A stretch of 60,856 bases of DNA, filler included, from Hausera hauseri (Eukaryota): the NCBI GenBank assembly GCA_046269625.1. It is 10 parts of 10 records of this genome, joined end to end, with 100 filler letters (N's around TTAATTAATTAA, not from the genome) between each part and the next. Parts side by side here need not be neighbours in the genome. Positions count along the whole stretch, not along the records: positions 56,880 to 60,856 come from JBJURY010844636.1; 9 more parts are not named here. The stretch is one strand, 5' to 3'. Under the pieces are notes generated by a model that made no database searches, had not been told where the DNA came from, and saw only the letters and a program-made list of their open reading frames with translations. This document shows positions 1 through 60,856 of the stretch, in pieces. A program made the position numbers and the translations under genes. Numbering within the stretch: the stretch's first letter is position 1; each line of letters starts with the position of its first letter.

Positions 1-3000
1 AGAACGAAAGAACTAATGAAAGAAAGAAAGAAAGAACGAAAGTACGAACGAACGAACGAATGAATCAACGGTTGCACAAACGAACGAATGATCGAACGAA
101 GGAACGAGGGAACGAACGACAGAACAAAGGAATGTACGAAAAAACGAATGAATAAAAAAAAAGTAGAACGAGCGTACAAAAGAAAGAACGAATAAATCAA
201 CGGTTGCACGAACGAACGAATGATCGAACGAAAGAAGGAAAGAACGAACGAACGAAAGAACAAAAGAACGAAAGAACGAATGAACGAAAGAAAGAAAGAA
301 ACAAAGAACGAACGTACGAACAAAAGAACGAATGAATCAAGGGTTGCACGAACGAACGAATGATCGAACGAAAGAACGAAAGAACGGATAAAAGAAAAAA
401 AAATGAATAAAAGTACGAACAAACGAAAGAATGAATCAACGGTTGCACAAACGAACGAATGATCGAACGAGAAAACAAACGAGCGAACAAAGGAAGAAAC
501 GAATGAACGAAAGAACGAATGAAAGAAAGAAAGAAAAAACGAAAGTACGAACGAACGAATGAATGAATCAAGGGTTGCACGAACAAACGAACGATCGAAA
601 GAAAGAACAAAAGAACGAAAGAACTAATGAAAGAAGAAAAGAAAGAACGAAAGTACGAACGAACCAACGAATGAATCAACGGTTGCACGATCGAACAAAT
701 GATCAAACGAAAAAAGGAACAACGAACGAAGGAAAGAACGACAGAACGAAAGAACGAATGAACGAAAGATAGAAAGATCGAAAGTACGAACGAAAGAACG
801 AATGATTCAACGGTTGCACGAACGAACGAATGATCGAACAAACGAACGAACGAACGAACGACAAAACAAACGAATGTACGAAAGAACGAATGAATGAAAG
901 AAAAAAAGAACGAACGTACGAACGAAAGAACGAATGAATTAACGGTTGCACGAACGAACGAATGATCGAACGATGGAACAAACAAACAAACGAAGGAACA
1001 AACGAATGAACGAAAGAACGAATGAACAAAAGAAAAAAAAACGAACGTACGAACGAAAGAAAGGATGAATCAAAGGTTGCACGAACGAACGAAAGAACGA
1101 AGGAACGAAGGAAAGAACGAATGAATGACCGAACGGACGAACGAGAGAACGAAAGAAAGAACGAAAGAAAAAAGAAAGGAACGAAGGAACGAATGATAGA
1201 ACGAAGGAAGGAACGAACGAACGAAAGATCGCACGAAAGTACGAGTGAACAAATGAACGCACGAACGAACGAATAAACGGACGAAGGAGCGAAAGATCGA
1301 AAGAAAGAAGGAACGACGAACGAACGAAAGGACGAAAGATTCAACGGTTGCACGCACAAACGAATGATCGAACGGAAGAAGGAAAGAACGAACGATAGAA
1401 AGAACGAAAGAACAAAAGAACAAATAAATGAAAGAAAAAAAGAAGAAAAGTACGAACGGAAGAACAAATGAATCAACAATTGCACGAACGAACGAATGAT
1501 CGAACGATGGAACGAACGAACGAACGAACGAACGAACAAAGGAACGAAGAAAAGAACGAAGGAATGACCGAACGGACGAACGAGAGAACGAAAGAAAAAA
1601 CGAAAGAAGGAAGAAAGGAACGAACAAACGAATGATCGAACGAAGGAACGAACGAACGAAAAAACGAACGAAGGAACGAAGAAAAGAACGAAGAAATGAC
1701 CGAACGGACGAACGAGAGAACGAAAGAAAGAACGAAAGAATGAAGAAAGGAACGAAGGAACGAATGAAGAACAAAGGAACGAACGAACAAAGGAACGAAC
1801 GAACGAACGAACGAACGAACAAAGGAATAAAGAAATGAACGAAAGAACGAATGAACGAAAGAAAGAAAGAACAAACATAGGAACGAACGAACGAATGAAC
1901 TAACGGTTTCAAGAACGAACGAATAATAGAACAAAAGCACGAACGAACAAAAGAACGAAAGAAGGAATGAAAAAAAGAAAGAAAGAAAGAACGTACAAAC
2001 GAACGAACGAATGAATCAGTGGTTGCACGAACGAATGAATGATCGAACGATGGAACGAACGAACGAACAAAGAAACAAACGAATGAACGAAAGAACAAAT
2101 GAAGGAAAGAAAGAAAAAACGAACGTACGAACGAAGGAACGAAGGATTCAACGGTTGCACGAACGAACAAATGATCGAACGAAGGAAAGAACGAACAAAG
2201 GAGCAAACAAATGAACGAAAGAAAGAAAGAATTTACGTTCGAACAAACGAACGAAAGAACCAACGGTTGCACGAAAGAACGAAAAATCGAACGAAGGAAC
2301 GAACGAACGAACGAACGAACGAAGGAACAAACGAATGAACAACAGAACGAAAGAACGAAAGAAAGAAAGATCGAGCGTACAAACGAAAGAACGAATGCAT
2401 CAACGGTTGCACGAAAAAACGAATGATCGAACGAAGGAACGAACGAATGAACGAAAGAAAGAAAGAACGAATGTTCAAAAAAAAGAACGAATGAATTAAC
2501 AATTGCACGAACGAACAAATGATTAAACGAAAAAACGAAAAAAAGAACGAACGAAAGAACGAACAAAGGAAAGAAAGAATGAATAAAAGAAAGAAAGAAC
2601 GAACGAACGAAAGAACGAACAATCGAAAGAAAGAATGAACGAAAGTTCGAACGAACGAACGAATGAATTAACGGTTGCACGAACGAACAAATAATGAACG
2701 AAGGAACGAACCAACAAACGAACGAAGGAACAAACGAATGAACGAAGGAAAGAACGAAAGAACGAAGGAACGAACGACGGAACCAAAGACCGAACGAAGG
2801 AACAAAAGAACAAATAAACGAACAAATGAAAAAACGAAGGACCGAACGAAAAAACGAACGAAAAAAAGAAAGACCGAACGCACGAACGATCGAACAAATA
2901 AATCAACGGTTGCACGAACGAACAAATGATCGAACGAAGAAAAGAACGAACGAACGAAGGAACGAACGAACAAACGAAAAAACGAACGGAGAAAAGAACG

Positions 3001-6000
3001 AAAGAACCAAGGAACGGTCGAAGGAACTAAGGAAGGAAGGAACGAACGAAAGATCGCACGAACGTACGAGTGAACGAATGAACGCACGAACGAAGGAATA
3101 AACGGACGAAGGAGCGAAAGATCGAACGAAAGAAGGAACGACGAACGAACGAATCAAGGAAAGCAGGAACGAACCAATAATCGAACGAAAGGACGAAGGA
3201 AAGAACGAAAGAGCACAAGAACTAACGAAAAACCGAAAGAAGGAGCGACGAACGAACGAATCAACGAAAGCACGAACGAACGAATAATCGAACGAAAGAA
3301 CGAAGGAAAGAACGAAGGAACCAAAGACCGAACGAAGGAACGAACGAACAAATAAACGAACGAATGAAGGAACGAAGGAAGGAAGGAACGAACGAACGAA
3401 AGAACGAAGGAACGAAAGAATGAAGGAACGAACGAACGAACGGAAGATCAAAAATCGAACGAAGGAACGCTCGAACGAACGAGTGAACAAACGCACGAAC
3501 AAAAGAATGAACGAAAGAAAGAAAGAAAGAACAAACGAACGAAGGAAGGAACGAACAGAACAACGACCAAACAAACGTATGAACGAACGAAAGAACGAAC
3601 GCACGACCGAACAAATGATCAAAAGAAAGAACGAAGGAACGAACGAAAGAAGGAAGGAATGACCGAACGGACGAACGAGAGATCGATGGAAAAAACGTAT
3701 CAACGAAGGAAGGAAGGAAAGAGCGAACGAAAGAACGAAGGAAAGAACAAAAGAACGAAGGATTGACCGAACGAACGAAGGATTGACCAAACGGACGAAC
3801 AAAGGAACGAACGAAAAAACGAAGGAACGAACGAACGAACGAACGAACGAAGGATCGCACGAACGTACGAGTGAACGAATGAACGCACGAACGATAGAAT
3901 AAACGCACGAACGAACGAAAGATCGAAAGAAAGAACGAAGGATCGAACGAAAGAACGAAAAAATGACCGAACGGACAAACGAGAGAATGAAGGAAAGAAC
4001 GTAGCAACAAAGGAAGGAAGGAACAAACGAACGAAAGAACGAAGGAACGAACGAAAGAACAAAAAATTGACCTAACGGACAAACGAGAGAACGAAAGAAA
4101 GAACGAAGGAAGAAAGGAAAAAACGAAGGAAAAAACGAAAGAACGAAGGAACAAACGAAGGAACGAAGGAATGAACAAACGAACAAAGGATCGCACGAAC
4201 GAACGAACGAACGAAGGATCGCACGAATGTACGAGTGAACGAATGAACGCACGAACGATCGAATAAACGGACGAACGAGCGAAAGATCGAACGAAAGAAG
4301 GAATGACGAACGACCGAATTAACAAAAGCACGAACGAACGAATAATCGAACGAAAGAACGAAGGAAAAAAAGGAAGAACAAAGGAATGACCGAACGGTCA
4401 AACGAGAGAAAGAAAAAAAGAACGTACAAATGAAGGAACGAAGGAACGAAGAAACGAAAGAACGAAGGTATAAACGAACGAATGAACGAACAAACGAACA
4501 AACGAAAGAACGAAGGAACGAACGAACAAACGAAAGATCAAAAAACGAACGAAGGAACGCACGAACGAACGAGTGAACAAACGCACGAAGGAAAGAATGA
4601 ACGAAAGAAAGAACGAAAGAACGAACGAAAAAACGAACGAACGAGCGAACAAAAGAACGAGGGAACAAAGCAACGATCAAACGAACGAAAGAACGAAAAA
4701 CGAACGAAAGAAAGCACGAACGAACGAGTGAACAAACGCACAAAGGAAAGAATGAGCGAAAGAAAGAACGAAAGAACGAACGAACAAAGGAAAAAACGAA
4801 CGAAAGAACGAAGGATCGCACGGATGTACGAGTGAACGAATGAACGCACGAACGAATGAATAAACGGATGAACGAGCGAAAGATCGAACAAAAGAAGGAA
4901 CGACGAACGAGCGAATCAAAGAAAGCACGAACGAACGACTAATCGAACAAAAGAACAAAGGAAAGAACGGAAGAACGAAGGAATGACCGAACAAAGGAAC
5001 GAACGAACGAACGGACGAAAGAACGAAGGAACGAAAACACAAAGGAACGAACGAAAGATGAAAAAACGAACGAAGTAACGCAAAAACGAACGAGTGAACA
5101 AACGCACGAAGAAAAGAATGAACGAAAGGAAGAACGAACGAACGAAGGAAGGAACGAACGGAAGAACGACCGAACAAACGTATGAACGAACGAAAGAATG
5201 AACGCACGAACGAACGAATGATCAAAAGAAAAAACAAAGGACCGAACGAAAGAACGAAGAAACGAAGGGAAGAACAAAGGAATAACCGAACGGACGAACT
5301 AAAGAACAAAAGAAAGAAAGAGCGAAGGAAGGAAAGAACGAAGGAACGAACGAAAGAAGAAACGAACGAACAAAGGAACGAAGGATCGCACGGATGTACG
5401 AGTGAACAAATGAACGCACGAACCAACGAATAAACGGAAGAACGAGCGAAAGATCGAACAAAAGAAGGAACGACGAACGAGCGAATCAAAGAAAGCACGA
5501 ACGAACGAATAATCGAACGAAAGAACAAAGGAAAGAACGGAAGAACGAAGGAATGACCGAACGAAGGAACGAAAGAACGAACGGACGAAAGAACGAAGGA
5601 ACGGAAAAACGAACGAAAGAACGAAAAACGAACGAAAGAACGCACGAACGAACGAGTGAACAAACGCACAAAGGAAAGAATGAACGAAAGAAAGAACGAA
5701 AAAACGAACGAACAAAGGAAGGAACAAACGGAAGAACGACCGAACGAACGTATGAACGAACGAAAGAACGAACGCAAGAACGAACGAATGATCGAAAGAA
5801 AGAACAAAGGAACGAAGGAAAGAACAAAGGATTAACCGAACGGACGAACTAAAGAACAAAAAAAAGAAAGAGCGAAGGAAGGAAAGAACGAAGGAACGAA
5901 CGAAAGAAGAAACGAACGAACGAAGGAACGAAGGATCGCACGGATGTACGAGTGAACGAATTAACGCACGAACAAACGAATAAACGGAAGAACGAGCGAA

Positions 6001-8362
6001 AGATCGAACGAAAGAAGGAACGCACGAAAGAACGAATGATTGAAAAAAAAAGCGAAGGAAGGAAAGAACGAAGGAACGAACGAAAGAACAAACAAACGAA
6101 CAAAAGAACGAAGGATTGCACGGATGTACAAGTGAACGAATGAACGCACAAACAAACGAATAAACGGATAAACGAGCGAAAGATCGAAAGAAGGAAAGAC
6201 GAACGAGCGAATCAAAGAAAGCACGAACGAACGAATAATCGAACGAAAGAACCAAGGAAAGAACGGAAGAACGAAGGAAAGACCGAACAAAGGAACGAAC
6301 GAACGAACGGACGAAAGAACGAAGGAACGCACGAACGAATGAGTGAACAAACGCACGAAGGAAAGAATGAACGAAAGAAAAAACGAAAGAACGAACGAAC
6401 GAAGGAAGGAACGAACGGAACAACGACCGAACGAACGTATGAACGAACGAAAGAACGAACGCACGAACGAACGAATGATTGAAAGAAAAAACGAAGGACC
6501 GAACAAAAGAACGAAGAAACGAAGGGAAGAACGAAGGATTGACTGATCGACAAATTAGAAAACAAAAAAAAGAACGAGCGAAGGAAGGAAAGAATGAAGA
6601 AACGAACGAAAGAACAAACAAACGAACGAAAGAACGAAGGAATAAACAACCGAACAAAAGACCGAACGAAGGAACGAACAAACAAATAAAGGAACAAATG
6701 AACGAACGAAGGAACGAACGAACGAGCGAACGGAAGAACGAAGGAACGAACGAACAAACAAAAGAACGAAAGAATATAAAACGAACGAAGGAACGCACGA
6801 ACGAACGAGTGAACAAACGCACGAAGGAAAAAATGAACGAAAGAAAGAACGACCGAACGAACGCATGAACGAGCGAATGATCGAAAGAAAGAACGAAGAA
6901 ACGAACGAAAGAAAGAATGAAGAAACGAAAGAAAGAACGACCGAACAAAGGTACGAAGGAACGAAAGAACGAACGAACGCACGAACGAACGAATGTACGA
7001 ATGAACAAGTGAAGGAAAGCACGAACGAACGAGTGAAGGAAAGAAAGAAGAAAAAATCAAAGGAACGAACGAATGAACGGGCGAACGAACGAAAGAACGA
7101 ATGCAGGAACGAAAGAATGATCGAACGAAAGAAGAAACGAACGAACGAACGAATAATCGAACGCAAAACGAAAGAACGAAAGAAGAACCGAAGGAGCGAA
7201 CCAATGAACAAACTAACGAAAGAACGATGGAACGAAGAAACTGACGAGGGAACGAAAGAACGACGAACGAACGAATGAACAAATAAACGAACGAGTGAAC
7301 GAAGGCAAGAACAAACGAATGAAAAAAAGAAAGAAAGAAAGAACGAACGAACGATCCAACGAACGGAAGAAAGAACGAATGAACGTACGAACGAAGGAAA
7401 AAACGAACGCAGAAACAAACGAGTGAATGAAGTCATGAACGAAGGAATGAAGTAAAGTAAAAAGAAAAGAACGAGCAAACGATCGAACAAACGGAAGAAC
7501 GACCGAATGAACGTACGAACGAACAAAAGAACGAATGCAGGACCGAACAAATGATCGAACGAAAGAAAGTTGGAACAAACAAACGAACAAACGAACGAAC
7601 GAACGAACGAACGAACGAACAAACGAACGAACGAACGAACGAGAAAACGAGAGAACGAATGAGCAAACGCACAAAGGAACGAATGAACAAACGAAACAAC
7701 GAAGGAGCGAACGAACGAACAAACGAACGAACGCAGGAACGAAGGAAAAAACGAACGAATGAAGGAACAAACGAACGAGCGACCCAAAAACAAACGAACA
7801 AAAGAACGAAGGAACGAAGGAACGGACGAGCGAACGAAAGAACGAGGAACGAACGAACGAATGAAAGAACAAACGAGTGAACAAAGGCACAAACGAAAGA
7901 ATGAAGGAAAGAAAGAAGGAAAAAACGAAAGAACAATCGAACGAACGACCAAATGAACGTACGAACGAACGCAGGAACGAAGGAAAGAACGAACGAATGA
8001 ACGAAAGAAAGAATGAAGGAGCCAACGAAGGTACGAACGAGCGAACGAAAGAATGCGAACACAAAAACGAACAAGTAAACGAAGGCACGAACGAACGAAT
8101 GAAGTAAAAAAAGAAGGAAAGAACGAATGAACGATCGAATGAACGGACGAAAAACCGAATGAACGTACGAACGAAGAAAAGAACAAATGCAGGACCGAAT
8201 GAATGATCGAACGAAAGAACGAAGGAACGAACGAACGAATGAACGAACAAACGAGAGAACGAATGAGCGAACGCACAAGCGAACGAATGAACGAACGAAA
8301 GAAAGAAGGTGTCAACGAAAAAAACGAACGACCGAACGCAGGAACGAAGGAAAAAACGAACG
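1..8362. repeat. Degenerate (GAAC/GAAA/GAAG)n tetranucleotide satellite with higher-order units
   Basis: Continuous GAAC-type 4-mers with very little T on the + strand. The landmark ATCAACGGTTGCACGAACG recurs mostly every ~110-170 bp up to ~2.9 kb; a second landmark (GATCGCACG...TACGAGTGAAC) dominates afterwards. Confidence 0.97.
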
Positions 8363-8533
8363 ATCCAACATCGACGGGAGAAATGATATACAGGAAAAAT
8401 TATACGGATGATTAATATTGGTGTACTGCTCTACTCGTTTTGGATGTGTAGATACAAATTTTGAGAGTATTGAATACATGAAACATAAATCATCATTATA
8501 GTTCTGTACATTAATGCATGCCTTTTTATCTTC

Positions 8534-8633
8534 NNNNNNNNNNNNNNNNNNNNNNNNNNNNNNNNNNNNNNNNNNNNTTAATTAATTAANNNNNNNNNNN
8601 NNNNNNNNNNNNNNNNNNNNNNNNNNNNNNNNN
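8534..8633. other. Artificial contig spacer N44-TTAATTAATTAA-N44 (also at 17446, 21996, 28027, 32248, 37798, 44056, 49900, 56780)
   Basis: Nine identical 100-bp blocks whose core gives stop codons in all six frames. Confidence 0.99.
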
Positions 8634-8878
8634 GATGCGCCTTCCGTGTCCCATCATTTCTATGTGCCACACATTACCGTGCACCACTTCCTTCTTACAT
8701 CCGCTTTTTTCGTGCACTTCCCCTGCTTCCGGGGTGCACCGTGCATCGTGCACGGTGTGTTTTTTGACATCTACGTCGTCGAATCTATCCATCCGTGCGG
8801 GTGTGCGCATCAAGCACGCTTCGGATTGGCTGCATGGGGGGCCCGGGGGCGAGCCAGGACCGGCATTTTTCTACTACT
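8634..8878 (-). mobile_element. Polinton/Maverick-type terminal inverted repeat (end at 8878, body to the left)
   Basis: The minus strand from 8878 reads AGTAGTAGAAAAATGCCGG...CCCCCGGG...GCCAAT. It is GC-rich with repeated GTGCAC and has the same layout as the termini at 21880 and 28639. Confidence 0.65.
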
Positions 8879-8889
8879 ATGTAGTACAA

Positions 8890-9270
8890 CTAAACCCGAG
8901 TCTCCAATAATGATAAAGTCGGATCACCACACAAACCACACGCATTAACCAATTCAGCAGGAGAATGAACGAGTCTAACGGAATTAGTTACATTCCAATG
9001 TTGCTTGAAGCAAATCCGATCCGCTGAATGCCACGTTGGAATGTTATCACCAATCTGATCACATTTGACAAAATCATCCACAAACCGTTTTTGACGTGGA
9101 TTCTCATCCAACGCATAGTAATCCGCCAGTTTCTGATAAGTGCGAAAAATCCGGCCGAATATCATGTCCATGTCACCAACATCCTGCTTCGAATGCCAAA
9201 TATAAGGTTCTCGTGCCCTCCAATTCTCCTCAGCACGCAAAAGTATCTCTTCGGGAGAACAGTATCGCAC
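8890..9270 (-). CDS. Orphan ORF (126 aa), divergent from pPolB copy 1, possible Polinton-like accessory gene
   Basis: ORF with globular-looking composition and a C-terminal CGLCG; no family recognised. Confidence 0.35.
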   Translation of the reverse strand: MRYCSPEEILLRAEENWRAREPYIWHSKQDVGDMDMIFGRIFRTYQKLADYYALDENPRQKRFVDDFVKCDQIGDNIPTWHSADRICFKQHWNVTNSVRLVHSPAELVNACGLCGDPTLSLLETRV

Positions 9271-10242
9271 ATCATGTAAAGGTCGATCAAGATTGTAAAA
9301 GTGACTCCAGAGACCGTCGAAGGAGTGATATAAACGAATAAGTTCTGATAAATGAGATATGTCGTAATGTCATGCCGTAACGAAGCACAAGTTTTTATAC
9401 TGAAATGCAACAATAAAGATGCGCGAAATAAATTATACTGATTCACGAAAACAAATGCAACAAAATATGTACAAATGTGATTAAATACGGTCAATCAACT
9501 TTTTCATTACAACACAAAGCGAAGCAGAATATAAAAGTCCAATGAGGAATTTAACCCGCTGTCGTTGTTGCCGTTTTCGTCACATTTCATCCTCAATACG
9601 TGTTACGAAGAGAAATCTGACTATCAATTCAATATATTCTCGCCTTCTCCGTATTCTCGTTTCTGTGATTTCACATAAATTGAACATCAGACACATGTCC
9701 AGTCATTATGTCATCGATCAACTTCTGGGCTACACTTTCAATGTACTGTTCAATTTGATCCGTAGTAATATTATTAATTGTAGTAGTAGTGCTGTGATGT
9801 TTATAGCTGCATAAACTAAACATGTTGTAGTCTATCAATGAAGAAAACAAGCTACTCTTTTATTTAACAGATGGGGAAATATTACAGCTTTGGAAGAAAG
9901 GACACATATTTGTGTCCAACGTGTAATATTCCAACCAACTGTCCGTACCCCGATTTTTATGAAATGCGCAAGCATCATCTTGGCCCCTTTACACAGTCTA
10001 AGAAGATGATGAATGTGCATTGCCCCGAATACCCACAGTAATGTAATATTACAACAGTGCATGACGTTGATAATTGCCATAGTAGAATGGAGCAGTAATA
10101 TAGCGTCACAGCGGTGCAAGGTAAACGGGTCTATGTTGGTCCTTGTTGTTCTATAGTTGAAGCACAAATCAACTATGAACAATTTTATAAGTAGCACAAG
10201 GACCACTTGAACCAATTGCAGCGGTCCAAAAAGCAAGTAGTA

Positions 10243-13240
10243 ATGGACGCAACAAACAGCAGCAGCAGCAGCATTCTTGCAACATGCAGGAAACGTCAAG
10301 AATCTACGATTCTTGAAGAATACATACAAAACAACAAACAGCAACATCACTATTAGCAGCATCAATAACAACATCAACAGCAGGAGCAACAACAATAACA
10401 GGAACCTGACATTCCTATTACTGTCAAGTACGATCTAAACAAATCGTACGTGGATATAAAAGTTGACATGACGTCACAAATGTCAGTACAGTTAAAGAAT
10501 GTACCGTCCGGTGTACGCAACCGGTTGAAATTAGAAGTGAAGAAATTCCAACACATCCACCACCACCACCACTGCAAAGTGCAGTATTATACACTGGCTG
10601 AATTTGGAAATTTGGAAAGTAACAAGAAGCAATGGTACCTGTCACATCCAGCCGAACCGTATTCGACGATTTTATTGCAGATATAGGCGAAATGCTCGAC
10701 GAACAAATCACCAACTATACCGAAAAAGATAATGGCTGGCGAATTATAAAAATTGTCACTCTCATGTGTCATGATATATTTGTCTGGACGATCATTCATA
10801 CCGACACCTGCAGCTCTGAAGCACTCTTATGCGGTATTGAATGTAAAAAATACCGACGGCGAATATTGTTTTATTTACAGTATTCTGGCCGTATTAAAAT
10901 ATGACCAAGTGGATAGACAGTGCTTGTCGTCCAAATCAGTATCGGCGGTATTTTTCCGAATTTGACTTTGATGAAAACTGGATGCCGATGAAACTGAAAA
11001 CCATTCCGACGTTTGAATGACGTAACCGTGTTCTGGTACAATGCAATCGTAGAAATACCGGCAGAGGAAGACATTTACAAGAACCACCATGTGGACATAA
11101 TCTATAGAAGTCGGAACCCGAGTGAACACCCAATAAATTTGTTGCTAATAGAGCAGAAGGAGAGGGAAAATTCCATTACGTGGCCGTGACAAATTTGGAC
11201 AGACAGTTGAACATGTTACATGTCCAGTTCATCAAAAAGCGTATACGGTGTAAATGGTGCACCGTATGACTGCATGGATTCAGATCGGAAACAACATGGG
11301 AGAAACATGTGACATTATGCAGACAAAATTTCTCGGAAACAACAATGTACGTCATGCCAGTCAAAAAGGAGATGCAATTCATTGACTCGTCAAATTCAAA
11401 CAGTCCGGCATACGTGGTATATGCAGATATTGAAGCCGTTCTACCACGGCACAATGTATACGATCAAAACCACGTTCCAATCGCTGTCGGTATGTTGGTA
11501 GTCCCAATAAAAGCCACCGGTCAACTGCAATATTACGTTTCCCATGGGTGGAACTGTTATCCGTGATTTCCTGCATCAGTTGGAAACAATAGTAGAAACG
11601 GAAGTCGCACCCTGGTGTCACAATGGTGCGGTAACACAGAAGAAGAGTATCACAAGGTAGAGTCGTTTTGGGCAGAGCTCGACGGCAGACACCTGTTGGA
11701 GTACATGCTTCACTATATGAAATTGGATGTGTACTTATTAACCGTTGTATTTCAGACATTTCGAGCTAAAGCGTTGGCAGAAGATAGGCTGGAGCCACTC
11801 AACTTTTACTCAATACACGGAATGAGTTGGGCATCAGCTCTGATGTCACTGGATTGGGTTATCGAGCTATTGAAAGACCCGGAAATGTACAAAATGTTTG
11901 ATGTTGGTATTCGTGGCGGCATGACATTTGTCAACAAGCACCATGTTAGTGCTGCTGCTGCTACCAGTGATTATATCACATCACTATTGCATATCGACAT
12001 TAATAACCTGTACGGCTGGGCGCTTTTACAACCCTTGCCATACGGTTCATTCGAATGTATAGTAGACAAGCAACATCTGGATGCAATAATAGACAATCTG
12101 CCGAGAGCAGACACAACAGAAAACAGTTGAATCGGATATCTGATGGAAGTCGATCTCGTGGTATCAGAGGAGCTGCAGAACTTTCTGGATGAACTGCCGG
12201 TCGAACTAATCAGCCAATGTCTGCCGGGCTCGAAGGAGAAGAAGCTGTTTATGACGCATGAACCTAATCAAAATTACATATTTCATTGGCGTCTGCTGCA
12301 ATTTTACATGCAGCTCGGTGTATGCATCGCATAATTACATAGCGAAATCCGATTCGCAGACTCCGATATTAAAGCCGTATATCGGTCGGAATTCGGAAAA
12401 ACGAGCTGCAGCTTATACGAAGTTTGCAAAAGGCTATTACAAACTGAAAAATAATTATATAGGGAAAAACAGTAGAGAATCTGAAAAAGCGGCTCAATGT
12501 ACAATAGCGAAAAGAGGTTGGTCATGTACACCAACAAAGCGCAGTTCAGGCGGTTAATACACATTGCCGATGGATTGGTTGCCGTGTTTTTAAACAGGGA
12601 AGAGGTCGTACTGGATCGGCCAAGTTATATAGGACAAGTGGTATTTGATCTGAGAAAATTTCGGATGTATGTGCTGCAGTGTGGCGATTTGGTACAATAC
12701 CGGCAAATGTTCGACGGATGCAAGACCAATATAATTGCCAGTGACACAAATAGTTTTTTCTTGAAACTGAAAAACGTCAATCGCAAACAACTGCTGCGGC
12801 AAATGTTGGCAGACGGATTACTGGACACGTCCAATTACCCACATAATCATCCATTGTATAACAACGCCATCAAAAACAAAATAGGCTGTTTCAAGCATGA
12901 AAGTGAAGGTCGGGTTCAAAATCGGGAATGGGTATTTCTACGGCCAAAATGTAACAGCCTTTTAACCTACTATGGACCGAAAATGAGCACAAAAGGAGTT
13001 CAGTTGGCCCAGACGGAAATAAACCACTGTGATTATCGCCGTATCTATGAAGGAGGAGCAGAAGATGGTGGAACAGAAAAACAATCAAAGGCTGTTGTGT
13101 CTGAAACGATCATCCGATCGATTGAACACCAGCTGCATACGGTGACCAATGCTAAAGTCGCTTTATAATGCATTAATGATAAGCGAAAGTCGGTGGGCCA
13201 AATAAGAGTTGGGAGCATGGGCATTGGCGTTTGGCATAAA
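10243..13240 (+). pseudogene. Protein-primed DNA polymerase B (Polinton/adintovirus type), copy 1, frameshifted and internally deleted
   Basis: GRSFIPTP...VLNVKNTDGEYCFIYSIL, ExoI VYADIEA, GIRGG, motif A DINNLYGWAL, motif B YYKLKNN, motif C SDTNS, LLDTSNYP, IGCFKHE, FLRPK, C-terminal NDKR. Confidence 0.93.
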
Positions 13241-14162
13241 ACACATGAATTCGGTGCTGACGATGCAGACAGATCTAAGTGACACATTTACTGTGACAAT
13301 TCATTGTGATCTGTGTTTTGTACAAATAATGTATATTGTTCTTTGTTTTTGCCTTTTGTTTTATATTCATTCAATTCATGTCTATATATTTATATATTTA
13401 CCTAAATGTGACGAGAAACAATATGGAAAACAAAATCATTAAAATTTATTAATCATATGCCAAAATCAAAAACAAAGTCAAATCAGCGTCGACTTTCCCA
13501 GCTTCAATATTGGAGATTTAATGCCGTACAGATCCTTGTATCCTTTCAACTTCAATGTTAGATAAACTTTAGCTCCTTCCGGAGGCAAAACGGCCGCTGC
13601 TGCTGCTGCTGTCACTGCCATGCGAACTGACAATTTTTGTCATATTTCCTTTGAGAAAAATCGACGATGTATCTCGGATATCGCTACTGAACACCAAATC
13701 ACTGCCAACGTTTGCAATTGTCTTCCATTGTATCAAGATCATCGTCGTTGATCTTTTTCACCAATAGTCCATATTTCACCGGTTTGATTTTGACCGGTTT
13801 GAGTCAATGGCAATTGAATAGCGTTGCGCAGATAATGGTAGTTGTATCCATTATACAACTGGAAATTTCTGAGCGAATATTTGCTGTACCTTGACTTTTT
13901 TGAGAGACTCGCGGAACTATCACCTGAATTGTTTTCCAAAGACATTTTTTAAAGACAAACGTGAAATGAAATTGCATCCATATTTGTATCAAATTTGTTC
14001 ATTTTCATTTTGTTCGTTTTCATTGTAAGCAATAAACATTTACCTTGTGAGAATTGTCTCATATCACAATGATACATTTTGCCTCATCACAATGATACTT
14101 ACTAGTTAAAATTACTTCCACGTCACTGAAGCCAATGACACTGTGTAGTTCCGTTATTGAAG

Positions 14163-14623
14163 TCATTCGTAATAAATGTGTACAATTTCCATTATATCAC
14201 ATTTACATTCTGGATATTTGGGTTACTTTGGGACACATTTGACAAACGAGATGGCCGCACATTAGGAATACCGCATCCACTTTTCTTTGTTTACATAGTA
14301 CACACAAACTGATAATCTCGTACTTTGTCCATTATTTTCTCTTTCAAGTTCTTTAATTCACTGCGTACATTTTCAATAGTATTAAAGTAATTTGTATCAT
14401 ACAATCGGTGAATGTACATTTGATATAACACAATAATTAGATTTTCTATAGAGCTGCAATCTGTTGTTGTTGTTGTTGTCAACGCTAAATCTTCTTTAAA
14501 TCCAAAATAACCTGTTGTTCTTCCAACCAAATCACTATCAAGTACTTGCCACCATAGTACCAAGTCTGAAATTGATAATCCATAAAAATATTGCAATTGC
14601 TTCAATTAACCAACTATTTCCAT
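14163..14623 (-). pseudogene. IAP-type C3HC4 RING finger protein (coiled coil + RING), frameshifted
   Basis: ORF 14291-14605 continues through frameshifts as LCVLCKQRKVDAVFLMCGHLVCQMCPKVT-KYPECKCDIMEIVHIYYE* (manual translation of 14163-14308). Confidence 0.75.
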
Positions 14624-14975
14624 GATTATTAATATTACTATAACCTACCTGTATTTATAGTTTTTGAATTATTCAACTGACCAATACGGCTAAGCATGTC
14701 ACGAACCTTATTTACAGAAAGAAAAAAGAAACAGAGAAATACATTTATTTATTTGCATAAAATATAGTCAATACAAAGCCGTAGACATTTTATGTATGCA
14801 AAATGCAGTCCATGATAACGATACGAACATCTAATATTATCAGGTACCATCGCCAGCGAGTTGCTCGATGTTGAATACGTTGTAATTCGCAACTCGGGAA
14901 AGTGTGAATGTAGTTGTGAAAACTTTTGTCCGTCAATTTGATCTTTAATATAAAATATTGTATTTTCAATGTCCA

Positions 14976-17403
14976 AACGATTGAGGACTATAGAAGGCTC
15001 ATCCGCGAAGCCGAAGAAAGCCAGAACAAGAGCGGTTGGACTTTAGCAGCAATAAAGGGGTTACTTGTGCATGTGCACAAGTATTCCCTCATGCGATGCA
15101 GCTCCTACATACCGCTTTGTGAATGGATAGTTAAGAAAAAGGCATGCATCAATTTCCATAATGAGGACAGCATGTGTTTCATGTATTCTATTTTGTCAAA
15201 ACTAGTCCAGGATCAACATAATGATTCGCGAGTTTGGATATATGACAAAGTGCAGTACACATACGACTTCAACTGTATTTCATTCCCGAAGTCGCGAAAT
15301 TTGAAAGTGTCAACGTCTCCAACATCTTCGGATTAGAGGAAGACAAATTTTATCCCCTATGTGTGCAAGGAGGAATTGGAAGATCATAGGGATCTGCTCC
15401 TGCTAGATGATGGAGAAACCAGGCATTTCATCTGGATCAAGAACTTTAAACGCCTTGTAGGAGCCCAATTATTCAGGAAAAAGTCAAGGCTGGAAATCTG
15501 CAAAAGATGTCTATACTCATTTCTGTGGTGATAGCCGCGCAGAAGCTCGAGGATCATAAGATCTATTGCAATACAAACTATTGCATCCGATCAGAATTCC
15601 CCAAGTGGAACCAACTGGAATTCAGAGTTTGAAAAGATGTTGAAGGTGCCCATTGTCATATATTGTGACTTTGAGGCCATCCTCATCCCAGTTCATAGCT
15701 GCACTCCGAATCCGCAGCAAAGCAGCATGACAGCTTACCAATATCATGAATGTCATCATAATGCATGTATGCATTAGAAATGGACAAGGAGCCATTCCTA
15801 TACCGAAGTTCTGATGCAGCGCATTCATTTCATGAAGCGCTTGGAGGAAGTTGCACATAAGATCGAAAATATGCAGCAGCATTGTAAGAATACTATGAAA
15901 ATGCTGCAAAAGAAGAAATGTGAATGGCAAAATGCAACAGTGTTACTTGTGTAAAAAAGCCTTCACATTAGACAATCACAAATTCCGAGATCATTGCCAT
16001 ACAACAGACATGTATCGAGGCGCATGGTGCAATGATTGCAATTTACGCTGTAAAACATGCACATTTCCCCATGGTATTCCACAACCTCAGCGGCTATGAT
16101 TCCCATTTCATAGTTCGGGAATTGGGGGATATTAAAGAAAACATCGATGTGATCCCAAACAGTGAGGAGAAATATATCACATTCACGAAGCATGTGGGGA
16201 GAATCCGGCTCCGCTTCATAGACAGCTTCCGCTTCATGAGCTCATCCCTTGACAGCCTGGTCAAGAATTTTCGAGCTGATGAGCTCAAGGAAACAAAGCG
16301 GTTCTTGCCGGCAACATTTCACTTAGTCAAAAGGAAAGGAGTATTCTCCTATGACTACATAACGTCATGGAGATTTTTTGACGAAACGGAATTGTCTGCT
16401 AAGAAGGATTTTTACAGTAGGTTTTCATATACGGACATCAGCGATGCGGACTATGAGCATGCTCAAAATATCTGGAAAGCACTCAAATGTAGGACAATAA
16501 GGGAATATAGTGATATCTATCTCCTCATAGATATGCTGATATTGACGGATGTATTTGAAAGCTCCCGGGAAGTCACAATTAAGAGCCACAAATTGGATCA
16601 AGCTGATTTTTTCGCAGTTCCGGGAATGAGCTGGGCAGCGATGCTACGCTATACAGGCATACTGCTCCATATCTTAAAGGACTATGATATGATCCTAATG
16701 ATCGAGAGAGGCATTCGAAGCGGAATCTGCCAGGCCATTCACAGGTAGTGAGGCAAACAATAAATACATAGCAGAATATGATACATCCAGGTTATCATCA
16801 TATATAACATACCTGAATGCAAATAACTTATATAGATGGGCAATGAGTGCCACTTTGATGATCGGGAAGGGTATGTAGCCCACTATATAAATCTCCATCA
16901 GGCTATGAGGAATGGTGTCAAAGTCACAAGGATTCATCCTGCACTATCATTTAACCACTTTATGTGGTTGCAGCCTTACATAGACTTAGCTAAGTTGGCA
17001 CAGCACATGGATACGTCTGACTATCCGAAGGATCATCCCAACTATTCAATTACCAACAAAATGGTCCTTGGGAAATTCAAAGATGAGGTGAATGGGCAAT
17101 CATCTCGAGATTTGTGGCTCTTATGTCCAAAATATAGGCCATTGATATATGTGGTCAAGTCAAGAAGCGGGCTAAAATGGTTCAAAAGGCTACCTTAGCT
17201 AAGACAATTGGCTTCAATGACTATGTTACAGTTCTGCATGAGCAAATCATATCATATCAGAGATGCGAAGGATCCAGTCTAGGGATCATAACAGTGAGAC
17301 AGTAACATTACAGAAGAAAAGCCTAGATTGGATGGATGACAAAAGACAGATCGTGGGTGATGGAATAAGCACACTACCTCACGGGCATGTTGCATTAATG
17401 TAA
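14976..17403 (+). pseudogene. Protein-primed DNA polymerase B, copy 2 (with EndoVII/HNH insert), 5' truncated and deleted
   Basis: SGWTL, SSYIPL..WIVKKKACINFHNEDSMCF, VIYCDFEAIL, RDHCH, VFHNLSGYDSHFIV, LRFIDSFRFM, RKGVFSYDY, ANNLY, DTSDYP, LGKFKDE, DDKR...TLPHGH. Confidence 0.93.
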
Positions 17404-17582
17404 ATATCTTTGATTTAACGTGTTGTATTTTGTGTATTAATAAATNNNNNNNNNNNNNNNNNNNNNNNNNNNNNNNNNNNNNNNNNNNNTTAATTAATTA
17501 ANNNNNNNNNNNNNNNNNNNNNNNNNNNNNNNNNNNNNNNNNNNNTTCGGATTGCGTTAACAACAATCCAGAGAAACCATCG

Positions 17583-19047
17583 TTATCTTGGATTGTCAGT
17601 ATCCAAGATGTTTGCTATGCGTCGCATATCTATCCTTACCCAATTAGTTCTGCGACGCTTTTGTAAGTAGGGAACTAATTTTATGGTAAGTGCTATACTT
17701 ATGGCTATTATTACGGGAGTTATGGTACATATTAGTATTATTTCTAACCGTGAATGTGAATACGTCGTACGTGGGGGTCTTAAGGTTGTGATTACCGTAA
17801 TAATGACCTTTCTTTGGTATGATTTTATTTTCACTTCATTTTTAGTCACGGCCGTTAAGACCTTTGTGGATATTACCTTGTTATTGTCATTATAAAGTTG
17901 CAATACTATTGTATATTTAGTATTTGGGGTCAATGTTGCGCAAGTCACAATTAAATCATCCGGTTTTATAATTCCTCTAGCAACGACTGCGTCTCGTATT
18001 TTACATGTAAACTTTACTTTAAAAAGTCAAGGTCTGGCTTTACAGATATTATCAGGGAAGTTGAGGCCATGATAATTGTAACATTTTCTCATATGGAATG
18101 TTTTTGTCGGTAATATGATGCATATAGCTTAATTAGAACAGTCATCTCCCTTTCATTACTTTGTTAATCAACGAGGAGTGCACAGATGATGCCGTAACAT
18201 TCTTTGGTTATTCATCATATTCGACTTTATTTAGATATTGCACGTACATGGTCGGTCCTTTTCTTTTTATGCTACTCAAAAATTTTCCATATTCTTTCCG
18301 AGATAGCTTATAGTCGACAATTTATATCTTGCCTCTATCTATGTTGCAGTAGACTTGCTGTTGCGCCTCAGTTATATGGCATTTCCTTGAGATACCTTGT
18401 CGATTTTGCGTTTCTTTAATGGGTATTGTTAACCAGCGGATATATTCTAATTCTATTTTACTTACTATTTTGATGTAACTTCTTCCGCTTTTAAATCCAA
18501 TTGATTTTGCCACCAATTGGGTAACTATTATTTTATCCAATAATGTTTCGTTCATCTGATGTCTTGAAGGAATCAAAATATACCTACTGGTTTTGCTGTA
18601 TTGACTTTGATAATAGTCGCCATTTTTCTTTATAAGGGTGAGATATACTTGGTGGGGACCCGATTCTTCTACTAGACAATGTGTTTCGTTTATCCCTGGA
18701 CGAAGTAGACAATCGTAGTTACGTTCATAAGGGTTTCTTTTATCATGCCATGTTATTTCTTGTATTCCTATCTTATATTCGATTGGTATTCGTCTAGTAG
18801 TATACCAGATTACACTTTTCTTTCCATTATTGGAGTATGTTATTTGGTATCGCAAACTTTTTAGTAATAAATTTTCATTTATTCCTGTTGCATGTCGTAT
18901 TTTAGCACGTTCGATTTCTTGGTTCCTCATTTGGCTCAGGGCTTTTGGTATTAATATAAGAAGTACTAATATGAGATTATTTCTTAAACTAACAACTCCA
19001 CGTATTGGCTTCTTCTTTACCACCTTTTCTCTAATATTTCTTACCAT
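17583..19047 (-). pseudogene. Env-position ORF of a Gypsy element: signal peptide, FN3-like ectodomain, TM helix and short tail (disrupted)
   Basis: N-terminal LILVLLILIPKALSQ; beta-rich Cys-containing segments; FN3 signature CATLTPNTKYTIVLQLYN; Thr/Pro stalk; TM IILICTITPVIIAISIALTI followed by KRRR. Confidence 0.6.
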
Positions 19048-19068
19048 TTCTTGTTCATCTCCACGCAG

Positions 19069-21879
19069 CTAACTTTCTTTAGCTGCTGGCTTACATCTGT
19101 TAAAGTGAACTTTAAAAATTACATTATTCTTTCTTAGACAGACATTGGGTAAGTCCACTTTTTCCACTTCATATAGTTTTTTGTATGGTCTATCTAACTT
19201 GGATGTTTTACCTTTCTTACTTAACGGCATGTACAACATCATCTTATCTCCCACTTTAATCATTGGTTGCCTAGTCTTTTTATCATAATACTTTATACCC
19301 TAATTTGAGACGTTCCTGCATTAATTTTTTGTATTCTTCTATTTCCATTAACTGTGATATGGGCCGCACATTAAAATCCAAATCAGTTGATAGTCTGCCA
19401 TCTCTTAAATACATTGTATAAAAAGGTGCTTCTTTAGTAGCTTCATGTACAGACGTTCGATTCACAAAGACACACGCATTAATGCACTCATTTCAGTCGT
19501 ATTGTCTTACATTAACTACCGTTTGTAGCTTTTCTTTCAGATCTCCTATGTATCTTTCAACCATTCCATTGTTCTCTGGTTGTCCCGGAGTGGACCGCAG
19601 CTTCAATATCTTCATAATATCGTATATTGCTTGCATTACATTACCGGTTAAGTTAGATGCTTTGTCTGTTAACAGAATTCGAGGAGCTCTATAATAAAAT
19701 ATAATGTTTTCTACGAATTTTTCGGCTATCGTTTCAGCTTTCATATTTGGCATGGGCAGTGTGACGACCCATCGGGTGAAATAATAAACACCAGGATATA
19801 TTTATTCCCGTTTCCTGTTAATGGTAAGGGTCCTGTTATATCCATTGCAGTAATTCAAGTGGGGCAGGTGGGTTGTTTCATACTTTCAGGGGAGCTTTAA
19901 ATTTGGATCCTGTATGCTTTCGCGTGGCACAGAGTTTGCAACTGCTACAACAATCTTGGACATCCCTTACTATAGTAGACCAGAAATATTTCCTTTTCAA
20001 TTTGTTTATCGTTTTCTTCACTGATTGATATCCGCCCAGCAATCCATCATGGTATTGTGTCAGTAGTACTGCTCTATTCTTTGGAATCACTAGTGCGGGT
20101 CCATTTTGGTGAATATAATATAAAAATTCATCTTCTTATTTGTAAGCATCGCTAAATCTGGTTAAATGGCGAGCCAATTCTCTATCCTTTGGTATAATCT
20201 TATGTTGTATATAATCTCTAATGGCTTTTATTTCCTCATCTTCTCATTGATTCTCTTTTATCTTTTCTATAGATCCGCCCATGCTGCATACGGCTGCGAT
20301 TACCTCTTTCTTTTCCGTTGGTTTCTGTAGAATTATTGATAAGTAATCCGCATTCGATTGCGTGTACCAGGTTTGTACTGAAAATCCAATGTATAAGGTT
20401 GTAGTTTTAAAGCCCATTGTAGTAATCTACTGTTGGGGTTTTCGTGTTTCTTCAGCCATTGCAATGGTCGATGGTCTGTATAAAATATTAACGGTTTATT
20501 CTCACTAATATATGGTGAGAATACTTCTAGTGCGAATATTACCGCTAGCAACTTCTTCTCAATAACGGCGTACTTTTGATGTTTGTTCAATTTTCTCGAC
20601 ACGTAGGTAACTGTATGTTCTTTACCATCTTCACCCTTTTGTGATAACACCGCTCCTACTCCATAATCACTTGCATCCATTGCTAGTTTGAACGGTGTGG
20701 TCATATCGGGGTAAATTAGAATAGGGGCGCTCATTAATCTTTCTTTCATATCCTCGAACGACTTCTGGCAGTCACTTGTCCATATTACCTTTTCTAAATC
20801 TTCGCTTAACGTCTCGTATAGGAGTTTGGCTATTTTACTAAAATTCTTTATGAATCTTCGGTAGTAATTTGCGAGCCCTAAATATCGGCGTAACTCATTA
20901 ACGGTCGTGGGTTTTGGAAAATTTTTAATTTTATTTAATAGTCTGTCACGAGATTTTACACCGTACCTATCCACTCGATGTCTTAGTAAGTCAACTTCAG
21001 TTTTAGCAAATGAGTATTTCTTCGGGTTTATTTTTAAATCCATTACTTCACATCTATCAAAGAGGTCTTGTAAGTCCTTCAAATGATTGAAATCCGATGA
21101 TGCTATGATTACGTCATTAATATACACCATAACATTGGGTGCGTCTAAAAGTAGTAATTCTGTCCCTCTTTGAAACGTTGGAGGTCCATTTTTTAATCCA
21201 AATAGCATTCTATTAAACTCCCATAATCCTACGCCTATCGAAAAGGCTGTTTTCGGTTTATCTTTTTCCTTTAGTTGTATTTGCCAGTATCCTTTTTGTA
21301 GGTGAATTGTGGTTGAATATGGTTGAGCCATGCAACTTATCTAATATTTCGTCAATCTTTGGCAACGGATACGTGTCTGTTTCCGTTATTTCATTTAACG
21401 CTGTATAGTCTATGCAGACTCTCATAGCTCTATCTTTCTTTTTCACCATCCTTACTGGAGCCGTCCATGGGGAGCAGCTAGGGCGTATAATTTTGTTTTC
21501 CCTCATTTCATTTATAATTTTACGAGGTTCTTCCTTTTAGTCGTATGCCAATCTGTATGGTCGCTTCTTTATAGGTTTGCTTTGGCCCTACTTTAACTTG
21601 ATCACATGTTGTATTACGTTCATCTTTTCTAAATCACAATCATTTTGAGCGAATCGATTATTGTTTTTCTCTAACAACTAGATGAACATTTTTCTTCTTT
21701 CATTAGATATATTACAATTTCGTAATTTCTCTTCCTAATTAATGCGAGTAGTTTTCTTCTTTTTATTTTTATTTAGTTTTCCTTTCAATTTCTCCGTCAT
21801 TAGTTTCTCGATCTCATCTACTTCTGAGATTACCGAATTAATCGTTTCTTTTGGTACTTCTTCGGCATCTATTGCTTGC
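19069..21879 (-). mobile_element. pol: Ty3/Gypsy pol (RT-RNase H-integrase), decayed
   Basis: IIRPSCSPWTAPV, CIDY..LN, YPLPKID, KGYWQI, FGLKNGPPTFQR, YIND (mutated YxDD), DASDYGVGAVLSQ, TDHRPL, integrase zinc-finger region, LTDK..N, PENNGMVER, GPY/F-like region, VHFNRCK. Confidence 0.95.
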
Positions 21880-21995
21880 AGTAGTAGGATGTGAGTACTT
21901 CGAGCCACTACCCCCCCCGGAAGGAAAGAAGCCAATGGGAAGAGGACACGTCATCGGGTGAAGGAAAACTGGCGAATGGGAAGAGGACACGTCAT
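21880..21995 (+). mobile_element. Polinton-type terminus inserted into the Gypsy pol
   Basis: Starts AGTAGTAGGATG, followed by CCCCCCCCGG, GCCAAT and two ACACGTCAT. It is the reverse-complement homolog of 28522-28639 and cuts the pol reading frame. Confidence 0.75.
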
Positions 21996-22095
21996 NNNNN
22001 NNNNNNNNNNNNNNNNNNNNNNNNNNNNNNNNNNNNNNNTTAATTAATTAANNNNNNNNNNNNNNNNNNNNNNNNNNNNNNNNNNNNNNNNNNNN

Positions 22096-23095
22096 GTCGC
22101 CAAATGCGTTTGAACTGCTCCAGAATTTAAATTTTATTTCCTCGTAGAAAGAAAGGGAACCTGAACGAAATATTTTTGATAACCTCTATCTACGCGATCT
22201 CAAATGTGTGATCTGCTATGTAGACGTAGCACAAATTATTCTTTTGCCATGCGGTAATTTAAAAACGTGTGAGAAATGTTCAAATCAAACAGTGAATTGC
22301 CCAGTTTGCAGAAGTCATATAGAAAGAAGAATAACACTTTCAGTTCCCACAAGTGAGTAATGAAAACAAATCTATTGGAAATGAACATTGAATAACAATT
22401 AGTATATGTCTGGTTTGAATAAATAAATGTTTATTAGTTGTGTATATGAATTTATAGTAACAAAATTGAATAAATTTTTTATAGAATTACTGGACAGTAG
22501 CAGTATGACTTCGACCAATCTTAACAATTGGACAACGCAATTACTAACAATAAGGTATCAACCACCCAAAATAGTTCACGAATGGTACAGACTATATAAC
22601 AACCCTATAGTTATTAAGGTAATGGAATTAGAATACTCCAAATACTTGACAATGCTTGCTATGAAAATAAATGAAAAGACCGAATTTGACGTATTACCGT
22701 CAGTGATTAACAACATATATCAAATGCAATTGATGGATAACCGACATTACCAGAGAGTCCAACACTTAACTTTAATATCAAAAGAAAAAGAGTAGGAAGT
22801 GGAAAAAAGATGTACAGATATTAGCCGTACAAATTGGACTTGTTTAGTTTGTAGAAAAAATCAATTTAATACGATATATTTACCATGTGGGTACATTATT
22901 CATTGTAAAATCTGTGTTCCTAAAGATTCTATGTTATCAAAATGTACTGTGTGTGAGTTACTCATAGAAGAAACCTGTACTATATATAATAAAATGGATA
23001 GTAATTTAGTCTTTCTTAATAACAATGGCGCAGGGACATCAGTTAAATACCCTATCCCGAGGACGACTGGCACAAAATCAATTAAGAGCGATTAA
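22096..23095 (+). pseudogene. Two IAP-type RING fingers in one reading frame (in-frame stops)
   Basis: CVICYVDVAQIILLPCGNLKTCEKCSNQTVNCPVCRSHI (from 22205) and CLVCRKNQFNTIYLPCGYIIHCKICVPKDSMLSKCTVCELLI. Segments starting 22199, 22427 and 22799 share a frame. Confidence 0.8.
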
Positions 23096-23198
23096 CGAAG
23101 TCGATTCGAACAAAGGAAATATTAGTTCTGCTAATAATTCAGATGCTTTAAGTACAGAATGAGCTCCAGAATCATTACTTGACATCGATTCACTACAA

Positions 23199-25621
23199 TT
23201 GTTTCCCGTTCCAGTACAACATCAGTGTATACGAGGAGTTAATGGGCGACGAAGGCCACCCCGAGGGCAATATCGCAATGCACCTAATTCACGACAATTA
23301 ACACAGAGAATAGTTAACCAGGAATTAAAATTCCGAACACGTTACAAAGTACATCAAGTAAACTTAAACGAATTAAGAATAAGACAAAATCAGACGGACA
23401 ATAGTACTCGACAGTAATAAAGGAAATACAGGATATACCTTGACAAAGAGGAGACGATACAACGGAGACAAGTGTCATGAATAATTATATAAGACTAGAT
23501 ACAGTCGAAGAAAGAACTACACGAATAGATCAAAAAGTGAATGATAGTAATATAAACTTAAACGAATTTGAGGAGAAAAATACTCAACTAGAACAAAACA
23601 TAAATGCCAATTCCAGACAAATATATAATTTACGACAACAGACCATTGACCATATAACAGCAATATATAGAAATAAGAAACAAATTGATAATAATGAGAG
23701 GCAAATAAATGAAAGGTTAAATGAAATACAAAATCATGTAACAATTATGGTATGCGAACAGGAACAAATACAAATAGAAAACAGTCACACCAGAAGCCAA
23801 ACATACACCTTAGCCCAAGGTATAAATCAATTAAATGAACGTCTTGAACAAGTAAGGGCAGAAGAAAGGTGACTCAACGGCAAGAAGCAGTACAATAACC
23901 AGAGTTTTCAACAGAACTAAGTTCTATATCTTGTAAAATCTCTAACACCGACAGCAACAACATGGAGCCGCCAAGAAATAACCGAGATTCATTGGCGCAC
24001 CAAGATGAGCGCAATTGTGCTCAAAATAATAACACCGGTTATGGCCTATTAAACTTTAACGAAAGGAAAAGAGAAAAAAAATACCAAATGCTTCCTCGCC
24101 TCCAACCATATGAAGGGCGAGTATCAGACCAGGAAGACTTTTAGATAAATACGATTCACTAGCAACAGCTATGTATTGGGATGACGCAAAGAAAATACCT
24201 CTTTTACTAGTACGTGTAAACAATTATCTGAGAATGGCAATAACGCGCCTACCTAGACGAATAGGTGAAACTTTGGCACAATACCGAAAAAAGATTTTAC
24301 AAAATCAGCAGGTTAACATACAGGAAAACCGATATTTAAAATTCCAGAATTGTAAACAAAAACCAAGTGAAGAAGTATTGACATATATTAATATATTTAA
24401 AACAGCAATGAATAGATACTTTGGCCTGAATGCACAGGCTTTTAGTGCCATGATCATAAAACATTTTTTACTTGGACTTTTACCACCTTTACGAGACGAA
24501 TTCAAGTTCCACAAAGAAAACAATATTAACGAGTTGATAGATTATACCCGACGAATGGCAACCCGAATTAATGAAACACCCGTGTGGACTAATCAAACAC
24601 AAATTGCAGCAGTGGCTACGACACCATTATTGGTAAGGCCAAATGTACCAAATCGCAGTAACTCACCATGGAGAGACTCTTCGAGAGACCAAAGCCCTAA
24701 TCGACAAGGCAATAATACATCACAACGAAGCAACACTCCAGACAGAGGAAGTTATAACCAATCAGCTAGAAACTACAATAGTAACCAAAGGGATACGCCA
24801 TATCAAAGAAGTAGAGGATATTATGATAATTGACAACGAAATAATCCAAGATACGGTAGATCACGAGATTACTCAAGAGACAGAAATGATAATAGAAATC
24901 GACTTCCCAGTAGAAAAAGGTACACTAACGATCGAAACTCCAATCGCTATGATAATAGGAATAATCAAGTAAGTTCACATCATAAACACGATATCCAACT
25001 AATCGATTGCAAGGATCAGGATCTAACTACTCCAATGATAGGCGAAGCGAAAATCGCGAGAGGTTTAGAAGAGATGACAGTCAAGAACGATATGGTAATC
25101 TAAAAAGAAATAATAGTAGAGAAAGAGATAATAGACTTAGCCATAGCACAGATAGATATAATTCTGGAACTGACAATAGAAATAGATACAATTATACAAG
25201 ATCTGGAAACTATGACAGAAGAAGTGACTATACTCCACCTAGACGAGAATCGGATAGATACAAGAGGAATCCTAGTCCATATCCTCAAAGAGACCGAAAT
25301 CAGACCCCCTTTTCCAGAACAAATAATAATGATGATAGATATACACGACCGCCGGAATATAGTTTCAGACAAAATGACTCACCGATAAACAGAAACACTT
25401 CCCCATCCAAACATAATAGAAGTACGATATTAGATTATTCTAAATATTTCAATGAAAGAAAATTGGACTCAACAATACCATTTTATAGTAGTTCCACAAA
25501 GGAGAAAGGAAACTCTTCAGATAATAGAAAAGGCAAGAGCGACGAAAGGAGCGCCTCACTCCGTCGTTCAGTAACTTTCAATGGCAAATCCAATAGTAGA
25601 ACATTATCAAACCATACCTAA
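23199..25621 (+). mobile_element. gag: Gypsy-type gag: coiled coil, capsid domain and long R/S/N/D-rich tail (frameshifted)
   Basis: Heptad-rich 23477-23872; PRLQPYEGR..DQEDF/LDKYDSLATAMYWDDAKK; MHR-like KQKPSEEVLTYINIF; FLLGLLPPLR; long RS/RD low-complexity tail. Confidence 0.8.
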
Positions 25622-25769
25622 GCCATAAGTTAACATATCCATTGTAGAAAAACCCTTCATAACAAGAAATTACTTGGATAAAGCAGAGCGAAAGGTACCA
25701 GACATCTAAAACAATACACTCCCATATATGTTATGGCCAGAAACTAAAGAAATCCAAAACTTACTTTAA

Positions 25770-27040
25770 ACTTTTGTAGAAGTAGAAAAAACCATTGAGG
25801 ATAAACAGGAATCAGAAATCAATCGAATAAGAATAGAAAACATTGAAGGTGATTTGATAGTCGAATCAGAAAATGTATACTTAGAAAAGGAGAAATGTTA
25901 CGAAAACCGTAGACAACTACTCTGTGGAAAACTTATAGTCGGAATAGATTTGCCATGGTTATTTAAACAAATACAATTAAAGCAAACAGATATCTTCGGT
26001 ACGTTTAATGTAGATCGGAATGATCTACTTACCAAATGATCAATGGAAAAGAGAAGGTACATTATCACAACAATTAAGCAATCTACGACAAGAATACAAA
26101 ATTAAGCTTAATTGTCAGGGATCTCTATATTATATTTTCCCAAGCAGGCCCTTGTTTAAGGATGATAGACATCTCCAACAAGAGATAACATGTAATATTA
26201 CTCTGATCTCAGAAGAAACATTACAGCGTATGGATATAGATATAATTCAAAACTGGGATAAAATATTCGATAACAGGAAATCTAACCGAATAGAGTCTGT
26301 AGATATTGCCGAATAAGGATCAATTTGTATGAAAGGTATCGATAAAATGTATCTAAAAAGACTGATATTCAGATTAAAAGAAACGACCCGCCATGTGCTA
26401 TAATTACTAATCAAAGAGAAGCACGGTTACGAATTGGTAACAAAACAGTAATAGTTTCAAAAGAAACTATGATGTTTCCTAATTAGTCCGATATACCTAA
26501 TACAGTTGCTTAAGGAAACACCAGTGTTAACCGTGGATGAACCCGTAACACAGGATAGAGAAATAATACTTATAGGTAGATGCATAACCAAAGGAGACCA
26601 GAAAGGACATACTCAAATCACTGCCAAAAATCTAGAAGGAAAAACAATTCTTAATATTCATGTATATGCAAACATACCAGACACTACAAAGTACACCGAA
26701 TACAGAAGACGATCCAATCTTCAGCGACAGGAGTCGGTAAGTGAATTCATGAATAAATATTTACCAGGAAAGGTAATCATCGGACGCCAGTTGACAGAGC
26801 TATTAAATGCATTGAGAATAAATCCAGTAAATTTAACCGCCATCTACGATCTGGAACAGACTAACAGAACCTACAAATGTTTGGACCTATACCATGGTCA
26901 TAACTCAGAAATTATGGCACAAAGATATCTAGACGAATACTTAAAGACAGTACGAGTAGAATACAATATACCATGGGTAATAGAAAGCCAGAAAACACTA
27001 CGAATAGTCCTTCCAGTAATACGAAAACTTAATAAAACTG
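25770..27040 (+). pseudogene. Two tandem degenerate DEDDh (REX4/ISG20-like) exonuclease folds
   Basis: Unit 1: FVEVE...INRIRIENIEGDLIV...LLCGKLIVGIDL. Unit 2: TQITAKNLEGKTILNIHV...YLPGKVIIGRQL..LLNALRI...IYDL. Both resemble the REX4 pattern RVSIVN..G....D...LLKGRILVGH.L; catalytic acids are mostly lost. Confidence 0.45.
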
Positions 27041-28295
27041 ATAAAGCAAGAACAATCCCAGTAATTGAACCAATTGCTCAAAGACATCCGTAGATGGATT
27101 CTGATGGATATTCACATGAGCTCGTCAGAACAAGATTAACTGGAGAATGGATAGAACCTTATAAGAATGGATTAGTCCCACCACCTCCTCAATTAAAGGT
27201 TCCACCTCAACGACCTAAGTTACTCGAAAGTATTTGGGATTCAATACACCCAAGCACTTCTAAAAAGGAACCACAAGTAATTTATGAAGACGAAGTGTTT
27301 GAAATTTTAGACGATGAACTTATACCTACACCGAATGTGATCCAATATCCTGAAGCTACACTACCACCAATCGAAAACCCAAAAATCATTCCCGGACATG
27401 AATATTTCACCAGGTTCCATAGTATATGACGAACCTTCAGAGTTAGTAACCGAAATAATTACAGCTAAGTTGAATATAACTGATTCAGCACCTAATAAAA
27501 TATGGAATGCTTTACGACAATACGAGTCACTACAATTAATTAGTCGAATAGAATGTGCGCCATTACTCTTACCACTAACAAAAGATGTTGTATTCTGCTT
27601 TTCAGCCGAAAGAAAGTAATTAAAAACTCTAGGAAGAGACCTAAAACCAAAATACTGAAGAAAACAACCATATATTATAAGCATAGAAATTAAAACCAAT
27701 ACGGGGGAACAAGTAATCGAAGTAACAGCAGGAATGTTTATTAAATTTACAGACCTCCGAAGGAAAGTGTTGGGTGAATTAAATCTCAAAACTAATATAA
27801 TAGCAAAACCGGTGTTTATGGCAGATTAGCCGTTGAGAATGATTATGTTGTAGATTATGGACTCCTTACCGGAAAGATTCATCAGATTACTATGGAATTT
27901 GGCACCAAGAAAAAGGGGAAAGACGACGAAAATGCGATTTAACTCAATAAATGATGATGAAGAAAATCCCGAAGAAGAAAAACCAGAAAGACAAAGAAAG
28001 AAAAGATCTTTGTCGCGAAAACGTAANNNNNNNNNNNNNNNNNNNNNNNNNNNNNNNNNNNNNNNNNNNNTTAATTAATTAANNNNNNNNNNNNNNNNNN
28101 NNNNNNNNNNNNNNNNNNNNNNNNNNCGAGTCCAATTTGAATGGATTCCAGAAGAAACACCAATGGAAAAGAGAATTCGACATCTAACGTATTTGTCATA
28201 TGATTTGTCTTCCATTGTGACAAAACTGAATCAGCTTATTTCATCAATCACCATTTGGATAAATAAAGATTTGTAAATGTTATGTAAATAAATTT

Positions 28296-28639
28296 TTATT
28301 TCTCATTAATACCGCTTTGTTGCAGGATACGACTTTCTTCTAGGGTAGGACTTTCTTCCAGGGTAGGACTTTCTTTCAGGGTAGGACTTTGTTCCGGGGT
28401 GGGAATAGTGAAACCCAGTTGGAGCCAGATTGCTTTGTTCCAAGGTGGGAATAGTAAAACCCAGTTGGAGCCACCTTCGTTTCTCATTGGTCACTTTTCC
28501 TTACACTTTTTCCTTCCCCCCAATGACGTGTCCTCTTACCATTGGCCACTTTCCTTTCCCCCGATGACGTGTTCACCTCCTATTGGCTTCCTTCCTTCCC
28601 CGGGGGGCGGTTGGTGCGAACTCATCCCTTCCTACTACT
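28296..28639 (-). mobile_element. Polinton-type terminal inverted repeat with internal tandem repeats (end at 28639)
   Basis: Ends ...CCTACTACT. Contains 18-bp repeats GGGTAGGACTTTCTTCCA (3-4 copies), two GGTGGGAATAGT.AAACCCAGTTGGAGCCA, two TGACGTG and ATTGG boxes. Homologous to 21880-21995. Confidence 0.75.
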
Positions 28640-28842
28640 GTTATTATTGTTTGATTATGATTATTATATTATGTTTTGTTATTTTTATTATTATTTTATT
28701 GTTATTATTTTCTTATTACTTTTTTATATTTATTATTTTTATTATTATTGTTAATTTAATAATTTGCTACTTTATTAATTTCTTAGTTTTATTATGATTT
28801 TTTATATTTATTGCTTTTATTATTAATCTTAAATTATTTTTC
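28640..28842. repeat. Degenerate (TTA)n low-complexity tract
   Basis: Direct reading of the sequence. Confidence 0.9.
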
Positions 28843-29076
28843 ATAGGAGAGCTCTGTTGTGCCCTTTTAATTGTATTTAAGCTAATTGTCTTACGTGTAG
28901 TTGCGTTGGGGATGATTTTGCAGGTGTTGCATAAGTGTTGTCTGCTTTATGTTGATTTTTATTTTCCGTCTAAGGATGATTGTGTAGTCTTTTCTCTAAT
29001 TATAGTATGTATGTTTGTTTAAGGTATATATGCTCTTTTTTGTATCCGCTTTGGATCGATATTATTCGAAATCGAC

Positions 29077-29860
29077 TCGATCGATAAATTCTAATTGCAC
29101 ATTTACATGGCACATCGATTTTGCACTCGACTCACCCTGTGCCGGGTGTCAGTCATCAATATTGGAAATATCGGAAATCCGATATTATTGATTTTTGCAC
29201 ACTTGCGCATGTGCTACGCCTCTGCACAGTATATATCAAGGTGCATCTTGATGTGCTCTATCTACCTGCGCTTGATCCCGATGGATTCCATCATTCCTAC
29301 TATGCGCAATGACAAATATGTGAAAAGTGAAAAGTGCTTTGTCAACCGTATCCAGGAGCACCTCCGCCTTCAGTATTTCACTAAAACTTAGTACATCAAG
29401 TACTCTACCCGTCAATATGTGCCATATTGATATTATCAAATTTTATTTTATAGCGGAAAGGCTTATGGGAAGTTGGTACCAGTTGGGAATTATTCGAAAA
29501 CCAATCAATATATTTAAATTCTAACTGCACATTGGTACAGTGCATCATGTATCCTTTCGATTGCACCTGGTGCCGGGTGCTAATCATCAATACTGGGATT
29601 ATAGGAAATCCGATATTATTGATTTTTGCACACTTGCACATGTGCTGCACACTGTGCACCAATCGCTATGGACTAATGTGCACTATCGATTAGCACGTTG
29701 GCCCGATCGATTCGATCAATACTGCACTGTGCAGCTATCGATTTGTGAAATGTGCAAAAATGTGCTTAGCAACGGTGCCTATCGGCGCCGTCGTCTAGCA
29801 TACTACGGATCGATAGTGCACAGTGTGCATTATGGATTGGCGCATGTACAAAATTGATTT
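29077..29860. repeat. Diverged ~430-bp direct duplication rich in TGCA/ATCGAT palindromes
   Basis: GGAAATCCGATATTATTGATTTTTGCACACTTGC occurs at ~29172 and ~29604. Inverted arms TTTTTGCACA...TGTGCAAAAA span ~29623-29760. Confidence 0.75.
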
Positions 29861-30031
29861 ATCGATTACCATCGCTCCCAGGCAGTGGGACAGAACATAC
29901 ATTTTTACCCTACTCCAATTTCCCAATAACGACTTTCTTGCCAAAGGAAAATCAAAGATGCAATTCATATGTGTATAGCACATGTACAATACACATCGCT
30001 CAGAATTGCCACAGTACCATGAAGAGCTATC

Positions 30032-32247
30032 GTGGCCACAAATTCAACAGGATCCTCTATTATCTGCCCAGGATGTGACATTGTATGTGATGTAGAATAC
30101 ATACAGTTTTATGATGATCACAAACATCATTTGACTGATTTCGCATTAAAGTCAAAGAAGTTCATCTTTAATGAACATAAACCAGTTGCACAGCCTGCAG
30201 TACCACACCCAGATGCAGGACTAAAACGCGCATCAAGTGTACCGGATCCATCAGAGAGTCAAAGGCAGCGGCCGGTTAATTCTGCAGCATTAAAGAGGAA
30301 AGTCCGCAAATATGTTATTGATGCAACTGGTCCGACAACCATCAAGGAGTTCCTGGAGTACAAAGAGGAAGAAACAGAAGGGATTCTTCAGGACAACAGC
30401 TGAGCTCAAGGCCATTAAGGCTGATATGAAACTTGAGGCCACATACGTCAATGTTGATGGCGAAGAGTCCAAAATGGCATTCAAGACCAGAAATAGCCCC
30501 ATATTTGAAGCCAATAATGTAGTAGAATGGCTGCATGAAGAGCATGCAAAGCTGATCCGTGAAGCGATGAGAGCCAGAATAAGAAGAGCGGATGGACTCT
30601 GGCAACTATCAAGAGATTGCTTGTGTATGTGCACAGATTCTCCCCCATGCGGGGTAGTTTATATATTCAGCTCCCTGATTGGATCGCTAATAAAAAAGCA
30701 TGTGTCAATGTCCATAATAACGACAACATGTGTTTCATGTATGCCATTCTATCAAAACTCGTACCGGATCAACATAATGCTTCACGAATTTGGCAATATA
30801 AGGATGTGCAGCACAACTATGACTTTCAATGAATTACATCACCTCCATCCTTAGATGAAATTAAGAAGTTCAGTCGAATCAACAATTTATCAACCAACAT
30901 CTTTGGATTGGATGACGAAGATAAATTCTATTTCATCCAGATATATGATAATGAATTGGAAGATCATAGGTATCTGCTCCTAGTAGACTATGGAGAAAAG
31001 ATCATTATGTTTGGATCAAGAGCTTTGAGCGTCTAGTCAGATCCCAAATTACGAATCATCATGGAAAAATTGAGATATGTAAGCGATGTCTCTCATTTCA
31101 ATAGTGATACTGCAGTAGACAGGCTTGCAGAGCACAAAATGTGCTGCAACAACAATTACTGTGTAAGACCAGAATTTCCCAAGGTGGACTATATTGAATT
31201 CAAGGAGTTCGAGAAGAAGATCAAGGTCCCAATACTTATCTATTGCGACTTTGAAGTTATTCTCCGGTCAATTTAGAGCTTCACTCCCAGTTCTGAACAT
31301 AGCAGCACAACGGAATACCAATTTCATGAACTCATTATATTTCATGTATGTCAAAGGACTGGACAGTGAACAATTTCTATTTAGAGGTCCAGTTGCAGCA
31401 TCTCATTTCACGATCCGACTGGAATATATGGTTCATAAGCTTGAAAACATGCTTCAGCACCATAAGGATAATATGAGCATGTCGTGGAAACAAGAAGAAT
31501 GGCCCAAGGCAACTACATGTTACTTGTGCGACAAGTCCTTCACTAAGGAGAATCATAAAGTCAGGGATCATTGCCATTTCACGGGAAAATATCGAGGTGC
31601 AGCATACAACAACTGCAATCTACGTTGCAAAGCATGTACTCATATGTCTGTAGTGTTCCATAATCTCAGTGGCTATGATTCCCATTTCATTGTTCGGGAA
31701 CTGTGCAGCATTGAAATAAACATTGATGTGATTCCCAACAGTGAGGAAAAATACATCACCTTTACCAAGCATGTTGGAAGAATTAGGCTTCGCTTCATAC
31801 ACAGTTTCCGTTTTATGTCGTCTTCACTTGACAATTTAGTGAAGAGCCTCACTGCAGAAAAACTCAAGGAGACTAAGCGGTTCTTTCTTACTACATTTGA
31901 CCTCGTTAAGTGGAAAGGCGTGTTGCCCTATGACTATGTAACTTCATGGGAAACACTGGATGAGACTTCATTGCCGTTATCGATGATATGGACTACCAGC
32001 ATGCTCAGAACGTTTAGCACGCATTCCAATGCCGAACATTAGTGGAATACAGCGAAATACACTTCAAATCGGACGTGCTGCTTCTGACAGATGTCTTTAA
32101 AAGTTTCATGATGTTACGATAAAGTGCCATGCATTGGATCCAGCTCATTTCTTTACAACTCCATGAATGAGCTGGGCAGCAATGTAGAGATGTGCAGGTG
32201 TCCAGCTGCAGATCATAAAGGATTACGACATGATCCTTATGATTGAG
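30032..32247 (+). pseudogene. Protein-primed DNA polymerase B, copy 3 (with EndoVII/HNH insert), 3' cut by contig end
   Basis: GSLYIQLPDWIANKKACVNVHNNDNMCFMYAIL, IYCDFEVIL, CYLCDKSF...VRDHCHFTGKYRGAA.NNCNL, VFHNLSGYDSHFIV, KGVLPYDY. Close paralog of copy 2. Confidence 0.93.
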
Positions 32248-32347
32248 NNNNNNNNNNNNNNNNNNNNNNNNNNNNNNNNNNNNNNNNNNNNTTAATTAAT
32301 TAANNNNNNNNNNNNNNNNNNNNNNNNNNNNNNNNNNNNNNNNNNNN

Positions 32348-33120
32348 CAAGTAAGGTTGACGTTCCAGATGAAGATCTATTGTTTTTCGACGTTGAAATA
32401 ATCACTGCTGAAAGTCATCGGGCAGTAATTGATGTTGCTTTTGGAGCCAACAATTGGTATTCATGGACGAGTGGTCAGTTGATAAAGGGTATTCCACGGA
32501 ATAATCTCAATATAACAAGCGACGAATTGGTTCCGATTTCCGATAGAATGAATAAATTTAAACCGAAATGTATAATTGGGCATTTTGTTAGTTTCGATCG
32601 ACAACGAATAATGGTTGAATACTATATTGCAGGTAGCACTATTCGGTTTATCGATACAATGTCGTTACATATTGCCATTTGCGGAATGACGTCGTTATAG
32701 AGAAGTTTGAAACAGTCATTTGATAAAAATCGTGTTGACAATAAATTATGGAGGCAATTTTTGGGAAGATATTGATGATTTTTCTGTTGAAGAAATTAGA
32801 GATGACGAAAAGTGGATCAATGATGCTTCATGCAATATTCTACAGGAAGTGTTCACAATATTATCCGAAAAGTAATTGCTAAAAGTAACAAGTTGCAAGA
32901 AGTTTTCATAAAGGGTTCTACGGAATCTGTAGTAAAAGATTTTCAAAGCCTAACAACATATTGCGCTACCGATGTATTAATGACTGCTTTGATATTTCGA
33001 AAATTATGGCCTGAATTTCGTGATCGTTTCCCTAACTTGGCAACAGTTGCTGGGGTGCTTGAAATGGGTTCTCTTTATCTTCCAGTTAATGAGAACTGGA
33101 ACTAATATAGAAAAAGTGCC
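32348..33120 (+). pseudogene. POLG: Mitochondrial DNA polymerase gamma exonuclease-domain fragment
   Basis: FFDVE, WYSW, IIGH.VSFDR, RFIDTMSLHIAICG, FQSL.TYCATDV, AGVLEMGSLYLPVNENW; contains stops and a frameshift. Confidence 0.9.
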
Positions 33121-33123
33121 AGA

Positions 33124-34038
33124 ATTCATCTGGATTTATTACCGCAAACGAGACAAACAATAAAAAATCGCTTCGCAACATTTTTGCAATCGTACATGAA
33201 TTCCGAGGGGACGTCGATGTATTCTGGATGAATTTCTCCTATGGTACAAAGGAATAAGCGAAGTTTAGCTGTCGATTATGAGCATTTGGTAGCAACTTAA
33301 CAGGTATTAGCATATTTTGTACCGGAAGCACCATTGGAAATGTTGGAAATATTTGGTGAGGTAGCATTTGAAGTCATCAAAAACAGATACAAAACTACGA
33401 GAAAATGTCAAACGTTATCCACATACGCATTTGCCATCTACCCTTAATTGAAGAAATAAGACCTCTACGTAAAACTCACATCAATCAGTTAATTCGTTTC
33501 TCTGGAGCAGTTGCAAATTGCACAACTGTTCTCCCTCAGTTGAGTCAAGTTTATTACGGATGCGTCAAATGTCGCTGCGTCGTTGGACCGTTTATACAAT
33601 CTGAGGTGAATAAGCAAATTAAACCGACATCTTGTCCAGATTGCCAGTCGATTGGTCCTTTTAACACAGATTCTGAACAGACTGTATACAAAAATTATCA
33701 AAGAATTACTATTCAAGAAACCCCAGGATATGTTGTTGCTGGGCGATTGCCACGTAGTCAGCAGACAGTTCTGACGGACGACCTTGTTGATATGTGCAAA
33801 CCTGGTGACGAAACTGATGTTACTAGCATTTTGTGTTTGCAATACGATTCGTCAACAAATACCAAACATGGATTTTCTGTGTTCAGTACTTATATTCTCG
33901 TCAATAACCTGATAAAAACTGAAGAAAAGCTCATCCTCAGTGGACTAAACGATGAGGACGTTTCGGTGATTAACGCATTGTCAAAGGACGAGAGATTGTT
34001 TGAACGTATCGTTAAAAGTATTGGGCCGATTATTTATG
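33124..34038 (+). pseudogene. MCM2: MCM2 N-terminal/OB-fold fragment (no ATPase domain)
   Basis: LAYFVPEAP.EMLEIF, IHIRI..LP..EEIR.LR..H.NQLIR, CVKC..VVGPF, CPDCQSIGPF, YKNYQRITIQETPG.V.AGRLPRS, CKPGDE, KSIGP.IY. Has in-frame stops and ends abruptly. Confidence 0.92.
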
Positions 34039-34039
34039 A

Positions 34040-34760
34040 AATGGAGGCAATTCTTCCATCTGCACAATATCGTGCTAATGAAACCGATTTCGCGTTCACG
34101 GACCCTATTCATTTTATCTATAGCATCAAATTGCGAAACCTTACGCGTTGTAAAACCAACGGCACAGCAAGTTTTTCAGATAGATCTCATGATCGTATCC
34201 ACCAATTACGTTTTGCTCTGCATTAGGGAAAACAGTGATATCACCAAGGATTCGGACAAATTTACTTTGTCGACAAAACGTTTTTTGAAATCCGATACTC
34301 CAGAACACGGAGCACAAACCTGCCGACAGTTGTTGAAAGAGCTGTTACAACCACTCGATGGACTGCTGTGAGTTCTGGAGACTTTTGTAAGCAAAAGGAT
34401 CACGAGTCAAGCTGACTACTACGGATTTGGCTGCGTTTTGATTTCATTGACACTGTGGCATTGAAGGAACTTAGCAGTCAGTTAGAACGACTGCAGGAAT
34501 TACCACACTCATGTGGATTTCGTCAGTCTGTTGTACCTCTCGCCACTGTTCACCAAATAGGCGCAGATATATTTGATGTCCGCTTTACAGGAGAATTCGA
34601 CACTGTCACTGACATGTTCAGAACTGAATTACACCGGCGGTTTGCTTATATCGTAGACCACACATCGACAATTGGTGGACCAGATATTAGCGAGGGACAG
34701 CAACTCGTGTTATATGCTCTTCTGTTTACAATTCGCGACGTTAAGGAATCTTCCTCTCTT
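34040..34760 (+). pseudogene. Possible WASH complex subunit 4 (SWIP) N-terminal fragment
   Basis: Weak recalled similarity only: DF..DPI, YVLLC.....KF, G.VLISL, LVLYALLF; frameshifted. Confidence 0.3.
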
Positions 34761-35162
34761 CTGGAACATTTATTCACTGACAGTTCATCTCTGGACATCG
34801 ATATTATGCTTGTTGGCTTAGCTGCCTTTGGTCGTACGGCAATTGCTTCCCCTGCTACCTCCGGTCCATGGAAGTCCGTCAACAACATTTATTGGCGTGA
34901 AGAAACGACGAAGTCACTGGGATATTGGGGAATAACGATTGAGAACGACATCATTACGATTAAGGCGTTTAAAACAATTATAAAGAAGAGTTATTTTGGT
35001 AATGACGTTAACTTTAGAACTGATGAAAACGCCGAATTCAAACAGGCATTGGCTCACAATCGCGTAATTGTCGGAATTCGATTCGATAATAGATTGTTAA
35101 TCACACCAAGAATTTTGGTCAGCAAGGCTCAGGCACTAAGTCAGGTGCCGTGCATTAACAAT

Positions 35163-35378
35163 GATTCATTGTACCCTGGTGCTGCATTCGTCATAAAAGA
35201 CAATGGCGAACGAATTGGCCTGAAGAGACGAACAGATACATCAGACGTTCGATTACAGTACGGATACACCATAGAGCGTCATATGCTTAACGGCGATTTT
35301 AAAAGATTCGTCTGACACACAACCCTGCATATAATGCCAACGATGTCCCACCGAATGATTTCTTACCGGCAATACTGA
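35163..35378 (+). pseudogene. RPB1: RNA polymerase II largest subunit fragment
   Basis: YPGAAFVIKDNGERIGL....SDVRLQYGYTIERHMLNGD followed by decayed TLHIMPTMSHR (RPB1 consensus QPTLHKMSMMGHR). Confidence 0.85.
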
Positions 35379-35509
35379 GATCTTTACGGGATAACACCGT
35401 GTTGAACATGGTCCTCGACGAGTTCGAAACCCATATTATCACTTTTGAACGTAAGTCGATTAATGATGCATTTATATTTTCTGTAAATATTTCTAAATTT
35501 TCACTACCC

Positions 35510-35657
35510 GGAGCTTACCAACTTCTCAAAAGTCGAATTCGTAATTCACTTTGTTTTCACTTTTATGACTTAGTCCAAAAGTTAGTTAGGAAGTACAATG
35601 AAGCCGCGAAATACCATAGGAAAGCCTTGAAAATGGACAAACATGTCATTCAGATGT
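35510..35657 (+). pseudogene. NAA15: NatA auxiliary subunit TPR fragment
   Basis: AYQLLKSRIRNSL-CFHFYDLVQKLVRKYNEAAKYHRKALKMDK matches recalled NAA15 [43 protein letters not shown]. Confidence 0.65.
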
Positions 35658-37797
35658 TGCGCGGTTCGAGGGGGAACTCGGACAGCCCGTATTTTGCTGC
35701 CCGCCCCGTCGAGGCAAAGATTTCGGCTGCCAACCCTGCGCCGGTCGGTCGAGGGGCACCATCGATATCGGATCTAAATTACGCTCCCAGGTCCACCACT
35801 TCCCCCACCTCCATTCTCTTTTTTCATAACAACATCCACATATATACACGCCATACTACACACCCGCATATCCCCGCCTTTCAAACCCACATTTCTTCTA
35901 GCCTTGGTTTTTCTGATTTCCATGTTAGCAATCACGGTACCATCATACACCTGAACGAAACTTTATCTTTTCCAAATGGAGCTTGCTTCAACTTGCTTCA
36001 TTCTTCGTATCCGTGGTAGAATGAATTCCCCACCAACTACTGACACCACGGATACAACCACCACAAAGAAGCCAATACCACACCAGACCAAATACCCACC
36101 TATTCTAACCGACGCAAACTCTTCCAACAAAAACCCAGTTCATACTTCTACACATTGCACTGACTACTTCATCGATAATGAAAAGTCCAGTAAAACGTGG
36201 CTTCACTTCCACCAACTCTTGCTCCAGTCTAATGGAATCACCGACTCCTTATCTAAAGCCAATAGCTTACTCTATCTGCTCCCAAATTCAATAAAAGCCT
36301 CAATACACAACTTGCTAGAGATCTTTCAGCACCGTGATCCCTAAACCCAGCTATTCGACGATGTATTGAAACAGACCGAACTTTCTATTGACTCCATAAT
36401 GCAGCGTTTCTTCAACGTAAATGCACTGGGCACACAAAAACCCAGCGACTTCTTACGTACTTCACTAGCACACTTGCGTAATCTTGGAGTAACTAGGGAG
36501 CATAACCCGGATCTTCTACGCCATTATTTTCTGAATGCCCTTCCTATCCAAATCCAGGCTCTTCTTACCGTGGTGGGAGACTCCACGTAGCTTGAAAAAT
36601 TGGCCGAATTGGCCGATAGGACATACGATGTCCTACACATAAATGCGCAACCCGTAGTTTCAGCAGCAATTGCTGCTAACGATATACAAACAACTAACAC
36701 GCCCATAGAACAGCAGCTAAATCAGCTACGTGCTGAAAATATTGCATTGCAGGCAACTATCAACAACATAAATAATAAATTAAATGAATTGCCTTTGTCC
36801 CGACGAGGGGGTTTTGCCGCTTCCAGTACCCATTCTACGTCACGAAGCCGCTCACCATTGCCTGCGCATTTGTTGATCTGCTACTACCATAGCAGATTCA
36901 ACACAAATGCTCAGAAATGCTGCCTGGGTTGTTAATTTTACAACAGTAAATTTTCCTTCAACACCGTTATCTGCATTTAACATGCAAGATTCAAAAATCA
37001 AGCATGTAAGTATATCCCCGGCTGCACCTTCAAATCCAATACGAACGACGGACGTACTGCCTTCACTTCAAACAGTCGTCCCAGTTCTTCTTTTTCAAAA
37101 AATTAACTTCGCCGCCAGAAGTCACGGCAATCTCTGGTGAAGGCACTCCTTCACACTCTAAACGCCGACATGTCTCTTTCGCAGTCTTTACGCTAAAAGC
37201 CGCAATTACTACCCCTAAAACTCAATCTCTTGACTTATTGATACAGGGGCAGCCATTTTTCTATTACCACAAACCTTTCCTACACAAAACTCTCCTTTTA
37301 AAATCAAGCCTTTATATACTGCTTCATGACAGCAGTTGCACATCTCGGGCACAGCTATACTGTCTTTTGCGCTACCAAATTTCTCTACATCTTTCATCTG
37401 GACGTTCACAGTCGCTAACGTTCAGTCGGCAATCCTTGGATTTGACTTTCTCTCGCACTACAATTTACTGGTTGACTGCAGCCAGCGATATTTGAGAAAA
37501 GGCACCGTTGGCGATATTTCTGGACATGTAAATACCATTTCGATTAACGCGCAGTCGACCGTGGTGCGGAAGTCTATCTTAGAAAAGTCAACTAAAAATT
37601 CGATTTTTTATAACCATAATTTGAATTTTCATAATAATAATTCAATTCGGAAATTTTTTAAAAATAACACCGATATACGATTGAGATTTGATGTCGATAA
37701 GTGTGGTACTGCCACCAACGCTAACTCATTCGACGAAAATACCTCAGCCAACACCATTTTCAACTCAACCATCTTGCACCAAATTCCACTTGACTGC
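35654..37797 (+). mobile_element. CsRN1-like Gypsy element, 5' part (gag, protease), decayed
   Basis: gag with QKPSDFLR, FLNALP, LAELADR and CHCC motif CYYHSRFNTNAQKCCLGC; AAAAAAT slippery site at 37097; protease LIDTGAA...ILGFDFL. Confidence 0.88.
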
Positions 37798-38084
37798 NNN
37801 NNNNNNNNNNNNNNNNNNNNNNNNNNNNNNNNNNNNNNNNNTTAATTAATTAANNNNNNNNNNNNNNNNNNNNNNNNNNNNNNNNNNNNNNNNNNNNGTG
37901 ACACTGATTCTTGGTATGAATCTGTTAGGGTGGATGGTGACAGTTGAGACGGTTGAAGAGGTATGCTGTTGAGTAGCGCTGATTTATGTAACAAATTCTA
38001 ATGTACCATAGTTGATGGGAGATTACGGTTTATACTGTCAAATTTTTCATGGGAGGGGGGCGTCTTTATTGCTTCGTGGACATG

Positions 38085-38565
38085 CACTATCGACATTATT
38101 GCTATACATTTCCTCCAAACTCAAACCGATTATTGCAAATGCCTCATTAATCAATTTGCTCAAACGAGCACAACCCGATTCCAGTCGAAAATTTTTTAGA
38201 TTTAATGTTTTCAATGAGTCAATCGCGTTCTAATATTTTTTTAAATATATCGCAATATGGCCAGCAATATTTTGGCTTCCACTTTATATCCGTCGTCCAC
38301 CGATAACAAAACTTCGTCAATGTTTTCTATGATTTCTATTGCTTCATCGCCAGATTTCGAATCTTTTTCATAAGAAATTTTTTAATTGCGCCTCAACCAT
38401 TGCCAAATAATAGAGACCCCAGTTGTGATGGTGGTTTTTTATTACGAATTTGAGTAGCTAAATCATTAGTTTTGTGCCATTTACATTCGGCTCTGAGTTT
38501 TTGAATATATAATTCAAATTTCATACCTTTAGACCTGAGTAATTTGCTTGAAAACGTGTGGCTCA
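38085..38565 (-). pseudogene. TTC7: TTC7-like N-terminal fragment
   Basis: Manual translation gives FELYIQKLRAECKW, EAKILLA and LINEAFAIIGLSLEE, resembling recalled TTC7 LETEIERCRSECQW and EAF..KGLSLE; frameshifted. Confidence 0.55.
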
Positions 38566-39415
38566 TTGCGATGACGGAAGTTTGAAAATCAATTAAAATT
38601 TTCGATAACTATAATACCAAAATACAAAATATTACATCACCTTAAAAATCTGCAGAAAAAGGCATAAATTTCACTACTTTCAAAATTCACCATAATGCAT
38701 TTCTGTATTTAAACAAAAAAATTACCACAACAAGTTCCGCATGCAGATCACCAATTGGGTAAATGTGGGTGTCATTCCTCTATGGTAAAATTACAGTGTT
38801 CCAACTTAGCTTCATTAGAATAGTGGAATATAAAATTTATAACCGGTGTTTTTGGTGCCTACGCTTAACTCCGACAATCAAAAGCTTCGACATCGTAAAC
38901 TACTCCCAATCCAATAATAAGCAAAAAATCGTAAACGTAAATATAATCCGAATAATCCAGCATTTAATTTAAGAGATGAAAGATAATTAAACAAAAGTAG
39001 AAATGAAAACTAAAAATCCACTGTATTTACAAAATGGCTAGCAATATATTTAATTGAAAAAATTTTTTGAAAAAAATCATTCAAAAAATATTTTAGTTAA
39101 TTCAAACAAAAGTAGCGTGAATAGCTCACTCTGTAACGCCGGCACTTATAACAAACCTGATGGCTGACTTTAACGATACTTTTTTACAAATATACTCGGA
39201 TAAACACTTTCGTTTCAAGAAACACGTCGGTATTTCTTCCGTTTTCGGTTCATCTTTTATTGTCGTAACGAACGTTTTTTATCGGGTTCGAGAAATTGCA
39301 GCCGTTTCGATTTATTGCACGGTTCGATGTCCTGATGTGTTAAAGTACTTAAATCATCGGTTGATTTGCGTTTTTTGTTGTCGATGGTTCAATACCGGTT
39401 TGAGTTTAAAATTTT

Positions 39416-39805
39416 TCATAACGATTCGTAATATTGTGATCCCTCATTAGTTGCCAATAAACTGTCGTAAGGTAGAATAATTTTCTCATAATTAATTCTC
39501 AGTGCATAAACGTGATTGCTACTCTTATAGCCCAATTTCATACCAATTTTCGGCCAGAGTTTGTTAACGGTCACATGATCATAGCCGGCATTTTTACGAA
39601 CTAGTTTGTGTAATTTGTGCGGATCTAGATGTCGTCCGTTGATATTTGGTACTTTCAATTTGTCGGATCCTTGCAATCGCATAAACTGGGATAATTTCGT
39701 CAGAAAATTCAATTTAATTAGTGATTTGGCTTTCATTTCACAAAGCCTTTGTACTCTCGGTGTAAACTGAAGTGTGTTGGCATTTGGAGAAAATGTCGGT
39801 TTAAG
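39416..39805 (-). pseudogene. KDM5: KDM5/JARID1 fragment (JmjN-ARID linker and ARID domain)
   Basis: LQFTPRVQRLCEMKAKSLIKLNFL..L..F.RLQG..LKVP.I..R.LD...L..LV....GY..V...KLW.KI..KLGY......LR..YEKIILPY. Confidence 0.85.
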
Positions 39806-39809
39806 GAAG

Positions 39810-42800
39810 GCGCAAAATCACTGGCTGAGTGGCAGATAGACGGGCTAAGAACTGACCAAGAGGACCACGACGGGCAGCATTCCCGTCTAGCGGTACCGGG
39901 TGACAGATAAATCTCCGGGATTGTGGTGACGTCTACAGCCGCGGCACCACATCCTCCCAGTGGCAAAGATAATATTACTTACGGCAAAAAAGAAAAACAA
40001 AGTGAAAAGGGAAAAAAGTGTGCGTGATCTAATCAGTTTTTGTACGAACGAGACATTGAACCTTATCGATACTTTGTTCTCTGCTATATTTACTGAAGGT
40101 AACTGCCTTGCTCTGTTTGGCGTGCTGTTTAACTGCTTGCTGAAATGGTTGGGGTAAAGTTATGTCTTGATTAGACATGTGGGCAAGTTGAAAACTGGTC
40201 GGTATATCATTTCGTTTCTCTTTATGAGTTGCTGCGGATTTTAAGGTAGCAGATTGAAGTGTAGGCAGATTGCAAGAAGAACTGAAAGAGTCAAGAAAGG
40301 TTGGTGCAGACTCAACCGAGGAATCTGGTGTGTCATTAACGAAGAACGCGGGTTTTACGTTCGTTATGTGCACGTTTTGTTCTTTTCCGTTTTTGAGTAT
40401 TGAAATTGTGTGTGAAGTAATGTTAAGAATTTTAAACGGTCCTAAATAGTGCGGTTGAAATCCAGATGGTGACGGATTTTTTAACCATACGACCTTTGCA
40501 TTAAATAGGAGTCAGGTAAATATGTTTTGTCGCCATGTATTATTTTACAGAAAGTCTCGACTTAGCCGGACGAAATGATTTTGTGCGGACCTAATGGTTT
40601 CGTCAGTCGGTGTGTTGTCTAAATCGGTCAGTTCAAAAAGTACACGAATTGTGGTGCCGAAGAGTGCTTCAGCGGGTGCGCAACCGGTGGTGGTAGATGG
40701 TATGTTGCGCCAGCCGAGTAATACAAATGGAAGGATGGTAGTCCAGTTCGTATGTGTTTCGGCTAGAATTTTTAGGGAGATTTTAAGAGTTCGATGAAAT
40801 CGCTCCAATAAGCCGTTCGATTGTGGATGGTATGGAGTAGTATGAATATGGTTTATGCCCAGTCGATTAACTAAGGATGTGAATAGGTTTGATTCGAACT
40901 GGGGGCCTTGATCTGTGATAATATAGCGTGGTGAATCGAACCAACTAATCCAAACCCTTATGAATGCATCGGCGATGGAGTCAGTGTTGATGGAGCGCAA
41001 GGGAACAGACTCGGGCCAACGAGATGCGCGGTCCATCATTGTTAAGATAAACTGGTGGCCATTATCAGAAGGTAATGGGCCAACAATATCTATGTGAATT
41101 GATTCGAAACGAGACGTACAGGGGAAATGGATTAATGGTGGCTTAAGATGCTTAGCTACTTTGAATTTTTGGCAAGCCACATATTGCTTAACTTAACCCT
41201 GTACGTCGGATCTCATTGATGGTCATGTGACGTGACGTTTGAGTATGCGGAATGTAGCCTTCGAACCTGGGTGATGCAACGAATGAATATGGTTAAATGC
41301 TGTTTGTTGAAGAGAAGGTGCCAAAATTGGCAAATGGTGCCAAAGTGTCGACGTGTCCATGGCTACGCCATCAATGATTTGGACAGATTTATATTGTTTA
41401 AGTATTTTAGTAGAAGGAGGATTCTGAACCAATTGTTCTTTAGAAAAAATAGGCATTGCGCTAACCGATCGTGATAAAAATCCGCTATTAAATTATATAT
41501 GCCAGAAATGTAGCAGGTTTTAAAGTTGGACGTCGACAAGTACGAAATATGACGTTCTTGTCGAAGTGATGGATGCTTCGTGTTCATTACTTGAACGAGG
41601 GGCTTGTGGTGTGTTTGAATGGTGAAAGACCGAGCGATAAGTAAAAGTGAAAAATGTTTAAGAGCTAAAACGATGGCTAGGAGTTCCCTATCGAAGGCGG
41701 AATAACGGAATTCTTGTGAATGGAGCTTACGTAAAAAGAATTCTAGTGGTTCATTTGTTCCTTGAGATATTTGATGGAGAACCGCTCCGACGGCTGTGGC
41801 TGATGCGTCGGTTGTCAGAATGAGATCGGCATCAGGTTTTGGGTAAACCAAGATTTTAATGGTTTTAAGATTACTGCGGAGTTCATCAAACTGGTTTAGA
41901 AGTTCTGGCGTCTAATATAAACGTTTCTTCTTTGGCCCTGCTCCTAGTTGAGCGAAAGTAGCGGTTAACTGGCTGCAGTGCGGAACGTACTTATGAACGA
42001 AATGCAAAGTCCCGAAAAAGCCTCGCATATCAGTTGTAGTTTTTGCCAGTTCGACATTTCATAATTGGTTAATCCTATCAGGCTGTGGACTGTGACCGTC
42101 AGATGTGAAAATGTGCCCTAGGAAGTTGACTTTCTTTTGAAAAAATGTGCATTTTGCGAAGTTAACCTGTAAGTTCTTGTTATGCAGGCGTTAAAAAACG
42201 AGGTTGAGATGTTCAGCGTGTTGCTTAGGTGAAGATGATGCTACCAATATATCGTCGATATATGGGTAAGCGAATGGTAGACCTGAAAGAATAGAATCGA
42301 TATGCCGCTGAAAAGTTTGGGCTGCGTTCTTTAAGCCAAACGGCATGAAGGCATATTCGAAGAGGTCAAATGGTGTTATTATCGCCGTATTTTGAATGTC
42401 TTTAGGCGCTACCGGTATTTGGTCGTAGGTTTTTTCTAGATCTATAGTAAAGTAAATTGTAGTTTTATGCAACGAATGTAAGATGTCCTTCATCAACGGT
42501 AAAGGGTAAGCATCCATGATGGTGACATTATTATGTTGACGATAATCGCCGCATGGTCGGAATGTACCATCTTTTTTGGTACCACGTGAAGTGGTGAAGC
42601 CCAAGGTGAATTCGACCGGTAAATTATTCTTGCTTGTTCAAGTAACATGAATTTAGATTGAGATGCATGTCGACGGCGTGGTGATAGTGGCCTGAGTTTT
42701 TGCCTGATGGGCTGAGGATTTTCGGTGATGATGTAATAGAATGTCGAGCTAGTTGGTCTAAAAGTTGGGTCTTTTGCAATTGTATGGAAGCAGGACTTAG

Positions 42801-44055
42801 TTATGTATTGCTGGATTTCTTGACTTCATGAGGCAAATGGCGTTGTTAGTAAATTAAATGGTTGATCAATAGCAGGCCTGGATATGGCCGATGTTAAACT
42901 GTCTAAATCGTCTTTGTCAACGTTTTCTACTTTCTTACCATTCGACGGAAATATAAAATTATTAAAATCAGTAGTGTTAAAATTTATATTTGCATTTAAA
43001 TTAGGTAATGACGTTTTTAGTATAGGCATGACAAACGAGGCAGGCTGCGCAACCGATGGAGAGTTATCTGTATACGTTGCATGTACTTGATTGTTTCTAA
43101 CTAATCTGCTGTGTCTACAGTCTACTAGAAGGTTGGAGAAAGATAAAAAATCGGAGCCAAGTATTGGTGACTGTGTGTCGGCTACGGTGAAGGTCCAGCT
43201 GAAAACGTCAAGAAAAGGCTGTAACATGAACGAGATTTTAGACGTGCCGTACACACGTAATGCTTGTACATTAGCTGTATATAATTTCTTGGCTGACGGG
43301 AAAGGGATTTAATTTTAGTAGACAGAGGCAGAAGAGACACTGCTGCTCCAGAGTCGATTAAATAATTAATCTACTGAGTGGGCTTAGTTGTTATTAAAGC
43401 GTTTAGAGTAAATACGGCATAAGTACGGCTGTTACGGTGGAGATATTTTCCTGTGCCAGCACGCGCCGAAACATCTGGCGGCTTTAGCCGTTTTTTGAAG
43501 CTACAGGATTTAAATTGTTGGAAGGAGTAGGCTGTGAGGAATTTAAACGGCCGATGAAAGTGCAACCCTCAATGCACTTGTGCGCTTTGGTGTTAAATTT
43601 ATTGTGGTATACACAGATGATGTGAGGTCGTCTGAAACTAGGCACATAAAACCTACATCCTAAGCAGCATTTATTAGTATTATTTTTGAATTTGGTGTGA
43701 TAGTAACATACCATCGATCGCGCAGGCGACCTCGAAGGTCTCGAAATTTGAGATGAAGTGCGGCTATGGTCCGCATCAAAACGATTCCGCCTCGGCATGA
43801 TCAGGGCATGTATTTTTGACGTGAGTAATCAGATTGTCTGATATATATTGGCGTTTTCGGTGCGTAAAGAATTTATTTATTTGTTCATAGTTGATATTTC
43901 GTTAATCTGTTGTGTCGTTGCCGTTTATAGCGTAGCGGAAACTAATGGCGGTAATTGTGAATGTAGTATTTCGTGACTTTTATCAGCCAATTGTGCCAGT
44001 ATTTGTAGTGTCTCTGAATTCTTGACTATTGTCCAGAGTGCGCGAATGTCTCTTG
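39810..44055 (-). mobile_element. CsRN1-like Gypsy element (gag-PR-RT-RH-IN, PPT, 3' LTR start), decayed
   Basis: Two CHCC motifs; AAAAAAC slippery site at 43490-43496; LIDSGAA; FGLKNAAQTFQR; YIDD; TDAS; HIDIVGPLP; TDQGPQFES; YHPQSNGLLERFH; GPF; PPT GGGAGGA (39952-39958) then TG at 39951. The distal LTR end is uncertain. Confidence 0.93.
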
Positions 44056-44621
44056 NNNNNNNNNNNNNNNNNNNNNNNNNNNNNNNNNNNNNNNNNNNNT
44101 TAATTAATTAANNNNNNNNNNNNNNNNNNNNNNNNNNNNNNNNNNNNNNNNNNNNTTGTTCGTCGTTTGAATACAAGGCCTTGTTTTTATTAAAACCTTC
44201 TATGGAAATTTCAACTGGTTTTCTACAGGCAGTTTGGAAAACAAATACATTGGGTTTCCGATTATGTTCGTTAACGAATTCATTAAGACTTTCATATGGA
44301 ATATCGTTAAACCAATTTTGATCTCGTTTACGATGATCATCAAATGGATTCAATGTTCTTTTGCTTGTAGTTTGAAATTTAAACTTCTGACACTTGTTGG
44401 TTTTGGGTTAAATCCTTAATTTTATTTAATTCCGTCATTTAAAAACAAGAAAGGAATAGCAAACACAAGTTATAATTTTTCAAATGCAAAAAACTCAATA
44501 TTTACAAATATCCATATTGTATTGCAACGATAACGTCATTATCTTGATTTTTAGCATTTCGGGATTTAATCACTATCGAACTCATTATCGGCATCTTTCA
44601 GCATTTCCGTTTTATTATCGG

Positions 44622-44966
44622 CTAAGTAATTTTCCAGTGGCATACGAGACGTTGAAATGTAGAAATCTTCGGCCGCACTTGCTTTACAAATAATCGAACG
44701 AACGAAAATGATAATATTTTCATTCCATCACAGAACCTCCGAAATGCTTTATTTTGTACTAAATGCGTATAATGCATATACATGTTGATAAATGCCGTTT
44801 GGTCGAGAGTATCTCCTTTTACGCGATTTACAAAACATGCCAGAATTTTGTCAATAACTCCAATCAGCAAACTGTAATCTATATCTTTATCAAGTGGTAA
44901 CAAATTTCGCTGAAGATTCTCGTTGAGATACGTTATCTTCCTTTCTTTTTGCATATAAAAGTCCAA
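44622..44966 (-). other. Unidentified coding-like fragment
   Basis: 114-aa ORF of globular composition; no family recognised. Confidence 0.25.
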
Positions 44967-45207
44967 AATATTGTCAGAACATTGTGTACCGAATCACCCA
45001 CCGCTAATTTAATCTAGCGTTGATTTCATGATGTCATTATATACAGCAATTAAAAATATGACGCTGACACCTGTTTCTTGATCACTCAGATATTTATTTG
45101 ATCAGATTTATTTGACCTTTGTCTTTCACTGATTAGGAAATATTACCGATACCGTCGTAGAATAATAATTGGTGTTGTATAGTCTGGGTTGAGGGTATCC
45201 AGTATTT

Positions 45208-45437
45208 TGATGTTGTGTTCGGATACAAGGAAATCGTTCTGTTGGAAATTGAGTCATTGTGTCAAATCTCAAATAGGAATATATAAATCTGGGTTGTTGT
45301 GGTTCTGATGAGATATTCTGGCACGATGAGATAAAAGCAGCAAAAGTTCATCAATTTGTCGGCAATTACAAAACAAATAACAACAAAAGAGAAAACAATA
45401 ACAGTGTATTTACAAAGTCTTGTTGGGCACAACATCA
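45208..45437 (-). repeat. 3' LTR (230 bp) of a CsRN1-like element
   Basis: Perfect 10-bp terminal inverted repeats TGATGTTGTG...CACAACATCA, preceded on the minus strand by a poly-G PPT (45441-45452). Confidence 0.85.
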
Positions 45438-48400
45438 CTGCCCCCCCCCCCCGTGAAAAAGCAAAGACTAGAGAGGTAAGAAAGTGGAAAATGGGTAGAA
45501 ACGGTACAGGCAGTCTAAGTGGTCTTTGTCTTGGTAAGACACTGTACTCCTGCAGCGTTAATCTCCTTACTTTATGTTCTAAATGTGACTGATTTGTGAA
45601 TTTTCAATGTCTTGGAACCTGCTTGTTGGGGTGACTGAGATGCAACAAAGTCGGATTTGGTCGTGTTAGGTGTTGTGTCGTACAAGGCCGAGAAGGAGAT
45701 GGAGGATAAGATGTAGGAGGAGAGGAAGTAAAAGTTGTTAGGGTAGTAGAATTGGAGCTTGGAGGAGGTTCTGGTAAAGAAGTAGAAATAGAGGTCGGCA
45801 TGGAAAGGGGTGCGGGTGGTGGAGGAACTAAAAGAAGGAAAGGCGGAGGAGTCAGAAAGGGGATAGAAGATTCAATTTGAGGGGTATTTTCTACGAAAAA
45901 GGCAGGCTTGACGCTGTTGATATGCACCGCTAGTTCCTTACCGTCTATAGAAATAATAGCATTGTGGAAATGCAAATAAACGAGTTTGTAAGGCCCCAAA
46001 TACCGTTTTATTGTTATTTATGATCCTGCAGAATGAATCTTTACTGATTGAGACAAGGTGGTCTTGTGCCGATCAGATAGCTTCGTCTGTATGTGTATTT
46101 TCCAAGGCAGTTAACTCAAACAATGAACGTACAGCTGCTCCGAAGAGGGCTTCCATAGGTGAACAACCTGTAGAAGTAGGAATGTTTCGCCAACCCAGTA
46201 GAACTAACGGAAGACGAGTAGTCCAACTGCTATTGGATTCAGCTAGGATTCTCAGTAACGTTTTTAGTGTTCGGTGGAATCTCTCTAGAAAACCATTCGA
46301 TTGGGTGTGATATGGTGTTGTGTGAATGTGTCTGATTCCTAATCGTTAAGGAGTGATTTAAACAAGTTGGACTCAAACTGAGTGCCTTCGTCCGTAATAA
46401 TGAATCTAGGGGATCCAAACCTGCTGATCCAAGTGCGTATAAAAACGTCGGCTATTGTGTCCGTGTTAGTGCTCCGTAGGGGGACAGCTTCTGGCCAACG
46501 TGAGGAACGATCCATCATGGTCAAAATGAACTGATGACCGTTGTTAGGAGGAAAAGGGCCAACGAGATCAACATGAACAGACTCGAAACGTGATATTCAA
46601 GGGAAATAATATAGTGGTGGCTTTAAATGTTTGATTTTAAATTTCTGGCAAGCCACGCACTCCTTAACCCACGCTTGCACATCAGAACGCATTGACGGCC
46701 AAATTACCTGTCGGTGGAGTAAACGAAAAGTGGCCTTAGCGCCAGGGTGGTGTACCGAATGTACACTGTTAAATGCTTGCGTTTGTAAAGGTGGTGCGAG
46801 AATTTTTACTGAATGACTGGTTTGGAAGTGTCTAAAGCCACGCCGTCAAAAATTATGTAAGATTTAAAAGAAGTAAGCATGTCCTGAAGTGGCTGGTTCT
46901 GTTGGAGTTGTACTTGAGAGAAGATTGAAAAATTAATCGAACCAACTGTCCTAGATAGGAAATCGGCAAGAAAATTATTAAACCCGTTAATATGTTTAAT
47001 GTCAAAATTAAATGTCGACAGATATGATATCTGTCGTTCTTGCGTGAGGAAGGATGTTTCATAGCCATGATGTTTAGCAAGGGCTTGTGATCGGTCTGTA
47101 TGGTAAAACGGTGAGCGACAAGTATGTGGGAGAAATGCGTTAATGCGAGTACAATGGCCAATAATTCTCGATCGAACGTTGAATATCTAGTTTCAGGGGA
47201 TGTTAGCTTACCAGAGAAAAATTCTAGCGGTTGATTGTCTCCTTTGTGTATTTGATGAAGCACAGCACCTACCACGGTGGTTGAAGCGTCTGTAGTATGG
47301 ATGAGTCCCTCATCAGGCCTGGGGAACGCGAGAATGTCGGCGGTCTTAATTCCTTCGCGTAGCTTATCAAACGTATCAACCTGATCAGGTGTCCACTGGA
47401 ATGGCTGATTCTTTTTTCCACCGCTTAAGTGAGCAAATGGTGCGGTAAGTTCAGAGCAGTACGGCAAATACTTGTGAACGAAGTGCAAAGTTCCCAAAAA
47501 GCTACTCATTTCTGTTGTTGTTCGAGGTAGTTGTATACTTTTGAGGGCTTCAGCACGTTCTGGCTGAGGAGAATGACCATTTGCTGAAATGATGTCTCCG
47601 AGAAAGTTAATACGCTTTTGAATGCAGTGACATTTTGTAAAATTAATTTGTAAATTATTGTGGTTAAGTCGTTGGAAGATAGAATGAAGGTGTTCCTCAT
47701 GCAGTTTGGTTGAAGACGAAGCAATCAAGATATCGTCGATATATGGATGCGCGAAAGTTAAATCCGAGAGGATGAAATCGATGTGATGTTGGAAAGTCTG
47801 CGCAGCGTTGCATAAACCAAAAGGCATATAAATGTATTTGTACAGACCGAAAGGTGTCGTAACGGCAGTTTCCTCGATATCCTTGGGTGCTACAGGAATT
47901 TTATAATATGCCTTGGCTAAGTCTATGGTTGAATATACTGTAGTGGAATTGAGCCGGTGCAGGATATCCTTAATTAATGGTAAAGGATATGCATCTATAA
48001 GAGTTAAAATTTTTAGCTGACTGTAATCACTTCATCGAAGCCTTTAGTATGAAGACTGCAAAAGAAGTGTGTCGGCAGGTAGTATTAGAGAAGTTTCCTT
48101 TGCCAGACTCTGCCGTGAGTACTGGCAGCGAAATTAGTTTTTTTGGATTGGTGAGATCGGCCGACCATTATTAAGGGAAATAGAACGTCTATCGGTAGTA
48201 TGGTTGGCGTTGTTCTTATAGTTTCAGCTTGAAAGACATTTCGGAGCGTGGAATCCAAATTTCGCATGGTAGATGCAAACGATCTTGTTTGAATGTAAAT
48301 TTGGAGTGTAATAGCTACACCCTAAACAGCATTTATTAGCTTTATTATGAAATTTTCTATGATAATGGCACCAAAAGATCGTGTAGGCGATGGTGACCTG

Positions 48401-49600
48401 TTTCTGGAAACAGGACGCGTATGATTATGAATCGGAACACTTCATCATAGTAATGAAAGGTCGTTCAACCTATTATTAATGTTATTTATTGTCTGTTATA
48501 GTGCTAAATTTTCAGTGCGTAATTGCCTCAACTGTTGCCATATTTTTGTATTGAGTTGATTGTCGCTTGTCGTGATCGCTGCTGATACAATTGGTTGAGA
48601 ATTCGATTGTAGCACTTCATATGCTTTATCAGCCAATTCTGCCAATTTATCCAACGCCGTAGATTCCTCGACAACGGTAAGAAGTGCACTAATTTGTATA
48701 GGCAACGCGTTTAAGAAATATCGTGGCAGAAGGTCTGAATTATGCTGCCTAGTTACACCTAGTGGTTGTACGTGAGTCAACGACGTACGCCGGAAATCAG
48801 AAGGCTTTTGTGTTCCCATTGCGTTATTATTAAAGAATCTATGGATTATGGAATCCATATACGGTTCGGTAAGTTTTAAGGCTGCGTTATAGAGATGTGT
48901 GTACGGGTCGGATTGTTGAAAGATGTCTAAAATATCGTGAATAGAAGTCTTTAATGTGTTTGGTAAGAGGCAAAGTAAACTATGAGTTTTTGCTTAGGGA
49001 TCAGTAACATTGTTATTCTGCAGCCAAAGTTTGTGAAAGCTAAACCAGGTTTTTCTGCATTTTTCATTATCGATAAAATATTCTGTGCACTGAGAAGTGT
49101 GTTTGGCTGGCGGGATGGAAGGTGTATAACTGGTGAAAGTATATGTCGTGGTTACGGTCGTTGATTTTCTGGTGAAAAGCAAAATATGATGGTTTAGAGG
49201 CTGTTTTGTCAGTGGTGTCGATGGTGGGTGAAGGGTCTATTTCACCACGTATGCGCAAATGTACATGGATAACGAGATGCATGGTTGAAGGAGAAAAAAT
49301 GTGGACATTGGTATTAACGAATGATAGATTATTAAGAGTTAAGTAAAAGTCTGAAAGGGCAGTAAAATGTTGTATATATTTATGTACGTACAGTGAGTCT
49401 ATATGGTATATTATATGGTGCGTCAGTATTTGAGAATTATTTAATAAAAAGTAAAACGAAAGAGGTGTCACAGGCCTTATTGAGTGGTGTGGCGATGGAA
49501 TGAATTATGGTGTGGGACGTACTGACAAAGGACGGACGGCCGGGAGGTCGGTCACGCTGCCATGCACCCGAAAGTATGGGGTAGCCCAGGCTCCACCGGG
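45208..49600 (-). mobile_element. CsRN1-like Gypsy element with protease and RT N-terminus deleted
   Basis: gag ~48130-49240 is homologous to 36020-37100; AAAAAAC at 48137-48143; jumps to DYSQLK..T.IDAYPLP near 48030; YIDD, TDAS, TDHKPL, integrase core, GPY. The 5' limit is approximate. Confidence 0.92.
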
Positions 49601-51314
49601 GGTCCAGTCAGAGATGCATGTTTTTTCGAGTGTTCAATCGTATTTCCATGGAGATCGACACTCAACTGAGTAGCATCAGTAGGAACGGTATTACTGTTGT
49701 TCAAAGTAATAGAACGCAAATGGAGGTTAGTCATAACAAGGGGTATATCAATGTATACTCCGCGAATCACAGTTTCAAAGGAATTCAAAGGACGTATATT
49801 AAAAATCAGTGTCAGACATAAAACTCTCAGATAAAGATTTAATTTAAGGGCTGATGAAAATGTTAGTGGATAGTATGAACAAATATGGGGAATATCTAAN
49901 NNNNNNNNNNNNNNNNNNNNNNNNNNNNNNNNNNNNNNNNNNNTTAATTAATTAANNNNNNNNNNNNNNNNNNNNNNNNNNNNNNNNNNNNNNNNNNNNG
50001 AGGCTTGTCAACTGAGAGATGTTGTGAACCGTGCACTCACTGAGTTGAAAGGAAATTTCGGGAAAAAAGGCGAGAATTCTTTTTCTTCACCGCTGCCAAC
50101 GTATTATGATGATTGTGTACTATTTAGGAAGCCTCAGTACCCAGCTTGTAGCGTACCAAACAACTTTAGTTCTGAAAACAAAGTGAGGTTCATAAACATT
50201 GCTACATCTCCTGAAGTTTCGAGAGTTCTGAGGTCTAATTCGAATGCTTCATCCAAATCACAAATTCTTTCTGCCATACTAATTCCTCAGATGTAAGACG
50301 AGTGTCGTTGTTGATTTTTTTGTTGTGTGCAGGCGTGAGTGACCATTTGAAGCTCAATTCACAAGCTGCATTGTTGGCTTGGGGCTTTGTTCTGCTTCTT
50401 CCATTGCTTTCTTTTCACTGCTGTTTTCTCTTTCTTTTTCTTTTTCTTATACTGATGTTGATGAACTACTACGTTCTTTTTCTTCCAGCACATTCTTTCC
50501 TTGGTTATGCAACAGTGTTGTTGAGAATATTGACAGGAGTCATCTTCAGCGAATTATTGTGTGATGCGAATGATATTTGAGGTATGTTCAGTTAAATGCT
50601 TGAAGTGATGTATTCTGTTGCTATTCATTCTTTCTGTCTTTCCTGACCAGCAAGAATGTTCTTTAGCTTGATACCATTTCAGTTCGTAGCATTACGGTCA
50701 TGATGATCAGTCATCATAGTTGCTTGATGGAGTATACATATAGAGATAATATTATACTAGACATAACCAACATATTAAACATATTCGTTTCCCTGAACTC
50801 ATTGAATTTAATAGTTTTTTCTTTTTATGTATCTCTTTGCCTTCTCAACTTTTTTTCTTTGTTTATCATGCTGCTTGTGTTGCTGCTTACCCTTTTAATT
50901 GTGTGTAAGGGTACTTCGGCCATATTGGCAGTTGTATACTGAATCTATCCTGGTCAGGGTGGATGAGGTAACAATTTACCGGATTGATACTTGGCATGTA
51001 GCACTGTCCCTCTCCAACATGGTGTCAAATGATAGTTTATGTCATTGTTATTATTGTTTCGAGAGTGCTTTCTGAACATGTTGTGATTGCTGTTGCCCTT
51101 GTTCATTTGCTGTTTTCCGTCTCCCTCACACCTTCTTCCTTTGTTAATTGAGTGTCTTCTTCCGCAGCTTACATTACGGCAAGCTATTCTGAGTGATTTG
51201 TGATGAAGGCCTCGGAAAACGAAGAGGGAAGTACAGAACCATAGTATATAGTGTGTTTTGTGCTAATTGTCTTTTTTTATATCACAACTCACTGTGCTGC
51301 CAGCATTGTAGTGG

Positions 51315-51899
51315 ATGTCTGACGACCGGAGTGGTTTTGATGTTGTAGTCCATGGAATCGTTGAATGCGCGGAATGTCTTGAAGCCGATATGATATATTG
51401 CCGGACGTTCATCTCAAAAGGGCCAGATTGGTCCGTGACATCACCGGCCGCCAGTGGTGAGCGTGTCAGCAACGTTGAAATAATTACGCAACTGTCCGAA
51501 AGGCTGCCTGGACCTGTTGCAAAGTTTACCTGGAACGCCCCGTTTGAATGTTGCTTTCGATCTACGAACATTTCTGGATGGCCCCAACTAGCGATACAGC
51601 TGAATACTATCAACAGCGTTGGGAAGGATATTCTTGTAGGGTACGCGCGGTGTCATATACCAACACATTCAGGGCATTTTACACGCGAACTTACACTTAT
51701 GCAGCCCCTATGTAGCACACCGCAACAGCGGCTGTTTAGTTCGTTGTTTGGAACTGGCCCACCAGAGATACGAGATATTAACTTTCTGTGTTCAGCTGGG
51801 GAGAGGGCAATGATCCATGCCAAGCGACTACCTGGTTATATTCGGGTCACATTCAACGTAATTGTTGATGGTCAAACAGTGCTTGGGTATGACGTGTGA
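51315..51899 (+). CDS. B9D1: B9 domain protein 1 (ciliary transition zone), intronless
   Basis: G.VE.A...D..YC....GPDW, TWN.PF...F.STN..GWPQ, G.D...GY...H.P, terminal LGYD; intact 194 aa. Confidence 0.88.
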   Translation: MSDDRSGFDVVVHGIVECAECLEADMIYCRTFISKGPDWSVTSPAASGERVSNVEIITQLSERLPGPVAKFTWNAPFECCFRSTNISGWPQLAIQLNTINSVGKDILVGYARCHIPTHSGHFTRELTLMQPLCSTPQQRLFSSLFGTGPPEIRDINFLCSAGERAMIHAKRLPGYIRVTFNVIVDGQTVLGYDV

Positions 51900-52528
51900 A
51901 GTGATGCGTATGAAGCCTCATCTACTAATAGATGAATCCTTCATTCCATGCATACATATGCATGATAACACTGTTGTTGCAACAGTCAGCTAGTAGGCTG
52001 CATAGAGCAATCTATATGTATGTATATATAATTTGCGAGAAGATAGTAACGTCAATGTTTATATAGCATCAAGTGCTACTGATTTACAAAAATGTTTGTT
52101 CATACACTTACTTGTAACCAATGCTGAAGTACATGTGCTTTGCTGGATGTGATGTGAGCAGTGTACTCACAGTGACGTTTATAGAGCGACAGTTGTTGCC
52201 GCGCCTGTCTGTGTTTACTGTTCTTCTAGTTCCCTGTCCATTATCACTTTCTGTGCGCGTACACATACCCTTTGTCTTGTTTCGTGTACTGCCTTTTTCT
52301 TTTTTTCTGCTCGATTCATTTTAGTGATAGGAACACATTGTACTGTCTCGATCAAAGGAAAAGGAGAAGGGGGATTCTACGAGAATCAGTGGCTGTCAAG
52401 GGAGTAAGAAGGTTTGGCTAGAAGAATAGATATACAACAGACTTTTGTTTGGTTCCAGAGGATAACGTATTGAGTGAAGCTGACTCACAAGGAATCAGTG
52501 AAGCCTACTTCTCTGTAACGACGAGGTC

Positions 52529-55315
52529 ATGTTCCGTAATTCTTGCGGATGTTTCAGTCGCTGCGGTCTCACGGCGAAGCGATCAATCGCCGCGACGCTC
52601 AGTGAACTTCACTCAGTTGTGGCGCTGCTCAGCATAATTTTTATTGCTTCTGTGACTATCTGTTGCGTTTCGATTGTCGTTGTCAGTGTCGTAAACTTGT
52701 CGGATGAAATTTCGATTTGTTCCAAGTTGGGATCACAATTGTCTTTTACGGGGGCTTGAGCAACTGCTAGCACACATCTCTCGAAACATATGCACTGTAG
52801 TTTAGCTTTACCTACCACTGTGCAGAGAAGCGCGTTGCCGAATTTCATTGGATTGTATGGGCAAGCGCGGGCGGACCCGTTCGCTGCATGGATAAAGTAT
52901 TTATCGAACGTTGTTGTTGGTGGAGGGAGTAAAGTGGAGTCCGCTGGAGTTGTGTTTGCAGATAACACTGTCGTTTTGTCAAGAGAAATCCAAGGTCTTT
53001 TCATACGTACTGTTGATCCATACAACGGAAGCACATCGTCAAATCCCGTGTTGCCGCCGATGGTCCATACTGTTGCATACAACAAAACTACTACTCAGGT
53101 GATCAAAGAGGTGTGGGTCCGTCAGCCAGATTACTTCACGCAGTTAGATTGGTATAACACATCACCGAAGGCATACAATGCACCACCTGTAATTTCTAAT
53201 TTTGTTCTTACCGCGATGCAGAAGTTTCTTGTCGTCATCGTAGCGCCGATCTACATCAGTGGTTCATTTGCTGGTGTGGTGTTCACCCGTATTTTGCTTG
53301 CTTCCATCAGTTCCTTCCTCCAGACGTTGCCGTTGACCCCTAACTCCGTTGTTGTCTTACTAGATCTTGACAATTACCTATTGGCTTCTACTGTCAAGGG
53401 ATCAAGCGGAACGTTCACCACTGGTGAGCTGCCAATCCCTGCTGACGGGAAGCTGCCTGTTGGTTGTACAACGTATCCTTTTGCTTCTACACCCTTCATG
53501 AGATGCCGTCTGTACGGCGGCAACTACTCTGGGAGTGCTGTATTAAGAATGTTAGTCAATGAGTATGGGAGTTTCCTGAACAGGTCATTTACTGGTGTAG
53601 AGGGTATTCAAGTAACTTTGCGAGCGGTTTCGTATCAGGTTGCATTTGGGCCTCTCATCTTTAACCAAACCGCTTTGGGTCGTGCTGGTTACGCTCTGTG
53701 GAGAATTGTAACTATTATTCCTGACTCGGATATAACATCTGAAGCTCGTAATGGAGAGAATATTACCTACATCATTGCCGCAGTTGTTATTGTTCTCTGT
53801 GCAATCATATGTGTAGTCGCTGTTTTTCTACTTCTGCACCCATTGAACGTTCTTGCCGAGAGGATGTATTGCATTTCTTCAATGCGTGGTAGTGAACTTG
53901 TTTGCGCAAGGGATGAGAAGGCCGTAGAGAGTTGTGTTACTGAAGTGTGTATTATCCAAGAGGCATTGTATGTCTTAATTAAGCAAATAGCGTTTACGAG
54001 AGATTACTTATCCCCTGCACTTCTAGCCCAACTTGAAGCTGAGGATATAAATGACGATGAGGAAGTTCCTTGCAAAATAGAAGTAGTCGGGCCGAGTGAC
54101 TCAATGGCAGGGACCTATGGGAATATTCAAAGAGCCGATTCGATGCATTCGTTGATGACGTCATCGACAGTTCGATCTTCTTCGTCCAAGGTCTCAGTAT
54201 CTTCTGTGAACAAGAACACATGTACTATTTTGTTGTCTAACGACATTGCTACAAAGAACATAACTGTCGTTTCGCTCAATATAATAGGATTTGATCAAAT
54301 AATCGAAGATCATTCATCAGTGACGGAGAGGCCATACTGTGAACTTGTCGAATGTGTTGCGAAGGTTGCCAGAGACAATCGTGGAGTGTTGGACAGCTTT
54401 CATGGAGACAGATTTTTTCTGACATTTAATGCAGCGATATCTGCTGGTTCGCATGTTGCGTTGGCGGCCACCAGCGCGCTTAACATCATCTCTAACTCTG
54501 CAGTTCCAATGAGTTGTGGTATTGCGAGTGGCCCGGCACTTGTTGGCAATGCGGGGTGTGGTGGTCACAAACGTTTCTGCTGCTTCGGTGTGTGTTTTTC
54601 TCAGGCGACGATCCTAGAGCGACTGTGCAAACACTATCAAGGGACAACAATATTAGCGTCTGCGTCTGTACTACGTGATTGTGCAACGGTGTGTGAGTTT
54701 ATATATCAGGACGTCATCTGCCTACCCTGCAAGCCTTTTCTGAACAAAATCACTGGTGAACACGTATATTCGAAGGCAATGCCAATCGGTTCGTTGAAGT
54801 ATATGAAGTCCGCTGCCGCTGATGAGTGGATGTACGAGTTGGAGGCTTCGAATGACACTTTATTCGCACAATCAAATCAGGCCTTTATGCTTGTCATGGA
54901 AGGTAAGGTTGACGAAGGTGTTTCTAAATTGTCAGCGCTTCAAAGCGTTGGTCCGGAATTTGAGCAGTTGAAGGAATTTGTGACGCGAGTCGCTAAGACC
55001 TCCATTAATAATGCGGCCCCTACTAGAAAAGTAGGGTGTGAAGAGTCATTGTATTACATGGGTGTATTAGCGTCCGAGAAACATAGCTATTTCAATGATT
55101 GTATTCTATTTCATGGTGGATCGATATTTTTTCGCAAAGCAAGCACACGGATGATGTCAATGGGTAGTTCTCTGAGTCTCATGACAGATCTCGCTGCTAG
55201 GAAGTTTACTTTTGTTCATCAGCGTGTGGGGGTGAAGGAGTTGAACAAGAAAACTAGTTTTATGTCTCAAGCAAGTAGTGTGAGTGTTTCTTCCGCGATA
55301 CTGCATTTATTATAG
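52529..55315 (+). CDS. Receptor-type class III nucleotidyl cyclase (TM-Cache-like-TM-HAMP-like-cyclase) with one in-frame TGA at 52757
   Basis: ORFs starting 52529 and 52790 share a frame; Cache-like VAPIY.SG.FAGVV; second TM; cyclase motifs VVSLNIIGF, GVLDSFHGD, GIASG.ALVGN.G; EWMYEL. Confidence 0.8.
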
Positions 55316-56387
55316 TAGTAAGTGTTTACTGTTGTATGTAGCAATGCACCGCTATAGACTTCCATGCAAAACTTATTCGGTTCTGAGGGTTGGTGGGTTG
55401 GCGAGATATGTTGGCGATGTTATGATACAGTACAGGTACACTATGCACGTCAATGGAGCTCGTCATGGTTATACGCACTATACCTTTAGCCCACGTTGAC
55501 ATCGGTGAGGGAATGGTTGTTACTCGTTCTCGTGCAGATACGCTCTGTATGCGTCCTACTGTATGCGTAGCATGTTAACATATTATATTAGCGAGGGTGT
55601 TTGCATGCTATGAGAATCGACGGGTATGTGTATTTGTGTAGATATGTGTGCTCACGCACGGTTGTTAGTATGACGGTAGCCAAGTTTATTATTATTTGTC
55701 TTTGTTGTTGTTAGTAGGATCATTATCTACCGGGGAGCATGGTGTTTTTTGATTTACCCTGGCAGACTCATTCATTTTTTCTTATATCTGGTTCTGTTGC
55801 ATGAGTGAGTACGTAGGAATCATCTTCTATTTGCATCTCGCTTTTTCCTGTTGTGCACATTAGTATTTTTCGCTGAATTTTTTGCTTACATTGCACTCGA
55901 TTCTATTGCTACTTCGGTTATTTGAAGGTATTGGTAATAGCTTCCATACAAGTAGGGTTGTTATGCTTCTTTTTGTTTTCATACTTTCGCACCACGATTG
56001 TTTCACAGTTAACATTCCGATGTCACATCTCTTCGTCGTTTTGTGTGAATGGCTCTCGTGCCTCTAGTCTTGAGTATAGCAGTTGTGTATGTGAATATGT
56101 ATTTTTTTTCATTTGTACACTGTAGACGCATGTCTGCATTTTTCACCTGTCTTACCGTTTTCCCTATTGTAAGCTCTAACCACATTTCGTTTTTTTTTCT
56201 TCATGTTACAATATGTTAACTATTGTATATCAACAGATAGTTTAGCATTTCGACTGTGTCCAAAACATTCTATCTTGCTCACTTCAGGAGATCGCTGTGA
56301 TTCCTCTTAGGTCTCTTGTTGCTCCAGCACGCGGCAACGCAACAGTGTAAACGATTTGATCGTAGCTATCCGCTAGTCAAACATCTA

Positions 56388-56779
56388 ATGCCAAAAGCAA
56401 TTGTACTTCCTGTTATCTCAATCAGGCTTATTCTTGCTGCTTTTTCCATTGCGGCGGTTGTAATTTGTACTGTTTTGATTCTGTTTGTGAATGGCAGTTA
56501 TAACAACAGGACCTTTCAATTGTTTGCAACGTCCTTCACCGCGGAAACAACCACTGTCAGCCGTAGGCTTGTTAGGGAATATGCTGACCGGAGCATCAGC
56601 ACTTGTCTGGGGTTGCGCAATGCCGTGTAGAGAAGCGCGTTGCCGAATTTCATTGGATTGTATGGGCAAGCGCGGGCGGACCCGTTCGCTGCATGGATAA
56701 CATATTTATCGAACGTTGTTGTTGGTGGAGGGAGTAAAGTGGAGTCCGCTGGAGTTGTGTTTGCAGATAACACTGTCGT
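56388..56779 (+). pseudogene. Second tandem receptor cyclase, 5' part, with in-frame TAG at 56628
   Basis: N-terminal TM, then ~155 bp nearly identical to 52820-52975. Confidence 0.75.
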
Positions 56780-57914
56780 NNNNNNNNNNNNNNNNNNNNN
56801 NNNNNNNNNNNNNNNNNNNNNNNTTAATTAATTAANNNNNNNNNNNNNNNNNNNNNNNNNNNNNNNNNNNNNNNNNNNNCCTTAACTAAATTATCTAGTG
56901 AGAATACAATTTATAGCACGGTGCCGAAACTTTTGATAAGGAAGTACGCTAAAATCTTGAGGACTAAACCTGAGATAACGATGAAAGTAATGGTATTATT
57001 CCAGTGGATGGACGAAAAAGGAATGTGAATTAACTACATAATCCTATGTGAGGGACGTAAAAAAATGGTTATTAAATAACTGATGAACAAAAGAGTTAAA
57101 TTATAGATTTTACTTTAGAGGTAGAATACTCGACGACCTAGGACAATTAATATATGTCGGGATTATTTCCGACGAAACAAATTGAATATTAGCAACAATA
57201 GCTAACGAGCAGACAAAAGAAGAAGGCACACGTAAGGCAAGGTCACAGAAATGCGTGGGGCAGATTATGGGAGTCCGAGATGCTGCAATGTATTTCGAAT
57301 ATTTACAAACGGATGAAGACAACGAACAATACGATATAAATTTAGTACCACTGAGTGAGCTAACCGCTAAGGGCCCAAGGCCGAAACGCCCAGTTGGTAG
57401 GCCTAAGAAAACGCGAGAAGAGATGCACTATAATAGCAAATTAATTAGAGAACTGAGGCAGATGTCGATTCCGACTCTCAGTACAAACAGTGAGGAATTA
57501 AGTGAGTTAATAAAGAATTTGATACAAATTTTAAATTATTCGAGCCTTCTAAGTGATGTATTAGATGATAAAAAAGATAATATTTGATGCAACCAGAATG
57601 ATGCGAAGTTCACATTTTAAGTTATTAAAAAGTAACTTAGCCGATAAATCGGTAATCGAAAAAATCATGGTAGAAAACATCCACGAGGAATTTAGAAAAG
57701 TATTACAATACTTAGCTGTCAAAATAAACCCTAATCAAGAGAATGAAATCAATAGAGCTATAAGTTTAGTACGAAAAGCATCAAGGAGATTGCCCTGAGA
57801 AGTAAATTGGTCAAGATTGTTTGACAAAGAAGAAGACAGACAGAGCAGCAACAAACTCGACGATATGTTACATAATTTAATAACAGCGGATGTTAATTAT
57901 CGGAAAAATGAATC

Positions 57915-59750
57915 AAATTTGTTAATCAGCCTACTCACTTTGATGATGCTAATAAAACACAAGCTCTCTTACCGTTTACAACAGCGATAAGTTTAAGCTA
58001 GGGCAGAGATATTCCCTAATCGATCTGGAAGTGTGCGAAGATGTTAAACCGCACAAGTTGGAAACAAGACAGAAAGATTATTTCCTGTACCAACAACAAG
58101 AACTGATATCGTTAGATGGAATGGAATGCATGCTGGGACGATCGCGTAGCATTTTTCACTGTGGGTTAGTACATGGACATTCCTCCAAAATCAAGCCAAC
58201 AACTCCGCTAATCCCAATGAAACTAGAACGCCATCACTGCAAACAAACCAAGGAGACTGGAAGGGTACAATGGAACAGTATGCAATTAGAAATGCAACCA
58301 GGAAAGATAATTACAGCATATAAAGTAGTGGCCGGAAGGTTAGACATGCATAGCGGACACTGTTACAGAGCGGAATACGACACCGAAAAAGGATTACAAG
58401 CAAATGTGGTAGCCGTGGATTTCTACAAATCGGAGATGCGATCGCAGAAAGTAATGTTCCATAGTGCCACTAAGTTATACGCTGAGAATTAAAAATGTCA
58501 TTTACAAGACGGAACCTGTGCTTTTAGAAGTTCAGTTATAATATGGGAACTTCCCTTTGGAAGAAGCTGTAATTTTATTAAAATTAAAGAACTGAAGTTT
58601 AATGAAACTACGGGAAAACGATACGGGATAAATCGGAAACCAACTGGAGGACAGGCGAGGACGTATCAGAACATCCCACACCCACCATATTAATCTCGGA
58701 TCAACATAGACTGAAATTCATAAAAAAGAAGATGATTTCTTGTTCTGGTGTAATAATGTTCGCTACTAACTATGAGGCATTTTTTGTCGCAGAAACGGAA
58801 ATAAATGCAAAGACTTACAAATTAGAAACTCAGGATGTCTGAATCGAGGACTATCTAAAAAATAGAATCGATTACTTCTATTACAAAGAACAAGTCGGAA
58901 TAACGGTGTTATGTCACAAAATAATAATGAATGACTACAAATTAGATACCGAAATCATAAGGACGAAATTGGCCCTTATATATGCCAACCCAGAATTGGA
59001 CTCTCTAATAATTCATATGAGAGAGGGAATTTTCTGTCGGGTCACAAGCGAAGTACTGCTAACCTATGAATGCGAAAAGAGAGACGTACCCATCAACGTG
59101 GAAGAAAAACGTTTCATTCAGGAACTTCCTGTCATGTATCAAAATACTCCCAGGTTAGCTACACCATAAACGAGAGTGTTATTGGACAGTGCAACCCAAA
59201 CAACCATCCTTAGAGATTGTAAGGCGAGCTTAGGAGAGCCCATGTTTAGACGAAGTGAAACAGATTGTGTTAATTTGCCAAATAGAGGCATTACTGCCGC
59301 CCCAAATAAATTAACAGGAACAAATCTTGCGAAAGGAATTACGGGCGACAAATTTCAAGATACCTCGTCAAAAGGTTTATATAGGCCGAGGGAAATTAAA
59401 GCCTTTAGGCAATTCCTCTCTTTCCCGCGACAGCGAACACATGAATTAAACCGAGCCATGGCCTCAGTAGTAGACGATACACGATATCAGGCTAAGTGGA
59501 AATCTTTACTTGGCGTAAATCATTATCAACGAGTAACCACAGAAATACTCTATAAAATTTGGGGAAGATTTTTGATCTTCGAATAAGCTGCATCCGGATT
59601 TTTAGCGATATGTTTTTTGATACAAATGATTAAAGCAGTGATCCAAGCAGTAATTAATGGGTACGAAATATTTACATTGACTGGATTTTTATGTAAAATA
59701 CTGACTGTAATCATAACGCCTTTTGGAAAATTCTTAAAGGCATACGAAGA
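57915..59750 (+). pseudogene. Chuvirus-type (class III, gB-like) envelope glycoprotein, decayed
   Basis: Hydrophobic signal LLISLLTLMMLI; YSLIDLEVC; C....SR.IFHCG; C.....TG; AG....SGHC; C...DG.C......IIW; C......ELPV; W.RF..F...SGF....F..Q.IK......INGY.....GF. The pattern matches my recollection of chuvirus G and the G of Anakin Pao elements. Confidence 0.7.
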
Positions 59751-60258
59751 GGGTAATTGGAATTCAGACGTAGAACTTTATGTCGGGTATTATAATTGAA
59801 AACAAAAAAGAAGGCATATACTCTTGCGAAAGCGGACATTTATAAAACCTAATATGCGAAGAAACAATTCAGATGATTACAAGCCTAAGGGAGGAGAAGT
59901 ACTTTCGGCAGTCAACAAACATAAGGCGTACTCGGTTATTAAAACACCATTACCTATGCTACCTACTACGGCTCCAGTCTACGATGACTGTGACAAACGA
60001 TTACTGAGTTCATATCAGACAGAAATCTATAAAAGAACAATTAATGTAGAAGACCCTTATGAAGGAACAAAACGTTACGGGATCATACGGAAAATGAGTT
60101 ACCGACAATCCACAGTTGGTCCGAAAATGTTGTATTCTGCGAAAGAACCTCGGGATATAGAAACTAAATCAACGGTTTAGGATAATCCCATATTAAAAAC
60201 CTTCCAGAATACCGAACTACACACTAACAATCGAGAACCATTAATTAGTACACATGAA

Positions 60259-60744
60259 ATGGAAAAATTACACTTAGAAAACAATGAATTATATCCGAAC
60301 GAAAAATTAAGACAATTATTGGAGAATATAGTATCCTCCCCCAAAATCCGAATCAATGGACATAAAATATCGGCAACTAAACGTCCCAAAATAGCAAAAA
60401 ACTGTTTCGGAACAGTAATAGAAGGGAGACCCTTTGCCAAAATCATTATCAAAGATTGGGAAGTCTATGCCTTAATCGATACAGGATCCAAAATATCTTA
60501 CATTAAAAACGATTCTGTACCTAAATCTCTGAGGGGACAATTATATCCACCATCCATAAAAGATCCAGAAAGTACGGGAGCTTTTGGCCAAATGTCGAAA
60601 CCGATGTTTAAATGGAACCCAGAAGTTCAAATGGTTGGGCAGTTTTTCCATCACGAGTTTGCAGTTATGGAGCAATTAACTGACGACGTAGTTCTAGGAT
60701 GTGATCTACTGAAAATATTACCAATTATAGCAGTTGACTTATAA
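60259..60744 (+). mobile_element. Gypsy-type aspartic protease (retropepsin)
   Basis: PFAKIII...VYALIDTGSKISYI...FAVM......VVLGCDLL. Confidence 0.88.
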
Positions 60745-60856
60745 ATAGGTAATCTAATATAAATCAGGCCAAATAAAGGCGTAAAAAACACTAAGGATAG
60801 AAAATTTGAAGAGGTATGGATACTGTAAAAAAAACACATTTCATCGAGAACAGAAA

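Follow-up and report, generated by a model that had tools for sequence, protein, structure and literature searches.

Hausera hauseri contigs probably carry decayed Burro-like GAG-ENV-POL retroelements of at least two sister families

Introduction

Burro/GYPSM1, a giant gypsy element of planarians, encodes an in-frame Env between Gag and protease in a single ORF of ~4,900-5,100 aa and exceeds 30 kb with its LTRs (PMC6431247). Its N-terminal Gag has two to three CCHC knuckles, and the polyprotein also carries BIR and MATH domains and a BCL2-like domain directly before Env (PMC6431247). Errantiviruses with GAG-ENV-POL organization and an Env of the HSV/gB type have been reported from Platyhelminthes, Nematoda and Bryozoa (Chary and Hayashi, eLife, PMC13524379, also citing Sacco et al. 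2022), with nine flatworm entries of ~12-18 kb that all come from Schmidtea, Macrostomum or Prostheceraeus (PMC13524379). Two further systems share single features with the elements described here: Atlas virus, an endogenous element with an attachment-like and a fusion protein in one polyprotein (PMC9094657), and the bdelloid LTR elements Juno and Vesta, which carry a DEDDy exonuclease as ORF3 (PMC5408684). The main text of PMC13524379 names no partner protein that would guide class III (gB-like) retroelement fusogens to their target cells.

Here we analysed a window of 60,856 nucleotides from Hausera hauseri, in which ten contigs are joined by spacers. Three of these, C3 (17546-21995), C4 (22096-28026) and C10 (56880-60856), had been suggested to be pieces of one giant enveloped LTR retroelement family. 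We conclude that all three are remnants of decayed Burro-like Ty3/gypsy elements with GAG-ENV-POL organization, which probably represent two or more sister families: C4 is likely the front half of one, and C10 and C3 may come from the middle and end of a second. An entry mechanism proposed below would use two membrane proteins.

Results

Layout of intact relatives

Intact relatives encode, in one ORF of 2,774-4,844 aa, a chuvirus-like fusogen, protease, reverse transcriptase (RT), RNase H, integrase and then a protein with a signal, an FN3- or Ig-like domain and a transmembrane (TM) helix. This layout was seen in P0001, P0166, P0167, P0010, P0012, P0160 and P0219; the longest relatives span 3,761-4,844 aa, and in some Gag is part of the same ORF. 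Two intact single ORFs, P0166 and P0167, run Gag-accessory-fusogen-protease-RT-RNase H-integrase-FN3/TM. Together with P0024, in which an RS/Exo/Exo block is followed by a chu-like fusogen of its own, they agree with the original prediction as to element type and order of modules. For the lineage of C4, the position of Gag 5′ of Env is supported in two steps: Gag is on C4, and P0024 joins the post-Gag region to Env.

Probable front half of an element on C4

The modules expected on C4 (two RINGs, a coiled coil, Gag, an RS-type stretch and two DEDDh-like domains) are all there, on the plus strand, and a Pfam search of the contig found no protease. The first C3HC4 RING finger (22196..22327; PF13920, 2.3e-12) is followed by a cluster of stops, so that an upstream accessory ORF, a putative part of the element, probably ends there. 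After the second (22838..22972; PF13920, 6.7e-6) come a coiled coil 5′ of the capsid domain (23444..23872; a 142-aa open frame with weak coil-type Pfam matches), the Gag capsid domain (24141..24536; iE 5.1e-8 with a Gag profile from five Gag-Env-Pol relatives) and an R/S/N-rich low-complexity region in the nucleocapsid position (24640..25620; 48-53% identity to P0024). P0024 is collinear with C4 up to the last bases of the contig and 45-57% identical to it.

Frames of C4 gave no Pfam match to a CCHC knuckle, BIR or MATH, at a sensitivity lowered by decay. An anti-apoptotic module had also been expected, and searches of C3, C4 and C10 found neither BIR nor Bcl-2. A Bcl-2-like motif does occur in P0024, P0011 and P0016 (Pfam 0.00096 for P0016), at a position 5′ of which C4 ends. 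The call in P0024 rests on the motif in common with P0016, the stretch having no Pfam or PDB match of its own, and the helical region 5′ of the C10 fusogen had no Bcl-2 match.

The predicted pair of exonucleases stands as two DEDDh-like domains but not as active enzymes. Exo2 (26551..26970) has an Atlas RNase_T match (0.94, 186 shared features) and an iE of 0.0017 to the DEDDh profile of L001 and L002, two DNA relatives from a metagenome scan in which the catalytic residues are present. The four acids and the histidine of motifs I-III are absent from Exo2 and from intact P0024, and most of the acids are absent from Exo1 (25743..26100; 53% to P0024). Exo1 was called solely from its alignment with Exo2 (E 0.002) and from a 34-nt repeat (71%) at the ends of both, a pattern that makes it likely to be a tandem duplicate of Exo2. 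When longer proteins were searched with the C4 Exo region, P0024 was the only match among 2,287 candidates; an AlphaFold model of Exo2 built from a two-sequence alignment had a pLDDT of 32.

Fusogen and protease on C10

C10 (plus strand) also has the predicted content, that is, an AT-hook-like motif, a glycoprotein and a protease, then no RT (Pfam). The AT-hook-like GRP motif (57369..57410), recognized by sequence, has no Pfam match, and a similar motif lies 5′ of the fusogen in four relatives (P0010, P0013, P0160 and P0014). It is followed by a signal-like segment and a chuvirus/HSV-gB-type class III fusion glycoprotein (57916..59760; PF24664, 9.8e-32 and 3.4e-12) that is interrupted by frameshifts and stops and has a TM helix by hydropathy at 59599-59655. 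The aspartic protease (60424..60714; Pfam RVP, 5.8e-6; other protease score, 4e-5) best matches the RT-proximal protease of P0010 and P0166 but a post-integrase copy in P0160. An Env of the chuvirus/gB type therefore lies 5′ of protease (PF24664, then RVP), as in the errantiviruses, and protease follows the fusogen in nine of the ten best representative matches to C10. No Gag was found on C10, and the contig stops early in the protease-RT linker.

Pol and a second membrane protein on C3

The features of C3 lie on the minus strand, and the RT, RNase H, integrase and FN3-like/TM protein expected there were all found. The end of the protease-RT linker, RT, RNase H and integrase (19072..21878; Pfam; 41-66% to P0166 by segment) are in the order of Ty3/gypsy elements (Metaviridae) and contain frameshifts and stops. 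The two highest RT-RNase H identities of C3 are 48% and 47% (the other 33 of 35 being at most 44%), and these two are the only ones of the 35 with a fusogen. C3 fell among Gag-Env-Pol RTs with SH support of 0.983 but in 33 of 81 FastTree bootstraps. The 3′ side of integrase encodes a second membrane protein (17583..19068), with a signal-like segment (19005-18949) and a TM helix (17741-17685), both from hydropathy, and an ectodomain that contains an FN3-like domain (18044-17823; iE 2.4e-5 with the ectodomain profile of the relatives; profile match to fibronectin at E 0.0009). At the 5′ end of the C3 copy, a dispersed repeat unrelated to the element (21879..21995, no strand assigned) is 80.5% identical over 118 nt to 28523-28640 on C5.

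All seven of the relatives examined that extend that far have a hydrophobic segment 3′ of integrase. The ectodomain is FN3-like in some, Ig in P0001 and neither in P0029. Four of six relatives with complete tails (P0160, P0166, P0167 and P0219, not P0010 or P0012) have the PDZ-binding pattern T-x-V at the C-terminus; the tail of C3 is cut off by the contig end, and its own terminus is missing. The post-integrase FN3 protein may act in attachment, a role that we put forward tentatively. It could instead be a scaffold-docking or adhesion protein of the producer cell that directs budding or blocks superinfection, a role that we hold just as tentatively and that would suit both the T-x-V ends and the variable ectodomain. 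Against this second role, the shared ORF yields the protein and the fusogen in a one-to-one ratio, and fusion proteins of class III commonly depend on a distinct binding protein, as established for herpes gB/gD.

A shared module probably separates C4 from C10

The three contigs had been described as carrying non-overlapping, complementary modules. This description does not hold: the 3′ end of C4 and the 5′ end of C10 carry the same helix-bundle/ubiquitin-like module, which had been overlooked. On C4, a four-helix bundle and a ubiquitin-like domain (27428..27906, plus strand) are 57% identical to P0024, and the profile matches the ubiquilin UBL at E 0.009; a model of the P0024 part of the module (pLDDT 84) has the ubiquitin fold (Z 12.4, rmsd 1.8, 81 aligned). 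The bundle, which may be TFIIS-N/LEDGF-like, had no Pfam or PDB match, the fold search yielding ubiquitin-domain matches. On C10, the end of the bundle and the ubiquitin-like domain (56888..57203, plus strand) correspond to positions 54-157 of 160 in a leave-out profile, with 7.0 and 8.1 bits in two frames. The higher score was reached by none of 300 shuffles, and the signal was weak when the whole window was searched (iE 0.04-0.7). The ubiquitin-like domain lies before Env, as in Burro.

Aligned directly, the C4 and C10 modules have no detectable similarity (184 of 200 shuffles reached the score of the best alignment). The same module with unrelated sequence on both contigs indicates that these are likely separate sister families. 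The fusogens point the same way. That of C10 is at most ~31% identical to any relative found and 22.9% identical to that of P0024, compared with 56.9% between the C4 and P0024 modules, whereas all 15 intact pairs show higher identity in the fusogen than in the module. The C10 and P0024 fusogens were sisters in 1 of 100 bootstraps (FastTree), and the P0024 sequence beyond the end of C4 had no match to the 5′ end of C10 (score reached by 59 of 200 shuffles).

Placing C4, C10 and C3 in one family is thus probably wrong, given that homologous modules make C4 and C10 overlap and that the two differ in fusogen lineage. One family could be kept if it had gained a further copy of the helix/ubiquitin-like module in tandem and had taken its fusogen from a different lineage. 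The module order of the intact relatives would agree with this, as would a second, weak UBL copy in P0219 (one of the six relatives having the module) and the comparable decay of the contigs (see below). We consider it very improbable, as it requires a duplication diverged past recognition plus an env swap, and P0024 has one module and a fusogen of its own.

Assignment of C3

Stop densities (4.1 per kb in C4, 2.5 in C3 and 2.3 in C10) are not distinguishable (p 0.22), in line with the similar decay noted at the outset, and all three copies are dead. An A-rich coding strand, taken earlier as a sign that the three belong together, is also found in the distant relatives L001 and L002 (A 0.40) and so marks the clade, not the family.

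With C4 set apart as one family, we lean towards C10 and C3 belonging to one other. The protease on C10 and the RT on C3, although on separate contigs, are collinear with the relatives, with ~70 linker residues missing between the two contigs, as estimated from weak alignments. Base composition is near-identical in C10 and C3, C3 being nearer to C10 than to C4. Both are multi-copy, with 12,315 (C10) and 10,510 (C3) variant contigs at 80-100% in run X1, which may come from the same source as the window. Their variant-contig spectra are similar (500/1702/4877/5236 and 473/1580/4206/4251, respectively), in a read comparison that covered these two contigs and had no control.

It is rather unlikely that the three contigs represent three separate families of the same clade in a genome that holds many. 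Both A-richness and layout are clade-wide, no meaningful overlap of C3, C4 and C10 appeared among the matches listed (blastn and tblastx, contigs C2-C10), and no contig (C2-C10) or read (run X1) was found to span C10-C3 or C4-C10. Against this, C10 and C3 meet within the same linker and agree in base composition and divergence spectrum. Long repeats that could be LTRs were found neither within nor between the three contigs, all of which are internal pieces, and scans of viral contigs and genome contigs, as well as a first metagenome scan, found no DNA relatives.

Less likely still, C3 is the Pol and tail of the C4 family, with C10 separate. P0024 is without Pol, so C3 could belong to the family of C4 or to a third, and its RT distances to relatives fit either lineage. 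C4 has a relative at ~50%, and C3 has no RT-RNase H match above 48% among 1,146 candidates of 1,401-4,000 aa, which argues weakly against joining C3 to C4, as does its composition. We therefore retain two or more sister families, with C10 and C3 as possible parts of the same one.

Discussion

In intact relatives, one long ORF holds Gag, the helix bundle and ubiquitin-like domain, a signal peptide, a TM-anchored class III fusogen, at least one protease, RT, RNase H, integrase, a second signal, an FN3-/Ig-like domain and a TM helix; the lineage of C4 adds, as further regulatory modules, a Bcl-2-like motif and two DEDDh domains that are catalytically dead. Such a polyprotein would pass repeatedly across the ER membrane, where signal peptidase, together with the protease of the element, would release Gag, the fusogen, Pol and a surface protein of type I topology. 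Both membrane proteins would be incorporated into budding particles, in which the fusogen would drive entry and the FN3 protein would serve as its attachment or membrane-targeting partner. RNA binding is a possible role for the dead nucleases, and the ubiquitin-like and RING modules may engage host ubiquitin pathways. More speculatively, the clade as a whole may be retrovirus-like, combining an entry system of two proteins made as a single polyprotein (a class III fusogen before Pol and, after integrase, a captured FN3/Ig attachment protein that is swapped between lineages like a receptor-binding module) with host-control cargo (dead nucleases, ubiquitin-like, RING and Bcl-2-like modules), in a source genome with at least two deeply diverged, high-copy families.

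The second membrane protein kept 3′ of integrase in diverged intact relatives offers a concrete partner candidate for the fusogen. Sister families can give rise to contigs that look complementary; with a conserved marker module and an intact relative, such families can be distinguished without long reads. The helix-bundle/ubiquitin-like module and the tandem pseudo-nucleases add to the host-control cargo known from Burro. Neither a post-integrase FN3/Ig or FN3/TM protein nor this cargo set was found in the literature searched, and figures and supplements of PMC13524379, Grohme 2018 and Sacco 2022 may describe them.

The placement of Env before Pol is real but less new than the original prediction implied, being already known from Burro (PMC6431247) and flatworm errantiviruses. 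The elements resemble GAG-ENV-POL errantiviruses in their Ty3/gypsy Pol, in a chuvirus/gB-like Env 5′ of Pol and in being multi-copy, and the Schmidtea mediterranea Env row in supplement file 3 (PMC13524379) shares, on visual inspection, its N-terminal motif pattern with P0010 and P0166. The main text of that study mentions no fibronectin, immunoglobulin, exonuclease, RING or accessory ORFs (PMC13524379). Shared with Burro (PMC6431247) are a single giant ORF with an in-frame Env between Gag and protease, a Ubi/SUMO-like and a putative BCL2-like module 5′ of Env, a coiled coil, a RING-type motif and upstream accessory ORFs, as well as ankyrins in the relatives P0160, L001 and L002. By contrast, the BIR, MATH and CCHC knuckle of Burro were not detected in C4, and the review does not list tandem pseudo-DEDDh domains or a post-integrase FN3/TM protein for Burro (PMC6431247). 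As in Juno and Vesta, a DEDD-superfamily exonuclease is found on a Ty3/gypsy element; theirs is a DEDDy enzyme in a separate ORF 3′ of pol with its catalytic residues kept (PMC5408684). The lineage of C4 instead has two copies between Gag and Env, without the catalytic acids.

Atlas virus is presumably a BEL/Pao element. It too has separate attachment-like and fusion proteins in one polyprotein (PMC9094657). Its class II Gn/Gc pair lies together at the C-terminus, whereas in the elements described here Pol is situated between a class III fusogen and an FN3/Ig protein.

Domains and abundance of the three contigs

The window is made of ten contigs with artificial spacers between them, three of which, C4 (22096-28026), C10 (56880-60856) and C3 (17546-21995), had been predicted to be pieces, in that order, of one giant enveloped LTR retroelement family. 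In single-frame Pfam searches, C4 gave two RING domains, C10 a class III fusion glycoprotein (fusogen) of Monjiviricetes (chuvirus) type and a retroviral protease (PR), and C3, on its minus strand, reverse transcriptase (RT), RNase H (RH) and integrase (IN). Stops and frameshifts interrupt all three alike, with 4.1, 2.5 and 2.3 stops per kb of aligned segments in C4, C3 and C10, respectively (rates indistinguishable, p 0.22). Among the matches listed, no meaningful DNA overlap was found between them; C3 ends in a 118-base repeat of which C5 has another copy. C3 and C10, the contigs covered by a comparison with sequencing run X1 (possibly the same source as the window), are abundant old repeat families in that run, matching 10,510 and 12,315 contigs, respectively, with nearly equal identity spreads.

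Intact relatives place Env before Pol

The fusogen-protease frame of C10 retrieved P0001, a 2,774-aa ORF reading Gag-fusogen-PR-RT-RH-IN-Ig, and 247 matches in a representative library, from which 17 long or top matches were picked and scanned for domains. The protease lies 3' of the fusogen in 9 of the 10 best representative matches. Among 35 matches to the C3 RT-RH, a fusogen was found only in the two most identical, P0166 (48%; 3,771-aa ORF, cluster of 21 members) and P0167 (47%; 3,761 aa, 7 members). Both read, in order, Gag, an N/R-rich stretch, a helix bundle, a ubiquitin-like domain (UBL), a signal, the fusogen and two proteases, followed by RT, RH, IN, a third protease-like copy, a hydrophobic segment, FN3-like repeats and a transmembrane segment (TM). 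The predicted module order is borne out by intact single ORFs with Env before Pol and a post-integrase cassette.

Six segments of the ectodomain, taken from four relatives, gave a profile that matched C3 at 18044-17823 (iE 2.4e-5). With C3 included, a four-sequence profile matched fibronectin better than any other PDB entry (E 0.0009), and L001, a metagenomic DNA relative, gave a Pfam Fn3 match (E 0.002). Hydrophobic segments precede the fusogen and follow the integrase in intact relatives.

Several aspartic-protease-like copies, one of them after the integrase, occur per polyprotein in P0160, P0014, P0010 and P0166; P0160 (4,844 aa) has ankyrins and at least six such copies. The complete fusogen-Pol-membrane polyprotein P0012 (HBK71150.1) is assigned to a Flavobacteriaceae MAG, in which it is likely a eukaryotic contaminant.

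C4 and C10 share a module, very probably in separate lineages

The part of C4 from 24735 to the contig end aligns collinearly (45-57% identity) with P0024, a protein of 1,963 aa free of interruptions, which then continues into an acidic linker, a Bcl-2-like motif, a signal and its own chu-like fusogen. When the region before the fusogen was aligned for six relatives together with C4, the alignment matched ubiquilin UBL domains (E 0.009), and the model of this module (pLDDT 84) matched ubiquitin (Z 12.4, rmsd 1.8, 81 aligned). A profile without C4's lineage found P0024 (iE 3.5e-11) and gave two collinear matches, of 7.0 and 8.1 bits, in the first 330 bases of C10; 8.1 bits was reached in 0 of 300 shuffles. 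Judged by sequence, C4 and C10 each carry a predicted helix-bundle/ubiquitin-like module. Three points speak against this: the C10 matches were weak in a whole-window search (iE 0.04-0.7), C4 scored 4.6 bits, reached in 4 of 300 shuffles, and P0219 has another, weak UBL copy. The four-helix bundle at 27428-27643 may resemble TFIIS-N/LEDGF integrase-binding domains; no database support for this likeness was found.

The modules of C4 and C10 were not directly similar to each other (184 of 200 shuffles scored at least as well), nor did the P0024 continuation match the 5' end of C10 (59 of 200 shuffles reached the score). In all 15 intact pairs compared, which are not independent, the fusogen was conserved better than the module, whereas module identity between C4 and P0024 is 56.9% against a fusogen identity of 22.9% between C10 and P0024, a large gap. 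The C10 and P0024 fusogens were sisters in 1 of 100 bootstraps. C4 and C10 very probably belong to different families; in place of the predicted succession, they show a shared module of dissimilar sequence and, probably, distinct fusogen lineages.

The pairing of C10 with C3

In P0010 and P0166, the protease copy nearest to RT is the best match to that of C10, and in P0160 a post-integrase copy outscores the RT-proximal one. Weak alignments to P0166 place the end of C10 and the start of C3 in the protease-RT linker, with ~70 residues between them. Base composition (A/C/G/T) is nearly identical in C10 (0.383/0.171/0.198/0.247) and C3 (0.390/0.166/0.196/0.247) and is 0.412/0.175/0.173/0.240 in C4, but A-richness is just as high in distant relatives. 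The C3 RT clusters with Env-before-Pol elements, away from C7 and C8 (SH 0.983), a grouping recovered in only 33 of 81 bootstraps. Because P0024 lacks Pol, C3 could instead come from the family of C4 or from a third one; on balance we lean slightly towards C10 and C3 as one family.

Accessory cargo

The second Exo of C4 is similar to RNase_T proteins (Atlas 0.94) and to intact DEDDh domains (iE 0.0017) that L001 and L002, another metagenomic relative, encode 3' of the polyprotein (Pfam 6.5e-9 and 1.5e-11). Its catalytic acids are missing, a loss not due to decay because they are also missing in intact P0024. Exo1 looks like a tandem duplicate. Both RINGs precede the apparent Gag frame, RING1 being followed by stops, and lie outside the range of every intact relative; they are candidate members of the element, and accessory ORFs upstream are described for Burro (PMC6431247). 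Because C3, C4 and C10 had no detectable BIR or Bcl-2 domain, the proposed anti-apoptotic modules can be kept at most for C4's lineage, through P0024.

Accessory ORFs follow the polyprotein in the P0166 relatives L001 (6861-9920) and L002 (7268-11517): one encodes a DEDDh exonuclease whose motifs are intact, another is exonuclease-like and missing motif I by eye, and L002 also has one of helix-plus-ubiquitin-like type. Cargo of the same types therefore also exists downstream as separate genes. In another lineage, P0029 has a DEDD-like domain by eye (residues 108-307; no Pfam match) immediately before the fusogen signal peptide.

Other contents of the window

In C9 (50000-56779) lie a B9-C2 gene free of introns (Pfam 8e-34) and a gene for a membrane protein of 851 aa, which has a weak Cache match and may resemble kinetoplastid receptor cyclases; a 155-nt stretch is duplicated (98%; 52820-52974 and 56625-56779). 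The contig looks like protist, not animal host. C6 (33372-37797), C7 (39416-39817) and C8 (44622-44993) hold a second, related gypsy element set flanked by host-gene pieces: an MCM OB domain and an RNA polymerase Rpb1 fragment (C6), an ARID domain (C7) and a weak Mak10 match (C8). Decayed protein-primed DNA polymerase B pieces, which we take to be Polinton-like, lie in C2 (11567-16748) and C5 (30548-32247; 68% identity between them). C1 (1-8533) is an 8.5-kb low-complexity, purine-rich contig (53% A, 6% T).

Predicted roles and comparison with known elements

Ty3/gypsy elements replicate via Gag particles, RT and integrase, and membrane fusion is the function of class III fusogens. The fusogen and an equal amount of a second type I protein would be freed by signal peptidase together with the protease of the element. 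This second protein may attach particles to cells; alternatively, it may steer budding via the C-terminal T-x-V motif found in 4 of 6 complete tails. The dead nucleases may bind RNA, and the UBL and RING modules may act on ubiquitin pathways; these processing, attachment and cargo roles are all predictions. Overall, the observation behind the original prediction was confirmed in part and its interpretation supported in part.

The post-integrase FN3/Ig membrane protein, tandem pseudo-DEDDh domains before Env and the helix-bundle/UBL unit were all absent from the available text of PMC6431247, PMC13524379, PMC5408684 and PMC9094657 and from the results of literature searches; Grohme 2018, Sacco 2022 and further supplements may describe them. 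These papers describe a Gn/Gc pair (PMC9094657), DEDDy ORFs in rotifer LTR elements (PMC5408684), elements of GAG-ENV-POL order and gB type in flatworms, nematodes and bryozoans (PMC13524379) and, for Burro, an Env in frame between Gag and Pol, preceded by Ubi/SUMO-like and BCL2-like modules (PMC6431247).

Follow-up and report, generated by a model that had tools for sequence, protein, structure and literature searches.

The tenth contig of the sequence analysed here carries a decayed fragment of what is very probably a Burro-like Ty3/Gypsy Gag-Env-Pol polyprotein, in which a fusogen and a protease shared one reading frame. The window, by which we mean the whole stretch of 60,856 nucleotides from Hausera hauseri (assembly GCA_046269625.1), consists of 10 short contigs with spacers of the form N44-TTAATTAATTAA-N44 between them; the feature lies on the last of these (JBJURY010844636.1, 56880-60856; 3,977 bp, 37% GC) and is cut by the window end. 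Both ends of this contig are assembly or window ends rather than element ends, and no RT, integrase, Gag or LTR was found on it, the contig being internal to the element. The initial annotation had not recognised the order of envelope before protease from described families. The order is not new, as the layout is already published for Burro/GYPSM1 (PMC6431247) and for gB-type errantiviruses (PMC13524379), as far as the available parts of these two reports go, and the window contains a divergent and decayed member. The features recognised, all on the + strand, are the following.

56880..60856, +, piece from the interior of a single decayed copy, the family being a high-copy retroelement (contig mapping, 30/30 bins covered)
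57186..57587, +, stop-free upstream polyprotein piece with a basic GRP motif (no stop among 126 codons; shuffles average 9.3)
57565..57918, +, possible decayed Bcl-2-like homologue (weak; profile search), in the same slot as in relatives; stop at 57796
57919..57954, +, hydrophobic stretch resembling an internal signal or signal anchor (sequence inspection; 12 hydrophobic residues)
57956..58630, +, N-terminal third of Env, class III fusion domain, in a frame other than that of the remainder; stop at 58490 (PF24664, E 2e-12)
58615..59568, +, central and C-terminal Env ectodomain; stops at 58840 and 59167 (PF24664, E 3.5e-32)
59569..59724, +, two hydrophobic helices (59569-59625 and 59668-59724) forming the membrane anchor region; stop at 59584 (hydropathy scan)
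59731..60423, +, Env tail and linker, in the frame common to env and protease and interrupted by a stop at 59797 and another at 60178 (stop counts)
60424..60714, +, retropepsin (aspartic protease) with the DTG aspartate at 60478, followed by a stop at 60742 (PF00077 RVP, E 1.9e-5, above cut-off)

Coding sequence and decay

Stop counts per frame were compared with those of 1000 dinucleotide shuffles. The successive segments from 57186 to 60714 contain 0/126, 1/130, 1/225, 3/366, 2/231 and 0/97 stops per codons, each equalled by at most one shuffle, and this region is ancestrally coding; the first 300 and the last 140 bases of the contig gave no coding signal in the same test. In the largest segment, 58633-59730, 3 of the 366 codons are stops, compared with a shuffle mean of 24.2. 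Overall the copy is dead, with 8 stops and two to three frameshifts. Frameshifts near 57955-57990 and 58615-58680 divide the signal-like stretch, the N-terminal third of env and the remainder from one another, and a third is likely near 57565-57587, at the stop-free frame 57186-57587. Positions 57565, 57919, 58906, 59176, 59617, 59824 and 60259 are all in the same reading frame, which bears out the earlier observation that the ORFs starting at the last five of these share one frame. These ORFs are parted by point stops as stated, but the N-terminal third of env (57956 to about 58630) lies in another frame.

Contig 10 is a member of a dispersed multi-copy family. At 80% likeness or more, 12,315 contigs of public run X1 align to it and cover 30/30 bins, although X1 is a single run, possibly of the source sample, and as such is not independent. 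Most of these contigs (10,113 of 12,315) are less than 95% alike to it, and the variable places among the copies comprise 752 transitions versus 215 transversions. The env stops at 58490, 59167 and 59584 are absent from most other copies (with 40 of 967 places shown), and some X1 copies vary in length near both env frameshifts; these breaks are therefore private decay of this copy. Among the public datasets listed as containing contig 10 sequence there was one run, X1, and no RNA dataset.

Fusion glycoprotein

Both env pieces score above the cut-off for PF24664, the Monjiviricetes fusion glycoprotein family (Monjiviricetes_fusion). The translation of 57956-58690 covers positions 36-210 of the Pfam profile (E 2e-12) and 58714-59736 covers positions 259-599 of 653 (E 3.5e-32), and when 58606-60855 is read with X at the stops this family occupies residues 37-377 and RVP residues 607-703. 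The two pieces are also collinear in tblastn, with residues 148-369 of the related protein P0005 matching 57959-58624 and residues 377-740 matching 58615-59706, the latter at 31% identity. The N-terminal piece retains 8/9 of the P0005 cysteines, and the C-terminal part only 2/6 of those aligned; we read the loss of the C-terminal cysteines as decay. Two hydrophobic helices lie 3' of the ectodomain in the window, compared with one in most relatives (hydropathy scan).

The structure of the N-terminal piece was predicted with a pLDDT of 79.7. In a VIA search of 48,161 PDB representatives all of its top 10/10 matches were class III fusogens, with Z values from 7.6 to 4.6, led by HSV-1 gB (Z 7.6, rmsd 4.4, 131 residues aligned) and including HCMV gB, the Bourbon and Thogoto GP and the Chandipura and rabies G proteins. 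Foldseek gave Dhori GP as best match (E 3.9e-4), and among the matches listed all were class III. Single VIA Z values of this middling size are common by chance, and the class III call for the window Env is made because the fold matches are uniformly class III. The intact relative P0011 matched HSV-1 gB (E 1.8e-13) and the chuvirus-type G of Tacheng tick virus 4 (E 3.3e-39); its TM-scores are low because of domain orientation. On these predicted structures the window glycoprotein is a class III fusogen of the gB/chuvirus G type. A class III fusogen had been proposed from the first, and a fold search against herpes gB and chuvirus G was set beforehand as its check; the class III matches found, to gB and thogotovirus GP, agree with the two PF24664 values.

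The hydrophobic stretch of 57919..57954 does lie in the 57565 frame, as the initial annotation had stated, but its signal-like character is less certain, as it comprises only 12 residues and was not called in the hydropathy scan of the window. A hydrophobic segment immediately 5' of the glycoprotein start was found by hydropathy scan in 13/20 relatives.

Further upstream, 57186..57587 matched P0166 in tblastn (E 0.003). Its GRP motif, which we take to be AT-hook-like, has a counterpart 5' of env in 6/18 of the relatives listed. The adjoining segment, 57565..57918, has no Pfam match. It was the best non-self match of a three-sequence Bcl-2-like profile, although weakly so (iE 0.02; 7/999 shuffles equally high), while with a six-sequence profile 18/1992 shuffles scored as high and it ranked no higher than third when all six frames of the window were scanned. 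A three-row MAFFT alignment of this helical segment with two relatives was out of register, and a Bcl-2-like domain in the window would be vestigial at best. In relatives, a Bcl-2-like domain before env was detected in 6/24 of those scanned, three of the six being profile seeds. The Pfam match is below cut-off (E 0.00096), the top PDB matches of this part of P0011 are Bcl-xL/Bcl-2 (best E 0.0099), and three further relatives gave iE values of 5e-13 to 2.5e-4. In the fold search with P0011 no Bcl-2 chain was among the best 50 matches listed, and the Bcl-2-like part of P0019 gave a single unnamed match (0.78) in the ESM Atlas. Ubiquitin/SUMO-like and ankyrin domains are also present in relatives; contig 10 carries neither.

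Junction of fusogen and protease

The linker between the membrane helices and the protease (59731-60423) has 2 stops in 231 codons compared with a shuffle mean of 16.3, and 0/1000 shuffles were as low; its other two frames contain 20 and 15 stops. Open in the frame common to env and PR, it is therefore old coding sequence in that frame. The protease segment itself, 60424-60714, has 0 stops in 97 codons, as low as 1/1000 shuffles. A P0005 protease matches 60304-60759 in tblastn (E 3.5e-6), and a comparison of the protease with PDB sequences gave nothing below E 0.68. From membrane helix to protease the window spans 306 residues, compared with 131-669 in 18 relatives, picked as protease-bearing, in all of which this span is open.

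Env and pol might instead have been separate or read-through ORFs, with the stop at 59797 or 60178 programmed and setting the Env:Pol ratio. Neither stop is a majority difference in other copies, that at 59797 lies about 25 codons past the membrane helices and would be a plausible natural end, and a search for GAG-ENV-POL elements elsewhere allowed env-pol gaps of up to 2 kb, according to the available text (PMC13524379). The silence of other copies at the linker stops is however uninformative, as both lie in edge zones of about 45 bases and 40 of 967 places were shown. The density of stops in the linker moreover matches the decay rate of env (2/231 and 3/366), and 18/18 of the protease-bearing relatives measured are open across this region. 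We consider a programmed stop improbable, and favour one ancestral frame running through fusogen and protease.

Related polyproteins and phylogeny

A full HMMER scan with the window env-PR frame returned 251 matches, the best of which were long proteins; word-index protein searches with the same frame found 0/1,182 and 0/6,226 candidates. Among the best 10 of the 251 phmmer matches, PF24664 is followed by a retropepsin at E<=0.001 in eight and at E 0.0018 in a ninth, while the tenth stops at the membrane helix. At least 14 distinct ORFs encode env, PR, RT and RNase H together (P0005, P0006, P0012, P0020, P0024, P0155, P0159, P0162-P0167 and the L001 ORF), and 13 of them continue to integrase, the sole exception being P0012, which is truncated. 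The relatives reach 4,844 aa, and their pol has the order PR-RT-RH-IN with Gypsy-type RT_RNaseH/Integrase_H2C2 domains. The assignment of contig 10 to Gypsy would follow from these relatives, with only PR on the contig: the Gypsy-type affinity first suggested agrees with the domain order of relatives, but contig 10 does not include an RT of the element itself.

Near relatives derive from ENA or JGI metagenomes. One of them, P0006 (HBK71150.1), is a complete Gag-Env-Pol polyprotein whose database entry is a hypothetical protein from a Flavobacteriaceae MAG; its DNA is most probably of animal origin and was binned with a bacterium. Several relatives contain 2-7 protease motifs per ORF, with up to seven retropepsin motifs in P0155. 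In nine relatives (P0005, P0006, P0155, P0159, P0162-P0165 and P0167) the integrase is followed by two hydrophobic segments that enclose a Pfam-less domain of at least a few hundred residues, and this region is a candidate second surface protein. A separate RNase_T (DEDDh) exonuclease ORF lies 3' of the polyprotein in L001 (10617-12107, E 1.4e-5) and L002 (12085-13473, E 0.0011). No repeats of 40 nt or longer were found in 2/2 relative loci, which are possibly incomplete, and IMG/VR gave no locus for P0005.

A maximum-likelihood tree was built with IQ-TREE from 45 of 129 env rows, with near-duplicates and most of the distant rows omitted. The window env falls within a clade of 21 rows (support 98/87), in which env is followed by a protease motif in 16/20 companions, compared with 0/24 rows outside; the remaining four companions end in or just after env. 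With FastTree on all 129 rows the motif was present in 20/24 inside the clade versus 0/104 outside. The branch of the window env is long (1.5), and its identity to any relative, and indeed to anything among 1.84 billion representatives, is at most 31%.

These results bear on two further explanations. A chuvirus-like glycoprotein EVE could adjoin an unrelated Gypsy protease by chance or nesting, given that Gypsy fragments often lie beside glycoprotein EVEs of Jingchuvirales, as stated in the accessible part of one report (PMC10084718). The helix-linker junction is thinly covered by other copies at 80% likeness, and among the longest pieces listed it is bridged only by the window's own copy. Such an accident is nevertheless very improbable. 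The linker is open exactly in the env/PR frame (0/1000 shuffles), all 30 bins of contig 10 are multi-copy, and the window env clusters with polyprotein-borne envs, apart from free 650-aa glycoproteins. A stand-alone glycoprotein of about 650 aa with an N-terminal signal does not fit, the open frame running about 250 codons upstream and 330 downstream. A repeat scan of contig 10 found no LTR-like or long repeat between the env and protease parts, and the initial proposal of one ancestral polyprotein with env before PR is upheld by the open linker, the relatives' ORFs and the tree.

Least probable of all is an Anakin-type BEL/Pao element with a chuvirus G, the protease coming from the next copy, in tandem or nested. 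A G of chuvirus type does occur in BEL/Pao elements, as the available parts of two reports state (PMC7642597; PMC13524379). In the window and its clade, however, env precedes PR and is not downstream of integrase, and the nearest relatives combine G before PR with Gypsy-type RT_RNaseH/Integrase_H2C2. Matches in which G comes after integrase or after a DUF5641 domain (P0131, P0061) fall outside the window's clade in the IQ-TREE tree. We therefore retain the reading of a single Gag-Env-Pol polyprotein with fusogen and protease in one frame.

Discussion

The layout most similar to that of the window is found in Burro/GYPSM1, giant gypsy-like LTR retrotransposons of planarians in which, according to the part of the report available, Env lies in frame directly before PR within the polyprotein and matches mononegavirus fusion glycoproteins (PMC6431247, Arkhipova and Yushenova 2019). 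Burro1 is 4,873 aa long, similar to the 4,844 aa of the largest of our relatives, and decaying Burro copies are reported in Dugesia japonica (PMC6431247, same part). The window resembles Burro in its Env in frame before PR and in being a decayed copy, compared by architecture and not by sequence, and on this analogy it may be kin to Burro. Its relatives share with Burro the SUMO/ubiquitin-like, Bcl-2-like and ankyrin domains. The gag-side position of env, as in Burro, is seen only in P0163, P0165 and P0167, which have Pfam Gag zinc knuckles upstream of env. Burro/GYPSM1 are further characterised by a length above 30 kb, a planarian host, BIR/MATH cargo and a dUTPase-like domain between PR and RT.

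GAG-ENV-POL errantiviruses with an HSV/gB-type env are described from Platyhelminthes, Bryozoa and Nematoda and are not monophyletic (PMC13524379, Chary and Hayashi 2026, in the text available); supplementary table 1 of that report lists 9 flatworm elements, and the accessible portion of its text does not state env-pol fusion. As is probable for the window's element, these are Ty3/gypsy with a gB-type env between gag and pol, and their ectodomain is flanked by a signal/TM helix and a TM helix, as appears to be so here; they are intact, as far as that portion describes them, while the window copy is decayed. A flipped env-pol order in a metavirus was reported for nematode NERVs (Sacco et al. 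2022, as cited in the available part of PMC13524379). The window's element, compared by description only, is similar to NERVs in having env before pol. NERVs are reportedly encoded as one continuous gag-env-pro-pol ORF and are said to be confined to nematodes. Anakin BEL/Pao elements carry a chuvirus-like glycoprotein, according to the parts of the reports at hand (PMC7642597; PMC13524379). They share PF24664 with the window but differ in their BEL/Pao backbone, and envs of this kind fall outside the window's clade. In Anakin, env is located after integrase. Troyka was considered and rejected, as it has no envelope in the part of its description available (PMC12440569). The literature searched yielded no further account of a gag-env-pro-pol layout or of Burro in other flatworms.

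We tentatively entertain a broader reading, although on balance we lean slightly against it as a whole. The window family may be a deeply divergent Burro-like lineage that underwent massive expansion in a host other than a planarian, perhaps a parasitic flatworm, and may be part of a broad, mostly unlabelled clade of single polyproteins in which Pol is synthesised attached to the tail of Env and integrase is followed by a second membrane protein. If this is true, Burro-type elements reach beyond Dugesiidae and provide a natural test of the processing of ER-threaded Gag-Env-Pol.

The proposed scheme draws on general signal-anchor topology and retropepsin processing. An intact element would be translated into one giant protein, with Gag and cargo domains (ubiquitin-like, Bcl-2-like) made in the cytosol. 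The internal signal would direct the glycoprotein ectodomain into the ER, where signal peptidase would cut, and a stop-transfer helix would leave the rest of the chain on the cytosolic side. The protease, RT and integrase would then hang from the Env tail at the inner membrane face until freed by the element's own retropepsin. Such an arrangement would bring Pol to the sites of budding with no need for a Gag-Pol frameshift, and Gag, Env and Pol would be produced one to one. Of the two helices in the window, one would be interfacial if Pol faces the cytosol. Env trimers might fuse particles with neighbouring or germline cells, infectivity being hypothetical. The contig 10 copy contains stops and frameshifts and can therefore no longer carry out this scheme. 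Processing of such polyproteins and infectivity of the particles are stated to be unknown in the accessible parts of PMC13524379 and PMC6431247.

A published but little-known design, an ER-threaded polyprotein with a fusogen in its middle, is thus not a one-off, and at least 14 intact ORFs with env inside the polyprotein sit unlabelled in metagenome collections. The decayed 4-kb fragment itself is of value mainly as a further divergent family, and is a poor handle on processing or infectivity.

Other contigs of the window

The neighbouring contigs are unrelated; they comprise fragments of Gypsy pol, of a pPolB and of an MCM, as well as one protist-like contig densely packed with genes. Contig 3 (17546-21995, - strand) contains a decayed RT-RNase H-integrase region of the env-in-polyprotein clade. 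Its RT is 41-49% identical to that of the relatives, compared with 32-38% for contigs 7 and 8, and groups with the relatives at 100/100 in a tree with only two outgroups; its best PDB match is Ty3 RT (E 1.5e-45). Past the integrase it has a hydrophobic stretch, a Pfam-less domain and a C-terminal hydrophobic helix, as in the second membrane protein of the relatives. Judged by sequence likeness contig 3 may represent the pol that belongs with contig 10's family; the two share no overlapping DNA. Contig 4 (22096-28026, + strand) is a decayed 5' part of another Burro-like family, in which a Gag-like region is preceded by two RING fingers (PF13920, E 1.8e-16). A long stretch of it is 45-53% identical to residues 20-1147 of P0019, including the P0019 ubiquitin-like domain. 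It probably does not represent the 5' part of contig 10's family, as these 45-53% to P0019 compare with 24-25% between the window env and the env of P0019.

Contig 9 (50000-56779) carries intron-free, closely packed genes, including one for a B9-C2 ciliary protein (E 8e-34) and a receptor-like ORF of 851 aa that has a weak Cache match and a 98% identical partial second copy. We take this contig to be kinetoplastid-like, and because of this appearance the assembly probably mixes organisms. Two decayed stretches on contigs 2 and 5 (14994-16706 and 30548-32247) are 68% identical to one another; the first contains a fragment of a protein-primed-type DNA polymerase B (PF03175, E 1.4e-9), likely Polinton-like. 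On contig 6 a broken MCM OB-domain fragment (33372-34223, E 1.2e-31) lies directly 5' of Gypsy-related sequence common to contigs 6, 7 and 8, and is possibly captured host sequence. Contig 1 (1-8533) consists of 8.5 kb of extremely strand-biased simple sequence with an AT skew of about 0.8, and is probably a degenerate short-unit satellite.
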